A stretch of DNA of 40,499 bases. It comes from an uncultured Candidatus Bathyarchaeia archaeon (lineage in GTDB: Archaea > Thermoproteota > Bathyarchaeia > Bathyarchaeales > Bathycorpusculaceae). The translations under genes and the position numbers were made by a program. The stretch lies in contig CAZADP010000001.1 of the NCBI GenBank assembly GCA_964483905.1, positions 1 through 40,499 of the forward strand, read 5' to 3'. Below, one piece after another: positions 1 to 40,499 of the stretch (within the stretch, counting starts at the first letter, position 1; every line of letters starts with the position of its first letter). Under the pieces are notes generated by a model. It had not been told where the DNA came from. It was given only the letters and a program-made list of their open reading frames with translations, and ran no database searches.

Positions 1-106
1 GGGTCGTCCCCGCTGGGATCCAGCCTTGGACATCAACGGCGACGGAGTTATTGACTTAATGGACTTGGCTCTAATAGCAAGAGACTTTGGGAAAAGATCT
101 GCCTGA
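1..106 (+). CDS. 3' end of an upstream secreted protein (partial CDS): second repeat of a C-terminal dockerin
   Basis: The frame starting at nt 2 reads GRPRWDPALDINGDGVIDLMDLALIARDFGKRSA, then TGA at 104-106. The P-R-W-[ND]-P linker, the D-x-N-x-D-G-x-x-D calcium loop and the helix ending ..FG match the second dockerin repeat of the other dockerin proteins in this window. Confidence 0.75.
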   Translation, partial: GRPRWDPALDINGDGVIDLMDLALIARDFGKRSA

Positions 107-361
107 CCAATAATTTCCCCAATCTTTTTCACCATTTTTTGTAATGTTCAGCTGAAATTACCTCGCGCTTTATTGTTCGCATCAAGTTTCTTGAACAGAG
201 TTTCTTGCTGTTCTCATAGAGACGTTATCTTTTCTTTTTCCATCTGGCCACTTGAAAAAGTCCTTCATTCCACCTGCTACCTTGTAAATTTTTTCAGCCC
301 TCTTCTTTGCTGTTTTCACTTTTTTATAGCGGGGAGGACTACTTTTTTCGATTCAAGCTCG

Positions 362-390
362 TAGAAGATAATTCCAGAATTCTTAATAGT
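362..390 (+). promoter_or_regulatory. Copy 1 of the shared 29-nt promoter cassette (near-palindromic core AATTCCAGAATT followed by TATA-like CTTAATAG)
   Basis: The sequence is TAGAAGATAATTCCAGAATTCTTAATAGT. It aligns position by position with the copies at 6219, 10868, 16771, 24115, 27510, 30053 and 36922. All copies are on the + strand, 31-65 nt upstream of a + strand start codon. Confidence 0.7.
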
Positions 391-441
391 TACGGTAATC
401 TATTAATGAATCGTATCCGCGCGCAAGAGGAGAAAGGGAAA

Positions 442-3400
442 TTGTTCAAATCTGAAAAGCTTTTCAGATTACTCCGCGTTTGCGCATTGATATTTCTGTT
501 GTCCTCCATGATGTTTGCATGGCAATCAATACCAGTGAGTTATCAAACGGATTCTGGGCAGCCCGTTTATCTCCATTCGGCAGAGCCCCTAGTGCCAGTG
601 CACATGCGCTCGAACGCTTCTCTGGAGCCTGTACATATGGACTCTAACATAACCCTTACGCCAGTACACATGCACTCACTTCAACCCTATCAGGAGCATT
701 TATATGCGCCCGTATGGACTGATTGGCACGAACTATACCCGAACTATTGCATGGATTGGCATCTCACCAGCTGGGAAGACACTGGTGAACCCTATGGCGA
801 ACTCAGTTCCAATGACCAAATTGACATGACTGATGAGTACGGAAATATGACATGGTTCCACGTAGACAGGATGACAATCACGCTCAACCTTTCATCCGTT
901 GATTCCCCCGAAGAGAAAATTTTCGTCGAGTTTAAGGGCCCGCCTGAGCGTTCTATAGATGTTCTTTACAACCCGAATTGCACCTACTGGCACGAAGTTT
1001 GGTCGATCTATAGCAACGTTTACCATATTATCAATTGGACTGATAATGGTGACGGCATCCTTAGTTTTTGCGATTACATTGACTTAAACCTGACTCAAGG
1101 CGCGATCCCTCCAGGGATTTACAGGTGGCACGTTGATGGAGTATCTAACGAACTCATCTTAAGGTGGAAGATGATGAACCCAATCTGTACTTGGTGGCAT
1201 GAGATCTACCCAAACTACTGCGGATGGCATCATCTTGCCAGTTGGGAAGACTCTGGTCAGCCTAAAGGGCAACTTAGTCCATGTGACCAAATCGACATGA
1301 TTAACGAAGAGACCGGAGAGAAGACCTGGTATCACGTGGACAGAATGACTGTCACCCTAAATGTGACGATAGGTCCTGAGCCAGCCGAGTGGATGAAGAT
1401 AGAATTGAAGACACAATACTTCGAGGAGATATATGAGGTCCTCAAGCATCCGAATGCGACTCTGTGGCACGAGGTTTATCCCAACTACTGCAATACTTAC
1501 GAGCTGACGCGGTGGGACTGGTGGTATGACGACAACTGCAACGGAGTTCTAGACGTCTGCGACCACATTTGGTTGCTGAATTGGTCAGAGCCTGAACCTG
1601 AAGAAAAGAGATATCACATTGAAGACATATCTTACGGCATCATCCTTGACCAAAAAATTGCAAATCCAGAGTCCACCGTCTGGCATGGGCTTTTGCCAGA
1701 GGAGGTCTACAGCAAGTGTTATAATATAAATTATTGGGAAGACACTGGCGAACCCTTCGGATTTCTAAGTCCTTGCGATCAGATTAGGATGCTGACTCCA
1801 GACCCGGCAGAACCATATTTGTGGTACCATGTGGACAGGGTGACCCTCGCCCTCAATGTGTCAAACGTGGATCATCCGGAGGAATTTATGTTCGTCGAAC
1901 TCAAGGAACCCTTTGAAGAACTTTATTTGGTCAAGACGCACCCAAATGAGACTCTTTGGCATGAGGTTTGGCCAAATTACAGCAAAGTCTATCACATTTC
2001 TGACTGGAAAGACAACTGCAACGGCGTTCTCGGCTACTGTGATCTAATTGAATTCACAGACCAAGGAGGATTTACCAGTTGGTGGCACGTTGAAGACTTA
2101 GCCATTGATATTGTCCTCAGCAAGAAGATTGCGAACCCGGTGTGTACCTATTGGCATGAGCTTTATCCAGAATTCTGCAACACATATCACGTCATTAGCT
2201 GGGAAGACAACGGCGACAGTTTTCTAAGCCCTTGTGACTGGGTTGACCTAGAACCCATAAACCCGTCAGGGCCAACAAGGTCATACCATGTGCAAAATGT
2301 AACACTCACTATGCTAGTGTCAAACGCTAGTGATCAGGCGATCACAATGTACATCGAGTTTGAGGGCAGTTTCCAAGAGATATATGAAATCAAGACAGCC
2401 CCCTCGGGTAGCCTATGGCACGAAGTCTATCCAGTATTCTGCAGGTATTACAATCTCACCAGCTGGGAAGACAATTGCGACGGTGTACTCAGTTACTGCG
2501 ACATAATTGATTTAACGGACTTGAATACTACGAAGCTGAGCCGGTGGCACATTGAAGAAGTAGCCATAGACATAGTTGTTAAGAAAAAAGTCCATGATGT
2601 AGCTGTCGATAATGTTTCATCCTTGTATCCTTGGGTATATCTAGGCAAAGTTGACCCTATCTTTGTAAATGTTACAAACGAAGGTGACTATACAGAGAAT
2701 GTTGTTGTCTACGTCTTCTATGGCACCTGTCCATGTAGCCTCGTTGCACCAAATCAGACAGTTGTTCTGATTCCCGGAGACACTAAGACGTTGACGTTCT
2801 ATTGGGACACAACGGGTTTCTCACTAGAAACCTACACCATAAGCGCGAACGCTGCAATTCTAATTGACGAAGACCCAGGAGACAACACACATGTAGGTTT
2901 CACCCTAGAAGTTAGGCCAATGCCGCCGCTCCATTGGAAAGAGTCCCGTCCAGATTATGCCCCAAGTGGAGTGCCCGACTTTGACCAACGGCAAGATCAG
3001 TGGGATAGCCCCCCCGGAAGTGGCGTGTGGACTTGGTGTGCTCCAACCGCCGTCGCCAACTCGTTGTGGTGGTACGACTCCAAATACGAACCGAACATCA
3101 TCTGGCCTCCGCCGAGAATAGTTGACAATAATCCGCTAGTCTCCTCATACAACCCAGGAGTATGGGATGACCACGATCCGCAGAATGTTATGCCGTTCGT
3201 GCAGCACCTAGCCTATCTTATGGACACAGACGGGCAGAGGACGGGAGTCAATCATGTTGGCACTTGGGTATCGGACATGCAAGCTGGAATCGCCCAGTAC
3301 CTTTCATGGACAGGAGTCAACCCGCTTGGAGACGTGAACGGCGACGGAAGAGTTAACCAGACAGACGTAGACGTAGTAAATGCGGCTTTGGGAAGCACGC

Positions 3401-4881
3401 CCGGAAACTCCACTTGGAATATGGCTGCTGACGTCTGGCCGGTTACCACAGGATGGCCAGTTTGGGGACCATCTGACAACGTGATCGAGGCGCAAGACCT
3501 TGCCCTCGTTACAGCAAATATGGGTCGAAGGGGCATGTTCTGTGAGTATACCGTCCAAGCACCAGACTTCTTCGACATAGAGGAAGAAGTTGAAAGGTCT
3601 GAAGACGTCGTCCTCATGCTTGGCTTCTGGAACTACGATCCAGGCACTCAGAGTTGGGTTAGAGAGGAATATCCATATGCATATGGATCAGGGCACTGCG
3701 TAACAGCAGCCGGAGTAAACTCGACCACTATGCAGATTGCCGTAAGCGACCCTGTTCAAGACAATGCTGAACCACCACCTCAGGGCACCAACGGACCGGG
3801 AAGAGTCATTCCAACCCCGCCGCATCCTCATCCACCAGCTCCACCAGAAACCGTGCATAATGACGCTTCTTATGTTTCCCAAGACACATATGCCGTCGCA
3901 CCAGTACCATGCCCCAGCGGCAACTGGACGCTAGTAAACTATTCCAGTCCACAGTATCCTGGGTGGAACATAACTGTAATAGAATGGTCAATCACGATAA
4001 CACCACTTCCATTTCACGATGTATCAATTATCAATGTTTCATCCTTGTTTCCTTGGGTGTATCAAGGGCAGATTGACCCAATCAACGTGACCGTTACAAA
4101 TGAAGGCGGCTTAACAGAAACCATTGACATCTACGCCTTCTTTGACGGAAACTTGGCTGCACCAAAACAGGTAGTCATCCTGGATCCGAGAGACACTAGG
4201 ACGTTGACGTTCAATTGGAACACGACAGGTGTACCAGTAGGAAACTACACGGTGGGCGCTAATGCCACAATCCCTATTGACGATGATCCAGCAGACAATG
4301 TGAAGACGGGAAATCAGCAAGAGATCCGGGAGCCACCATCGGAAATTCACAACGTATCCGTCACCAATGTCGCTACATCTAAAACTGTGATTGGGCAAGG
4401 GTATGCGATGAACATAAACGTAACTGTGGAAAACCCTGGCAACTATACTGAAACCTTTAACATTACAGCCTACTACAACGCAACTTCTGTTAACACAACA
4501 GAAGTCACTCTAACAAGCGGAAACAGCACCACGGTCTCGTTCACATGGAACACTACCGGCGTCGCAAAAGGCAATTACACCATAAGCGCCTACGCCCATC
4601 CAGTTCCAAGCGAAGTGGATATAGCGGACAACAACTTTACTTATGGCTCGGTTGTCGTTGCTATGGTAAGCGACATAACTGGTCCGGAGGGCTTTCCAGA
4701 CGGTAAGGTTGAGATGAGAGACGTTTCAATGGTGGCTAGACTGTTCGGCGTCAGCTATCCAGACCCAAAATACAACCCAAACTGCGACATAACCGGACCA
4801 ACACAGGGTGTAGCCGACGGAAAAATCGAAATGAGAGACGTAAGCCTAGTAGCCCGCAACTTCGGAAAAGTCGACCCATAA
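442..4881 (+). CDS. Secreted multidomain protein: signal peptide, 8 Trp/His/Cys-rich repeats, CARDB, C39/papain-like domain with an embedded dockerin, 2 CARDB, C-terminal double dockerin
   Basis: The track ORF is 307..4881, but the shared promoter cassette (362-390) lies inside it. I place the start at TTG 442, preceded by GAGGAGAAAGGG (428-439) as in the paralogous leaders; ATG 406 is the alternative. The signal peptide is FKSEKLFRLLRVCALIFLLSSMMFA. CARDB signatures are HDVAV, TENV..Y, TFYWDTTG and GDN. The C39-like motifs are WCAPTAVANSLWW (Cys codon 3037-3039) and GHCVTAAGV...IAVSDP (His codon 3694-3696). The C-terminus is DITGPEGFPDGKVEMRDV...FG / CDITGPTQGVADGKIEMRDV...FG. Confidence 0.85.
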   Translation: MFKSEKLFRLLRVCALIFLLSSMMFAWQSIPVSYQTDSGQPVYLHSAEPLVPVHMRSNASLEPVHMDSNITLTPVHMHSLQPYQEHLYAPVWTDWHELYPNYCMDWHLTSWEDTGEPYGELSSNDQIDMTDEYGNMTWFHVDRMTITLNLSSVDSPEEKIFVEFKGPPERSIDVLYNPNCTYWHEVWSIYSNVYHIINWTDNGDGILSFCDYIDLNLTQGAIPPGIYRWHVDGVSNELILRWKMMNPICTWWHEIYPNYCGWHHLASWEDSGQPKGQLSPCDQIDMINEETGEKTWYHVDRMTVTLNVTIGPEPAEWMKIELKTQYFEEIYEVLKHPNATLWHEVYPNYCNTYELTRWDWWYDDNCNGVLDVCDHIWLLNWSEPEPEEKRYHIEDISYGIILDQKIANPESTVWHGLLPEEVYSKCYNINYWEDTGEPFGFLSPCDQIRMLTPDPAEPYLWYHVDRVTLALNVSNVDHPEEFMFVELKEPFEELYLVKTHPNETLWHEVWPNYSKVYHISDWKDNCNGVLGYCDLIEFTDQGGFTSWWHVEDLAIDIVLSKKIANPVCTYWHELYPEFCNTYHVISWEDNGDSFLSPCDWVDLEPINPSGPTRSYHVQNVTLTMLVSNASDQAITMYIEFEGSFQEIYEIKTAPSGSLWHEVYPVFCRYYNLTSWEDNCDGVLSYCDIIDLTDLNTTKLSRWHIEEVAIDIVVKKKVHDVAVDNVSSLYPWVYLGKVDPIFVNVTNEGDYTENVVVYVFYGTCPCSLVAPNQTVVLIPGDTKTLTFYWDTTGFSLETYTISANAAILIDEDPGDNTHVGFTLEVRPMPPLHWKESRPDYAPSGVPDFDQRQDQWDSPPGSGVWTWCAPTAVANSLWWYDSKYEPNIIWPPPRIVDNNPLVSSYNPGVWDDHDPQNVMPFVQHLAYLMDTDGQRTGVNHVGTWVSDMQAGIAQYLSWTGVNPLGDVNGDGRVNQTDVDVVNAALGSTPGNSTWNMAADVWPVTTGWPVWGPSDNVIEAQDLALVTANMGRRGMFCEYTVQAPDFFDIEEEVERSEDVVLMLGFWNYDPGTQSWVREEYPYAYGSGHCVTAAGVNSTTMQIAVSDPVQDNAEPPPQGTNGPGRVIPTPPHPHPPAPPETVHNDASYVSQDTYAVAPVPCPSGNWTLVNYSSPQYPGWNITVIEWSITITPLPFHDVSIINVSSLFPWVYQGQIDPINVTVTNEGGLTETIDIYAFFDGNLAAPKQVVILDPRDTRTLTFNWNTTGVPVGNYTVGANATIPIDDDPADNVKTGNQQEIREPPSEIHNVSVTNVATSKTVIGQGYAMNINVTVENPGNYTETFNITAYYNATSVNTTEVTLTSGNSTTVSFTWNTTGVAKGNYTISAYAHPVPSEVDIADNNFTYGSVVVAMVSDITGPEGFPDGKVEMRDVSMVARLFGVSYPDPKYNPNCDITGPTQGVADGKIEMRDVSLVARNFGKVDP
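709..2586 (+). repeat. In-frame tandem array of 8 units, arranged as 4 long/short pairs of ~88 and ~68 aa, of an unassigned WHE-YPNYC-WED-CD-WYHVD repeat
   Basis: The recurring pattern is P-x-C-T-x-W-H-E-[LV]-[YW]-P-x-[YF]-C ... [ST]-W-[EK]-D-x-G ... [SY]-[PFY]-C-D-x-I-[DE] ... W-[YFW]-H-[VI]-[DE]. Units begin at aa 135, 222, 291, 382, 453, 546, 611 and 699 in track ORF numbering. Confidence 0.8.
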
Positions 4882-5159
4882 ACATCTCGCAAATCCCCCT
4901 CATTTTAGGAAAATCATAGCTTAGTTACACTGTTCAAGATGGACCACGGCGTACGCTAGTCTAGCTCGGTTAGGGCATCTGCTTGCTGTGCATCCTAATT
5001 GAAACTGAAACAACTTTAGAGAATGGATACACAACAAGTATGCTAAAACATACGTCTTTCAGACCTTTAGCATCTATTTTTAACGCGCGCTGTTTTTAAA
5101 ATCACTGCGCGCGCTTTACGCCAAATCTTAAGTCACAATTCTAGCATACTTTAGCGTAC

Positions 5160-5195
5160 AATAGTACAGCGTTCCAGCGTCGTTTTAGCGTGTCA
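5160..5195. repeat. 36-nt exact repeat, copy 1 (AATAGTACAGCGTTCCAGCGTCGTTTTAGCGTGTCA)
   Basis: It is identical to 9297..9332. It lies 279 nt downstream of the stop codon of the 442..4881 gene. Confidence 0.9.
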
Positions 5196-5973
5196 GGAAG
5201 CGTTAAAACGGCGAATCTAACGATGCTAAAAACGCTAAAAACCAGATTCTAACCATATGCTAGAGGAGAACTTCCTCCTGCACCCCATAGCTACTATAGG
5301 GTGGTGCGCTATTTTGTTTTGTATTGATATTTTGTGTTGTTGTCTATTATGTAGAAGGTGTGTTCTTTGTCGTCTATTGTGTGGAGTATGGGTCTGCGAG
5401 GATTTCGGCTATTTTTGCGAGGTCTTCGAGGCTTTCAGTTTTGGGCTCCCATTGTCTCCTCTTCGCTTCCTCTCTAATGCATGCATGCGCTATGTCGATG
5501 GTTCATCCGTTGGACAGAGCACGGGCGACTATGAGGGAATGATCCTTAAGAACTCGTTCTCGGGATAGAATCTGTATCTTATCGGTTATGAAGGTCCAGA
5601 TCCGGGGATTTACTTTGAATTCGATGGAACAATATTATCCCCAAAGGGCACACTATTACCATAACACGAACCGTGTGTCATCAATTTTATCCCTATTTTT
5701 TTGGCTATGCAATCTGTCATTGTACACAAGATTTGCGCGCGCAAGCCAAGCTTATATTTACTTAGAATCTATCGATCGCCTGACTACTCTTTTTTCTTAT
5801 TCACCTTAACAACCCCAAATCTAGTGATACGAGGTATCACTAGACGAGGGACTCAAACCTTAATCAATAACCTAAATAGGGCCTTTATTTAGGAACCGCC
5901 TGTTGTCTTGAGAGTTTTCGCTGGCCTGAGGGAGCCGCGGGTTTTAATAGGCAACTCGTCATTATTTTTAAGT

Positions 5974-6165
5974 ATGAACCAAGAAGAATACGAGAGACTT
6001 GTCGCGTCAGATTCTGGAGCTGCCAATTTCCTACAATTTGTGAGTGGGTCACATCGTAATCGACACTTTTACCGCGCTAAGAGAGATTACAAGGCCGTGC
6101 TTTCTGATGCATTATTGAAGCATAGAATTCGATCGATCATCAACAACCTCTTGCGCACGCGATGA
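5974..6165 (+). CDS. Possible small (63 aa) basic helical protein, candidate leaderless transcript
   Basis: The ATG at 5974 lies inside track ORF 5908..6165. A TATA-like TTTTAATAG at 5943-5951 lies about 25 nt upstream of the ATG, which is the geometry expected of a leaderless archaeal mRNA. No family was recognised and there is no SD. Confidence 0.25.
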   Translation: MNQEEYERLVASDSGAANFLQFVSGSHRNRHFYRAKRDYKAVLSDALLKHRIRSIINNLLRTR

Positions 6166-6218
6166 GCTCGCGTTGCATTTGATGCATTCTTCCATGGTGA
6201 TGCGGCTTTTGATAAGTA

Positions 6219-6247
6219 TAGAAGATTTTTCCAGAAGCTTTTAATGC
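6219..6247 (+). promoter_or_regulatory. Copy 2 of the shared promoter cassette
   Basis: The sequence is TAGAAGATTTTTCCAGAAGCTTTTAATGC. It sits 65 nt upstream of ATG 6313, with the purine-rich leader AAAGGGGAAAGAAGAAGAG in between. Confidence 0.6.
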
Positions 6248-6312
6248 AAAAACCTACATACACACTAATCATTGAAAGGAGATCGATCGCGTAAAAGGGG
6301 AAAGAAGAAGAG

Positions 6313-9291
6313 ATGAGAATAGGTAAGTTTTCGTCAATAATGTGTTTACTTTTACTTGCAATCTCAACTCTAAACGTCCTCGTCAGATTGTCGGTGTCTG
6401 CATTGCCCTCATGGCCTACACCATGGATCCAAATCGACACTGACCCAAACGAGAACGGCCCTACCGACGATTGGCGAGACGTTCAATACGCTTACTTTCA
6501 ATTTGACAGCAACTACCTCTATCTGAAGCTCGAGTGTTATGACCTGCCTGGCAGCAAATGGGGAACAGGTCCTGGGGAGAAAAAAGCCCGATACAAATGG
6601 TTCATCGACCTCAACGGCGACATGTACTATCACGGTGGAAACTGCTACGATGCTGAATATCTTCTGTTCGTTGAGGATTACGACCACAATGGAGTCGGCG
6701 AAATGTACCTGCTATATGACACAGACCATGACGGCGATTTTAGCGAATATGAACCATGGGACAGCTTCGCCAACTACGCAAACTACAAGGTCACCGACCC
6801 TAATATCGGAGGCTGCAGAATAGTTGCTCCGTATCAGATAGAGATGTACATAGGCTGGGCTTCCATTGGAGATCCATCATCCTACTGGTTAATGTGGGCT
6901 ACAGACCAACAGAATCCTAACCTGGATCAAGCACCCACAACAGACCGTCCCGATGAAGAGGTTCGAATAGCCATTCATGACGTGGCTGCAATAAGCCAGA
7001 CCCCCGATCCAACAACCGTGACTCAAGGCGGCCACGTCACAATAGCCGTGGTGGTGGAGAATCAGGGCACACAGCAAGAAAACTTCGAGGTGACATGCTA
7101 TTTTGAAAACCTCGTGGACGGAATGGTCGGAACCTTGCCAGTTACCAACCTAGACGCTGGCCACTCGATAACACTATACTTCGTCTGGGACACGACGGGA
7201 ATACCCCCTAACACGTACACTATCAAGGCCTGGGCTGATTCTGGTTCGGATATAACCGAGACAGATGAAATGGACAACTGGTGCACCTCTCCAGCAAAGG
7301 TCATAATCGAAGCAGTGAAAGTTCACGACGTGGCTGCAACACAGCAAGATCCACACCCAACAAGCGTGGAGCAAGGCGACCCAGTCGACATAGACGTGAC
7401 AGTCGAGAACCTCGGCGATTTTACTGAGACATTTAATGTTACCTGCTGCTACGATGGTAACGAAATTGGCACGCAAAGAGTGACGCTTTCACCTGGAGTC
7501 TTAACGACGCTAACCTTCACTTGGGACACAACAGGAGTCCCTCCAAACCACATATACGACATAAAGGCGAAAGCTGACTCCAGCAACGAGATCACTGAAA
7601 GCAACGAAGGTAACAACGAATGCACCGCTGCGGCAAGGGTGACTGTTTACAAGCCAGGCTATCCTGGAGAATTGTCTGTGGACAAGGCAACGCCGCCAGC
7701 CTGGATCAGTGGTCCAGATCCGCCAGTGGTCGGCTTCACGACTGTTTATGAATTGACCATAACAGTCACGAATACAGGTGGCAGTGACGTTACTGGTGTC
7801 TGGGTCAATGACACAATTTCGTCAAGTGTTACCTTCGTAAGCTTAGGAACTCCAAGTCAAGGCACCGCACAATATGTTGCGCCCAAAATAAAATGGAACG
7901 TTGGCACTCTAAGCCCCGGAGTCAGTGCAACTTTGACCTTCCAAGTCAGCGTCACTCCTCTAGATCGAGGCATTGTGACCCTCAATTACGCTGTGGATCT
8001 CACTGCCTCTGGCACAGACACGTACACTGGCGACCCAGTTTCTGATACAGGCGACACAGACGTGGAAGTTACAGCCATAGTTCGCGACGTAGAAGCCATC
8101 AGCCAGATTCCCTCAGACACATCCGTAATTCAAGGCGACACAGTTACCATATACGTCACGGTCAGAAACAACGGTGACCAGGTCGAATCTTTCGACGTGA
8201 CTTGCTGCTACGACGGCACGCTCATTGGCACGATCCGAGTCTACAACCTCGGCCCAGCCGCGTCCACAATATTGCCCTTCGCGTGGGACACGACAGGGGT
8301 CACTCCGAAAGTATACGACATAAAGGCGAAAGCTGACTCCAGCGACGAGATTGCTGAGAGTAATGAAGGCAATAACATATGCACAAACCTCGCATCAGTA
8401 AAAATCGTGATACACGATGTGGGAGCGATAAGCCAGACTCCGACACCCGTAAGCGTCAAGAAGGGTGGAACAGTAACCATAGAAGTCGTAGTCGATAATC
8501 ATGGCAGCGAACCCGAAACTTTCGATGTTACTTGCTATTACGACAGCCAAATCGGAGTGCCGCAATCAGTAAGCCTTTTGGCCGGGCATTCCGCAACGCT
8601 GACGTTCTATTGGGACACGACGGGGATGGCGGATGGAGACTACTACATAAAAGCCGTGGCATCGACAGTCGCAGGTGAAAAACACACCGCCGACAACACC
8701 TGCACAAGCGAAGCGATCGTGCACATTTACACTCCAGCGCCAGGAGCATTGTGCGTGGACAAGGCAAAAACAGCCGTGATCAGCGGTCCAGATCCGCCTG
8801 AGGTCGGCAAAACGACTGTTTACGAGCTGACTATTACAGTCAAGAATACAGGAGGTAGCGACGTTACCGATATCTGGGTCCAAGACACAATTTCGTCAAG
8901 TGTCACCTACGTAAGCGTTGAGACTCCAAGCCATGGCACCGTAGCATATGTTGCGCCTAACATAGTATGGAACGTTGGCACTCTAGGCCCCGGAGTCAGC
9001 GCAACCCTCACCTTTAGAGTAAGCCTAACACCCACCACAGCCGGCCTAAAATACCTAAACCACAAAGAGGACCTATCAGCTTCCGGCCTAACCGATAGTA
9101 CAGCCGTTTCAGACAGTGGAGACACTGATGTGACTGTGGCAGCTATATCAGTGTGCCCAGCCGTAGGCGGAGAGTGGGTCCCAATAAATAAGTTACAGCT
9201 TCTGTCTCCTTTGGTAGGCTCGGCAACTTTGATGGCAGTAATCACAACATGCTTTGTCTACGTCAAACGCAAAAAGAAACAACAAAACTAA
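6313..9291 (+). CDS. Cell-surface protein: signal peptide, unassigned Asp/Trp-rich N-domain, [CARDB-CARDB-DUF11-like] x2, C-terminal WVPINK-type sorting signal with TM anchor
   Basis: The signal peptide is MRIGKFSSIMCLLLLAISTLNVLV. There are four CARDB units (HDVAA.SQ.P.P, FxVTCYY, TFxWDTTG, NNxC). There are two DUF11-like units (VYELTITV.NTGGSDVT..WV.DTISSSVT.V, W.VGTL.PGVSATLTF.VS.TP). The C-terminus is GGEWVPINKLQLLSPLVGSATLMAVITTCFVYVKRKKKQQN. Confidence 0.85.
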   Translation: MRIGKFSSIMCLLLLAISTLNVLVRLSVSALPSWPTPWIQIDTDPNENGPTDDWRDVQYAYFQFDSNYLYLKLECYDLPGSKWGTGPGEKKARYKWFIDLNGDMYYHGGNCYDAEYLLFVEDYDHNGVGEMYLLYDTDHDGDFSEYEPWDSFANYANYKVTDPNIGGCRIVAPYQIEMYIGWASIGDPSSYWLMWATDQQNPNLDQAPTTDRPDEEVRIAIHDVAAISQTPDPTTVTQGGHVTIAVVVENQGTQQENFEVTCYFENLVDGMVGTLPVTNLDAGHSITLYFVWDTTGIPPNTYTIKAWADSGSDITETDEMDNWCTSPAKVIIEAVKVHDVAATQQDPHPTSVEQGDPVDIDVTVENLGDFTETFNVTCCYDGNEIGTQRVTLSPGVLTTLTFTWDTTGVPPNHIYDIKAKADSSNEITESNEGNNECTAAARVTVYKPGYPGELSVDKATPPAWISGPDPPVVGFTTVYELTITVTNTGGSDVTGVWVNDTISSSVTFVSLGTPSQGTAQYVAPKIKWNVGTLSPGVSATLTFQVSVTPLDRGIVTLNYAVDLTASGTDTYTGDPVSDTGDTDVEVTAIVRDVEAISQIPSDTSVIQGDTVTIYVTVRNNGDQVESFDVTCCYDGTLIGTIRVYNLGPAASTILPFAWDTTGVTPKVYDIKAKADSSDEIAESNEGNNICTNLASVKIVIHDVGAISQTPTPVSVKKGGTVTIEVVVDNHGSEPETFDVTCYYDSQIGVPQSVSLLAGHSATLTFYWDTTGMADGDYYIKAVASTVAGEKHTADNTCTSEAIVHIYTPAPGALCVDKAKTAVISGPDPPEVGKTTVYELTITVKNTGGSDVTDIWVQDTISSSVTYVSVETPSHGTVAYVAPNIVWNVGTLGPGVSATLTFRVSLTPTTAGLKYLNHKEDLSASGLTDSTAVSDSGDTDVTVAAISVCPAVGGEWVPINKLQLLSPLVGSATLMAVITTCFVYVKRKKKQQN
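9154..9288 (+). other. C-terminal tripartite sorting-type signal: motif WVPINKLQLLSP, hydrophobic helix, KRKKKQQN tail
   Basis: The last 45 codons of the 6313..9291 gene carry this signal. A second copy of the same architecture (DVWVPINKFQLLAPW + helix + HRKKQ) is at 19963-20088. Confidence 0.65.
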
Positions 9292-9296
9292 GCGCT

Positions 9297-9332
9297 AATA
9301 GTACAGCGTTCCAGCGTCGTTTTAGCGTGTCA
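9297..9332. repeat. 36-nt exact repeat, copy 2
   Basis: It is identical to 5160..5195. It starts 6 nt after the stop codon of 6313..9291, in the 70-nt convergent gap before the minus-strand gene that ends at 9362. The 10-nt palindrome AGCGCGCGCT (9341-9350) follows it. Confidence 0.9.
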
Positions 9333-9361
9333 CACCCAGTAGCGCGCGCTGAGTTTTCAGA

Positions 9362-10693
9362 TTACTTAAGAAGATGGAAAATAATAAGGTATAGAGCGTA
9401 ACCTATCAGAATCAAGCCGCTGGCCGCTCTGATTTTAGATCGATGTCTATAAGTGCTCCTAGCTAGCTTTGAAATTGAACCAGCAAAAATTCCAATTCCA
9501 ATAAAAGGGATAACTGCGCCTACGCAAAACATCGAAAGATTGAAGAAAAGTGTTTCCGGAGACAGTAACGGCAGCATAGAAACGAAAATAGGCGCAATAC
9601 AAGGGTCAAGAAAATAGAAGATGAATCCAAGAAGAAAAAGCCCAACATATGTGATACCATATTTGCCGGCTAGCTTTCTGATTAAAGGTTTCAATTGTAA
9701 AGGCATTTTTTCGGACTGAATTTTGAATGCCCCCAACAAGTAAAATCCAAAAACTCCAGCGAAAATGCACACAGCCCAAGTGAGAGAGTATTGAAGCGTA
9801 GGCATGGAGAGGAAAACTAGGCCGAAGGCGATCGCAAGAAACAAGGTAGCAGATAAAAAGCCAGTTCCAAAAGTCATGACTTTTAAAAAGCTTTCTTTAA
9901 AGAAAGGTGTACTGCCTAAAGTGTAACTCAATAGGAACGATAGTAGGATGATTAAGCATGGAGAAAAAGTCTCAAAAAAGCCAAACGAAAGAGCAAGCGT
10001 AAGCATTGCAACAAGGTTTGAAGAGGACGAACTTGTAACCTCAACAAGGCCGTCATTATAAACATTGTTTACTAAGTTAGTTTCATTCGTAACAGGTTCT
10101 GCTTCAGATCTTATGCTGTATTTTCCTTGGGTTTGGTTGGTTGTGTCCCAATAAAACATCAGCGAAAGCTCTTGATCTGGGCTTATGCTCGTAACTAACT
10201 GCGCTCCAACCAGTGATTCGTTGCAGTATGTGCTTACCTTGATGAAACTTTCATTTTCGATTCCAACATTCTTGACAGTGACAGTGATGTTTATTTTTTC
10301 CCCAATCTTAACGATAGTGTGAGATAACGTAACCTTACCTATAGCAATGTCATGAACTGAACCATACAGATATGATTCGACGACTTTTCTAACATAGGTT
10401 TCATTGGCATATCCTAGAATCACTCTTTCGCCGTTTATTATGATAGCATTCCAATCCTCAAGCCCAATACCATATTTCGAAATTTTCTCTATTCCCTCTT
10501 TTGAATAAAAGTATATTCTTTTCACTGATGCGTTAGATTTATAATCTGATTCAATAGAATCTATTAATTGGCTGTTATGCACGTAAATATCATGTTGCTC
10601 CTGCATACTGGGACATGTTACACATGGTTCGTAAGAAAGGAACTCAATGAGAACAGGTTCTGTCGAATAGCCTACCTTAATGAGAAGAAACAA
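9362..10693 (-). CDS. Fusion protein: extracytoplasmic thioredoxin-like CxxC domain, CARDB, and a CcdA/DsbD-type thiol-disulfide transmembrane domain
   Basis: The CVTC motif is at aa 24-27. The CARDB unit reads HDIAIGKV...INITVTVKNVG...MFYWDTTN..G.Y. A 6-helix hydrophobic C-terminal half carries the two CcdA-type Pro-Cys motifs, FSPCLIIL (Cys246) and LDPCIAPIF (Cys365). The track start is TTG 10693, but the frame stays open upstream and encodes the missing signal-peptide n-region (see findings). The true start is possibly near 10738. Confidence 0.75.
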   Translation of the reverse strand: MFLLIKVGYSTEPVLIEFLSYEPCVTCPSMQEQHDIYVHNSQLIDSIESDYKSNASVKRIYFYSKEGIEKISKYGIGLEDWNAIIINGERVILGYANETYVRKVVESYLYGSVHDIAIGKVTLSHTIVKIGEKINITVTVKNVGIENESFIKVSTYCNESLVGAQLVTSISPDQELSLMFYWDTTNQTQGKYSIRSEAEPVTNETNLVNNVYNDGLVEVTSSSSSNLVAMLTLALSFGFFETFSPCLIILLSFLLSYTLGSTPFFKESFLKVMTFGTGFLSATLFLAIAFGLVFLSMPTLQYSLTWAVCIFAGVFGFYLLGAFKIQSEKMPLQLKPLIRKLAGKYGITYVGLFLLGFIFYFLDPCIAPIFVSMLPLLSPETLFFNLSMFCVGAVIPFIGIGIFAGSISKLARSTYRHRSKIRAASGLILIGYALYLIIFHLLK

Positions 10694-10867
10694 TAGAAGG
10701 ACAAGGAGTAAAAGTCGCCTAGTGTTTGCGTTTGATATTTTCTTCTCCCCTTTTTTCTCTATAGAAGAAATATTTTTGTGCCTATTATGTATTATTCCAG
10801 CGGACGCTTTTTTGGAAGAAGAATATTACCGAAAGTTAATTGTTTTTCCTAGCTTAAGCTATCATAG

Positions 10868-10896
10868 TAGAAGATTGTTCCAGAAAACTTAATAGT
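10868..10896 (+). promoter_or_regulatory. Copy 3 of the shared promoter cassette
   Basis: The sequence is TAGAAGATTGTTCCAGAAAACTTAATAGT. It sits 31 nt upstream of TTG 10928, and GGGGGT (10916-10921) is SD-like. Confidence 0.7.
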
Positions 10897-10927
10897 TTTC
10901 GAGATTAGTTTTTCTAGGGGGTAAAAG

Positions 10928-13300
10928 TTGAATAAAGGAGTTTTCATTGTTGTTATCTTGATCTTGTCGCTTTTCTGTTTACCTTTCATCGTATCGGCGG
11001 CTAGTTACACTAATGTTACGGTTTCAGAAGCAAATAATATGATTGATTCAAATCCATCTTTAGTAGTGTTGGATGTTAGAACTCAGAGTGAATATGATTC
11101 TGGGCACATTAGAAAAGCAAAATTGATTCCAGTCTCCGAATTGGGAGGGAGACTGAATGAGCTCGACAAATCTAGCGAAATCTTGGTGTATTGCAAGTCT
11201 GGAGCAAGAAGTGCTACAGCAAGTCAAATACTAGTGGACAATGGCTTTTTGCATGTTTATAACATGCTTGGAGGCGTAACAGCATGGATAAGTGCAGGAT
11301 ACCCTGTTTATGTCAAATACTCTTCAATCCAGGAAGCCATAAACAACGCAAGTGAAGGAAGCGCAATATTTGTTTCTTCAGGAATATACTACGAGCATTT
11401 GGTTGTGAACAAGACAATAGGATTAGTTGGAGAAGATTCCGAAAACACCATTGTTTATGGCGATGGAACGCAAACTGTTCTGAACCTAGCCTATCACCAT
11501 GCAAACGTTACAAGATTTAAGATCCAAAATGGAACCAAGGGCGTTTACATATTTAACAATGCTTACTCCTGCATCATAAATGATTGTAACATCATTAATA
11601 ATCGCATTGGCGTTTTCGTACAAGATTCTGATAGTAATTTGATAAAAGGGAACATCATCTTCAACAACAGCGAAATAGGCACCAAAATATTTTCCACTTG
11701 TGATTGCACACCTGTGTGGGAGAACACAGTTACAGATAATGAACTAGTAGGCAACAGTATTGGCCTTCTCATGGTTAATTCTCAGCTAGGAATGATCTAT
11801 CACAATAGCTTCATAGATAACGTGTTTCAAGCTTATGGCTCTGGAAACACCACTTGGGACAAGCCGGACAAGTGGGACAATGGCTATCCTTCTGGCGGAA
11901 ACTACTGGAACGACTATACAGGTGTGGACTTGTTTAGTGGTCCTGGACAAAATCTGGCCGGAAGCGATTTGATAGGCGATACGCAATATGTTATCAACAA
12001 AGACAACAAAGATAATTATCCTTTGATGGGTCTGTGGACTAGGGAAGGGAAGGATGTCACTGTCCTTTCATCTACCGAACTCACCCTTCTCTTCCAAAAG
12101 GTAACTTCGGCAGGTATAACAACCTTCAAGAAGAATGAAACCGGCCCAAATCCACCTTCAGGTTACAAACTGGCAGAAAAATACCACCATATTAGGACTA
12201 CGGCTGGCTATCACGGCAATATAAAGATCAAGATCAGTTACGAAGGCTTAAACATGACGCCAGAGGAAGAAGAAATGTCACGGTTAATGCAGTGGAATGA
12301 AACTTTACAGCAATGGGTGGATGTAACGACAAGCCGTGACACGCAGAAAAACTTGATTTTCGGGGAAACAAGCCATCTATCCATATTTGCACTATTTACG
12401 CCAACATCAATTCTGCACGAAATAGCCGTGACAAGGGTTGAACCTTCGCAAACTTTCATTGAGCAAGGTCTCTCATTGTTCATAAATGTCACTGTACAAA
12501 ACATGGGGAACTTTTCCGAACTTTTCAACTTAACCTCTTATTATGACTTAAACGTCATTGAAACAAAGTCAATGTCACTAGATATGGGCGCGTCAAAAAC
12601 TGTTGCTTTCGAATGGAATACAACAGGCGTGTCTTCAGGAGACTACGTGATAAGCGCTTATGCTTCGCCAGTTCCCGGTGAGACAAACATAACTGATAAT
12701 ACTAAAGCCGCTGATAGTTTGGTGACTGTGTCGTCTTTAGGGCATGATGTTGCTGCTGAGGAGCTTGTCATTTCCAAAACAGTTGTTGGGCGGGGATATT
12801 CTATGCTCATCAATGTGACCGCCAAGAATTTCGGAAATTTCACTGAAACTTTTAACGTTACAGTCTATGCAGACATAGGCAAAACAATAATTGGAGACGA
12901 AGTCACTGTTGGAGTGCAAGATGTTACTCTGACAATCGGAAGCTCTGCCAAGATTATCTTTCTATGGAACACAACCGGCACAGCCAAAGGCAACTACACT
13001 ATTTCAGCAGAAGCAGCCACTGTGCTGGGCGAAAAAGACACAAATAATAACATTTGCGTTGATAGTTGGGTAGTTGTTGCAATGGTCGGCGACATAACTG
13101 GTTCAAACGGCTTTCCAGACAATAAAGTTGACATGAGAGATGTTGCTGCGGTGGCAAAACTGTTCGGGATCACTAATCCTAATCCAAAATATGATCCTAA
13201 CTGTGACTTGACTGGTTTAATATCTGGCTTAGCTGATGGAAAAATTAACATGAAGGATGTGGCTGTCGTAGCCAAAGAGTTTGGAAAAACGGGCTCGTGA
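10928..13300 (+). CDS. Secreted rhodanese / NosD-like right-handed beta-helix / 2 CARDB / dockerin protein
   Basis: The signal peptide is MNKGVFIVVILILSLFCLPFIVSA. The rhodanese part is VVLDVRTQSEYDSGHI...ILVYCKSGARS (Cys codon 11192-11194). The beta-helix part is IQEAINNASEGSAIFVSSGIYYEHLVVNKTIGLVGE plus parallel-beta repeats and GGNYWNDYTG...IGDT.Y...N.DNYPLMG. The dockerin is GDITGSNGFPDNKVDMRDV...CDLTGLISGLADGKINMKDV. The start is TTG with an SD. Confidence 0.85.
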   Translation: MNKGVFIVVILILSLFCLPFIVSAASYTNVTVSEANNMIDSNPSLVVLDVRTQSEYDSGHIRKAKLIPVSELGGRLNELDKSSEILVYCKSGARSATASQILVDNGFLHVYNMLGGVTAWISAGYPVYVKYSSIQEAINNASEGSAIFVSSGIYYEHLVVNKTIGLVGEDSENTIVYGDGTQTVLNLAYHHANVTRFKIQNGTKGVYIFNNAYSCIINDCNIINNRIGVFVQDSDSNLIKGNIIFNNSEIGTKIFSTCDCTPVWENTVTDNELVGNSIGLLMVNSQLGMIYHNSFIDNVFQAYGSGNTTWDKPDKWDNGYPSGGNYWNDYTGVDLFSGPGQNLAGSDLIGDTQYVINKDNKDNYPLMGLWTREGKDVTVLSSTELTLLFQKVTSAGITTFKKNETGPNPPSGYKLAEKYHHIRTTAGYHGNIKIKISYEGLNMTPEEEEMSRLMQWNETLQQWVDVTTSRDTQKNLIFGETSHLSIFALFTPTSILHEIAVTRVEPSQTFIEQGLSLFINVTVQNMGNFSELFNLTSYYDLNVIETKSMSLDMGASKTVAFEWNTTGVSSGDYVISAYASPVPGETNITDNTKAADSLVTVSSLGHDVAAEELVISKTVVGRGYSMLINVTAKNFGNFTETFNVTVYADIGKTIIGDEVTVGVQDVTLTIGSSAKIIFLWNTTGTAKGNYTISAEAATVLGEKDTNNNICVDSWVVVAMVGDITGSNGFPDNKVDMRDVAAVAKLFGITNPNPKYDPNCDLTGLISGLADGKINMKDVAVVAKEFGKTGS

Positions 13301-13369
13301 GTCTTCTTTGTATATGCTTTCGTAAATGTTATTTGTTGCTATGACAGTTAGAAAGGTAGGAGAGAGGAG

Positions 13370-15640
13370 TTGACGAAGCGAATAGCAAATTCTGCGCTGG
13401 CATTAATGTGGTTGTTGCTGTTGACATTTAATGTAGGAGATCAAACGCTGGTAGGGTCGGCTAATACTGGCTTTGATTCGCATGTGGTGGAGACGTCAGA
13501 AAGTTCTGGTAGCGCACCTTTGATTTATATTCTTGTTAATAGCTCAATTTATGGAGATGTGAAGTTTTACGTAGATCGTTACGTGTCTGATGTTAAGAAT
13601 CTGGGGTTTAATGCTACTGTTTTGTCTTTTAGTGGAGGTAGCGATGAAGATGTTAAGGGTATCTTGGTGAATGCCTATTCGAAAGGTTTGGTTGGGTGTC
13701 TTCTCGTTGGCGACATTCCGTGGGCTTATTATGAGATGAGTAATCCAGACCCTTGGGGGGATGAGGTGTTTCCGATAGACCTTTTCTATATGGATTTGGA
13801 TGGCGTTTGGATAGATAGTAATGGTAATGGAAAATATGACCAGCATACAGGTAATCGAACGCCTGAGATATGGGTAGGCAGAATTAAAGCTTCGGGTATG
13901 GCAGAGAGCGAGGTGTCTTTGATACGGAACTACTTTGACAAGAATCATGCCTACAGAACCGGAGTCTTGTCTTTGCCTAATAGAGCCTTGATCTATATCG
14001 ATGATGATCACGAGTTCTACGCTGATGAGGTAGACTCCACTGTTAGCCTCGCCTTTAGCGATCGCACGCTCGTCAAAGACAAGGCAACGACGGAACCTGC
14101 AGATTATCTAAGCCGATTGACCCAGAATTGGAGTCTAGTGCATCTTGTGGTTCATGGAGAACCTGGTTGGCATCAATTCAAAATAAATGATGAGTGGGAC
14201 GGGTATGTTACTTCCTCGGATATTCGGTTAACGGACCCGCACATCTTTTTTTATATTCTGGTCTCATGTTCAAATGCAAGGTATGATAAAGCGGATTATT
14301 TAGGTGGCTGGTATATATTTAGTCATACTTACGGGCTTGCTGCTGCTGGTACAACGAAAATAGGTGGCATGTGGCTTTTAACTGATTTCTACTCAAATTT
14401 AAGGCATGAAACTTTAGGGTATTCATTTCGTGAATGGTTAACACGGCACGTGGCTAATGAAGATGCAAATCCATTAGTCTGGTATGACAAAAAATGGTAT
14501 TATGGAATGACAATTCTCGGAGACCCCACACTGTCTCTAACAACATCAGGCGGTTCATCAACTCTTTCAGTTTATAGTTCACCTTCTGGAGTGACATTTT
14601 CAGTTGATGGCGTATCTCATACTACTCCTTGGTCAGGCACTTATGCAGAGGGTGCTTCAGTTGGTGTGATGATGCCTGAAACCTATAATATTAGTGAAGC
14701 AACGTATCACTGGAGTCAATGGAGTGATGGAGTTAAAAGTCGGTCACGAACAGTTACCATGAATAAAGATGTGACTTTGAAAGGAATTTTTGAACTTGCG
14801 GTTCATGATGTAGCGGTCACGAATGTAACAACATCAGAATCAGTTGTAAAAAAAGGAAACCTAGTAATTATAAATACAATGGTGGAAAACCAAGGAGACT
14901 ATACCGAGACATTCAATGTCACAACATACGCAGCCGCAACAATAATTCAAACAGAAACAATAACCTTAACAGCCGAAAATTCCACCACACTAACCTCAAC
15001 ATGGAATACTTCAAGCTTTGCTGAGGGCGACTACACCATAAGCGCTTATGCTTCGCAATTGCTAGGCGAAACAGACACAACAGACAACACTTTCATAGAC
15101 GGGATAATAACAATTTCAGTCTCCACTCATGACGTTGCCATCTCAGATATCGCATGTCAAAAGGCTGTGGTTGGACAAGGCTATAGCGTACGAATAAACG
15201 TAACTGTCGAAAACCAAGGCATTGTGACAGAAACCTTCAACGTAACCATCCACGCCAACGCAACCTTGATCGAAACAAGCGAGTTAACTCTATCCAAAGG
15301 AAACTCTACCATCATCGCCTTCACATGGAACAGTACAGGCTTTGTTAAAGGCAACTATACAATAAAGGCTGTAGTGTACGTTGTTCCTGGCGAAACCGAT
15401 ACCGATGACAACACGTATGTTAACGGTTGGGTAATAGTTTCAATGATAGGCGACGTAACTGGTCCTGACGGTTGGCCGGATGGCGTATGTGACATGAGGG
15501 ATCTTTCACTGTGTGCTAGTATTTTCGGGTCTTATCCTGGGCATCTAAGATGGAATCCGGTTGCAGACATTAATGCGGACGAAAAAGTGGACATGAAAGA
15601 TGTAAGCATTGTAGCTAAGAATTTTGGAAAAACTGCATAA
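13370..15640 (+). CDS. Secreted peptidase C25 (gingipain-like, clan CD) / 2 CARDB / dockerin protein
   Basis: The start is TTG 13370 after AGGTAGGAGAGAGGAG. It lies 69 nt after the previous stop with no cassette, so it is probably co-transcribed. C25-type landmarks are LLVGDIPW, PEIWVGRI, LVHLVVHGEPG (His codon 14153-14155) and FFYILVSCSNA (Cys codon 14267-14269). Two HDVA CARDB units follow. The dockerin is GDVTGPDGWPDGVCDMRD...ADINADEKVDMKDV. Confidence 0.8.
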   Translation: MTKRIANSALALMWLLLLTFNVGDQTLVGSANTGFDSHVVETSESSGSAPLIYILVNSSIYGDVKFYVDRYVSDVKNLGFNATVLSFSGGSDEDVKGILVNAYSKGLVGCLLVGDIPWAYYEMSNPDPWGDEVFPIDLFYMDLDGVWIDSNGNGKYDQHTGNRTPEIWVGRIKASGMAESEVSLIRNYFDKNHAYRTGVLSLPNRALIYIDDDHEFYADEVDSTVSLAFSDRTLVKDKATTEPADYLSRLTQNWSLVHLVVHGEPGWHQFKINDEWDGYVTSSDIRLTDPHIFFYILVSCSNARYDKADYLGGWYIFSHTYGLAAAGTTKIGGMWLLTDFYSNLRHETLGYSFREWLTRHVANEDANPLVWYDKKWYYGMTILGDPTLSLTTSGGSSTLSVYSSPSGVTFSVDGVSHTTPWSGTYAEGASVGVMMPETYNISEATYHWSQWSDGVKSRSRTVTMNKDVTLKGIFELAVHDVAVTNVTTSESVVKKGNLVIINTMVENQGDYTETFNVTTYAAATIIQTETITLTAENSTTLTSTWNTSSFAEGDYTISAYASQLLGETDTTDNTFIDGIITISVSTHDVAISDIACQKAVVGQGYSVRINVTVENQGIVTETFNVTIHANATLIETSELTLSKGNSTIIAFTWNSTGFVKGNYTIKAVVYVVPGETDTDDNTYVNGWVIVSMIGDVTGPDGWPDGVCDMRDLSLCASIFGSYPGHLRWNPVADINADEKVDMKDVSIVAKNFGKTA

Positions 15641-15789
15641 CAACCTTGTGCACTAATATCGAAAAGAGTTCTTTGTTTGGTTATTTCTGTGATGCTTACA
15701 TGAGAATTTGCGCCCCTACAAGCAAGCTTAAGCTGTTACGTCCGTGGATAAACGACAGCAATAGAATTCTGCAGATACGGCGGTGAAGA

Positions 15790-15798
15790 GTTAAATAG
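15790..15798 (+). promoter_or_regulatory. TATA-like box (GTTAAATAG) for the 15819 gene; not a full copy of the shared cassette
   Basis: It sits about 25-35 nt upstream of the candidate starts TTG 15819 and ATG 15828/15831. Confidence 0.3.
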
Positions 15799-15818
15799 AT
15801 GTTTTGAGAAAAGATTAG

Positions 15819-16574
15819 TTGGTGTTGATGATGAGTCTGGCTGAGAAGGTGTTTGTTTGTGTGTTTATGTTCTTGATGTTTTCTGCGTTTTTCGTTACAT
15901 CGCAGGCGTTCAACGATCCGTCAACTGTGGCTACAGTTTATGTGCATCCGAAGGAATTAAAAGTCCATGTTGGCGAAGTCTTCAAAATATTCATCAATAT
16001 TCGTGACGTGTCGGGTCTGCAGGCATTCGACTTCATGCTGAAGTATAACACTTCTTTCTTAGACTGCTTAGCGTTAGAGGAAGGAACTTTTCTGTCCGAT
16101 GTTAATCACACTTTTGTAGCTGTGCGACAGATAAATGATACGTATGATGGGACTTGGGGGAGGGTTTGGTTGGCGGTGGCGATTTATGGACAGGGATCGG
16201 CTGACGGCAATGGGACTCTTGCAATCGTCACTTTCAAGGCAACTGAAGTGGGTGAATCCGTTTTGGACCTTTACTCTGACTGTCCTTACAGGACGGACAA
16301 GATTAAGCTTTTCACGTGTTGTAGCGAATCTATTGAAAATACAGCCTTAGACGGCCATGTTATTGACGACCCAGTCTCGCCAGCTGATCCGCTTGTTGGA
16401 GACGTGAACCACGACGGAATCGTGGACATGAAAGACATCAACATGATTGCGAATGTTTACGGAACGAAGAAAGGAGACTCCGAATACGTTTCAAGTTTAG
16501 ATTTGGACCAAGACGGTGCAATAAAACTCTCCGACATGCTCATAGCCGCGCAACAATTTGGGCAGAAAGCTTGA
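15819..16574 (+). CDS. Small adaptor: signal peptide, one cohesin, one double dockerin
   Basis: The cohesin pattern is ATVYVHPKELKVHVGEVFKIFINIRDVSGLQAFDFMLKYNTSFLDCLALEEGTFL...GNGTLAIVTFKATEVGESVLDL. The dockerin is GDVNHDGIVDMKDINMIANVYG...LDLDQDGAIKLSDMLIAAQQFG. The start may be ATG 15828 or 15831 rather than TTG 15819. Confidence 0.8.
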   Translation: MVLMMSLAEKVFVCVFMFLMFSAFFVTSQAFNDPSTVATVYVHPKELKVHVGEVFKIFINIRDVSGLQAFDFMLKYNTSFLDCLALEEGTFLSDVNHTFVAVRQINDTYDGTWGRVWLAVAIYGQGSADGNGTLAIVTFKATEVGESVLDLYSDCPYRTDKIKLFTCCSESIENTALDGHVIDDPVSPADPLVGDVNHDGIVDMKDINMIANVYGTKKGDSEYVSSLDLDQDGAIKLSDMLIAAQQFGQKA

Positions 16575-16770
16575 ACACACTCTGTACTCAGGCGACATAA
16601 ACGCGAATGCAATGATATGCTTGACTCTAATGAGTGCTTCTTGAATTCTATTGGCTTCATTAAAAAGCCTGAGAAAGCTGGGAACCTTAAAGAGCGCATC
16701 AAGCATGTGTTTCTGTAGCAAATCTTTGTCGGATTGAATATGCACTGAACTTTCGGTTGTAGTTTTCGAA

Positions 16771-16799
16771 TAGAAGATAATTCCGGATAACTTAAATAT
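16771..16799 (+). promoter_or_regulatory. Copy 4 of the shared promoter cassette
   Basis: The sequence is TAGAAGATAATTCCGGATAACTTAAATAT. It sits 61 nt upstream of ATG 16861, with the leader AAAAGGAGAAAGGAAAGGAGACGGAAAG in between. Confidence 0.7.
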
Positions 16800-16860
16800 C
16801 TGAAGCGTAAACTTATATATTGCCTAAAAGGCAAAAGGAGAAAGGAAAGGAGACGGAAAG

Positions 16861-18273
16861 ATGAAAAAGAGTATTCTAGCGACACTGTTAAGCCTATTAA
16901 TGCTGATACCTATAGCTTCTGTTGGTGCTTTCTATTGTCCACCTCCAGGTCCAACGCCCCCAGTTCAGAAACCAACGTGGTTCATCACCATAAACGAGAA
17001 AGGCGGCGATTGCGTATGGTACAACTTCACAGAGCTGAAGGACGGCAAATGCTCGAACTTCACGGTTGAGGTGTCAATTCTCAAGGGGACAGCACCACTT
17101 GACTTGTACGGGTACGAGTTCACGCTAGACTGGTCGTACGACTACTTCGATCTTATAGATTATGACTATGAGACATATGCAAAGCAAATGTGGGGAGTAG
17201 GCAACTACTTCGTAGTGGAGCCAAGCAAGGACTACCGACATTTGCATTATTACAAGCAGGCTATATCAGCTCAGTCCCCTGCAGAGGGCTACGACGACAG
17301 CCACGTGGTTGTGAAGCTGAAGTTCCACATGAAGGAAGACGTATGCTGGTGCCATGAGTATTATAAAGAAGGCTATATTTGGGTTTGCAATGACAAGCTG
17401 TTTGACTCCTGCGGTGTAGAGATATGGGATCATTTGCATATCGATGCAAAGTGGCGATACTATGCGGTTCAACCTAAGGTATACATAATGCCAGACAGTT
17501 TTGTTAACTGTAGGGTTTACGACAAGGAAAACTGTGTAGATCCCGGAACATTCGTTTTGACTGTGTGGGTCGCAAACGTAACGAAGATGGCAAGCCTGAA
17601 ATTCGATCTCTATTGGAACATGTATCACAACACACACCACGAGGACTTTTGGTCAGTGCTAATCAACTATACCAAGGTAGAAGTCAACCCAGACAAGTTT
17701 CCAGCCGCCAAATTCGCAGTAACTGTAACTTCGTTTGACGGCGTCCCACCCGAGATGGGAGTGAAAGTCAGAATCGAGAACAAAACAAAGCTGGGGTTCT
17801 GCGAACTACTCAGGGGCAACTTCTGGGCGGTGAAAATCACATTCAAGAAGCTTGACCCATGGGCCGGGCCCCCGGGGCAGGGTAGACAGCCTCCATACGA
17901 GGATAAGAAATTATGCTGGACACCTAAAAATGCATCAACAGACATATGGTTCCAATCTGGCTTCATTGATGTTTATTGTCCAGAGAAATGCTTTATAGAG
18001 TTCGGCAAGTTCTTTGGCCCGTCGGAGGATTTGAAGGGCAAATTATGCAGGGCTCTGTATGCAGGGTCCAAGTACACTCTCAAGCCGATTGCAGGAGACC
18101 TTGACGGAGACGGAGACGTAGACCTAAGAGACTTGATGATCATATGCAAGTTCTATCACGCACCATTTGCGGTTTTCCCGAACTACTACTACGACATTAA
18201 CGAGGACAGTACTATCGACATAGGCGACGTAGTGGTTGTTGCCAAGAACTACGGCAAGAAATGCATAGAATAG
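16861..18273 (+). CDS. Cys-rich secreted protein with two divergent cohesin-like modules and a C-terminal dockerin
   Basis: The signal peptide is MKKSILATLLSLLMLIPIASVGA. The cohesin-like strands are FTVEVSILKGTAPLDLYGYEFTLDWSYDYFDLIDYD...VVVKLKFHMK and FVLTVWVANVTKMASLKFDLYWN...FWAVKITFKK. The dockerin is GDLDGDGDVDLRDLMIICKFY...YDINEDSTIDIGDVVVVAKNYG. Confidence 0.7.
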   Translation: MKKSILATLLSLLMLIPIASVGAFYCPPPGPTPPVQKPTWFITINEKGGDCVWYNFTELKDGKCSNFTVEVSILKGTAPLDLYGYEFTLDWSYDYFDLIDYDYETYAKQMWGVGNYFVVEPSKDYRHLHYYKQAISAQSPAEGYDDSHVVVKLKFHMKEDVCWCHEYYKEGYIWVCNDKLFDSCGVEIWDHLHIDAKWRYYAVQPKVYIMPDSFVNCRVYDKENCVDPGTFVLTVWVANVTKMASLKFDLYWNMYHNTHHEDFWSVLINYTKVEVNPDKFPAAKFAVTVTSFDGVPPEMGVKVRIENKTKLGFCELLRGNFWAVKITFKKLDPWAGPPGQGRQPPYEDKKLCWTPKNASTDIWFQSGFIDVYCPEKCFIEFGKFFGPSEDLKGKLCRALYAGSKYTLKPIAGDLDGDGDVDLRDLMIICKFYHAPFAVFPNYYYDINEDSTIDIGDVVVVAKNYGKKCIE

Positions 18274-18310
18274 GCTAAAAACAGAGTGCAACACGCGATC
18301 ATTTCCCCTA

Positions 18311-18317
18311 TTTTTTT
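18311..18317 (+). terminator. Oligo-T (T7) terminator candidate after the 16861..18273 gene
   Basis: The TTTTTTT run lies 38 nt after the stop codon. Archaeal RNA polymerase terminates at oligo-T tracts. Confidence 0.5.
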
Positions 18318-18365
18318 ATAAGTCTAAGAACAAACCAAATTTTGAAAAAAGAAAAAAGTTCGGTT

Positions 18366-18543
18366 GTGCATGCTTAAGTTCGAAAGGACTAGGAGACGGA
18401 AGATGCAAACTTAAGCACGCTATTACATTGTACAGTCGAAGCCTATATAAAAGGTTCCGAACCTTTACAAAACCGTTAACCGTACCTAACGAGTTAACAA
18501 TTAACGAAGGATTAAGTTTAGATCCAGGGTGAAAGATTTAACT
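18366..18543. repeat. Structured direct repeat, copy A (~178 nt): 13-bp imperfect hairpin, TATA-like box, short palindrome
   Basis: It aligns with 20297..20479. The hairpin arms are 18368-18380 and 18408-18420 (GCATGCTTAAGTT / AACTTAAGCACGC, one mismatch). The loop carries AGGAGACGGAAGATG. TATATAAAA is at 18444-18452 and AAGGTT-CCG-AACCTT is at 18451-18465. A-runs at 18345-18357 read as T6-C-T6 on the minus strand. Confidence 0.8.
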
Positions 18544-18560
18544 TCCTTCTCGGCGATGCT

Positions 18561-19676
18561 TCAAAGAATACGCCGGTATTCTCTGTTTGAATGCACAGTC
18601 ACTTCTGTAGACACACAAGTTTTAATGCCGAAACTCATTTCAAACTGTCTAACTGATGAAATCACTACGACTTCCAAGTCATCTCTGACAAACAGAGGAA
18701 AGGAAAAGCCGCCGTTCTTCGAACCTAATCCGATTGTTTCAGTAAAAACCACATTTCCCCCTTCAGAAGGATACCAAACTAGGCGCCCTTTCCAATCCGG
18801 GTCCTCTCCCACTTCTTCCATAGTTTTAGAAACAGCGTCTGACACTGTGTCTTTTTCAGCAATTAAGTGTTGAAGAAAATGGATGACTGAAACGTCCGAG
18901 TGTTCTATGGAAACAGGTCCTGTCCAGCCAATGCATAGCTTTGCTCCTTTTTCAATGAAGGCTTCAGCCATGCTGGGGTTCATCAAAGTCTCACACCCCA
19001 TCATAACAACAACTGCATTCTTAAAGTCACCATTCATGGCCCTGACAAAATTTGGAAATATTCCGAAATATTCCGGTGAACCTTCCTCCACCCTAACCTT
19101 CGCAAGCCCATCAGCCATAATATCGCCGAGATAAGTCGTAGAAGCTTTGGAGTCACTCCATTTTTCATTGGTGAAGAGAACAATGTCCCCGGTTTCGAGG
19201 GAAATGGCGGAGTGCGCCCTCAAAATTATAAAGCTGAAACCCCGCGAAGCAAGTCCTCTGTAAAAATCCACAGTGGCAAAACCCCCTTGGACATAAAATG
19301 TTCTTAATTCTTCCTGTTTAAAGATGGACCTTGCAGTATGCCAGAACGTCGTGTTTGGATACGTAACGCTCAACTGGTCAATGATCACCGCTTCACCTGC
19401 ACCTTCATGATTCGAGACATTAGAACGTTGAAACATATAGACCAATAAGACCACAAGCAACAAAAGAAAAGCCAGCCCGTAAATTATCCACCTCACCCTT
19501 TTCTTCTTCCCTCTTATCCCATGTTTCTTCAACGTTTCAACTCCCCAACCAGACACCTGCAAACACGTTTTTCTCAGATTAGAATATTCCAACGGAAAAG
19601 TATTAACTTTACGTCGTGCTACTTTTATGCACACATTAAAAGCATGAAAATAACTACATCTGCGGATTGAAGGCAT
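18561..19676 (-). CDS. Membrane-anchored protein with an extracytoplasmic domain; candidate clan-CD-like His/Cys fold
   Basis: The coordinates give the maximal ORF. The likely start is TTG 19532 (MKKHGIRGKKKRVRW + TM IIYGLAFLLLLVVLLVYMF) or GTG 19556. Strand-then-catalytic-residue patterns are FSFIILRAHSA and AVVVMMGCETL, followed by IEKGAKLCIGWTGPVS, as in C25/C11-type peptidases. The family assignment is weak. Confidence 0.55.
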   Translation of the reverse strand: MPSIRRCSYFHAFNVCIKVARRKVNTFPLEYSNLRKTCLQVSGWGVETLKKHGIRGKKKRVRWIIYGLAFLLLLVVLLVYMFQRSNVSNHEGAGEAVIIDQLSVTYPNTTFWHTARSIFKQEELRTFYVQGGFATVDFYRGLASRGFSFIILRAHSAISLETGDIVLFTNEKWSDSKASTTYLGDIMADGLAKVRVEEGSPEYFGIFPNFVRAMNGDFKNAVVVMMGCETLMNPSMAEAFIEKGAKLCIGWTGPVSIEHSDVSVIHFLQHLIAEKDTVSDAVSKTMEEVGEDPDWKGRLVWYPSEGGNVVFTETIGLGSKNGGFSFPLFVRDDLEVVVISSVRQFEMSFGIKTCVSTEVTVHSNREYRRIL

Positions 19677-19929
19677 TCTCCTATTATCTTATATTTTGTT
19701 CAGTCAGCTCATAGAGCGCTTCAATCAACCGGATTTCAGGTTTCAAACAAATAGCACCCGCTGGAAGCCAACTAATAAACGCCATAGCAACAACCGTTCG
19801 GGAAGTACAGTCCAGCGTATAAGGGCTTTGACTGAATTGTTAGCACTCAGCGAACAACCCACGCAGATGCTTATGGTGATGGAATAGACAACTATGGAGC
19901 TTTTCCAATGAACCTTGGACCCAAGATAA

Positions 19930-20091
19930 ATCAGTTTTGGTCTGCAATGGCACTTTGTAAATGCCCCCGTTGGTGATGTTTGGGTTCCAATAAACAAGTT
20001 CCAGCTACTAGCCCCATGGATCAGCTTAGCTTCATTAATAACAGTAGCCACAGTATCCATTATCTATGTTATACACAGAAAGAAACAATAA
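19930..20091 (+). pseudogene. Orphan 3' remnant of a surface-protein gene: only the WVPINK-type C-terminal sorting signal survives
   Basis: The frame is open from 19930 with no start codon. It reads ISFGLQWHFVNAPVGDVWVPINKFQLLAPWISLASLITVATVSIIYVIHRKKQ, then TAA at 20089-20091. Upstream frames are broken by stops. TGGGT[CT]CCAATAAA[TC]AAGTT[AC]CAG is shared with 9175-9199. Confidence 0.6.
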
Positions 20092-20296
20092 AACTAAACC
20101 CTCACTTTTTGTCGAAACGAACACCTTTAAACGCAACAGAACTTCACTTTTTTATTCTTATATTCTCACAGCGTCCTTAAGACCACAAAGCTGGAGCCTC
20201 CCACGGAAGCACACACTAATTAGCCAAAATTGGAGCGTAACACTTGTCTCCACCTTTTAGGAACGGAAACTGTCAACTGAATGTTAAGAAAAATTA

Positions 20297-20479
20297 GTGC
20301 ATGCTCAAGTTCGAAAGGAGCAGGAGACGGAGACATGATGTCAAACTTAAGCACGCTACTACAATCATGGCTGAAGACTATATAAAAGGTTGCGAACCTT
20401 TACAAAACCGTAAACAGTGTTCAAAAAGCTAAAGATTAACAAAGCATTAAAACATAGATTTAAAGTAAAAGATTTAACT
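20297..20479. repeat. Structured direct repeat, copy B (~183 nt)
   Basis: It aligns with 18366..18543. The hairpin arms are 20299-20311 and 20344-20356. TATATAAAA is at 20379-20387 and AAGGTT-GCG-AACCTT is at 20386-20400; the stem is kept while the loop differs. It lies upstream of the ArsR-type regulator gene. Confidence 0.8.
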
Positions 20480-20520
20480 ATTCGTTATGGTTCTAACAAA
20501 GATGTACTAGCGGACCGAAC

Positions 20521-21060
20521 GTGATAAAATTGGGCAATTCAAAGTCGGAAACTGATCCCTGGAAGCTCTTACATATTTTCGAGAATAGAATGCGAGTGGA
20601 AATATTAAAGTTACTCTTGGAGTTCGAATGGAGATCCCTATCAGACATCGCCAAAAAAATGGAACACGATCTTAACTGGAAAATGACACTTCCAGCACTT
20701 CTCAAACACATGAAAGAATTAGAGAGAGCTGGAATAGTCCGACATGAATCAGGAATCTTCGCAGAAAAACCAGACGCCAGAAAAACAATGTATCTGCTAG
20801 AAGGAAAAGAAAGAGTCGAAAAAATCCTACAGCAGCTAGAACAGAATGTGAAAAACCCGTTACAGGCTGGAGTAATATTTTACGAGACAGCTGATCTGGC
20901 ACGTGAAATTCAAAGAATGAGCTCCAGAATGGCTACAGAAGAAAGAAAACGCCTCGAATCTCTTCTTGCCCAATGCGAATCAGAAAAAGTTTTTCCATAC
21001 CTAACAGAAGATGAGAAAAAGAAAATAAAGCTCTGGAGAATGATGTTGAGGATTCTATGA
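20521..21060 (+). CDS. ArsR-family winged-helix transcription regulator with a C-terminal coiled/charged extension
   Basis: The start is GTG. The wHTH region is KLLHIFENRMRVEILKLLLEFEWRSLSDIAKKMEHDLNWKMTLPALLKHMKELERAGIVRHE (the typical R.xIL.LL ... L.xH...L..AG.v pattern). Confidence 0.75.
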   Translation: MIKLGNSKSETDPWKLLHIFENRMRVEILKLLLEFEWRSLSDIAKKMEHDLNWKMTLPALLKHMKELERAGIVRHESGIFAEKPDARKTMYLLEGKERVEKILQQLEQNVKNPLQAGVIFYETADLAREIQRMSSRMATEERKRLESLLAQCESEKVFPYLTEDEKKKIKLWRMMLRIL

Positions 21061-21087
21061 GGCCAATCGCCAAAGACTGCTTTCAGC

Positions 21088-21912
21088 TTACAACTTAAAC
21101 GATCTAGTTATTTCCTCAATTAGCTTCACAGCATCTTCCTTTTCAGGCTTTGGGAGCTCACTCAGAAGAGAAGTAGCTATCTGATCAATACTCTTCGCGA
21201 ACAGATCTCCGCGAAATCTTTGGTAAGCCAAAAAAGCCTTTTTGGAGCCTACTTCCCCATACGATTTTGAAACCTTCGGATCTTCTATCACTTTTGCAAT
21301 ACAAGGAATTTCCAGAAGATCTGCAAGGTCCTTCACAAATTCATCGGTGAACTTACTAGAAGTCTTAATCCTATTCAACACAAAACCCAAAGGAACAGAT
21401 TTCAGGAAGTATCTTCCCAACCGAATAGTATCTATAGCGGATTCAACACATAAAACAAACTCGTCCTCAGTTAAAATGATGATAAAATATTCACACACTC
21501 CCAGCGACAAAAATGCAGCTTCGCCTAAAGGAAAGGGAACATCAATGAGCATAAAATCAGCTTCTAAACCTGAAAGTTTCCTTGCAAATTTAACCGCGTC
21601 TACATCAAAGTACTGCTGCAAGGAAACGCCTGAAGGTATTAGAAACAAACCATTGATCATTGTAGGATACACTGCCTTCTCAATTTCAACGTCTTTCGCC
21701 ACAATCTCATCAAGCTTGAATCCATTGTTAGGAACATCTACCCCAAGAATCGTCTGCAAAGGACGGTTTGGATCACCCTCAATCAAAACAACCTTCTTAC
21801 CTTTATCAGCTAAGGCAGCACCCACATTAGCCGTCATGAGAGACTTACCAACACCGCCTTTAGAAACAGCAAAGGTGATTGACCTCATTACGCATCCCAT
21901 ATGTCTAATCAC
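21088..21912 (-). CDS. MinD/ParA-family P-loop ATPase
   Basis: The deviant Walker A is FAVSKGGVGKS. VVLIEGDPN and the Walker B-like FMLIDVPFP are also present. The start is probably ATG 21888 (MRSITFAV...) rather than 21912. It lies 51 nt downstream of, and co-directional with, the beta-helix/coiled-coil gene. Confidence 0.8.
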   Translation of the reverse strand: MIRHMGCVMRSITFAVSKGGVGKSLMTANVGAALADKGKKVVLIEGDPNRPLQTILGVDVPNNGFKLDEIVAKDVEIEKAVYPTMINGLFLIPSGVSLQQYFDVDAVKFARKLSGLEADFMLIDVPFPLGEAAFLSLGVCEYFIIILTEDEFVLCVESAIDTIRLGRYFLKSVPLGFVLNRIKTSSKFTDEFVKDLADLLEIPCIAKVIEDPKVSKSYGEVGSKKAFLAYQRFRGDLFAKSIDQIATSLLSELPKPEKEDAVKLIEEITRSFKL

Positions 21913-21963
21913 TAAGAGGATAAAAATGTAGGCGGATTATTAACCAAATGGTAAATGATATAC

Positions 21964-24012
21964 CTATCCTTCATTGCCAACTTTTTTCTCCAACTTGAGA
22001 CTTTTAAGAAGTTCCTCCAAAGTTCTACTGGGTTGAACCTTAACGCCATATTTGTGTTCGAATCTTTTGATTTTCTTCTCAAGCCTTTCAGCATCTCCCT
22101 TAAAAAGTATACGCGCAATTTGAAAAGGACTGCGCCGTCTTAGCTCATTTTTATAACTTTCAATAACCTTCTTCTGTTGATGGAACATTCGATAATACCT
22201 CATACTAAATGTTAGCAGAACAGAAGCACTAAGAGTTGTTGCTAAGAAAACATACATTAAATTTCTAGCGTTAGTCAATTCACTTGTAGTAGCCTCCTGC
22301 TTCAACTTCAACTCGGTATAGGTCGCATTAAGAACGCTCAACTGACTTGTTGCCGTCTCATACTCTAATTCTAGTTCATTGAAGGAGCCTACAAGATCGT
22401 TGTATGTTACGTTCAAAGTATGATGTGATGAGTTCAAGAAGTCATACTTGTTTAGCAGATTGCTGTGGCTAGTATTAAGAGAAACAAAACTTAGTTGCAG
22501 TTCAGTGTAGTTGGATATCAGTTCAAAATGCGTTAAATTTAACTCGCTATAGCTTATCTGAAGAGAATTATAACTACTTTGCAGTTCGTTGTATTCATCC
22601 ACTAATTGATGATAAGTTAAATTTAATGTCCAATAATCGCCTCCAAGCTGAGTATAGTTATATAGTAGTTCATAATATGTCGAGTTCAAGTTCTCATATT
22701 GAGACAGAAGCTGCTGGTATATTGCATTTAGAGAATTAAAGCTTGCTGTAAGGTCATAGTAAGCAAGGTTCAACTTTTGATACTCTGCCAGTATATTGTT
22801 ATATCTTTCCAGCAACTGATAGTACGGTTTTGATGTAATTCTAACCGTATGATCGTTGGGTGCATACGTGAAATACAGAAAAGAATGTGTGTAATTGGAT
22901 ACTGAAAGCATAGTTGAATTGATCTGCTCGGTATCAACCATCACAACATAAGGCCAATTAATCAAAACTTTAGGAATCATAACTCTGCAAAAACCCACAG
23001 TACCATTTAGAACTGTAACATTAAACCTTAATATCATAGTGGCAGCATCAAATCTGAACCCAGAAACCGTAGAATTAGAAACAACAGAAACGTGATGGAT
23101 TTCGTGTTCATAGACCACATCAAAATCTGAGATCATACCCATCAACGGAAAAGAGTCAGTATTATTTTCGGCAATAACAAACGGGGTATCTCCAATGCCG
23201 TCTTGATCCTTATCCACCTCCCCATAGCCACTCCAATAGTTACCCTCCATACCGTTATCCCAAGAATTCACCGAATTAACGCTAATCACCGGCTGTGTGT
23301 TATTGACGAAATTATTGTGGAAAATCATACTGCCGTTACTAACGAACATCATGATTCCCTCCCCATTGTTTGAAATCTCGCTACCCGAAAGAACATTTTC
23401 ATCAGAATAAGACAAATAAAATCCGCGTGAATTATTTGACACCTTTAAGCCCAAAAGAACGTTATTGCTAGAATGATAGAAACGGATTCCATACTCGCTG
23501 TTTAAGACTTCGTTATCCAAAAGAACAGCCTCCCCGGAATCTATCAGAGAAATGCCGCGCGAATTGTTTCTTAGAATGTTGTGGCTAATCTTGACGCCCT
23601 TCGAACCCTCCACAGAAACGCCACTGTCTATTGTCACGTTTCCGCAGTTTTGCACAGTGAACCCCGCAAGGTTGACGTTGTCAACTATTACATGAATAAC
23701 TGTTCCAGTATTGTTTCCGTCAACAATAGTGTTAGAGTTATTCTCACCTATCAGTGACACAGCTTTGTGCACCACCAAGTGTTCATTGTATATTCCCGCA
23801 TCTACCATGATAGTATGTCCATTCAAAGTCTCATTAGCATCAATAGCTTCCTGAATCGTTGCATAATCTAACCCCGTATCAGTATTATGAACTGGCAGTC
23901 TGGTTTCCGCTGATGCTTTGAAAGCTAATGGGTTAATTGCACACAAGGACATCATAAAAACAAATACAAACGCGAAAACTATTTTCTTCAATTTCACCAC
24001 ACCCATCAACAT
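21964..24012 (-). CDS. Type-I membrane protein: signal peptide, NosD-like beta-helix, beta-sandwich, long Tyr/Leu heptad coiled coil, TM helix, ~78-aa basic cytoplasmic tail
   Basis: IQEAIDANETLNGHTIMVDAGIYNEHLVVHKAVSLIGE is followed by parallel-beta repeats and GNYWSGYGEVDKDQDGIGDTPFVI...DSFPLMG. The heptad region is aa 397-582 (nt 22267-22824). The TM helix is LMYVFLATTLSASVLLTFSM. The tail is RYYRMFHQQKK... Confidence 0.8.
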   Translation of the reverse strand: MLMGVVKLKKIVFAFVFVFMMSLCAINPLAFKASAETRLPVHNTDTGLDYATIQEAIDANETLNGHTIMVDAGIYNEHLVVHKAVSLIGENNSNTIVDGNNTGTVIHVIVDNVNLAGFTVQNCGNVTIDSGVSVEGSKGVKISHNILRNNSRGISLIDSGEAVLLDNEVLNSEYGIRFYHSSNNVLLGLKVSNNSRGFYLSYSDENVLSGSEISNNGEGIMMFVSNGSMIFHNNFVNNTQPVISVNSVNSWDNGMEGNYWSGYGEVDKDQDGIGDTPFVIAENNTDSFPLMGMISDFDVVYEHEIHHVSVVSNSTVSGFRFDAATMILRFNVTVLNGTVGFCRVMIPKVLINWPYVVMVDTEQINSTMLSVSNYTHSFLYFTYAPNDHTVRITSKPYYQLLERYNNILAEYQKLNLAYYDLTASFNSLNAIYQQLLSQYENLNSTYYELLYNYTQLGGDYWTLNLTYHQLVDEYNELQSSYNSLQISYSELNLTHFELISNYTELQLSFVSLNTSHSNLLNKYDFLNSSHHTLNVTYNDLVGSFNELELEYETATSQLSVLNATYTELKLKQEATTSELTNARNLMYVFLATTLSASVLLTFSMRYYRMFHQQKKVIESYKNELRRRSPFQIARILFKGDAERLEKKIKRFEHKYGVKVQPSRTLEELLKSLKLEKKVGNEG

Positions 24013-24114
24013 ATAAACACATTAGATTACGCTATATTAAGCCTTCTTTAAGTATAAGTTCGAGGAGCCGCGATTCTGCGCGCTAAATATGTTACGTAGA
24101 CCTTAAGAGTTCAA

Positions 24115-24143
24115 TAGAAGATAAATCCAGAATCCTTAAATCT
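24115..24143 (+). promoter_or_regulatory. Copy 5 of the shared promoter cassette
   Basis: The sequence is TAGAAGATAAATCCAGAATCCTTAAATCT. It sits 37 nt upstream of ATG 24181, with the leader GGGAGAAAGGAACGAGC in between. Confidence 0.7.
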
Positions 24144-24180
24144 CTAGAACCAGAAGTAAAAATGGGAGAAAGGAACGAGC

Positions 24181-26019
24181 ATGAGGAGAAAACACGGATT
24201 TGCAATCCTATTAATTGTATTGTTTTTAAATTTCATTCCCTTGCAGACAGCTTTTTCAGCCACTGCTAATCTCTTTATCGATCCGTCAAAAACCACAGTT
24301 CTTTTAGGCGATACATTTTCGATAAATGTATCCGTCTCCGATGTGGCAGATTTAAAAGGGTGGGATATCAAACTTTATTATCGTTCAACCTTAAACGCCA
24401 CAGATATGACCGAAGGTTCCTTTCTTAAATCCGGAGGCTCCACATTCTTCCTCATACAAGAGTTTGACTCACCCTTCAATAGCACACACAACTGCGTATG
24501 GGCAGCATGTACCCTCCTAGGAAACGGGTCCGGGGTCTATGGCAGCGGAACCTTAGTTACAGTCACTTTCAATGTGACGAGGGATGGCAACTCCACCCTG
24601 CACTTGTCCGACACAGATCTAGTGAATTCATACTTCGTTGGCATATCTCACACCACAACCGACGGTTATGTTCAGTATGTTTACACGCATAATATGGCTG
24701 TAACAAGTGTGAGCTCGAAGAAGACAAGCTTAACTTTGGTTGACGTAAACGCAACTGTGCATAACCTAGGAATAGTACCAGAATCTAACATCAATATTTC
24801 GCTATACTACGACAGCAATTCAATAGAGACAAAGACAATATCATCCTTAGAACCTTCCAAAAACACTACTCTGAATTTCCAATGGGACATTACAACGGTA
24901 GCCTCAGGCAACTACAGCATAAGCGCATATATTGAACCAGTCCCAGGCGAAACATACATGGATGACAATACCTATGTAGACGGCATGATTGAAGTAGTCC
25001 ACTATCCTCCAATTGCCTATTTCGAGTACTCGCCGTTAAACCCTATAGTAGGCGAAACCGTGACCTTCAATGCTACTGGCTCAACACCAGATGGTGGAAT
25101 CATAACCTTATACCTCTGGGATTTCGGCGATGGAAACAATGGGACAGGAGCAATCATAACTCATGCATACGTGCTTCGCGGAAACTACACCATGTCATTA
25201 ACAATAACAGACAGTGAAGGACTAACCACCAGCGAATCCGAGGAGATCAACGTGAGGGATTATCCAACTGCCAATTTCACATACTCTCCCTTGCTGCCAT
25301 TAGTTAATGAAACAATCATTTTTAATGCTTCACAATCAGAGCCCAATGGAGGAACAATAGTAAGCTACTATTGGAACTTTGGAGACGGCGAAAGCGACTC
25401 AGGTATGATAACAAACCATGTCTTTTCAACCCAAGGAACATTTAATGTAACGCTAACTGTAACGGACAGCGAAGGGCTGTCAGACTTTATATGGCAGCTA
25501 GTCCGTGTAGAAGTAGTGCACGACGTAGCAGTCACTAGTGTGACTATTTCACCTAACATGACGTACGTTGGAAGAACCGTAAACATTACAGTTATGGTCA
25601 ACAACTTTGGAGAAGCGACAGAAACCTTCAATGTGAAAGCCTACTACAACAACAGTACGATCGAAACGAAAAACGTGACATTAGGTGTCGGGGAAAACGC
25701 CACTTTAATTTTCAGTTGGCGCACGGAAGGAACAATTCCTTGGCACAGCTACACGATAAAGGCTGAAGCAAGCCCCGTCCCATATGAGAGAGAGACAACC
25801 AACAATGTATATATCGCCGGTGAAGTGAAAATGCTGTTCATTGGTGATTTAAACAATGATGGAAAAGTTGATATGAAGGACATAGCAATCGTAGCCAAAG
25901 CTTTCGGATCCATTGTTGGGTATCCAAGATGGAACCCTGCGGCTGATTTAAACAATGATGGAAAAGTTGATATGAAGGACGTAGCAACCATAGCTAAAGC
26001 CTTTGGAAGATACACTTAG
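24181..26019 (+). CDS. Secreted cohesin / CARDB / 2 PKD / CARDB / dockerin protein
   Basis: The cohesin is ANLFIDPSKTTVLLGDTFSINVSVSDVADLKGWDIKLYY...GSGTLVTVTFNVTRDGNSTLHL. The PKD units read A.F.YSP..P.VGETVTFNA..S.P.GG.I..Y.W.FGDG......H.y...G.y.v.LT.TDSEG. The dockerin contains DLNNDGKVDMKD twice. Confidence 0.85.
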   Translation: MRRKHGFAILLIVLFLNFIPLQTAFSATANLFIDPSKTTVLLGDTFSINVSVSDVADLKGWDIKLYYRSTLNATDMTEGSFLKSGGSTFFLIQEFDSPFNSTHNCVWAACTLLGNGSGVYGSGTLVTVTFNVTRDGNSTLHLSDTDLVNSYFVGISHTTTDGYVQYVYTHNMAVTSVSSKKTSLTLVDVNATVHNLGIVPESNINISLYYDSNSIETKTISSLEPSKNTTLNFQWDITTVASGNYSISAYIEPVPGETYMDDNTYVDGMIEVVHYPPIAYFEYSPLNPIVGETVTFNATGSTPDGGIITLYLWDFGDGNNGTGAIITHAYVLRGNYTMSLTITDSEGLTTSESEEINVRDYPTANFTYSPLLPLVNETIIFNASQSEPNGGTIVSYYWNFGDGESDSGMITNHVFSTQGTFNVTLTVTDSEGLSDFIWQLVRVEVVHDVAVTSVTISPNMTYVGRTVNITVMVNNFGEATETFNVKAYYNNSTIETKNVTLGVGENATLIFSWRTEGTIPWHSYTIKAEASPVPYERETTNNVYIAGEVKMLFIGDLNNDGKVDMKDIAIVAKAFGSIVGYPRWNPAADLNNDGKVDMKDVATIAKAFGRYT

Positions 26020-26054
26020 ACGAAATATTCAAATGTCGCAAAAATAGTAGAATT

Positions 26055-27407
26055 ATGGTGAGATCCATGATCAAAAAACATTTGCAGTATACGTTAACCA
26101 TCTTCATAATCACTTTATCTTTGCTGGTGGCTACAAAACCCTACAGACTGAGCACTGTCCAAGCCACTACAGTAGCAACAATTTACGTGAATCCTCCACA
26201 AATTGAAGATCTGACCATAGACGATACATTCAGTGTAAACATAACTGTAGCCAACGTCACTGAACTAGCTGGCTGGGCAATAAACCTTTACTACAATCCA
26301 AAAGTCGTGAATGCTAGTTCATATGAAGAAGGCCCTTTCCTGAAAGACGTCCGAAGCACATTAGGCATTTGGGTGTTTGACTGGAACGACAATTACAACG
26401 CAACTCACGGACACATAGAACTAGCGTGTTTCATGGTAGGTACAGGACCCGGAGCAAACGGAACCGGAACTCTTGCCACTCTAACTTTCAAAATCAAGGG
26501 CTTAGGCTATTCTCCTTTAAGTTTACCAGTGGACGAAACAGACCTAGAAGACTCAACCAGTCCCCCTCAACCAATTCCGCACACTACTAAAGACGGATTG
26601 GTTGACACGCGAATTCATAACATAGCCATAACTGCGGTTACACCATCGAAAACTACGGTAGCAAAAGGAGCCTCCGTATCCATCTATGTAACCGTGCAAA
26701 ACGCAGGAAACTTCACAGAAAACTTCAACCTCACAGCCTACTGCAACACTACCGTAATCGCAACTCAAACCGTAACATTAACAGACGGAGCATCCACAAC
26801 CAAAACCTTCACTTGGAACACCGCAGGCTTCGCCATAGGCAACTACACAATAAAGTCCATAGCAGATCAGGTGCCCGGCGAAACTCAAACAGGAGATAAC
26901 ATTAAAGATGATGGTATCGTAAGTGTTATACTTCCAAAAATAAAGATAACCAAAATCGCACCATACAAAACCATAGTATGTCAAGGATACACGGTGAAAA
27001 TCAACGTCACCACCCTAAACGAGGGAGACAGCCCCCAAACCTTCAGCCTCACAACCTACTACAGTGGCAACGAAATCGAAACAAAAACCATAACACAAAC
27101 CCCTGGAACACAAACCACAACATTCACATGGAACACCACAGGAGTAACTAAATACGTAAGCTACATCATAAGCGCAGAGACAGCAGAAAGCTCCCTAACC
27201 GACGGCACCATCATTGTTGTATACCCAGGCGATGTCAATGTGGACAAAAAGGTCGACATGAAAGACATAGCCTTCATCGCCAAAGCCTTCGGCTCCAAAC
27301 TAGGAGAACCCCTCTACAACCCCATCTACGACATCAACGGCGACGGAAAAATCGACATGAAAGACATAGCCATAGCAGCCAAAAACTTCGGCCACACAGA
27401 ACCATAA
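26055..27407 (+). CDS. Secreted cohesin / 2 CARDB / dockerin protein
   Basis: It starts 35 nt after the previous stop with no cassette, so it is probably co-transcribed with 24181. The cohesin is ATIYVNPPQIEDLTIDDTFSVNITVANVTELAGWAINLYYNPKVV...GTGTLATLTFKIKGLGYSPLSL. The dockerin is GDVNVDKKVDMKDIAFIAKAFG...YDINGDGKIDMKDIAIAAKNFG. Confidence 0.85.
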   Translation: MVRSMIKKHLQYTLTIFIITLSLLVATKPYRLSTVQATTVATIYVNPPQIEDLTIDDTFSVNITVANVTELAGWAINLYYNPKVVNASSYEEGPFLKDVRSTLGIWVFDWNDNYNATHGHIELACFMVGTGPGANGTGTLATLTFKIKGLGYSPLSLPVDETDLEDSTSPPQPIPHTTKDGLVDTRIHNIAITAVTPSKTTVAKGASVSIYVTVQNAGNFTENFNLTAYCNTTVIATQTVTLTDGASTTKTFTWNTAGFAIGNYTIKSIADQVPGETQTGDNIKDDGIVSVILPKIKITKIAPYKTIVCQGYTVKINVTTLNEGDSPQTFSLTTYYSGNEIETKTITQTPGTQTTTFTWNTTGVTKYVSYIISAETAESSLTDGTIIVVYPGDVNVDKKVDMKDIAFIAKAFGSKLGEPLYNPIYDINGDGKIDMKDIAIAAKNFGHTEP

Positions 27408-27414
27408 CCTCCTC

Positions 27415-27419
27415 TTTTT
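27415..27419 (+). terminator. Short oligo-T (T5) terminator candidate
   Basis: CCTCTTTTTG lies 8 nt after the stop of 26055..27407, and the next cassette follows at 27510. Confidence 0.35.
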
Positions 27420-27509
27420 GCCACACGCAAAAACAACCTTCAAGCCTAAGCAAAGTTTTGAAATAAAAATGAAACAACCATTCACTCCATCATTAAACTA
27501 CTTATCAAA

Positions 27510-27538
27510 TAGAAGATAATTCCGGAATCTTTAAGTTC
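27510..27538 (+). promoter_or_regulatory. Copy 6 of the shared promoter cassette; core is the perfect palindrome ATTCCGGAAT
   Basis: The sequence is TAGAAGATAATTCCGGAATCTTTAAGTTC. It sits 46 nt upstream of ATG 27585, with the leader AAAGGAGAAGGGAGAAAAGATA in between. Confidence 0.7.
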
Positions 27539-27584
27539 TAAAACACACAATTTTATTTTGCTAAAGGAGAAGGGAGAAAAGATA

Positions 27585-29846
27585 ATGAAAAATAAACTAT
27601 TCGCGATTTCCATACTTCTAACGCTTTTCATAAGCGCACTCGGAATAGCCCTCACAATCCCAGAAATTGCTGAAGCCCAAACAGGAAAACCACTACTCAG
27701 AGTTGAACCAAGCGAATACCGTGCCAAATGCCCGTGCGAAACTTTCGACATAAACGTAACCATCAACAATTTAGACGCAAGCTTAAAAGCGGTTTCAGTT
27801 CAATTCAGACTCGGCTACAACAAAACACTTTTAAATGTCATAAACGTAGCCGAAGGACCATTCATGAAGGATTCTAAATGGAACCTCTATGGCACCTACT
27901 TCATATACTACCCAGAAGATGACGGAGTCTTTGGTCCACACGTAATTGTCGGCGTCTTGCTCCTCCCAAATCCCGCCACAGGTAAGTATGACCAGAAACA
28001 GTTCCCTGAAGGAAACGGAATAGTAGCCACCATAACATTCCATGTCCAAGACATCGTTGGTGCTGATTGTGCCCTTCGTCTCATCGATGATAAAGAAACA
28101 ATTATTCTTGACTGGGATATGAAAGAAATCCCACGCGATTTGGAAGACGGCCACTATTACAGTCCGTGCCCCTCACTGAAGGTCGAACCAAGCATATACC
28201 AAGCCAGCAGCTACGGCGAAATCTTCGACATAAACGTGACAATCAACGATATATGCCCCGTCTGGAAGGCTGTCATTGTCCAGTTCAGACTAGGCTTCGA
28301 TGCCGCGCTCCTAGAGTTTGTGTCAATCGTCGAAGGAGACTTCCTGAAGGGATTTGCACCATATGGCACCTACTTCGTAAACTTCACGGAAACCGACGGA
28401 GTTTACGGCCCACATGTAGTCTGCGGAATCATGATAAATCCAAATGCAACTGGCGGATGGAACCCACCATTCCCTGAGGGAAGCGGAACACTGGCCACCA
28501 TAACCTTCAAAGTCAAAACCATAGACCGCCCTAGCAAATGCGCCTTTCACTTCATCGACGATAAAGAAACATTCATTCTGAGAGCCCCAGATTTAAAGAC
28601 ACTTCCACGCAGACTAATAGATGGTCAATTCTACATGTGTCCTTCGTTTAAGGTCGAACCAAGCATATACCAAGCAACCAGCCTTGGCGAAATCTTCAAC
28701 GTAAACGTAACAATCAACAATCTACACGCCAATTGGAGGGTTGCAATGGCGCAGTTCAGACTAGGCTTCGATGCTACGCTCCTAGAGTTCGTCGGATGCG
28801 CTGAAGGCCCATTCATGGAGGGATTCGCTCCTTACGATACCTTCTTTTGGTCTGGGTATGAACCCGACGGGTTTTTGGGCCCGCATGTGCTCTGCGGAAT
28901 CATGATAAATCCGAACGAAACCGGTGTATGGAACCCACCGTTCCCTGAGGGAAGCGGAACGATAGCCACCATAACATTCAAAGCCATAAAAGTACCCGTT
29001 TGGGGTGCCACCTATGTGCCCCCTGTAAGTTGTTCATTACACTTCATCGACGATGCCGAGACATTCATCCTAAACGACAACTTAGAAGTACTTGAACGCA
29101 AGACGGAAGACGGCGAATATTACGCGCGCAAAATCATTCCTCGTGCCACCATCGCTGTCGAACCAAGCGAATACCTTGCTCACGCCATAAACGAAACCTT
29201 CAGCATAAAAATTACAATGAACGACCTAGTTGTCGACTGGAAAATGGTCGCCGTGCAGTTCAGACTCGGCTACAACAAAACACTCCTAGAGGTAGTAGAT
29301 GTAACTGAAGGGCCTTTCATGAAGGATCCTAGATGGGCTCTCAACGGCACTTACTTCATAAGCATCGTTGAGGTCGACCCGATTTTCGGACCTAACGTGC
29401 TTGTTGGAGTACTCTTAAATCCGCACCACTCATATCCAATGCTGCCCACGTGGATCAAATTCCCTGAGGGAGACGGAACTTTGGCAACCATCACGTTCAA
29501 AGCCGTATACCAAGAAAGAGGTGTAGGAATCCCACCACTATGCGACGATCTCACATTACGGGAAACCATGATGATCGACGAAACTGTTGTGACGGAACTG
29601 CCACACAACGTGGAGCCTTCTTATAGCCGATACTGCATAGCCCCAGCATATCTCTTCGACCTGAACGGTGACAATAAAGTAGACATGAAGGACATAGGAC
29701 TTGTTGCACGGGCCTTCGGAACAGTTCCAGGACATGCGCGATGGAACCCAATATGCGACGTAACTGGGCCACTAGGCGTTCCGGACGGGAAAGTTGACAT
29801 GAGAGACGTATCCGCAGTTGCTCGCCAGTTCGGATGGACTGTCTAG
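27585..29846 (+). CDS. Scaffoldin-like protein: signal peptide, four tandem cohesin modules, C-terminal dockerin
   Basis: The track ORF starts at TTG 27558. ATG 27585 (MKNKLFAISILLTLFISALGIALTIPEIAEA) follows the SD-rich leader. The four modules begin VEPSEY, VEPSIYQA, VEPSIYQA and VEPSEY, and each carries ..FRLG[YF]...LLE.V...EG.F... and PEG.GT.ATITFK. The dockerin is FDLNGDNKVDMKDIGLVARAFG...CDVTGPLGVPDGKVDMRDVSAVARQFG. Confidence 0.85.
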   Translation: MKNKLFAISILLTLFISALGIALTIPEIAEAQTGKPLLRVEPSEYRAKCPCETFDINVTINNLDASLKAVSVQFRLGYNKTLLNVINVAEGPFMKDSKWNLYGTYFIYYPEDDGVFGPHVIVGVLLLPNPATGKYDQKQFPEGNGIVATITFHVQDIVGADCALRLIDDKETIILDWDMKEIPRDLEDGHYYSPCPSLKVEPSIYQASSYGEIFDINVTINDICPVWKAVIVQFRLGFDAALLEFVSIVEGDFLKGFAPYGTYFVNFTETDGVYGPHVVCGIMINPNATGGWNPPFPEGSGTLATITFKVKTIDRPSKCAFHFIDDKETFILRAPDLKTLPRRLIDGQFYMCPSFKVEPSIYQATSLGEIFNVNVTINNLHANWRVAMAQFRLGFDATLLEFVGCAEGPFMEGFAPYDTFFWSGYEPDGFLGPHVLCGIMINPNETGVWNPPFPEGSGTIATITFKAIKVPVWGATYVPPVSCSLHFIDDAETFILNDNLEVLERKTEDGEYYARKIIPRATIAVEPSEYLAHAINETFSIKITMNDLVVDWKMVAVQFRLGYNKTLLEVVDVTEGPFMKDPRWALNGTYFISIVEVDPIFGPNVLVGVLLNPHHSYPMLPTWIKFPEGDGTLATITFKAVYQERGVGIPPLCDDLTLRETMMIDETVVTELPHNVEPSYSRYCIAPAYLFDLNGDNKVDMKDIGLVARAFGTVPGHARWNPICDVTGPLGVPDGKVDMRDVSAVARQFGWTV
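27690..29640 (+). repeat. Four ~480-nt cohesin-coding modules in A-B-B'-A' order
   Basis: G-T-[CT]-GAACCAAGC recurs at 27702, 28182, 28653 and 29157. Modules 2 and 3 share long near-identical nucleotide tracts (AAGGTCGAACCAAGCATATACCAAGC, CAGTTCAGACTAGGCTTCGATGC, CTGCGGAATCATGATAAATCC, CCCTGAGGGAAGCGGAAC). Modules 1 and 4 share CAGTTCAGACTCGGCTACAACAAAACACT. Confidence 0.85.
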
Positions 29847-29864
29847 CCCATAAACAACCCCCCC

Positions 29865-29874
29865 TTTTTTATTT
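29865..29874 (+). terminator. Oligo-T terminator candidate (C-run then TTTTTTATTT)
   Basis: ACCCCCCCTTTTTTATTT begins 12 nt after the TAG at 29844-29846. Confidence 0.5.
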
Positions 29875-30052
29875 AAACCTTTACTGATCTGTAAATTGGT
29901 TTAGCTTTAATTCTTCAGAGAAACTATGCGCATGCACGAGCTGCACGTAGAACCAAAAATCTCTCTGTGCAGCCGCTATATGCTTTATGTCTCTTGCAGT
30001 TATATTTCTCACCTCGTAATACCACTTAAAGCCGTCCGATTCAGCTAAAATA

Positions 30053-30081
30053 TAGAAGACATTTACAGACGACTTAAATAT
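30053..30081 (+). promoter_or_regulatory. Copy 7 of the shared promoter cassette
   Basis: The sequence is TAGAAGACATTTACAGACGACTTAAATAT. Its TATA-like end overlaps the track start codon ATG 30080, which argues against that start. Confidence 0.6.
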
Positions 30082-30121
30082 GACACAAAGAAAACTATTA
30101 GTTGAGGGAGAAAGGAACAAC

Positions 30122-33100
30122 TTGCACAGCAGAAGATTAGCCTTTATTGTAATTTTGCTTGTTTTGTTCAGCATGATAGTGCTATGGTCACCGTTCGCAC
30201 GCGCTAGTATAGTTACTCCGATGTTTTTCATGCTGATTCCGTTATCATTTCTGTTTATTTCTAAGTTCAAGAAGATAGGAAAGAAGCTACGCTTAAAAAG
30301 CAAGTTTTCAATGCTTCTTTTGTTAACGATTGTTTTACTCGTCACAGTTTCAATCGCAAGGCTTTTCTCTGGAACAATGTTTCAAATAAGACCAGTACAT
30401 GCATGGTGGGACAACAATTGGGACTACTGCCGAAAAATCACAATCGATAGTAGTAAAGTGGATGAAGCGTTAACAAATTTTCCAGTGTTGGTTTATTTAA
30501 ACTCTTCAAGGATAAACTGGACCAACGTTCAAGACGATTTAGACGATTTGAGGTTCATAGCAGACGACAACTCAACTGTATTGAAATATGAAATAGAAAA
30601 TTATACTGTGAACAACGATGCATGGTTATGGGTTAAGATTCCGTCTGCTTCTAACACTTCTGACACTAGTTTCTTGATGTATTACGGCAACAACGCTTGT
30701 AGCAGTGGAGAAGACGCAGAGAATGTGTGGGATTCAAACTACGTAATGGTTCAACACATGAATGATAATACTACATCATCGATTTTAGATAGCACATCAA
30801 ATAACAATGATGGCACAAAGAAAGGAGCAGGAGAACCAACAGCAACAACAAGTGGAAAGATAGATGATGCTCAATATTTTGATGGGACAGATGATTATAT
30901 CGCTCTGGGTTCACCTGCCTCCCTACAAATTACTAATGGTACGCTTATGGCTTGGGTTAAAACAACTAACGCAGGGGGTTCATATAGAGATATCTTGGAT
31001 TATCCGCAAAGTTACGGCTTATGGACTAATGAAAATATATTTGGAGTTTACGATTGGGCGGGTGGTGGATGGAAAAGCAGTGGTGTTTCTATCAATGACG
31101 GTAATTGGCATCAAGTTGTATTTGTGAAACAGTATAATATCGCCAGTGGTTCGTTTTTCTATGTAGATGGGGTTCAAGTAGGTAGTGCTATTACCTATGC
31201 CTCAAATAGTTATACTAGTAATTTGAAGATAGGTGTAGAATCAAGTGGGCTTGGTGAAGCATTCAATGGAACAATTGACGAAGTCCGTATTTCAAACGCA
31301 TCAAGAAGCGGTGCTTGGATTAAAGCCTCATACTATTCAGGAAAAGATGAATTGTTAACGTTTGGGTCAGAAGAACTTGGTAACACCGCTCCAACAAACG
31401 ACCAGTTAACACTTGACTTGACTGGTGCAAGCTACAAAGGAACGAAGACACTTTTAGCAGGGAAGCAGGATTACAAGTTTGTGCATTTATGCACGGATGC
31501 TAATGGTGTCACAGACATAACCTATGCCGAGATTCGGCTGGACTGTAATGGTAAAAACGTGATTTTAAGAGCCACTAGAGGTTCTGGCGATACATGGACG
31601 TTCAGCGAGCAAAGCGACCCGTCCAACTACGTCACCCTCAACACAGGCGGTTCTTCGCACTCAACAAACGGAAACCAGAAGACCTTCAACTATCTTGTCA
31701 CTATAAACTGGGCTTGGGGAGACTCTGCCGAAACCGTAGCGGTTCAAGCCTACGTGATTGATTCGCAAAGCGCGAGTGATACTGACAATTATGCAAGCGT
31801 CTTCGGTGTTGAGGCTCACCTCACTTCCTTTTCATTGGCAGTTAATGATTATCGTTGTAACCCCTCGCAGACTTTGACCATGAGCGGTTACTGGTACTAC
31901 GATGGAACTTCAATAGCACCGCCAGACGGCAACTACAATGTTGTAGTCAAACTTTCAGGTGTGCAGAAAGGAAGCACAGACACGACTTTGGTTTCTGGGG
32001 CTTTCAGCATTAGCGATGTCACCGCAGAATCTTCCATTTCAAGCTACTCTTACACGGTTGAAGCGACATACATGAGTGGAGCAGGCTCATTTTCAGCTGT
32101 CATAGTGGATAGGATTAAGGTTTCATCCTATACAGTTTCAGACAGTAGAGCCAACATTAACGATAGTGTAAATATTGATGCTACCCTAGTCTATGAATAT
32201 AGTAGCACGGCAGTAACTACTGGAACTATCACGATTAACACTTATTCAGCGTCACATCAAGGTTCTGGCGTTTATAGAATTACTCGCACCAGCTCAAGCG
32301 TTACAAGTGTTACATACAACACAGTAGCAGGTTCAGAGTCAACACACGATTTAAACACGGTTAATCAAAATAGTCAATCTACAACAGTGATATGGGATAA
32401 TATAGTGGTTTCAGGCAAAGGAGTTACAGTTGGTAGAACAAATATTAATAGCTATCAGCAATATTGGTTTACACTAAGAAGTCAATATGACTCAGCAGTA
32501 GTTTCTTCTGGAACTGTAACACTTAACGGTTCACTCTCCGCTAGTTGGATTTCAGCCCGTAGTCGATGGGAATACAATACAACCAAATCTTCAGCTCAAG
32601 CTCAAGCCTTATATGCCGCATCAGTCAATTGGGACACTTACGGGATTACAAGTCTGTCCAGCCAAACCAGCAATAGCACAAGTATTGTTTGGGACAACAT
32701 TGTTGTTTCTGGTAAAGGCGTGACATCAACTCGGTTGAACATTAATTCTTATGCTCAGTATTGGTTTACTCTCCGTTCTCAATATGATGGAACTCCAGTG
32801 CAGGTTGGAACAGTTTCTTTAAACGGTTCTGTTTCAGCATCATACATTTCAGCTAGAACTCGTTGGGAATATAACGTTACGAAATCTACGGTTCAGAAGA
32901 TGTCGCTTTACGTGGCTTCGGTAAGCTGGTCTATGTATGATATAACAAGTCTTTCAAGTCAAACAGCTAACTATACTACAATAATATGGGACAGAATAAG
33001 AATAGATACATTAGGAGTTGTATCTGGAAGAATTAACGTAAACACTCAGGGAACGTACTACGCAACAGCAAGTTTAGAGTATGATAGTCATGCGTTAGGT

Positions 33101-36100
33101 TCTGGAGATAGTCTAACATTAAGTAGTCACATCTTTACTTGGAACGTTGGGAATAGCAGATTCGAGAATAATACGACAATGGCAACTGTAACTTCAGTTA
33201 CAATAAACAGTTTTACAAGTGGCAACGAAGCTACGTATGGTATTACTGCAGGAAATGTAAACGCTAAAACAACCTCGATAATATGGGATAGATTAACTGT
33301 CAACTATAAGGCAGTAGATAATAGCAGAAGAAACATAAACACTGCAGGAGCAATTAGATTTAAACTTAGGTCAGAGTATGATAGCGCTTTTGTGACTAGC
33401 GGTAGTGTAAGCATAAATGGAACAGGTGCAACATGGGACGCTGGAAATAGTTGGTGGTACATAAGTTACACGCTTAATGCAATAAATATCAGATATTTTG
33501 CCGTTAGTGCAGCGAACTGGAATACTTATGGTATAACTGCATTAAATTCTGGAGTTGCGACTAATACTACGTCCATAATTTGGGATAGGATACGAATAGA
33601 CACACTAAGCAAAACAGACACAGATGGAAGAGTAAACGTCAATAGCCAAGGAACATTTTACGCTACTGCAAGTCTAGAATATGATGGTCACGCTTTAGGT
33701 TCTGGCGATAGTTTAACTTTAAGTGACTGTGTTTTTACTTGGGTTAGTGCAAGAAGTCGTTTTGAATACAATGTCACAAAATCATCGGTTCAAGCCTTAA
33801 TAGTCAACACATTCACTTCTGGAAATGAGGCAACCTATGGCATAATAGTGGGCAACATTAACTCTCAAACAGGAACAATAATTTGGGATAGAGTTGTGGT
33901 AACAATTTCAGCCGATTCGACAGGTCCAGACGCAGGGCAAACTGTAAACTTCACGGTTACAGCGGTTTACGATTATGATGACGCTTCAGTTACATCTTGG
34001 ACGGTTAACATTTATCGTAACGGCACACATTTTGCAACTGGAAACTTTACAGACAAAAGTGATTCCGAAGTTAAATATCTATACACTACAGAAAACGTCA
34101 CAGACAACATATATGACTTAACAGCTTTTACAAGTAACACCGTAACAGTCGTTTGGGGTAACCTATTCATTGAAGTAAACGAAATAAATATTCAAGATAG
34201 TAGAATAAACATTGGGACTCAAGCTACAGTTTATTACCATTGCAGATTCAGTAGTAATCAAAGCAGTTGCACGACTGGAACATTATATGTTAATGGTACA
34301 AGCTTTACTATCAACAGCACAGGCTGGGCAACAGTCACCTTCACTTTCAGCGAGGTAGATAAGAAAGCATTAGTTGTTACCGCTATAGATGTAAACGGAG
34401 AAACAGATTTTCAACAAGGTCCATCAAATCCAGAGATAATTTGGGATAGAGTAAATGTGACAATAAGTGCTGATGGAACGTACGTTATCCTAAAAACAAA
34501 GGTTAATTTCACTATTACTGCAATTTATGAATTTGATTCGAATTCTGTAACGAGCTGGATAGTAAACATTTGTCGAAATTCAACGTATTTTGCAACAGGA
34601 AACTTTACTGATACACAAACATCACCTTCAGTCTATGAATATACGATTGAAAACATAACTGAAGGTACCTACGGATTAACAGTTTTTCAGTCAAACATGG
34701 TAACGGTCGAATGGTATAATAGTCCTCCGGTTGCTTCCTTCAATTATTCTCCTGAATTTCCGATCGCTGGTAACACTGTTACTTTCAACGCCTCAAAGAG
34801 CTACGACGCTGATGGCACGATCAATGTTTATAAGTGGAATTTCAGCGATGGGACTCCAATTGAATCTTCTCCTGCACCAACAATAATGCATGTATTCGGA
34901 ACGAGAGGAAACTACACAGTAACGTTAGCATTAGTCGACGATAAAGGCGCTGAAAACAAAACCGAGGCAACAATAACTATAATAGCTAATCCAACCGCTG
35001 ACTTCACCTATTCGCCAACATACCCAATCACTGGTGAAACTGTCACTTTTAATGCTTCAGCTTCAGCACCAAACGGCGGAACAATCATTAGCTATTTCTG
35101 GAACTTCAGCGACGGAACAACCGCTAACGTGTCGTCTGCTATAACAACGCACGCTTACCTGTCCTTTGGAAATTACACGGTAGCATTGACCGTAAAGGAT
35201 AGCGAAGGATTAACGAATTCCCGCTCTAAAATTATAACAGTAATAGATTATCCGTCTGCCAACTTTACCTATTCGCCAGCATATCCGATTGCTCGAGAAA
35301 CTGTCACTTTTAATGCTTCAGCCTCAAAACCTAACGGCGGCACAATTATCAGCTATTTCTGGGATTTTGGTGATGCAACAAACTCGACCGGACTTGTCAC
35401 AGGTCACATATATCACGCCTTTGGAACTTACGTGGTAACTCTTAAAGTCGTTGATAGCGAACAACTAGCCAACAGCACGTCTCAATTAATAAATGTAAGG
35501 CAGCATCCAACCGCCAACTTCACGTACTCTCCTCTGCTTCCAGTAGTGGGCCAAACTGTTACCTTTAACGCCTCATTATCAGAGCCCAATGGCGGCACAA
35601 TAATAACCTACACTTGGAATTTCGGCGATGCTCAAACAGGAACGGGCATGATAATTAACCACACCTATTCAACCTACAGAACTTATAACGTAACACTAAC
35701 AGTCACTGACAGCGAAGGACTTTCTAACACTTTTGCACAAATTGTCAGAATAATAATCCAACCTACCGCCGACTTCATGTATGCTCCAACCTACCCGGTC
35801 TTTAACCAATCCGTTCTCTTTGATGCTTCAATTTCTTACGATCCCGACGGGATAATCATGACCTACACTTGGAGTTTCGGGGACGGAAACGTAACAACAG
35901 TTAGCGGTTCCTCAATACGGCACGCGTTCGAAAACGCAACCACATATGATGTCACCTTAACAGTGACAGACAATGACGGCTTAACCAACACAATAACAAA
36001 ACGCATAACCGTATACACCACAGTTGTTTTAGTACATGATGTTGCAATAACTAGCATTGAGCCTAAGTCTTCATGGGTGTACCAAGGAAAAACACTTAAC

Positions 36101-36532
36101 ATCACGGTTACAGTTACCAATGAAGGAACCGATCTTGAAACATTTAACGTGAGTCTCTACTACGATAACACAAAAATAAGAACGCATACCGTTATCAACC
36201 TGTTTCCAGGCAAGAACTTAACGCTAACATTCGCTTGGAACACAACAAACCTTTATCCAGCTCAGTATAACATCTCCGCTGTAGCAACCATACTACCAGA
36301 AGAAACTGACACCGCTGACAACACACTAGTTTACGGAACAATAAGCGTATTATGGATGGGAGACATAAACCATGACGGCAAAGTTGACATGCGGGACATA
36401 GCGAGAATAGCAAGAGGCTTCGGCTCCCATAGCGGCGAACCACGCTACGATCCAAACTGCGATCTAAACAATGACGGCAAAATCGACATGCGCGACATCG
36501 CGCCCGCCGCGAAGAACTTCGGAAAGCCCTAA
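30122..36532 (+). CDS. Giant (~2136 aa) surface protein: N-terminal hydrophobic segments, DUF2341, LamG/concanavalin-like domain, ~12 Ig-like repeats, 5 PKD, CARDB, dockerin
   Basis: I place the start at TTG 30122 after GAGGGAGAAAGG (30104-30115). This gives MHSRRLAFIVILLVLFSMIVLWSPFARA; the track start ATG 30080 lies inside the promoter cassette. The DUF2341 part is WWDNNWDYCRKITID...FPVLVYLN...LRF...WV.IP....T.F.MYYGN. The LamG part is DGT..G......GKIDDAQYFDGTDDYI......LMAWVK......DGNWHQVVFV...G....YVDG.....IDEVRISN..RS..WI. The dockerin is GDINHDGKVDMRDIARIARGFG...CDLNNDGKIDMRDIAPAAKNFG. Confidence 0.85.
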   Translation: MHSRRLAFIVILLVLFSMIVLWSPFARASIVTPMFFMLIPLSFLFISKFKKIGKKLRLKSKFSMLLLLTIVLLVTVSIARLFSGTMFQIRPVHAWWDNNWDYCRKITIDSSKVDEALTNFPVLVYLNSSRINWTNVQDDLDDLRFIADDNSTVLKYEIENYTVNNDAWLWVKIPSASNTSDTSFLMYYGNNACSSGEDAENVWDSNYVMVQHMNDNTTSSILDSTSNNNDGTKKGAGEPTATTSGKIDDAQYFDGTDDYIALGSPASLQITNGTLMAWVKTTNAGGSYRDILDYPQSYGLWTNENIFGVYDWAGGGWKSSGVSINDGNWHQVVFVKQYNIASGSFFYVDGVQVGSAITYASNSYTSNLKIGVESSGLGEAFNGTIDEVRISNASRSGAWIKASYYSGKDELLTFGSEELGNTAPTNDQLTLDLTGASYKGTKTLLAGKQDYKFVHLCTDANGVTDITYAEIRLDCNGKNVILRATRGSGDTWTFSEQSDPSNYVTLNTGGSSHSTNGNQKTFNYLVTINWAWGDSAETVAVQAYVIDSQSASDTDNYASVFGVEAHLTSFSLAVNDYRCNPSQTLTMSGYWYYDGTSIAPPDGNYNVVVKLSGVQKGSTDTTLVSGAFSISDVTAESSISSYSYTVEATYMSGAGSFSAVIVDRIKVSSYTVSDSRANINDSVNIDATLVYEYSSTAVTTGTITINTYSASHQGSGVYRITRTSSSVTSVTYNTVAGSESTHDLNTVNQNSQSTTVIWDNIVVSGKGVTVGRTNINSYQQYWFTLRSQYDSAVVSSGTVTLNGSLSASWISARSRWEYNTTKSSAQAQALYAASVNWDTYGITSLSSQTSNSTSIVWDNIVVSGKGVTSTRLNINSYAQYWFTLRSQYDGTPVQVGTVSLNGSVSASYISARTRWEYNVTKSTVQKMSLYVASVSWSMYDITSLSSQTANYTTIIWDRIRIDTLGVVSGRINVNTQGTYYATASLEYDSHALGSGDSLTLSSHIFTWNVGNSRFENNTTMATVTSVTINSFTSGNEATYGITAGNVNAKTTSIIWDRLTVNYKAVDNSRRNINTAGAIRFKLRSEYDSAFVTSGSVSINGTGATWDAGNSWWYISYTLNAINIRYFAVSAANWNTYGITALNSGVATNTTSIIWDRIRIDTLSKTDTDGRVNVNSQGTFYATASLEYDGHALGSGDSLTLSDCVFTWVSARSRFEYNVTKSSVQALIVNTFTSGNEATYGIIVGNINSQTGTIIWDRVVVTISADSTGPDAGQTVNFTVTAVYDYDDASVTSWTVNIYRNGTHFATGNFTDKSDSEVKYLYTTENVTDNIYDLTAFTSNTVTVVWGNLFIEVNEINIQDSRINIGTQATVYYHCRFSSNQSSCTTGTLYVNGTSFTINSTGWATVTFTFSEVDKKALVVTAIDVNGETDFQQGPSNPEIIWDRVNVTISADGTYVILKTKVNFTITAIYEFDSNSVTSWIVNICRNSTYFATGNFTDTQTSPSVYEYTIENITEGTYGLTVFQSNMVTVEWYNSPPVASFNYSPEFPIAGNTVTFNASKSYDADGTINVYKWNFSDGTPIESSPAPTIMHVFGTRGNYTVTLALVDDKGAENKTEATITIIANPTADFTYSPTYPITGETVTFNASASAPNGGTIISYFWNFSDGTTANVSSAITTHAYLSFGNYTVALTVKDSEGLTNSRSKIITVIDYPSANFTYSPAYPIARETVTFNASASKPNGGTIISYFWDFGDATNSTGLVTGHIYHAFGTYVVTLKVVDSEQLANSTSQLINVRQHPTANFTYSPLLPVVGQTVTFNASLSEPNGGTIITYTWNFGDAQTGTGMIINHTYSTYRTYNVTLTVTDSEGLSNTFAQIVRIIIQPTADFMYAPTYPVFNQSVLFDASISYDPDGIIMTYTWSFGDGNVTTVSGSSIRHAFENATTYDVTLTVTDNDGLTNTITKRITVYTTVVLVHDVAITSIEPKSSWVYQGKTLNITVTVTNEGTDLETFNVSLYYDNTKIRTHTVINLFPGKNLTLTFAWNTTNLYPAQYNISAVATILPEETDTADNTLVYGTISVLWMGDINHDGKVDMRDIARIARGFGSHSGEPRYDPNCDLNNDGKIDMRDIAPAAKNFGKP
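32387..34720 (+). repeat. In-frame array of eight ~90-100-aa modules, each opening I-[IV]-W-[DG]-[RN]-[ILV]
   Basis: Unit starts are at about 32387, 32684, 32981, 33278, 33576, 33878, 34148 and 34436, with the array closing at 34706. The first five are spaced 297-298 nt apart. The sub-families alternate (WDNIVVSGKGV..R.NINSY.QYWFTLRSQYD versus WDRIRIDTL....GR.NVN.QGT.YATASLEYD.HALGSGDSLTLS). Confidence 0.8.
34720..36015 (+). repeat. Five tandem PKD domains (~258-nt period)
   Basis: The five units open PPVASFNYSP, NPTADFTYSP, YPSANFTYSP, HPTANFTYSP and QPTADFMYAP. Each carries TVTFNAS.S.PNGG.I..Y.W.F.D and ...Y.VTL.V.D..G. Confidence 0.85.
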
Positions 36533-36538
36533 TATCCA

Positions 36539-36543
36539 TTTTT
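36539..36543 (+). terminator. Short oligo-T (T5) terminator candidate after the giant gene
   Basis: CCATTTTTATG lies 7 nt after the TAA at 36530-36532. Confidence 0.35.
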
Positions 36544-36921
36544 ATGTTAATGAAACGAAAAATTAGTTTGTTGACCTTGGACGTATGATAAGAATGAGGA
36601 TGAAAAATTCAACAGTGTGCAATTTATATTGTAATCACATCTTTCTCTATTCAAATTTAAACTTTTTATCTTCCTCTGTAGTTTTGAAACAAGTTATTAC
36701 TTGTCTCCTCCTCAGTCTCATCAGAGCAGCATCTAAACTTTAGAACCAAACTCGTAAATCACTGTCTAAACTTTACTATCATATGCTTAAACAATCGTTA
36801 GGAACATTAAGAAATGTTAGGTAGCATAATAATTAGAGCGCGCTAAATCTTGAATCATTTTTGAGAAACATGATTGAACACTTTGTAACAGGCTTTTTTT
36901 AAGATGCTGTCGTCATGGCCA

Positions 36922-36950
36922 TAGAATATTTTTTCACAAATAATAAGTAT
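36922..36950 (+). promoter_or_regulatory. Copy 8 (degenerate) of the shared promoter cassette
   Basis: The sequence is TAGAATATTTTTTCACAAATAATAAGTAT. It keeps TAGAA.AT..TT.CA.AA and TAAGTAT in register, and sits 32 nt upstream of ATG 36983. Confidence 0.4.
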
Positions 36951-36982
36951 AAGTTGCTTGTACACATTTTACTGGCAGTTTA

Positions 36983-39900
36983 ATGAAAATTAGAACAAAT
37001 ACATTTTGCATAATTATGCTAACGATAATTCTGATGAGCACTTTGAGCGTAGCTTTCGATTTGAAATTGGTAGGAGCTGAGACAGGTGAAAAGAAGGGTT
37101 TTGACGCTTTTCTGAAAGAAACAAATGAGGTTGCACCATCGAGCAAGAACGATATAGCCAGCCCTGTAGAGACATCTGATGATCCTTGGTACAACATATT
37201 CCAGAAAAATCAAGGTATGGGAACGACTGGAGGACGCTCTTACAATACTTTCCCAAATTCAGAGGACAAAGGCGAAGTGAATAAGACCAAAGGATGGGAC
37301 GATTTCGCGTTTTTTGACGGCAACTTGACAAGTATAATAGTTGGCATCGACAACAAAGAGCCCAACGGTTATCTTCAACTAGAGAAATTAGTCTCCCAAT
37401 ATAATGGCAAAATCATTAACACAGTCGCGACCGAAGGCAAAATCATTGCTGCGGTTGTCGGGTTTTCAATTCACTCCGTGTCCGCTTTCATGCAAAATGC
37501 GCGTGCCGCCGAATTTACAAGCTACATCGAACCGAATATGAAGTTTCAGATAAACCTCGTCCCAAACGACCCTTACTGGAGTTATCAATGGGCCCCGGCA
37601 AAGATACGGGCGGACTGGGCCTGGAACACCACATTAGGCGACCCCTCAATTCGTGTTGCTGTTGTTGACACGGGAATCGACTATAATCATGAAGACTTAG
37701 CCGCCAACTATGTTCCGTTAGGCTACGATTGGGTAAACGATGATGCATACCCTATGGATGACAACGGCCATGGGACCCACTGCGCAGGCATAATCGCAGC
37801 CACAATTAACAACAGCATCGGCATAGCCGGTTTAGCCCGAGTTCGAATCATGGCAGAAAAAGCCCTAGATCAATATGGAGAGGGATATGCAGATTGGCTC
37901 GCCAACGCCATCATCCATGCCACAGATCAAGGTGCAAACATCATCAGCATGAGCTGGGGAGACTACTCGCAGAGCGAACTCATCCATGAAGCCATACAAT
38001 ACGCGTACAATGCTGGCGTCCTACTGGTTGCCGCTGCAGGAAACGAGAACACGGACTTAAAGTTGTATCCTGCGGCTTACGACGAGGTCATCGCTGTCAC
38101 GGCGACTAACATGTACGATGAAAGACCGGGGTGGTCAAATTTTGGAGATTGGGTGGAGTTAGCCGCACCAGGCGTGAGCATTTATTCAACGGTTCCTGGG
38201 GGATACGACCATGCAAGCGGCACATCAATGGCTGCCCCACACGTTGCTGGCGTGGCTGCATTAGCTTGGAGCCAGTTTCAAAACGTAACCCGTGATTGGC
38301 TTCGGCTTTGGCTGCGATACACTGTTGACGACATAGGGGATCCAGGTTTCGACATTTATTATGGATATGGAAGAATAAACGCGAGAAAGGCCGTTGAAGA
38401 AACTCTGCCTGAACATGAACTTATTATCATTGGATGGAAGACTCCTCCATACGTGAAGCCAGGTAATTCGGGAATTATAAATGCGACTATATTCAATTTT
38501 GGAAAAAACGATGAAAGCGATATGGAGGTACAACTCCTAACGAACGGCACATTGGTTGACTCTGCGTCCATAAGCTTTCTTGCAAGTGGCACCTCAACAA
38601 CGGTGAGTTGTTCATGGAGTCCAACAGTCGCAGGGTTATACAACCTTACTTTGTACGTGGTGCCTGTGCCCGGCGAAACAAGCCTAGAAAACAATGTGCT
38701 CTGGAAATACATTTACGTTGGATTTCCGGTGAAAGCTGTTGTTTTGCATTCTGCCGGAAACATTCAGGGCAGCATCATCACCAATTGGCAAGTGCTAAAC
38801 AGTGAATGGCATTGTTTCGGCGCCGCCATGGTCTACATTGACTATACAACATTAAACAAGGATAACCTCACCTATGAAGACATCACCACTACCGAAGCAG
38901 ACGTGTTAATTATTTCATGTGCGTACGATCCATACGCGGGCTGGCAGTTCACAGACTCTGAAATTGAAGCAATAAAGCGATATGTTCTTGAGGGGCACGG
39001 GTTAATAGCCACGGCTGGAACCCTTTATAACTGGGTTCCAAACAACAACAAGCTAGCACCATTATTTGGACTAAACGAAACCACCATGTGGACATCCACA
39101 GGAACAGATCTTCTGCATTTGGTGAACGCAACTCATCCTATATTCACTAATGTTCCAAACCCGCTGGTGTTTCCACAGGTCGGAACCGCGCTTCCCTACG
39201 ACGGCCGGTGGGACTCAAACGAGTTGTGGGACGGCAAGTATCTTGCACTCGGGCATTATCAGGAAAGCGCGATAGTCATGTGCAGAGGCCTAGTTTACAT
39301 TTCTCCATGGCTTGAAGTCATACCGCCGTACTATCACCATCACCTGCAACTACTCTACAACGCAATAACATGGTCCACTTACCAGAAACCTGAACATGAG
39401 CTCGTAGTATCCCTTGAGTGTCCCGCATATCTTGAACCCGCTGAATCAGCATTGCTAAATGCGACTGTCGTCAACAGGGGTTTAAACAACGAAACAAATG
39501 TGGCCTTGTTCTTATACATCGATGGCTTGGAGGTCAACTCTACAACGGTGCCCAAACTGGTCGTAGACTCTTCGTACACGATAGAATACCTATGGACTCC
39601 AGTTATTGAGAAGACATACAATGTGACATCGTTTGCGCCGCCATTACCAGATGAGGAAATTACGTTCAATAATGTGGAATCATCCATAGTCAACGTCCGA
39701 ATATGTCTTGGAGAAATCCTTTACGATGAATCTCATGACAATAGGAACTTCTTAGATCCGACCGACCCAATTAACCACGGTGACGCTTGGGGCTACACCA
39801 CATGGGCTAAGATTGTGACGGAAGCTGGATACAGAATTACCAAGTGGCTTCCCGGCGACGGAGAGCTAACTCTGCCTATTCTGTCGCACTACGATATCCT

Positions 39901-40499
39901 TGTAATATCCATGGCTAGGGAAAGCTTCACTGTCTCAGAGATTTCTGCAATACAGACTTGGGTTCATTTAGGAGGAAGCCTGTTCCTTGTAGGTGAGGCA
40001 GACAACTATGCCGGTGACCCTGCGAGGTTCAACCCCGTGATAACAGAGTTTGGAATGGAGTTTGACCTTTACGGTGAAATCTACGAACATGTCATATCCG
40101 ACTTGGCTGTTCACCCGATAACCAGAGGGCTCTCTCAGTATGAGGTAGCCTACTGCGGCGTGCTGATTCTGTCTCCACCCGCTCAGTGGCTAGGAAGGAA
40201 TGGCACAGGAAGAGTTACATTAGCATGCTCTGAATATGGATCAGGACGAGTCGTCGTAGCGGCCGACACCAACACTTTCGCGGACAACTACGGGTTCCAA
40301 GACCCGCTGAGCCCTATTTACGAGCACTCAAAAACATTATCGCTTAACATATTAGACTGGCTTCTTCCACAAGAACACGACCTCGCTGTATCTCTGGATG
40401 CACCAAGTTTTCTTGCGCTTGGCACCTCGTTGCTGCTGAATGCAACTGTCACCAATCGGGGATTAAACAACGAGACGGATGTGGAGCTATTCTTGATGG
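36983..40499 (+). CDS. Secreted subtilisin-like serine peptidase (S8) followed by alternating CARDB-like and GATase1-like (ThuA/DUF4350-type) modules; 3' end runs off the window
   Basis: This ORF is not in the track because it has no stop in the window; I translated it by hand. The signal peptide is MKIRTNTFCIIMLTIILMSTLSVAF. The catalytic triad motifs are VAVVDTGID (Asp 37667-37669), HGTHCAGI (His 37769-37771) and GTSMAAPHVAG (Ser 38225-38227). The CARDB-like units begin HELIIIGW, HELVVSLE and HDLAVSLD. The interleaved modules contain VLIISCAY...HGLIATAGT and ILVISMARE...GGSLFLVGEAD...GRVVVAADTN. Confidence 0.85.
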   Translation, partial: MKIRTNTFCIIMLTIILMSTLSVAFDLKLVGAETGEKKGFDAFLKETNEVAPSSKNDIASPVETSDDPWYNIFQKNQGMGTTGGRSYNTFPNSEDKGEVNKTKGWDDFAFFDGNLTSIIVGIDNKEPNGYLQLEKLVSQYNGKIINTVATEGKIIAAVVGFSIHSVSAFMQNARAAEFTSYIEPNMKFQINLVPNDPYWSYQWAPAKIRADWAWNTTLGDPSIRVAVVDTGIDYNHEDLAANYVPLGYDWVNDDAYPMDDNGHGTHCAGIIAATINNSIGIAGLARVRIMAEKALDQYGEGYADWLANAIIHATDQGANIISMSWGDYSQSELIHEAIQYAYNAGVLLVAAAGNENTDLKLYPAAYDEVIAVTATNMYDERPGWSNFGDWVELAAPGVSIYSTVPGGYDHASGTSMAAPHVAGVAALAWSQFQNVTRDWLRLWLRYTVDDIGDPGFDIYYGYGRINARKAVEETLPEHELIIIGWKTPPYVKPGNSGIINATIFNFGKNDESDMEVQLLTNGTLVDSASISFLASGTSTTVSCSWSPTVAGLYNLTLYVVPVPGETSLENNVLWKYIYVGFPVKAVVLHSAGNIQGSIITNWQVLNSEWHCFGAAMVYIDYTTLNKDNLTYEDITTTEADVLIISCAYDPYAGWQFTDSEIEAIKRYVLEGHGLIATAGTLYNWVPNNNKLAPLFGLNETTMWTSTGTDLLHLVNATHPIFTNVPNPLVFPQVGTALPYDGRWDSNELWDGKYLALGHYQESAIVMCRGLVYISPWLEVIPPYYHHHLQLLYNAITWSTYQKPEHELVVSLECPAYLEPAESALLNATVVNRGLNNETNVALFLYIDGLEVNSTTVPKLVVDSSYTIEYLWTPVIEKTYNVTSFAPPLPDEEITFNNVESSIVNVRICLGEILYDESHDNRNFLDPTDPINHGDAWGYTTWAKIVTEAGYRITKWLPGDGELTLPILSHYDILVISMARESFTVSEISAIQTWVHLGGSLFLVGEADNYAGDPARFNPVITEFGMEFDLYGEIYEHVISDLAVHPITRGLSQYEVAYCGVLILSPPAQWLGRNGTGRVTLACSEYGSGRVVVAADTNTFADNYGFQDPLSPIYEHSKTLSLNILDWLLPQEHDLAVSLDAPSFLALGTSLLLNATVTNRGLNNETDVELFLM

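Follow-up and report, generated by a model that had tools for sequence, protein, structure and literature searches.

Clustered cohesin and dockerin genes, one encoding a scaffoldin-like protein with four cohesins, in an uncultured Candidatus Bathyarchaeia archaeon

The window analysed here is an entire 40.5-kb contig (CAZADP010000001.1, 40,499 nucleotides), both ends of which are cut inside genes of the same kind as those that it carries complete. Dockerin ("plug") and cohesin ("socket") modules build bacterial cellulosomes. At least ten secreted proteins encoded in the window have dockerin ends, and five of these also bear cohesins. With 11 dockerins against seven to nine cohesins in about 40 kb, dockerins outnumber cohesins, and the window is a dense cohesin-dockerin island that includes a four-cohesin scaffoldin-like protein. 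The named homologues of this protein, and seven of the eight genome loci, are from Candidatus Bathyarchaeota/Bathyarchaeia; judged by these homologues, the source is most likely a sediment archaeon of this group. Genes are named below by their start positions, and features lie on the plus strand unless stated otherwise.

All 11 dockerins listed in an earlier sequence-only reading were recovered at the places given for them, each with a duplicated loop-helix segment. Seven score above the Pfam gathering score for Dockerin_1 (22.9 bits): the internal copy of the 307/406 gene (36.9 bits), the C-termini at 16574 (29.8 bits), 26019 (39.8 bits), 27407 (36.8 bits) and 36532 (37.9 bits), and, with the module scanned alone, those at 18273 (24.2 bits) and 29846 (25.2 bits). 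The remaining four fall under the cut-off with Dockerin_1 still as best Pfam match, namely the ends at 106 (a half module, 21.3 bits), 4881 (19.5 bits), 13300 (21.9 bits) and 15640 (18.6 bits). A custom HMM built from ten of the 11 modules recovered exactly these 11 in a six-frame translation of the window, with no further copies in any frame and none on the minus strand. Calcium-ligand positions and helix motifs are conserved across all 11 dockerins, and 7 of 21 loops carry a 5-6-residue insertion (the extended type). The gene end cut by the contig start (2-103) retains the second dockerin half, with the DINGDGVIDLMD loop plus helix (custom HMM E=4.6e-13). Both loops are extended in the C-terminal dockerin of the 406-4881 gene (4663-4878; DITGPEGFPDGKVEMRD and DITGPTQGVADGKIEMRD; 86 bits with the custom HMM) and in that of the 10928 gene, and the dockerin ending at 15640 has one extended and one canonical loop. 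Judged from loop sequences, the extended-loop dockerins on these three cargo proteins versus the canonical loops on adaptors suggest, as a working hypothesis only, two binding specificities.

Seven of the nine cohesins that had been counted in five proteins stand, four in the 27585 protein and one each in the 15819, 24181 and 26055 proteins; the two modules of the 16861 protein are at most candidate cohesins. Every cohesin protein is indeed dockerin-terminated (5/5), and the build common to all five is adaptor-like: a signal peptide (signal-peptide-like N-termini by sequence and hydropathy), the cohesin or cohesins, and a C-terminal dockerin. Pfam Cohesin scores are 98.5 bits for 27585 (in four stretches), 33.3 bits for 15819 and 34.4 bits for 26055, and the 24181 cohesin lies slightly below the cut-off of 24.1 (23.2 bits, E=8.7e-5). 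A profile of the seven cohesins matches solved cellulosomal cohesins, including 3l8q (E=3e-11), 1g1k and 2vn5, among others.

The scaffoldin-like protein (27585-29846) consists of a signal peptide, four tandem cohesins (27687-28175, 28176-28643, 28644-29135 and 29136-29633) and a dockerin (29646-29843) with one canonical and one extended loop. Its cohesins are pairwise 39-62% identical and share 21-29% identity with the other three, which places the seven in two groups. The minimal adaptor (15819-16574) carries one cohesin (15909-16373) and a dockerin (16389-16571) behind its signal peptide. The adaptor at 24181-26019 combines a cohesin (24253-24690) with two CARDB domains (58.4 bits), two PKD domains (PKD_4, 129.7 bits) and a dockerin (25828-26016); 36 nt downstream, and probably co-transcribed with it, lies the gene for a third adaptor (26055-27407) with a cohesin (26163-26639), a CARDB domain (32.1 bits) and a dockerin (27213-27404). 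The fifth protein (16861-18273) is Cys-rich and secreted, with two beta-rich modules (16966-17475 and 17467-18054) and a dockerin (18076-18270). Its modules have no Pfam Cohesin match, its AlphaFold model is unusable (pLDDT 34.8), and only 3 homologues were found. Aligned to a broad cohesin profile with hhalign, module 2 gave 92.8% probability (E=4e-7, 45 columns) and is probably cohesin-like, while module 1 (52%, E=1.4e-4) did not stand out from the top-scoring CARDB negative control (33.5%, E=4.4e-4).

Among the cargo, the peptidases are the clearest. The protein at 13370-15640 had been read as a C25/gingipain-like cysteine peptidase, and predicted fold and homologues confirm it: the AlphaFold model (pLDDT 90.3) has gingipain R (1cvr) as its best Foldseek match (E=1.6e-13, TM 0.63), and homologues carry PF01364, some being named C25 family cysteine peptidase. 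The domain (13460-14570) contains His262-Gly263 and Cys300, with His and Cys invariant in the family, and is followed by CARDB and a dockerin (15443-15637). The large secreted protein at 406-4881 comprises about nine Cys-containing repeats of unknown type (~694-2586), CARDB-like domains, a C39-like peptidase domain (2917-3936; Cys911 at 3037-3039, His1130 at 3694-3696) and a CARDB domain (4382-4602); about 630 aa are without a family match. The C39-like assignment is near threshold (Peptidase_C39_2, 22.2 bits; cut-off 24) and gains support from its family, which comprises 724 representative clusters, with 8 of 14 members matching Peptidase_C39_2 and the Cys and His conserved. Between these two residues lies the internal dockerin (3325-3531), an insertion found in 14 of 14 scanned family members; being a conserved insertion in a peptidase domain, it may be a structural rather than a docking module. 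The predicted S8 subtilisin gene (36953-40498, probable start ATG 36983) was likewise borne out (Peptidase_S8, 190 bits). Its catalytic domain (37649-38371) precedes two CARDB and GIFT/DUF4350-like domains before the gene is cut by the contig end. Over 834 aa the protein shares 64% identity with a 2133-aa Bathyarchaeota ORF (L003:301-6699), and this full-length relative has a dockerin at its end.

Other cargo is more varied. The rhodanese and NosD-like beta-helix were both found in the secreted protein at 10928-13300, which contains a rhodanese domain (11021-11293; 66.8 bits; active-site loop CKSGARS), a NosD-type beta-helix (11297-11923; 58.5 bits), CARDB (32.1 bits) and a dockerin (13082-13297). 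Calling this cargo "redox" was an over-reading: rhodanese is a sulfurtransferase, and NosD-type matches indicate no more than a right-handed beta-helix with the pectin-lyase fold, which might equally well bind glycans. The giant protein at 30080-36532 has the expected DUF2341 (30536-30772) and Laminin_G_3 (30881-31321; 66.8 bits) domains after N-terminal hydrophobic segments, then five PKD domains, CARDB and a dockerin (36341-36529); its middle region of about 1100 aa (aa ~420-1580) has no family match and no PDB sequence match. The beta-helix and LamG modules could have glycan targets. A further secreted protein (6313-9291) bears four CARDB and two DUF11 domains, has neither cohesin nor dockerin, and ends in a TM helix and a KRKKK tail (Pfam, hydropathy); it is likely a surface protein anchored in the membrane and part of the same regulon. 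Elsewhere, 9 of 10 complete motif-driven proteins without cohesins also have a hydrophobic stretch of this kind at the C-terminus. Every catalytic domain that can be recognised is a peptidase or a sulfurtransferase, in line with the proposal of peptidase rather than glycosidase cargo, and Pfam scans of every gene in the window agree with the reported lack of a glycoside-hydrolase signature (no GH, PL, CE or CBM family).

Six to eight island genes are preceded by a promoter-like motif of about 26 nt, TAGAAGATwwwTCCrGAA..CTTAAAT. Six copies have at most one mismatch and two are weaker; all are on the plus strand, 27-94 nt 5' of start codons. Ten matches were observed at up to three mismatches versus 0.64 expected. 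The strong copies all stand upstream of plus-strand secreted-protein genes: exact copies at 362-379 (TAGAAGATAATTCCAGAA, then a TATA-like box; 307/406 gene), 6219-6236 (6313), 16771-16788 (16861), 24115-24132 (24181) and 27510-27527 (27585 scaffoldin), and one with a single mismatch at 10868-10885 (10928). The weak copies precede the 30080 giant (30053-30070, 3 mismatches) and the S8 subtilase (36922-36939). Because the copy at 362-379 lies inside the mechanically called 307 ORF, the real start of that gene is probably the ATG at 406 (MNRIRAQ...).

Four further Bathyarchaeota genomes have the motif before cohesin or dockerin genes, and at least 120 metagenome stretches have it before cohesin genes, with different cargo; these stretches were collected with the exact 26-nt pattern from the island genes and may over-sample paralogous gene families. 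Among ORFs 3' of the motif in these stretches, 92 of 96 have signal-like N-termini and 52 of 94 match Pfam Cohesin. Since the motif is common to island genes and metagenome cohesin genes, the suggested co-regulation gains independent support, at the level of shared upstream sequence, over six to eight transcription units. The description as one island fared less well, as the array is interrupted by five or six minus-strand or unrelated genes (for a membrane protein, a TM protein, an ArsR-type HTH, a ParA-type ATPase and an anchored beta-helix protein) and forms at least six transcription units. The related loci, 909 kb in all, contain 136 dockerin ORFs. A census of 84 dockerin ORFs of related contigs gave Cohesin in 22, SBP_bac_5 in 21, CARDB in 21 and PKD in 14, making the OppA-type solute-binding family the commonest recognised cargo domain after Cohesin, tied with CARDB; none of the 25 families listed for these proteins is GH, PL, CE or CBM. 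Cohesin-only proteins under the same promoter motif are common on related contigs, and a conserved operon elsewhere encodes a cohesin-only protein, a dockerin protein and a cohesin-CARDB-dockerin protein.

We lean towards the reading that the window encodes part of a lineage-wide system for surface display in Bathyarchaeia, built on cohesins and dockerins. The recurrence of motif, cohesins and dockerins on so many other stretches indicates a system not confined to this locus, with a regulon and partner pool reaching well past the island. After Sec-type export, calcium-binding dockerins would plug into cohesins, and the 27585 protein, with its four group-A cohesins, could collect up to four dockerin proteins. 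Single-cohesin adaptors (15819, 24181 and 26055), together with the scaffoldins' own dockerins, would allow chaining or branching, and cohesin-only or anchored partners from other parts of the genome would terminate a chain. Cell attachment is assumed, because the cohesin proteins of the window all lack a membrane or S-layer anchor (Pfam, hydropathy). The result would be predicted peptidases and binding modules (CARDB, PKD, LamG, beta-helix) clustered at the cell, where they may scavenge detrital protein, a role that fits the abundance of dockerin-tagged OppA-type peptide-binding proteins on related contigs. Pairing within the locus is itself purely inferred from the modules present.

It is unlikely that the island alone specifies a discrete, self-sufficient, self-assembling proteolytic/adhesive particle (a "proteolysome") whose partners and regulation all lie in the locus. 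Such a particle would account for the module density (11 dockerins and at least seven cohesins in 40 kb), the four-cohesin scaffoldin, the three peptidase-type cargos and the common promoter motif. However, the locus provides no anchoring or terminating cohesin protein, since each cohesin protein's own dockerin also needs a partner; the gene array is broken; motif and modules accompany other cargo on at least 120 other stretches; and genes of the same kind run off both contig ends. We give still less credence to the idea that the modules are real but unpaired, with dockerins as calcium-binding stabilising or other-ligand tails, cohesins as Ig-like spacers, and no higher-order assembly. The excess of dockerins, the four sub-threshold modules with non-canonical extended loops, and the internal dockerin fixed in a peptidase family would suit it, but cohesin and dockerin genes are tightly clustered under a common promoter element here and in related genomes, calcium-ligand positions and helix motifs are conserved in all 11 dockerins, and archaeal cohesin-dockerin pairs of other species bind specifically, according to work cited in PMC9012536. 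A conventional glycan-degrading, cellulosome-type system with catalytic domains too divergent for recognition is very improbable: the pectin-lyase fold of NosD/Beta_helix domains is shared by GH28 and several PL families, Laminin_G_3 falls in the ConA-like lectin/glucanase superfamily, and long parts of the 30080 and 406 proteins match no family, but carbohydrate-active Pfam families are absent from both the window and the related-contig census, and every recognisable catalytic domain is a peptidase or sulfurtransferase.

Comparable systems have already been described. ANME archaea encode dockerin proteins that carry as many as 5 cohesins, with cargo other than glycosidases (PMC9012536), and these scaffoldin-like proteins are an archaeal precedent. 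The complex proposed for Cloacimonadota resembles a cellulosome and includes S8 and C25 peptidases tagged with dockerins (PMC8542988), a peptidase-bearing precedent. The idea is not new; with dockerins on peptidases and binding proteins, the locus is a new archaeal example of an assembly principle already known.

A TM-anchored protein encoded on the minus strand (18561-19676) has invariant R-x-H and M-G-C motifs and may be a clan-CD-like peptidase, with weak C25 hints. Its family recurs beside motif-driven surface-protein genes, with 25 matching ORFs (about 24 loci) among the related loci.

The island combines cohesin and dockerin modules, arranged over neighboring genes, with peptidase folds and motifs, secretion signals and a shared upstream element. 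The sequence-only reading, which described one co-regulated, self-assembling complex, is largely correct in its observation and supported in part only in its interpretation. The 40,499 bases hold 17 credible genes, all scanned with Pfam. A gene tail cut by the contig start (1-106) is followed by a 1,500-aa secreted protein (307/406-4881), a CARDB/DUF11 protein with a C-terminal TM anchor (6313-9291), a minus-strand CARDB protein with about six TM helices (9362-10693), a rhodanese plus NosD-type beta-helix plus CARDB protein (10928-13300) and a protein whose N-terminal ~480 aa match no Pfam family and precede CARDB (13370-15640). Next come a cohesin plus dockerin protein (15819-16574), a protein with a dockerin as its sole family match (16861-18273), a minus-strand TM protein without matches (18561-19676), an ArsR-type HTH protein (20521-21060) and, on the minus strand, a ParA/MinD-type ATPase (21088-21912) and a NosD beta-helix protein that has a TM segment close to the C-terminus (21964-24012). 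The last five genes encode a cohesin, two CARDB, two PKD and a dockerin (24181-26019); cohesin, CARDB and dockerin (26055-27407); four cohesins and a dockerin (27585-29846); a giant with DUF2341, Laminin_G_3, ~1,100 aa without family match, five PKD, CARDB and a dockerin (30080-36532); and an S8 subtilase with two CARDB and GIFT/DUF4350-like domains (36953 to the contig end). Searches of the window for tRNAs and Rfam families found none, and an NCBIfam scan added nothing beyond Pfam. Single-sequence PDB searches with the non-annotated regions of the 16861, 13370 and 406 proteins and the middle of the 30080 protein returned noise or dockerin matches only. A 1.4 kb stretch (4882-6312) lacks a convincing gene; its sole ORF (5257-5568; 103 aa, Cys-rich) has no family match.

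The duplicated loop-helix signature is present at all eleven sites claimed as dockerins. Seven score at or above the Pfam Dockerin_1 (PF00404) cut-off of 22.9 bits (24.2-39.8 bits); the other four (18.6-21.9 bits) fall under it because of extended loops, with Dockerin_1 still the top match for each. An HMM trained on ten of the dockerins recovers the eleventh, a half module at 2-103, and detects no additional copy in any reading frame of the window. A type I dockerin is defined by two ~22-residue tandem segments, each with a 12-residue Ca-binding loop (D-x-[ND]-x-[DN]-G-x-[IV]-x-x-x-D) and a helix, and all ten complete modules have both segments. Fourteen of the 21 loops are canonical and seven are extended. 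Six extended loops have 17-18 residues of the type D-[ILV]-T-G-(P)-x-x-G-x-P-D-G-K-V-x-M-x-D, a 5-6-residue insertion relative to the canonical 12, and the seventh, the second loop of the internal dockerin in the 406 protein, is longer and irregular. Judged by its sequence, the extended loop is a variant of the canonical dockerin loop.

Both segments are extended in the dockerins ending at 4881 (4663-4878) and 13300 (13082-13297), and one segment in those ending at 15640 (15443-15637) and 29846 (29646-29843). Canonical loops only are found in the four single- or double-module adaptor proteins and in the 30080 giant. Loop type correlates with protein class, being extended in three cargo proteins and canonical in the adaptors, which hints at two binding specificities; the correlation covers eleven modules only and is not general across homologues. 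Elsewhere the variant is a minority, accounting for ~9 of 137 modules on related contigs. An extended loop is not a general mark of C25 cargo, as most dockerin-bearing C25 homologues have canonical loops.

Nine cohesins had been claimed; seven are certain and one, module 2 of the 16861 gene (17467-18054), is probable, whereas module 1 of that gene (16966-17475) performs no better than a CARDB control. With Pfam Cohesin (PF00963; cut-off 24.1 bits) the 27585 gene scores 98.5 bits over four stretches, the 26055 and 15819 genes 34.4 and 33.3 bits, and the 24181 gene 23.2 bits, marginally below the cut-off; both 16861 modules are below it. Our own cohesin HMM also finds the seven secure modules, and a profile of these seven matches 20 solved cohesin chains (3l8q, E=3e-11; 1g1k, 1.2e-6; 2vn5, 1.7e-6). 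The modules form two groups: the four of the 27585 protein are mutually 39-62% identical, and the three single cohesins are 32-38% identical to one another and 21-29% identical to the 27585 group. The 16861 family has three other members only, and the AlphaFold model from the resulting 4-sequence alignment (pLDDT 34.8) is unusable for assigning either module to the nine-stranded beta-sandwich (jelly-roll) fold of cohesins. Aligned to a broad cohesin profile with hhalign, module 2 reaches 92.8% (E=4e-7) over only 45 columns, clearly above domain controls; module 1 reaches 52% (E=1.4e-4), compared with 33.5% (E=4.4e-4) for the best CARDB control.

As the sequence-only reading had stated, every cohesin protein ends in a dockerin (5/5). 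All five have signal-peptide-like N-termini, and none has a C-terminal anchor. With its four cohesins the 27585 protein is a scaffoldin in the several-cohesin sense. It also fits the scaffoldin-like description drawn from ANME archaea (at least two cohesins plus one dockerin, secreted, in a non-cellulolytic context), its archaeal origin being inferred from homologues.

The cargo assigned to a C25/gingipain-like peptidase is borne out by fold and homologues, but not by a Pfam match of its own: the N-terminal 370 aa of the 13370 protein match no Pfam family, and PF01364 (Peptidase_C25) is absent at E<=1. Most homologues at 40-70% identity carry PF01364, many end in dockerins, and several records bear the name 'C25 family cysteine peptidase [Candidatus Bathyarchaeia archaeon]'. 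An AlphaFold model of the domain from a 25-sequence alignment has a pLDDT of 90.3, and Foldseek ranks gingipain R (1cvr) first (E=1.6e-13, TM 0.63) and CHAT/Csx29 caspase-like proteins next. Searching the PDB with a profile of the family gave dockerins only, so the fold search was needed to reveal the gingipain relationship. His262(-Gly263) and Cys300 are invariant across the 25 sequences and form a putative His-Gly...Cys catalytic dyad of the C25 type.

Similarly, the C39/papain-like assignment of the 406 protein has conserved Cys and His residues and matching relatives in its favor, but its own score is under the cut-off. Residues 871-1210 match Peptidase_C39_2 at 22.2 bits (E=2.3e-4; cut-off 24) in two stretches that flank the internal dockerin. 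Of the 724 representative clusters in the family, 287 have E<=1e-30, and 8 of 14 sampled members match Peptidase_C39_2 (best E=1.2e-6). Cys911 is nearly invariant and His1130 invariant. The dockerin insert is kept in all 14 sampled members, which makes the internal dockerin a fixed feature of this papain-like domain family; it may or may not have a role in docking. The same gene contains, at ~694-2586 (aa 130-760), about nine copies of a 65-90-aa repeat, W-H-E-[VL]-Y-P-N-Y-C ... W-x-D ... L-S-x-C-D-x-I-D ... W-[YH]-H-V-[DE], with paired cysteines in each copy; the repeat has no Pfam or PDB match and no homologue in the fetched loci.

The rhodanese is present with an intact active-site loop (CKSGARS). 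The label 'redox' for the rhodanese/NosD cargo is not justified; NosD/Beta_helix matches denote a pectin-lyase-like fold and are uninformative on copper or N2O. The S8 subtilase is secure (Peptidase_S8, 190.3 bits; motifs VVDTGID, HGTHCAG and GTSMAAPH). Its gene is cut by the contig end. Over 834 aa the encoded part shares 64% identity with a 2,133-aa ORF (locus L003) from a different Bathyarchaeota genome; this ORF has a terminal dockerin, and the gene after it encodes a cohesin-dockerin protein. By this homology a dockerin is likely on the full-length window protein, beyond the sequenced part. Two GIFT/DUF4350/ABC_transp_aux-like copies (IFT52_GIFT, E=2.2e-7) follow the CARDB domains at 38700-40498 (aa ~590-1182), an arrangement repeated in the L003 homologue. 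In agreement with the claimed lack of glycosidases, no window gene has a GH, PL, CE or CBM Pfam family (GH, PL and CE scanned at E<=0.01).

Comparison of upstream regions identified a promoter-like element that did not figure in the sequence-only reading: TAGAAGAT-www-TCCrGAA with a TATA-like CTTAAAT 2-3 nt downstream. At up to three mismatches it has ten matches in the window, versus 0.64 expected. Six strong plus-strand copies (0-1 mismatch; 362-379, 6219-6236, 10868-10885, 16771-16788, 24115-24132 and 27510-27527) end, measured from the 18-nt core, 27-77 nt before the start codons of genes 406, 6313, 10928, 16861, 24181 and 27585, respectively. Weaker copies precede the 30080 gene (30053-30070) and the S8 gene (36922-36939). 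Genes 13370 and 26055 lack an element of their own; each begins shortly behind its upstream neighbor, at a distance of 70 and 36 nt, respectively, and is probably co-transcribed with it. The position of the element leads us to replace start 307 with 406 and to propose probably later starts for 30080 and 36953. The element lies inside the 307 ORF, the ATG at 30080 lies inside the TATA-like box, and hydrophobic signal segments begin after internal Met codons. Several of the mechanical starts are probably too far upstream (307 vs 406, 27558 vs 27585, 30080, and 36953 vs 36983).

In four further Bathyarchaeota genomes the element likewise stands ahead of ORFs for cohesins or dockerins (L001 at 9919; L004 at 688 and 11006; L006 at 1255; L007 at 10527), and at least 120 metagenome stretches (L009-L128) contain an exact version of 26 nt. 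In these stretches the next ORF begins a median of 51 nt downstream. The downstream ORFs have a signal-peptide-like N-terminus in 92 of 96 cases, and match our cohesin HMM in 72 of 96 and Pfam Cohesin in 52 of 94. Nine of the ten complete cohesin-free ORFs have a hydrophobic stretch at the C-terminus, usually a TM helix plus a KRKRK-type tail, as in the 6313 protein. The evidence is sequence comparison with a 26-nt pattern derived from these same genes, and it is good evidence that the element is a common cis-element of surface-protein genes, which argues for their co-regulation. The proposal of a co-regulated island thus gains a shared upstream element; no copy precedes the minus-strand or regulatory genes.

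The TTCCrGAA core of the element is palindromic, which suggests that a dimeric regulator acts there. The ArsR-type HTH protein (20521-21060) was considered for this role and gains no support: among motif-bearing loci, its homologues occur only on the near-identical contig L056. Homologues of the ParA gene are likewise confined to L056, and the two genes are convergent in mid-island; both are probably unrelated passengers.

The window is a complete contig. Named relatives belong to Candidatus Bathyarchaeota/Bathyarchaeia, and among the eight species-representative genomes encoding a relative, seven are Bathyarchaeota. On two JGI contigs, L016 and L056, there are proteins whose N-terminal sequences are the same as those of the 27585 and 24181 proteins. 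The fetched loci (909 kb) contain 136 dockerin-bearing ORFs, and a random 84 of these yielded Dockerin_1 (47), Cohesin (22), SBP_bac_5 (21), CARDB (21), PKD (14) and NosD (3). SBP_bac_5, which denotes OppA/DppA/NikA-type solute-binding proteins, is therefore tied with CARDB as the commonest recognized dockerin cargo domain after Cohesin on these related contigs (e.g., L041:757-3066). None of the 25 families listed for the 84 proteins is a GH, PL or CE family. A recurrent operon (L027 and L041) runs from the motif through a cohesin-only protein (~620 aa) and a ~335-aa dockerin protein to a cohesin-CARDB-dockerin protein, so dockerin-free cohesin proteins exist in the lineage under the same promoter element. 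These cohesin-only proteins, absent from the window, could terminate or anchor chains.

The locus plausibly works as the cellulosome does, by analogy with the cellulosome's two module families from which it is built. It shares Pfam Cohesin and Dockerin_1 with bacterial cellulosomes that have adaptor scaffoldins, such as Acetivibrio cellulolyticus ScaB, and with the non-cellulose variants in Ruminococcus bromii (amylosome; PMC4611034) and the mucinolysome (PMC12997984). Among solved structures, the window cohesin profile matches the adaptor cohesins of ScaB best (3l8q, E=3e-11), and cohesins with a dockerin of their own are the build of an adaptor scaffoldin. A cellulosome sensu stricto is ruled out by the absence from the window of carbohydrate-active enzymes (GH, PL, CE), CBM and an SLH or sortase anchoring scaffoldin. 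The archaeal host also sets the locus apart, as does the 5-6-residue insertion in one third of the window dockerin loops (D-[ILV]-T-G-P-x-G-x-P-D-G-K-V-x-M-x-D).

Dockerin-tagged S8 and C25 peptidases also occur in the cellulosome-like complex proposed for Candidatus Stygibacter (Cloacimonadota) (Williams et al. 2021; PMC8542988). It too has signal-peptide enzymes with C-terminal dockerins, including S8/S53 serine and C25 gingipain-like peptidases, a multi-cohesin scaffoldin, and polypeptide degradation as its proposed role. Unlike the window it is bacterial and has dockerin-tagged GH18/GH57, CBM2/CBM3 on a 3755-aa scaffoldin, and a C-terminal cell-attachment domain on that scaffoldin.

Among archaea, Archaeoglobus fulgidus has non-cellulosomal cohesins and dockerins (Bayer 1999; Haimovitz 2008; Peer 2009, as cited in PMC9012536), and a 2009 survey cited there found archaea without multi-cohesin scaffoldins. 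As in the window, the A. fulgidus modules are combined in proteins of non-cellulolytic context, and there binding was demonstrated experimentally; they amount to only a couple of modules and no multi-cohesin scaffoldin, compared with 11 dockerins and at least seven cohesins in 40 kb here, including a four-cohesin protein. Chadwick et al. 2022 (PMC9012536) reported ANME proteins in which one dockerin is combined with as many as five cohesins (four in the window), and OppA/NikA-type binding proteins as common dockerin cargo, just as SBP_bac_5 is the commonest non-structural dockerin cargo on related Bathyarchaeial contigs (21/84). Both systems are archaeal, carry cargo other than glycoside hydrolases and have a function inferred from genomes alone. 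They differ in lineage (Halobacterota vs Bathyarchaeia) and in the window's cargo of peptidases, a rhodanese-beta-helix protein and a LamG giant; no S-layer-domain dockerin protein was seen in the window, and a conserved promoter-like motif before cohesin genes is not known to have been reported for ANME. Our full-text literature searches found no description of a Bathyarchaeial cohesin-dockerin system. We conclude that the locus is a Bathyarchaeial example of an already described kind of system, to which it adds gingipain-fold and C39-like cargo, extended-loop dockerins and, above all, an element tying the genes together across many genomes.

In the most likely scheme, the dockerins would dock into the cohesins after export in a Ca-dependent manner. 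The 27585 protein would act as a four-place collector and the single-cohesin proteins as adaptors for chaining or branching, with cell attachment presumably through partners encoded elsewhere. The predicted role is the capture and cutting of detrital protein beside peptide-binding receptors. A farther-reaching reading is a dedicated Bathyarchaeial 'proteolysome', a transcriptionally coordinated cohesin-dockerin surface machine. In it, the C25, C39 and S8 peptidases would be loaded onto the four-socket scaffoldin through extended-loop dockerins specific to the lineage, while the canonical dockerins would link scaffoldins in chains to base proteins that have cohesins only and to OppA-type peptide receptors; one conserved promoter/operator element (TAGAAGATwwwTCCrGAA beside a TATA box) would drive all of them. 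We put this wider model forward as a tentative one that is rather unlikely to be correct.

Bathyarchaeia are among the most abundant archaea of anoxic sediments, yet almost none are in culture. A long-standing proposal is that they feed on detrital protein by means of extracellular cysteine peptidases such as gingipains, and such peptidases of Bathyarchaeota are discussed in the sediment literature (e.g., PMC6752024). If the proteolysome were real, it would be a physical mechanism behind this degradation. The island offers a concrete hypothesis for how peptidases could be held at the cell, with dockerins on the peptidases and predicted matching sockets, including the four-socket scaffoldin, from neighboring genes; it can be tested culture-free with recombinant proteins. 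The promoter-like element provides a handle for delimiting the complete regulon in metagenomic and metatranscriptomic data. To cellulosome research the locus contributes an archaeal lineage with multi-cohesin adaptors and an extended-loop dockerin variant, which could serve as an orthogonal pair in designer assemblies.

Several membrane-associated features accompany these genes. The 6313-9291 protein and element-driven non-cohesin ORFs share a recurrent C-terminal tail, (P)-x-V-G-G-[YE]-..., a TM helix and a KRK-rich end, that resembles a sorting/anchoring signal without the PGF motif of PGF-CTERM. The minus-strand TM protein at 18561-19676 represents a family of ~300 aa in which a single N-terminal TM helix is combined with R-x-H and M-G-C motifs, both invariant. 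Its 25 matching ORFs in the fetched loci (~24 loci; e.g., L095:14-925, L052:3070-4002, L108:9987-10892, L101:12178-13086 and L009:752-1654) directly adjoin element-driven surface-protein genes, whose products often end VGGYS...TM...KRKRK. The family could be a putative membrane-bound clan-CD-type cysteine peptidase that processes neighboring surface proteins; its matches to C25 (Pfam E>=0.03 in 6 of 19 members; hhalign probability 5%) are weak hints only. The minus-strand protein at 9362-10693 has an N-terminal C-V-T-C motif, one CARDB and ~6 TM helices, two of which have 'PC' motifs (FSPCLII and LDPCIAP). These motifs recall DsbD/CcdA thiol-disulfide transporters, in line with a weak NCBIfam match to the DsbD part of TsoB, and the protein may be relevant to the many Cys-rich secreted proteins encoded nearby.

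Follow-up and report, generated by a model that had tools for sequence, protein, structure and literature searches.

The window analysed here, a 40,499-nt stretch of DNA from an uncultured Candidatus Bathyarchaeia archaeon, carries a series of genes for exported proteins, and a 29-nt sequence, hereafter the cassette, recurs upstream of those whose products are CARDB, dockerin, cohesin and PKD proteins (Table 1). The relatives of the cassette and of the window proteins lie in Bathyarchaeia genomes. No rRNA or tRNA gene was found in the window, no Rfam family reached its gathering score there, and an ORF-poor 1.3-kb stretch (4882-6218) showed no similarity to any fetched locus.

An earlier note on this DNA had claimed eight copies of the cassette, of which seven stand, exactly at the coordinates given there. 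Searching the window for TAGAAGAY-N3-TNCNGA (TAGAAGAYNNNTNCNGA, at most one mismatch allowed) gave seven matches, all on the plus strand, against 0.42 expected from 100 shuffles, none of which contained seven matches. A 29-nt weight matrix run over both strands of the window recovered the same seven sites at 24.5-42.0 bits and scored everything else below 8 bits. The eighth proposed copy, at 36922, scored -2.3 bits, keeps only TAGAA.AT and has neither TTCC nor the purine SD leader; because of this score and the missing shared leader, we do not count it as a member. It lies 32 nt upstream of the ATG of an S8 subtilase gene, in a region that looks like a different, short-leader promoter.

All seven true copies lie on the plus strand before genes whose SD-linked starts open on a signal peptide (SP), as the coding-strand placement claimed earlier would have it. 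The distance from cassette end to SD-linked start, previously given as 31-65 nt, is 51, 65, 31, 61, 37, 46 and 40 nt for copies 1 to 7. At three genes the mechanical ORF starts (307, 27558 and 30080) are upstream of the SD-linked ones, two of the three inside or before the cassette. The window copies resemble one another only within the cassette and the purine-rich SD; neither flanks nor coding starts align. The matrix scan bore out the absence of the cassette from the minus-strand genes and the ArsR-like gene, and found none in the 69-nt gap between the two genes of the 10928..15640 unit. That a strand-specific element marks a set of surface-protein genes is true in the window and far beyond it. 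The orthologue of gene 2 in another Bathyarchaeia locus (L066), 56% identical, has the cassette too, and the position of copy 5 is occupied by weak variants in two further loci (L160 and L163).

Table 1. Features of the window, in nucleotides from its first letter; the gene or unit after each true copy is given from its SD-linked start.
Feature	Position	Strand	Remarks
Cassette copy 1, TAGAAGATAATTCCAGAATTCTTAATAGT	362..390	+	35.9 bits; pattern match
Parts of copy 1			box A, bases 1-8; box B and BRE-like TTCCAGAA, 11-18; TATA-like CTTAAT, 21-27
Copy 1 spacer and leader	391..441	+	AGGAGAAAGGGAAA directly before TTG 442
Gene 1, SP protein with CARDB and dockerin	442..4881	+	likely start TTG 442, not mechanical TTG 307
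Cassette copy 2	6219..6247	+	31.2 bits
Gene 2, SP protein with 4 CARDB and 2 DUF11 domains	6313..9291	+	
Cassette copy 3	10868..10896	+	28.7 bits; divergent from minus-strand CARDB/CcdA-like gene 9362-10693
Probable two-gene unit behind copy 3	10928..15640	+	rhodanese-NosD-CARDB protein 10928-13300, then CARDB protein 13370-15640
Cassette copy 4	16771..16799	+	37.0 bits
Dockerin protein with signal peptide	16861..18273	+	
ArsR/PadR/Phr-like winged-helix protein	20521..21060	+	class-wide; candidate factor only
MinD/ParA-like ATPase 21088-21912 and NosD-like beta-helix protein 21964-24012	21088..24012	-	no cassette on either
Cassette copy 5	24115..24143	+	42.0 bits; divergent from NosD-like/MinD-like operon
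Probable two-gene unit behind copy 5	24181..27407	+	CARDB-PKD-dockerin protein 24181-26019, then CARDB-dockerin protein 26055-27407
Cassette copy 6	27510..27538	+	40.9 bits; perfect ATTCCGGAAT palindrome, then canonical leader AGGAGAAGGGAGAAAAGATA-ATG
Protein with four cohesin domains and dockerin	27585..29846	+	likely start ATG 27585
Cassette copy 7, most divergent true copy (TAGAAGAC...TTTACAGAC)	30053..30081	+	24.5 bits
DUF2341-PKDx5-CARDB-dockerin protein	30122..36532	+	likely start TTG 30122
Non-member 'copy 8'	36922..36950	+	-2.3 bits; before S8 subtilase-CARDB gene (Pfam) starting 36983

Layout of the cassette

The cassette runs from box A (TAGAAGAT) through box B (TTCC) to RGAA and then YTTAAAT. 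TTAAAT occupies cassette positions 22-27; it does not vary among strong copies and always lies on the coding strand, and the TATA-like box and RGAA of these copies look near consensus. Weak copies depart from consensus in core and upstream boxes alike, and the positions they retain are those of box A, TTCC, AA and the TATA box. Two to three variable bases come after RGAA, which occupies positions 15-18; RGAA resembles VRAAA, in an uncertain register, and doubles as one half of a palindrome. YTTAAAT is followed by an A/T-rich stretch where a promoter-proximal element would be expected, and farther on by a conserved stretch resembling TGCTGAAA where an initiator would be. The copies agree in the lengths of spacer and leader, and the purine-rich leader, AGGAGAAGGGAGAA, is found on SP genes only. 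Four gene-length contigs (L142, L148, L117 and L127) have their first base beyond the cassette, 9-17 nt short of the ATG.

Since the host is archaeal (Bathyarchaeia, by homologues), the earlier note's reading of YTTAAAT as an archaeal TATA box is reasonable, and the geometry of the downstream stretches fits it. The central palindrome described there, said to sit where a BRE would be, fared less uniformly. It is perfect only where position 15 is G, as in 68% of strong copies and 8% of weak ones; where A stands there instead (32% of strong copies, 92% of weak), no matching change in the other half ever makes up for it, and the GAA-N5-TTC element comprises 3+3 bp only. The 3' half of the palindrome, RGAA, would occupy the BRE position, which would leave TAGAAGAT and TTCC, upstream of the BRE, as the genuinely additional elements.

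From this arrangement we infer the TATA and BRE assignments and a transcription start. In an archaeal promoter class specific to Bathyarchaeia exported-protein genes, the cassette would be the control region that stays untranscribed, with the start (+1) predicted about 23 nt after it, near the conserved TGCTGAAA. Box A would then span about -52 to -45 and box B about -42 to -39; RGAA with its two to three variable bases would serve as BRE, YTTAAAT as TATA box at about -31 to -25, and the A/T-rich stretch would fall at about -14 to -5. A transcribed leader of 20-30 nt with AGGAGAAGGGAGAA would follow, and then the start codon.

Conservation across Bathyarchaeia and restriction to signal-peptide genes

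An exact scan of 185,579 species genomes with the strict pattern returned 41 loci from about 37 Bathyarchaeia genomes; matches outside Bathyarchaeia were confined to one Lachnospiraceae coding family and scattered singletons. These 41 loci were ascertained by the motif itself, a bias mitigated with loci found by homology. In metagenomic loci found solely by their homology to a two-cohesin protein, the cassette lies just upstream in 37 of 37, and across them identity is 84% in the cassette, 28-33% in the 58 nt upstream, 0.40 over codons 2-10 and 42% in the protein. The cassette is therefore class-wide in Bathyarchaeia, almost letter for letter, and not local. Every strong Bathyarchaeia copy with a callable ORF lies 37-54 nt before an SP start, and 29 of the 40 proteins downstream of Bathyarchaeia copies have cohesin domains. 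Viral sequences held no copies beyond three coding matches, all one identical sequence and without the leader, and a viral origin was accordingly rejected. A search of the literature for the motif in a relevant context, for Bathyarchaeia promoters or for their cohesin-dockerin genes found no paper.

Cassette-like sites were present at 42 of 88 SP genes and at 1 of 84 non-SP genes. In a motif-independent set, 28 of 136 other SP genes had such a site against 2 of 141 'non-SP' genes, and both exceptions turned out on inspection to have signal peptides, the gene calls and the signal-peptide test being crude heuristics. Because a recognisable copy occurs on only 20-45% of SP genes, the cassette is not a universal secretome signal. 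As reference for generic promoters we used non-exported genes and the thermosome gene, the non-SP TATA alignment being small and noisy (14 sites). The thermosome promoter is a plain ACAAAA-TTTATATT with a plain GGAG and no cassette, and other genes have gcAAAgTTATAAAt-type promoters. To obtain tRNA promoters as a further reference, tRNA genes were sought with ARAGORN; none came up in the window, nor in the 41 loci found by the motif, nor in 60 of the 80 found by homology. These comparisons establish the motif as such, where and in which orientation it lies, that it is conserved throughout the class and that it is confined to SP genes.

Candidate factor and mode of control

The only candidate factor in view is the ArsR-like winged-helix (wHTH) protein encoded at 20521, a putative binder of the cassette suggested by its gene neighbourhood. 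This protein has 179 aa, with a wHTH fold and a long C-terminal helical extension. It has 416 homologues, the best 120 of which are 59-82% identical, and its recognition helix is invariant across the class homologues. A wHTH/MinD/NosD arrangement among cohesin and dockerin genes occurs in 6 of 6 genomes examined; judged from such sequence comparisons, the ArsR-like protein is not a random neighbour of surface-protein genes. Structural matches were weak (E ~2e-3 to 1e-2, TM ~0.35 over the query), the best being of ArsR/SmtB and PadR/Phr type, and a PDB sequence search gave no match. Within the canonical cassette loci, no wHTH or MinD homologue was found. The canonical cassette gene is flanked mostly by Opp/Dpp transporter genes, and no transcription-factor gene stands consistently beside it, a single AsnC-type regulator appearing among 76 neighbour proteins.

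We give a probability of roughly 85% to the cassette being promoter DNA that defines a regulon of exported-protein genes. A cassette that is transcribed and acts in the mRNA, in translation control or in targeting of the message to the membrane, would suit its fixed orientation and distance to the start codon, and the accompanying SP-specific purine leader is certainly an RNA-level signal. However, the only self-complementary part shows no compensatory changes, Rfam gave no match, a canonical TATA-like box stands at the right distance from the initiator-like stretch, and the transcript-like gene-length contigs begin downstream of the cassette; we regard such a role as very improbable. Hardly credible at all is an origin of the copies as leftovers of a recent duplication or as a mobile repeat. 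Several copies do lie within 40 kb before related domain families, but similarity breaks off abruptly on either side of the cassette, with no alignment of the coding starts, the cassette keeps its orthologous position in genomes whose proteins share only 30-45% identity, and viral copies are absent except for the three identical coding matches.

As to how such promoters are controlled, we give about even odds to a class that depends on an activator-type factor, predicted to bind upstream of the BRE. TBP and TFB would use the TATA box and RGAA, and a conserved sequence-specific factor on boxes A and B, just upstream of the BRE, would help recruit them; the genes for the cohesin-dockerin assembly, for CARDB/PKD proteins and for peptide-binding proteins would thereby be switched together, and closeness to consensus would set the promoter strength of each copy. 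In archaea the typical activator site adjoins the BRE on its upstream side, and a weak BRE or TATA is frequent among known activator-dependent promoters (PMC5512572). Against an activator, TATA and RGAA are near consensus, and TTCCGGAA overlaps the BRE position, where repressors act. Control might instead be negative, which we think unlikely, with TTCCGGAA, possibly together with TAGAAGAT, as the putative operator of a dimeric wHTH repressor such as the ArsR-like protein; the bound repressor would occlude BRE and TATA, and the surface-protein genes would be released only on a signal, for example available peptides or polymers. In keeping with this, the palindrome ATTCCGGAAT, 8-10 bp long, extends into the BRE position, archaeal regulators that bind inside a promoter repress it (PMC5937170), TATA and RGAA in the core seem strong enough to work unaided, and the best structural matches of the wHTH protein include known repressors (for example BigR, MecI and As(III)-responsive ArsR proteins). 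Yet in 32% of strong copies, and in 92% of the weak, the uncompensated A at position 15 breaks the palindrome; TAGAAGAT, the block that varies least, stands well upstream of the BRE and lacks a symmetric counterpart; and neither the matrix scan nor inspection found a cassette upstream of the wHTH gene itself, so that there is no sign of autoregulation. The cassette could also work with no dedicated regulator, as an extended basal promoter giving very high constitutive expression, read by a particular paralogue of TFB or TBP or through additional contacts of TFB, TFE or RNAP, the secreted structural proteins merely being the most abundant products. This too we consider improbable. RGAA-N3-TTAAAT does resemble consensus BRE/TATA (VRAAA in Pyrococcus, PMC5937170), a strong double SD leader accompanies the module, and the closest match to consensus belongs to one conserved two-cohesin protein, probably an abundant one, other genes having weaker versions in graded steps. 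Conservation nevertheless reaches 20 bp upstream of any known TFB contact, and the non-exported genes that were checked, the thermosome gene among them, lack the cassette (1/84 and 2/141 flagged). For the activator-type promoter that we prefer, we infer the existence, positive sign and identity of the controlling factor.

Known systems and meaning for the class

Short conserved elements that abut BRE/TATA and are common to functionally linked genes are a feature shared by the cassette with the sites of TFB-RF1, EarA, GvpE and Ptr2 and with the Sulfolobus ara-box. The site of TFB-RF1 in Pyrococcus furiosus is a 4-N5-4 palindrome that precedes BRE/TATA closely (PMC5937170), with which GAA-N5-TTC of the cassette is comparable; the sites of EarA in Methanococcus maripaludis lie immediately upstream of the BRE (PMC5512572), and for GvpE of haloarchaea two blocks of 8 nt ahead of the BRE are required (PMC2241852). 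In sequence the cassette is unrelated to any of these sites. Unlike them it is nearly invariant across a whole class and targets tens of exported-protein genes, not one operon, and its BRE-like and TATA parts look strong, not weak. Phr and PadR combine a wHTH fold with a C-terminal helical extension, as the 179-aa wHTH protein does, and dimers of ArsR/SmtB, PadR and Phr bind short inverted repeats, which TTCCGGAA may resemble.

The SigI/RsgI system of Clostridium thermocellum places a dedicated promoter type on many cohesin/dockerin genes, so that the extracellular assembly is expressed as a unit; it is bacterial and works through alternative sigma factors and -35/-10 promoters. The likeness is functional only, without sequence or mechanistic homology, the cassette appearing to be of the archaeal TBP/TFB type. 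A bacterial SigI-type, sigma-dependent promoter was rejected for the cassette, as the host is archaeal by homologues.

More tentatively, and in our estimate rather doubtfully, the genes of the extracellular apparatus of Bathyarchaeia may be marked by a two-layer 'export code', in which promoter element and purine leader would together form a class-wide switch. As the first layer, a single conserved factor would read the nearly invariant element upstream in the promoter, the best guess for this factor being the wHTH protein of the wHTH/MinD/NosD arrangement; the second would be the distinct purine-rich leader, which no cytoplasmic gene would use. The apparatus so marked would comprise cohesin-dockerin scaffolds, CARDB/PKD proteins, dockerin-tethered peptide-binding proteins and proteases, and would serve feeding on detrital polymers.

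Bathyarchaeia are among the most abundant uncultured archaea of sediments and peat, and to our knowledge nothing is known experimentally of their gene control. A short DNA signature that flags exported surface and peptide-scavenging proteins makes a regulon predictable from any Bathyarchaeia genome. The promoter and transcription start that follow from it are precise predictions, which public metatranscriptomes could check, and it could serve as a defined bait to capture the controlling factor; cassette and leader together may give future genetic tools a strong promoter and leader of native origin. If the regulon reading is true, the cohesin-dockerin system of the class would be regulated as a unit, as bacterial cellulosomes are, by archaeal means.

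Cassette copies and their genes in the window

Searching the 40,499-nt window with the core pattern TAGAAGAYNNNTNCNGA and allowing at most one mismatch, we found seven copies of the 29-nt cassette, all on the plus strand. Dinucleotide-preserving shuffles contained the pattern 0.42 times on average and reached seven in 0 of 100 cases. A 29-nt weight matrix trained on the window copies and their relatives assigned these seven sites 24.5-42.0 bits; its scan of both strands of the window gave no further site of at least 8 bits. The 8-mer TAGAAGAT (bases 1-8, box A) was uninformative on its own, with 58 one-mismatch matches in the window against 38 expected. The earlier note had counted eight copies, on the coding strand and 31-65 nt before gene starts. 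Seven of these stand, as do their strand and spacing. The ‘degenerate’ eighth, at 36922 and 32 nt 5' of the ATG of an S8 subtilase gene, scored -2.3 bits, lacks both the TTCC box (box B) and the purine-rich leader, and was not counted.

Positions of the cassettes, their genes and other features. Cassettes were found by pattern match and weight matrix; starts are the start codons after the Shine-Dalgarno (SD) stretch; leaders have the SD consensus AGGAGAAGGGAGAA; distance runs from cassette to start.
Feature	Position	Strand	Leader	Start	Distance (nt)	Basis or remark
Cassette 1	362	+	391-441	442	51	
Cassette 2	6219	+		6313	65	
Cassette 3	10868	+		10928	31	
Cassette 4	16771	+	16800-16860	16861	61	
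Cassette 5	24115	+	24144-24180	24181	37	
Cassette 6	27510	+	27539-27584	27585	46	
Cassette 7	30053	+	30082-30121	30122	40	
ArsR-like wHTH protein, 179 aa	20521-21060	+				weak HTH_20 and HTH_5 Pfam matches
wHTH (+), MinD/ParA-like ATPase (-), NosD-like beta-helix (-)	window 20521-24012; L160, L162, L163, L164, L165	+/-/-				6/6 contexts
Secreted two-cohesin protein	L014:2454-4394; L021, L030, L031, L059, L062, L071; 80 metagenome loci					
Solute-binding protein with dockerin	L158:1708-4800					weak cassette 5'

All seven SD-linked genes begin with a typical signal peptide (SP), and their products carry CARDB, dockerin, cohesin, PKD and NosD domains. Longest-ORF starts at 307, 27558 and 30080 lie upstream of the SD-linked starts 442, 27585 and 30122, two of them preceding or falling inside the cassette, and are probably wrong; automatic annotation of these three genes is likely to carry N-terminal extensions that hide the signal peptide. 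When the copies were aligned with 60 nt of 5' and 130 nt of 3' flank, likeness was confined to the cassette and the purine-rich SD stretch, so they are not remnants of gene duplication; an origin as a repeat or mobile element is likewise unlikely.

The cassette is not common to all secreted-protein genes of the cluster. Upstream of the S8 subtilase-CARDB gene the sequence is different (36922-36982): AATAATAAGTATAAG lies about 35 nt 5' of the ATG and there is no SD, suggesting that the transcript of this gene may be short-leader or leaderless. Between gene 1 and cassette 2, 1.3 kb of sequence (4882-6218) holds no convincing ORF, the longest being 103 aa and cysteine-rich, and matched neither an Rfam family nor any fetched Bathyarchaeia locus.

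Conservation across Bathyarchaeia and specificity for exported proteins

An exact scan of 185,579 genomes, one per species, with TAGAAGATWNWTCCRGANNNNTTAA returned 71 loci, of which 41, from about 37 genomes and mostly labelled Bathyarchaeia or Bathyarchaeota, have one striking context in common. The others comprise one conserved Lachnospiraceae coding sequence and scattered single matches. The twelve Lachnospiraceae matches share …CCGGATAATTTAGAAGATTATTCCGGACAATTTAAACTAAGAATTCC…, which looks like part of a conserved gene and is an unrelated sequence coincidence. Short contigs with cassette and leader (L044, L017, L064, L071) are filed under Archaeoglobales (L044), Thermoplasmata, Micrarchaeota and Caldilineae, probably through binning errors; L044 is nearly identical to a Bathyarchaeota contig (L046) over 40 nt upstream and 81 nt downstream of the cassette. 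The cassette could be used as a taxonomic flag.

The order in the Bathyarchaeia loci is constant: cassette, a spacer of mostly 26-33 nt containing an A/T-rich patch and often TGCTGAAA, then AGGAGAAGGGAGAA and, mostly 3-10 nt on, the start codon. Every strong copy with a callable ORF lies 37-54 nt 5' of the start of an SP protein, and 29 of the 40 proteins downstream of strong copies have cohesin domains. The gene at 6313 has an orthologue in another locus (L066), 56% identical and also cassette-bearing. This orthologue and the named Bathyarchaeia homologues of the winged-helix protein encoded in the window place the source organism in Bathyarchaeia.

Because these loci were picked by the motif itself, we repeated the analysis on loci picked by protein homology. 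The protein most often found downstream, about 640 aa long, is one of a family (alignment A3) that combines two cohesin-like domains with a conserved C-terminal region, and its gene bears the best version of the cassette. Searching metagenome contigs for its relatives gave 80 loci, and in all 37 with an N-terminus and upstream DNA the top matrix match in the 250 nt 5' was the cassette, at 19-48 bits. On the opposite strand only three loci had a site of 12 bits, and these are near-identical to one another and have a divergent second copy. In 36 distinct upstream regions of orthologues, pairwise identity averaged 0.84 in the cassette, 0.28-0.33 in the two 29-nt blocks directly 5' of it, 0.40 in codons 2-10 and 0.42 in the proteins, so constraint on the cassette is much stronger than on the gene that follows. 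The C-terminal region of the protein is strongly conserved (IDLYTQYPxPYGGQG...VTYNEYPVQQK...FRIPWPC), and no Pfam family was reported for it. The gene often adjoins an Opp/Dpp-type peptide ABC transporter operon (neighbour matches: 22 ATPase, 9 permease, 8 binding-protein).

Genes were called and N-termini scored by simple heuristics of our own, and the SP and non-SP counts are therefore approximate: a cassette-like site scoring at least 0 precedes 42 of 88 SP-like and 1 of 84 other genes in the motif-ascertained loci (Fisher P 3e-14), and one of at least 12 bits precedes 28 of 136 versus 2 of 141 in the motif-independent loci with the canonical two-cohesin gene left out (P 8e-8). The two site-bearing ‘other’ genes of the latter set plainly encode signal peptides that the scoring overlooked, as do two further genes that appear when the threshold is lowered. 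Over 613 kb of motif-independent loci there were 98 matches of at least 12 bits with 76 distinct proteins downstream; 74 scored as exported and the remaining two are exported by eye. The matrix scan of these loci finds enrichment before exported-protein genes, and the earlier note's reading of the cassettes as promoters of a regulon is supported, far beyond the window.

Weaker variants (TAGAAGCTATTTCCAGAATCTTTATATCA, for example) are found in front of the genes for cohesin-CARDB-dockerin proteins, 325-aa dockerin proteins, a CBM96-PKD protein and family-5 solute-binding proteins. One of the last, an ABC-transporter binding protein (L158), ends in a C-terminal dockerin, which suggests that substrate-binding proteins may be docked onto cohesin scaffolds. 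The cassette does not mark every exported protein, as the majority of SP genes have no recognisable copy. Nor is it a generic, or generic-strong, promoter, since promoters of cytoplasmic genes differ: the thermosome gene (L011) has ACAAAA-TTTATATT and a plain GGAG, and gcAAAgTTATAAAt stands upstream of several others.

The leader shows the same preference. An extended purine SD, G[AG]GA[AG][AG]GG[AG], occurs in 39 of 88 SP-like versus 0 of 84 other genes in the motif-ascertained loci (Fisher P 2e-14) and in 36 of 136 versus 2 of 141 in the motif-independent ones (P 1.5e-10), where at least one of the two exceptions (in L094) is a mis-scored exported protein. Cytoplasmic genes use plain GGAG(G). 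The usual anti-SD pairing would not explain conservation beyond GGAG.

Anatomy of the cassette, a probable promoter

In strong copies T1 A2 G3 A4 A5 G6 A7 T8 are conserved at 94-100%, A9 and A10 at about 85%, T11 T12 C13 C14 at 98-100%, and A17 A18 and T22 T23 A24 A25 A26 T27 at 100%. Position 15 is G (68%) or A (32%), 16 is G (81%) or T (17%), 21 is C or T, and 19-20 and 28-29 vary. Weak copies retain TAGAA, TTCCA, AA and the first Ts of the A/T box. The earlier note had seen a central palindrome where a TFB-recognition element (BRE) would be. Its 3' half, RGAA, 2-3 bases before YTTAAAT, would occupy the BRE position and is purine-rich like the Pyrococcus BRE consensus VRAAA (PMC5937170). The palindrome ATTCCGGAAT is perfect only with G at position 15, and A15 is never compensated, which speaks against an RNA helix and makes a strictly symmetric operator less likely; a transcribed RNA element is unlikely. 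TAGAAGAT and TTCC are the parts that basal-promoter function does not explain, as had been proposed for the 5' block, and together they form a weak GAA-N5-TTC inverted repeat.

Given the usual TATA-to-start distance, we infer that +1 would coincide with the conserved TGCTGAAA, about 23 nt downstream of the cassette, placing the A/T-rich patch at about -14 to -5 and box A at about -52 to -45, with a leader of 20-30 nt. Four contigs of about 1.95-2.07 kb (L142, L148, L117, L127) have near-exact gene length. Their first bases lie within the purine leader, 9-17 nt 5' of the ATG, and two of the contigs end 11-27 nt past the stop codon. As a group they resemble assembled monocistronic transcripts from the canonical cohesin gene and give an indirect hint in favour of this geometry. 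If they are transcripts, the cassette is not transcribed.

Our preferred reading is a factor-dependent promoter whose boxes A and B would be read by a conserved protein. Archaeal activators typically bind immediately 5' of the BRE (PMC5512572), and factors bound over the BRE/TATA box, or downstream, repress (PMC5512572, PMC5937170). The TFB-RF1 site, TCTG-N5-CAGA, lies directly 5' of the BRE (PMC5937170), EarA has 6-bp sites immediately 5' of the fla promoter BRE (PMC5512572), and GvpE requires two 8-nt blocks 5' of the BRE (PMC2241852), an architecture shared by the cassette promoter. It is this positional rule and these parallels that favour a factor-dependent promoter. One main rival is a repressor bound on the TTCCGGAA core; the asymmetry of the cassette and the position of its most invariant block mildly favour activation. 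The other is an extended basal promoter that needs no factor and might be recognised by a TFB or TBP paralogue; a merely ‘strong’ promoter is disfavoured by the restriction to exported-protein genes. Activator, repressor and basal promoter are inseparable by sequence data alone.

A winged-helix candidate and the place of the cassette

The earlier note had named the ArsR-like winged helix-turn-helix (wHTH) protein as candidate binder. Of its 416 homologues, the best 120 share 59-82% identity with it over full length, and all organism-labelled members among these are labelled Bathyarchaeia. Conservation is well above expectation, and the predicted recognition-helix region LPGLLKHMKELE is invariant. 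In its AlphaFold model (pLDDT 80) long helices follow a winged helix, and the top structural matches, all weak, are to ArsR/SmtB proteins, PadR and Phr, a heat-shock regulator of Pyrococcus; a PDB sequence search gave no match. In the window and five other genomes the gene converges with one for a MinD/ParA-like ATPase, 5' of which lies a NosD-like beta-helix gene, and the flanks are always cohesin, dockerin, S8-CARDB or solute-binding-protein genes. The beta-helix protein has about 600-680 aa and a signal peptide; the C-terminal half of the window protein has repeated N-x-S/T and leucine-rich motifs and a hydrophobic end. Weak cassette variants adjoin the arrangement, and in L165 the wHTH gene is divergent from a cassette-bearing solute-binding-protein gene. 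The region upstream of the wHTH gene itself shows no cassette, as had been noted, and in the fetched loci the gene is not near the canonical cassette gene. This context fits a regulator of the surface system and, equally well, a role confined to the MinD/NosD pair. The protein is a plausible candidate; that it is the cassette-binding factor we think rather unlikely.

The literature searched makes no mention of the motif, of Bathyarchaeia promoters or of their cohesin-dockerin genes. A regulon-defining upstream element on a TBP/TFB promoter is a known category. Four features are new: the cassette sequence, its almost unchanged form throughout a whole class of uncultured archaea, its confinement to an exported set of cohesin-dockerin, CARDB and peptide-binding proteins, and the distinct leader that accompanies it, which cytoplasmic genes lack. 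Bacterial cellulosome genes have dedicated promoters, which the cassette promoter parallels in function and to which it is unrelated in mechanism. With the mechanism still inferred, gene regulation in Bathyarchaeia is now directly testable.
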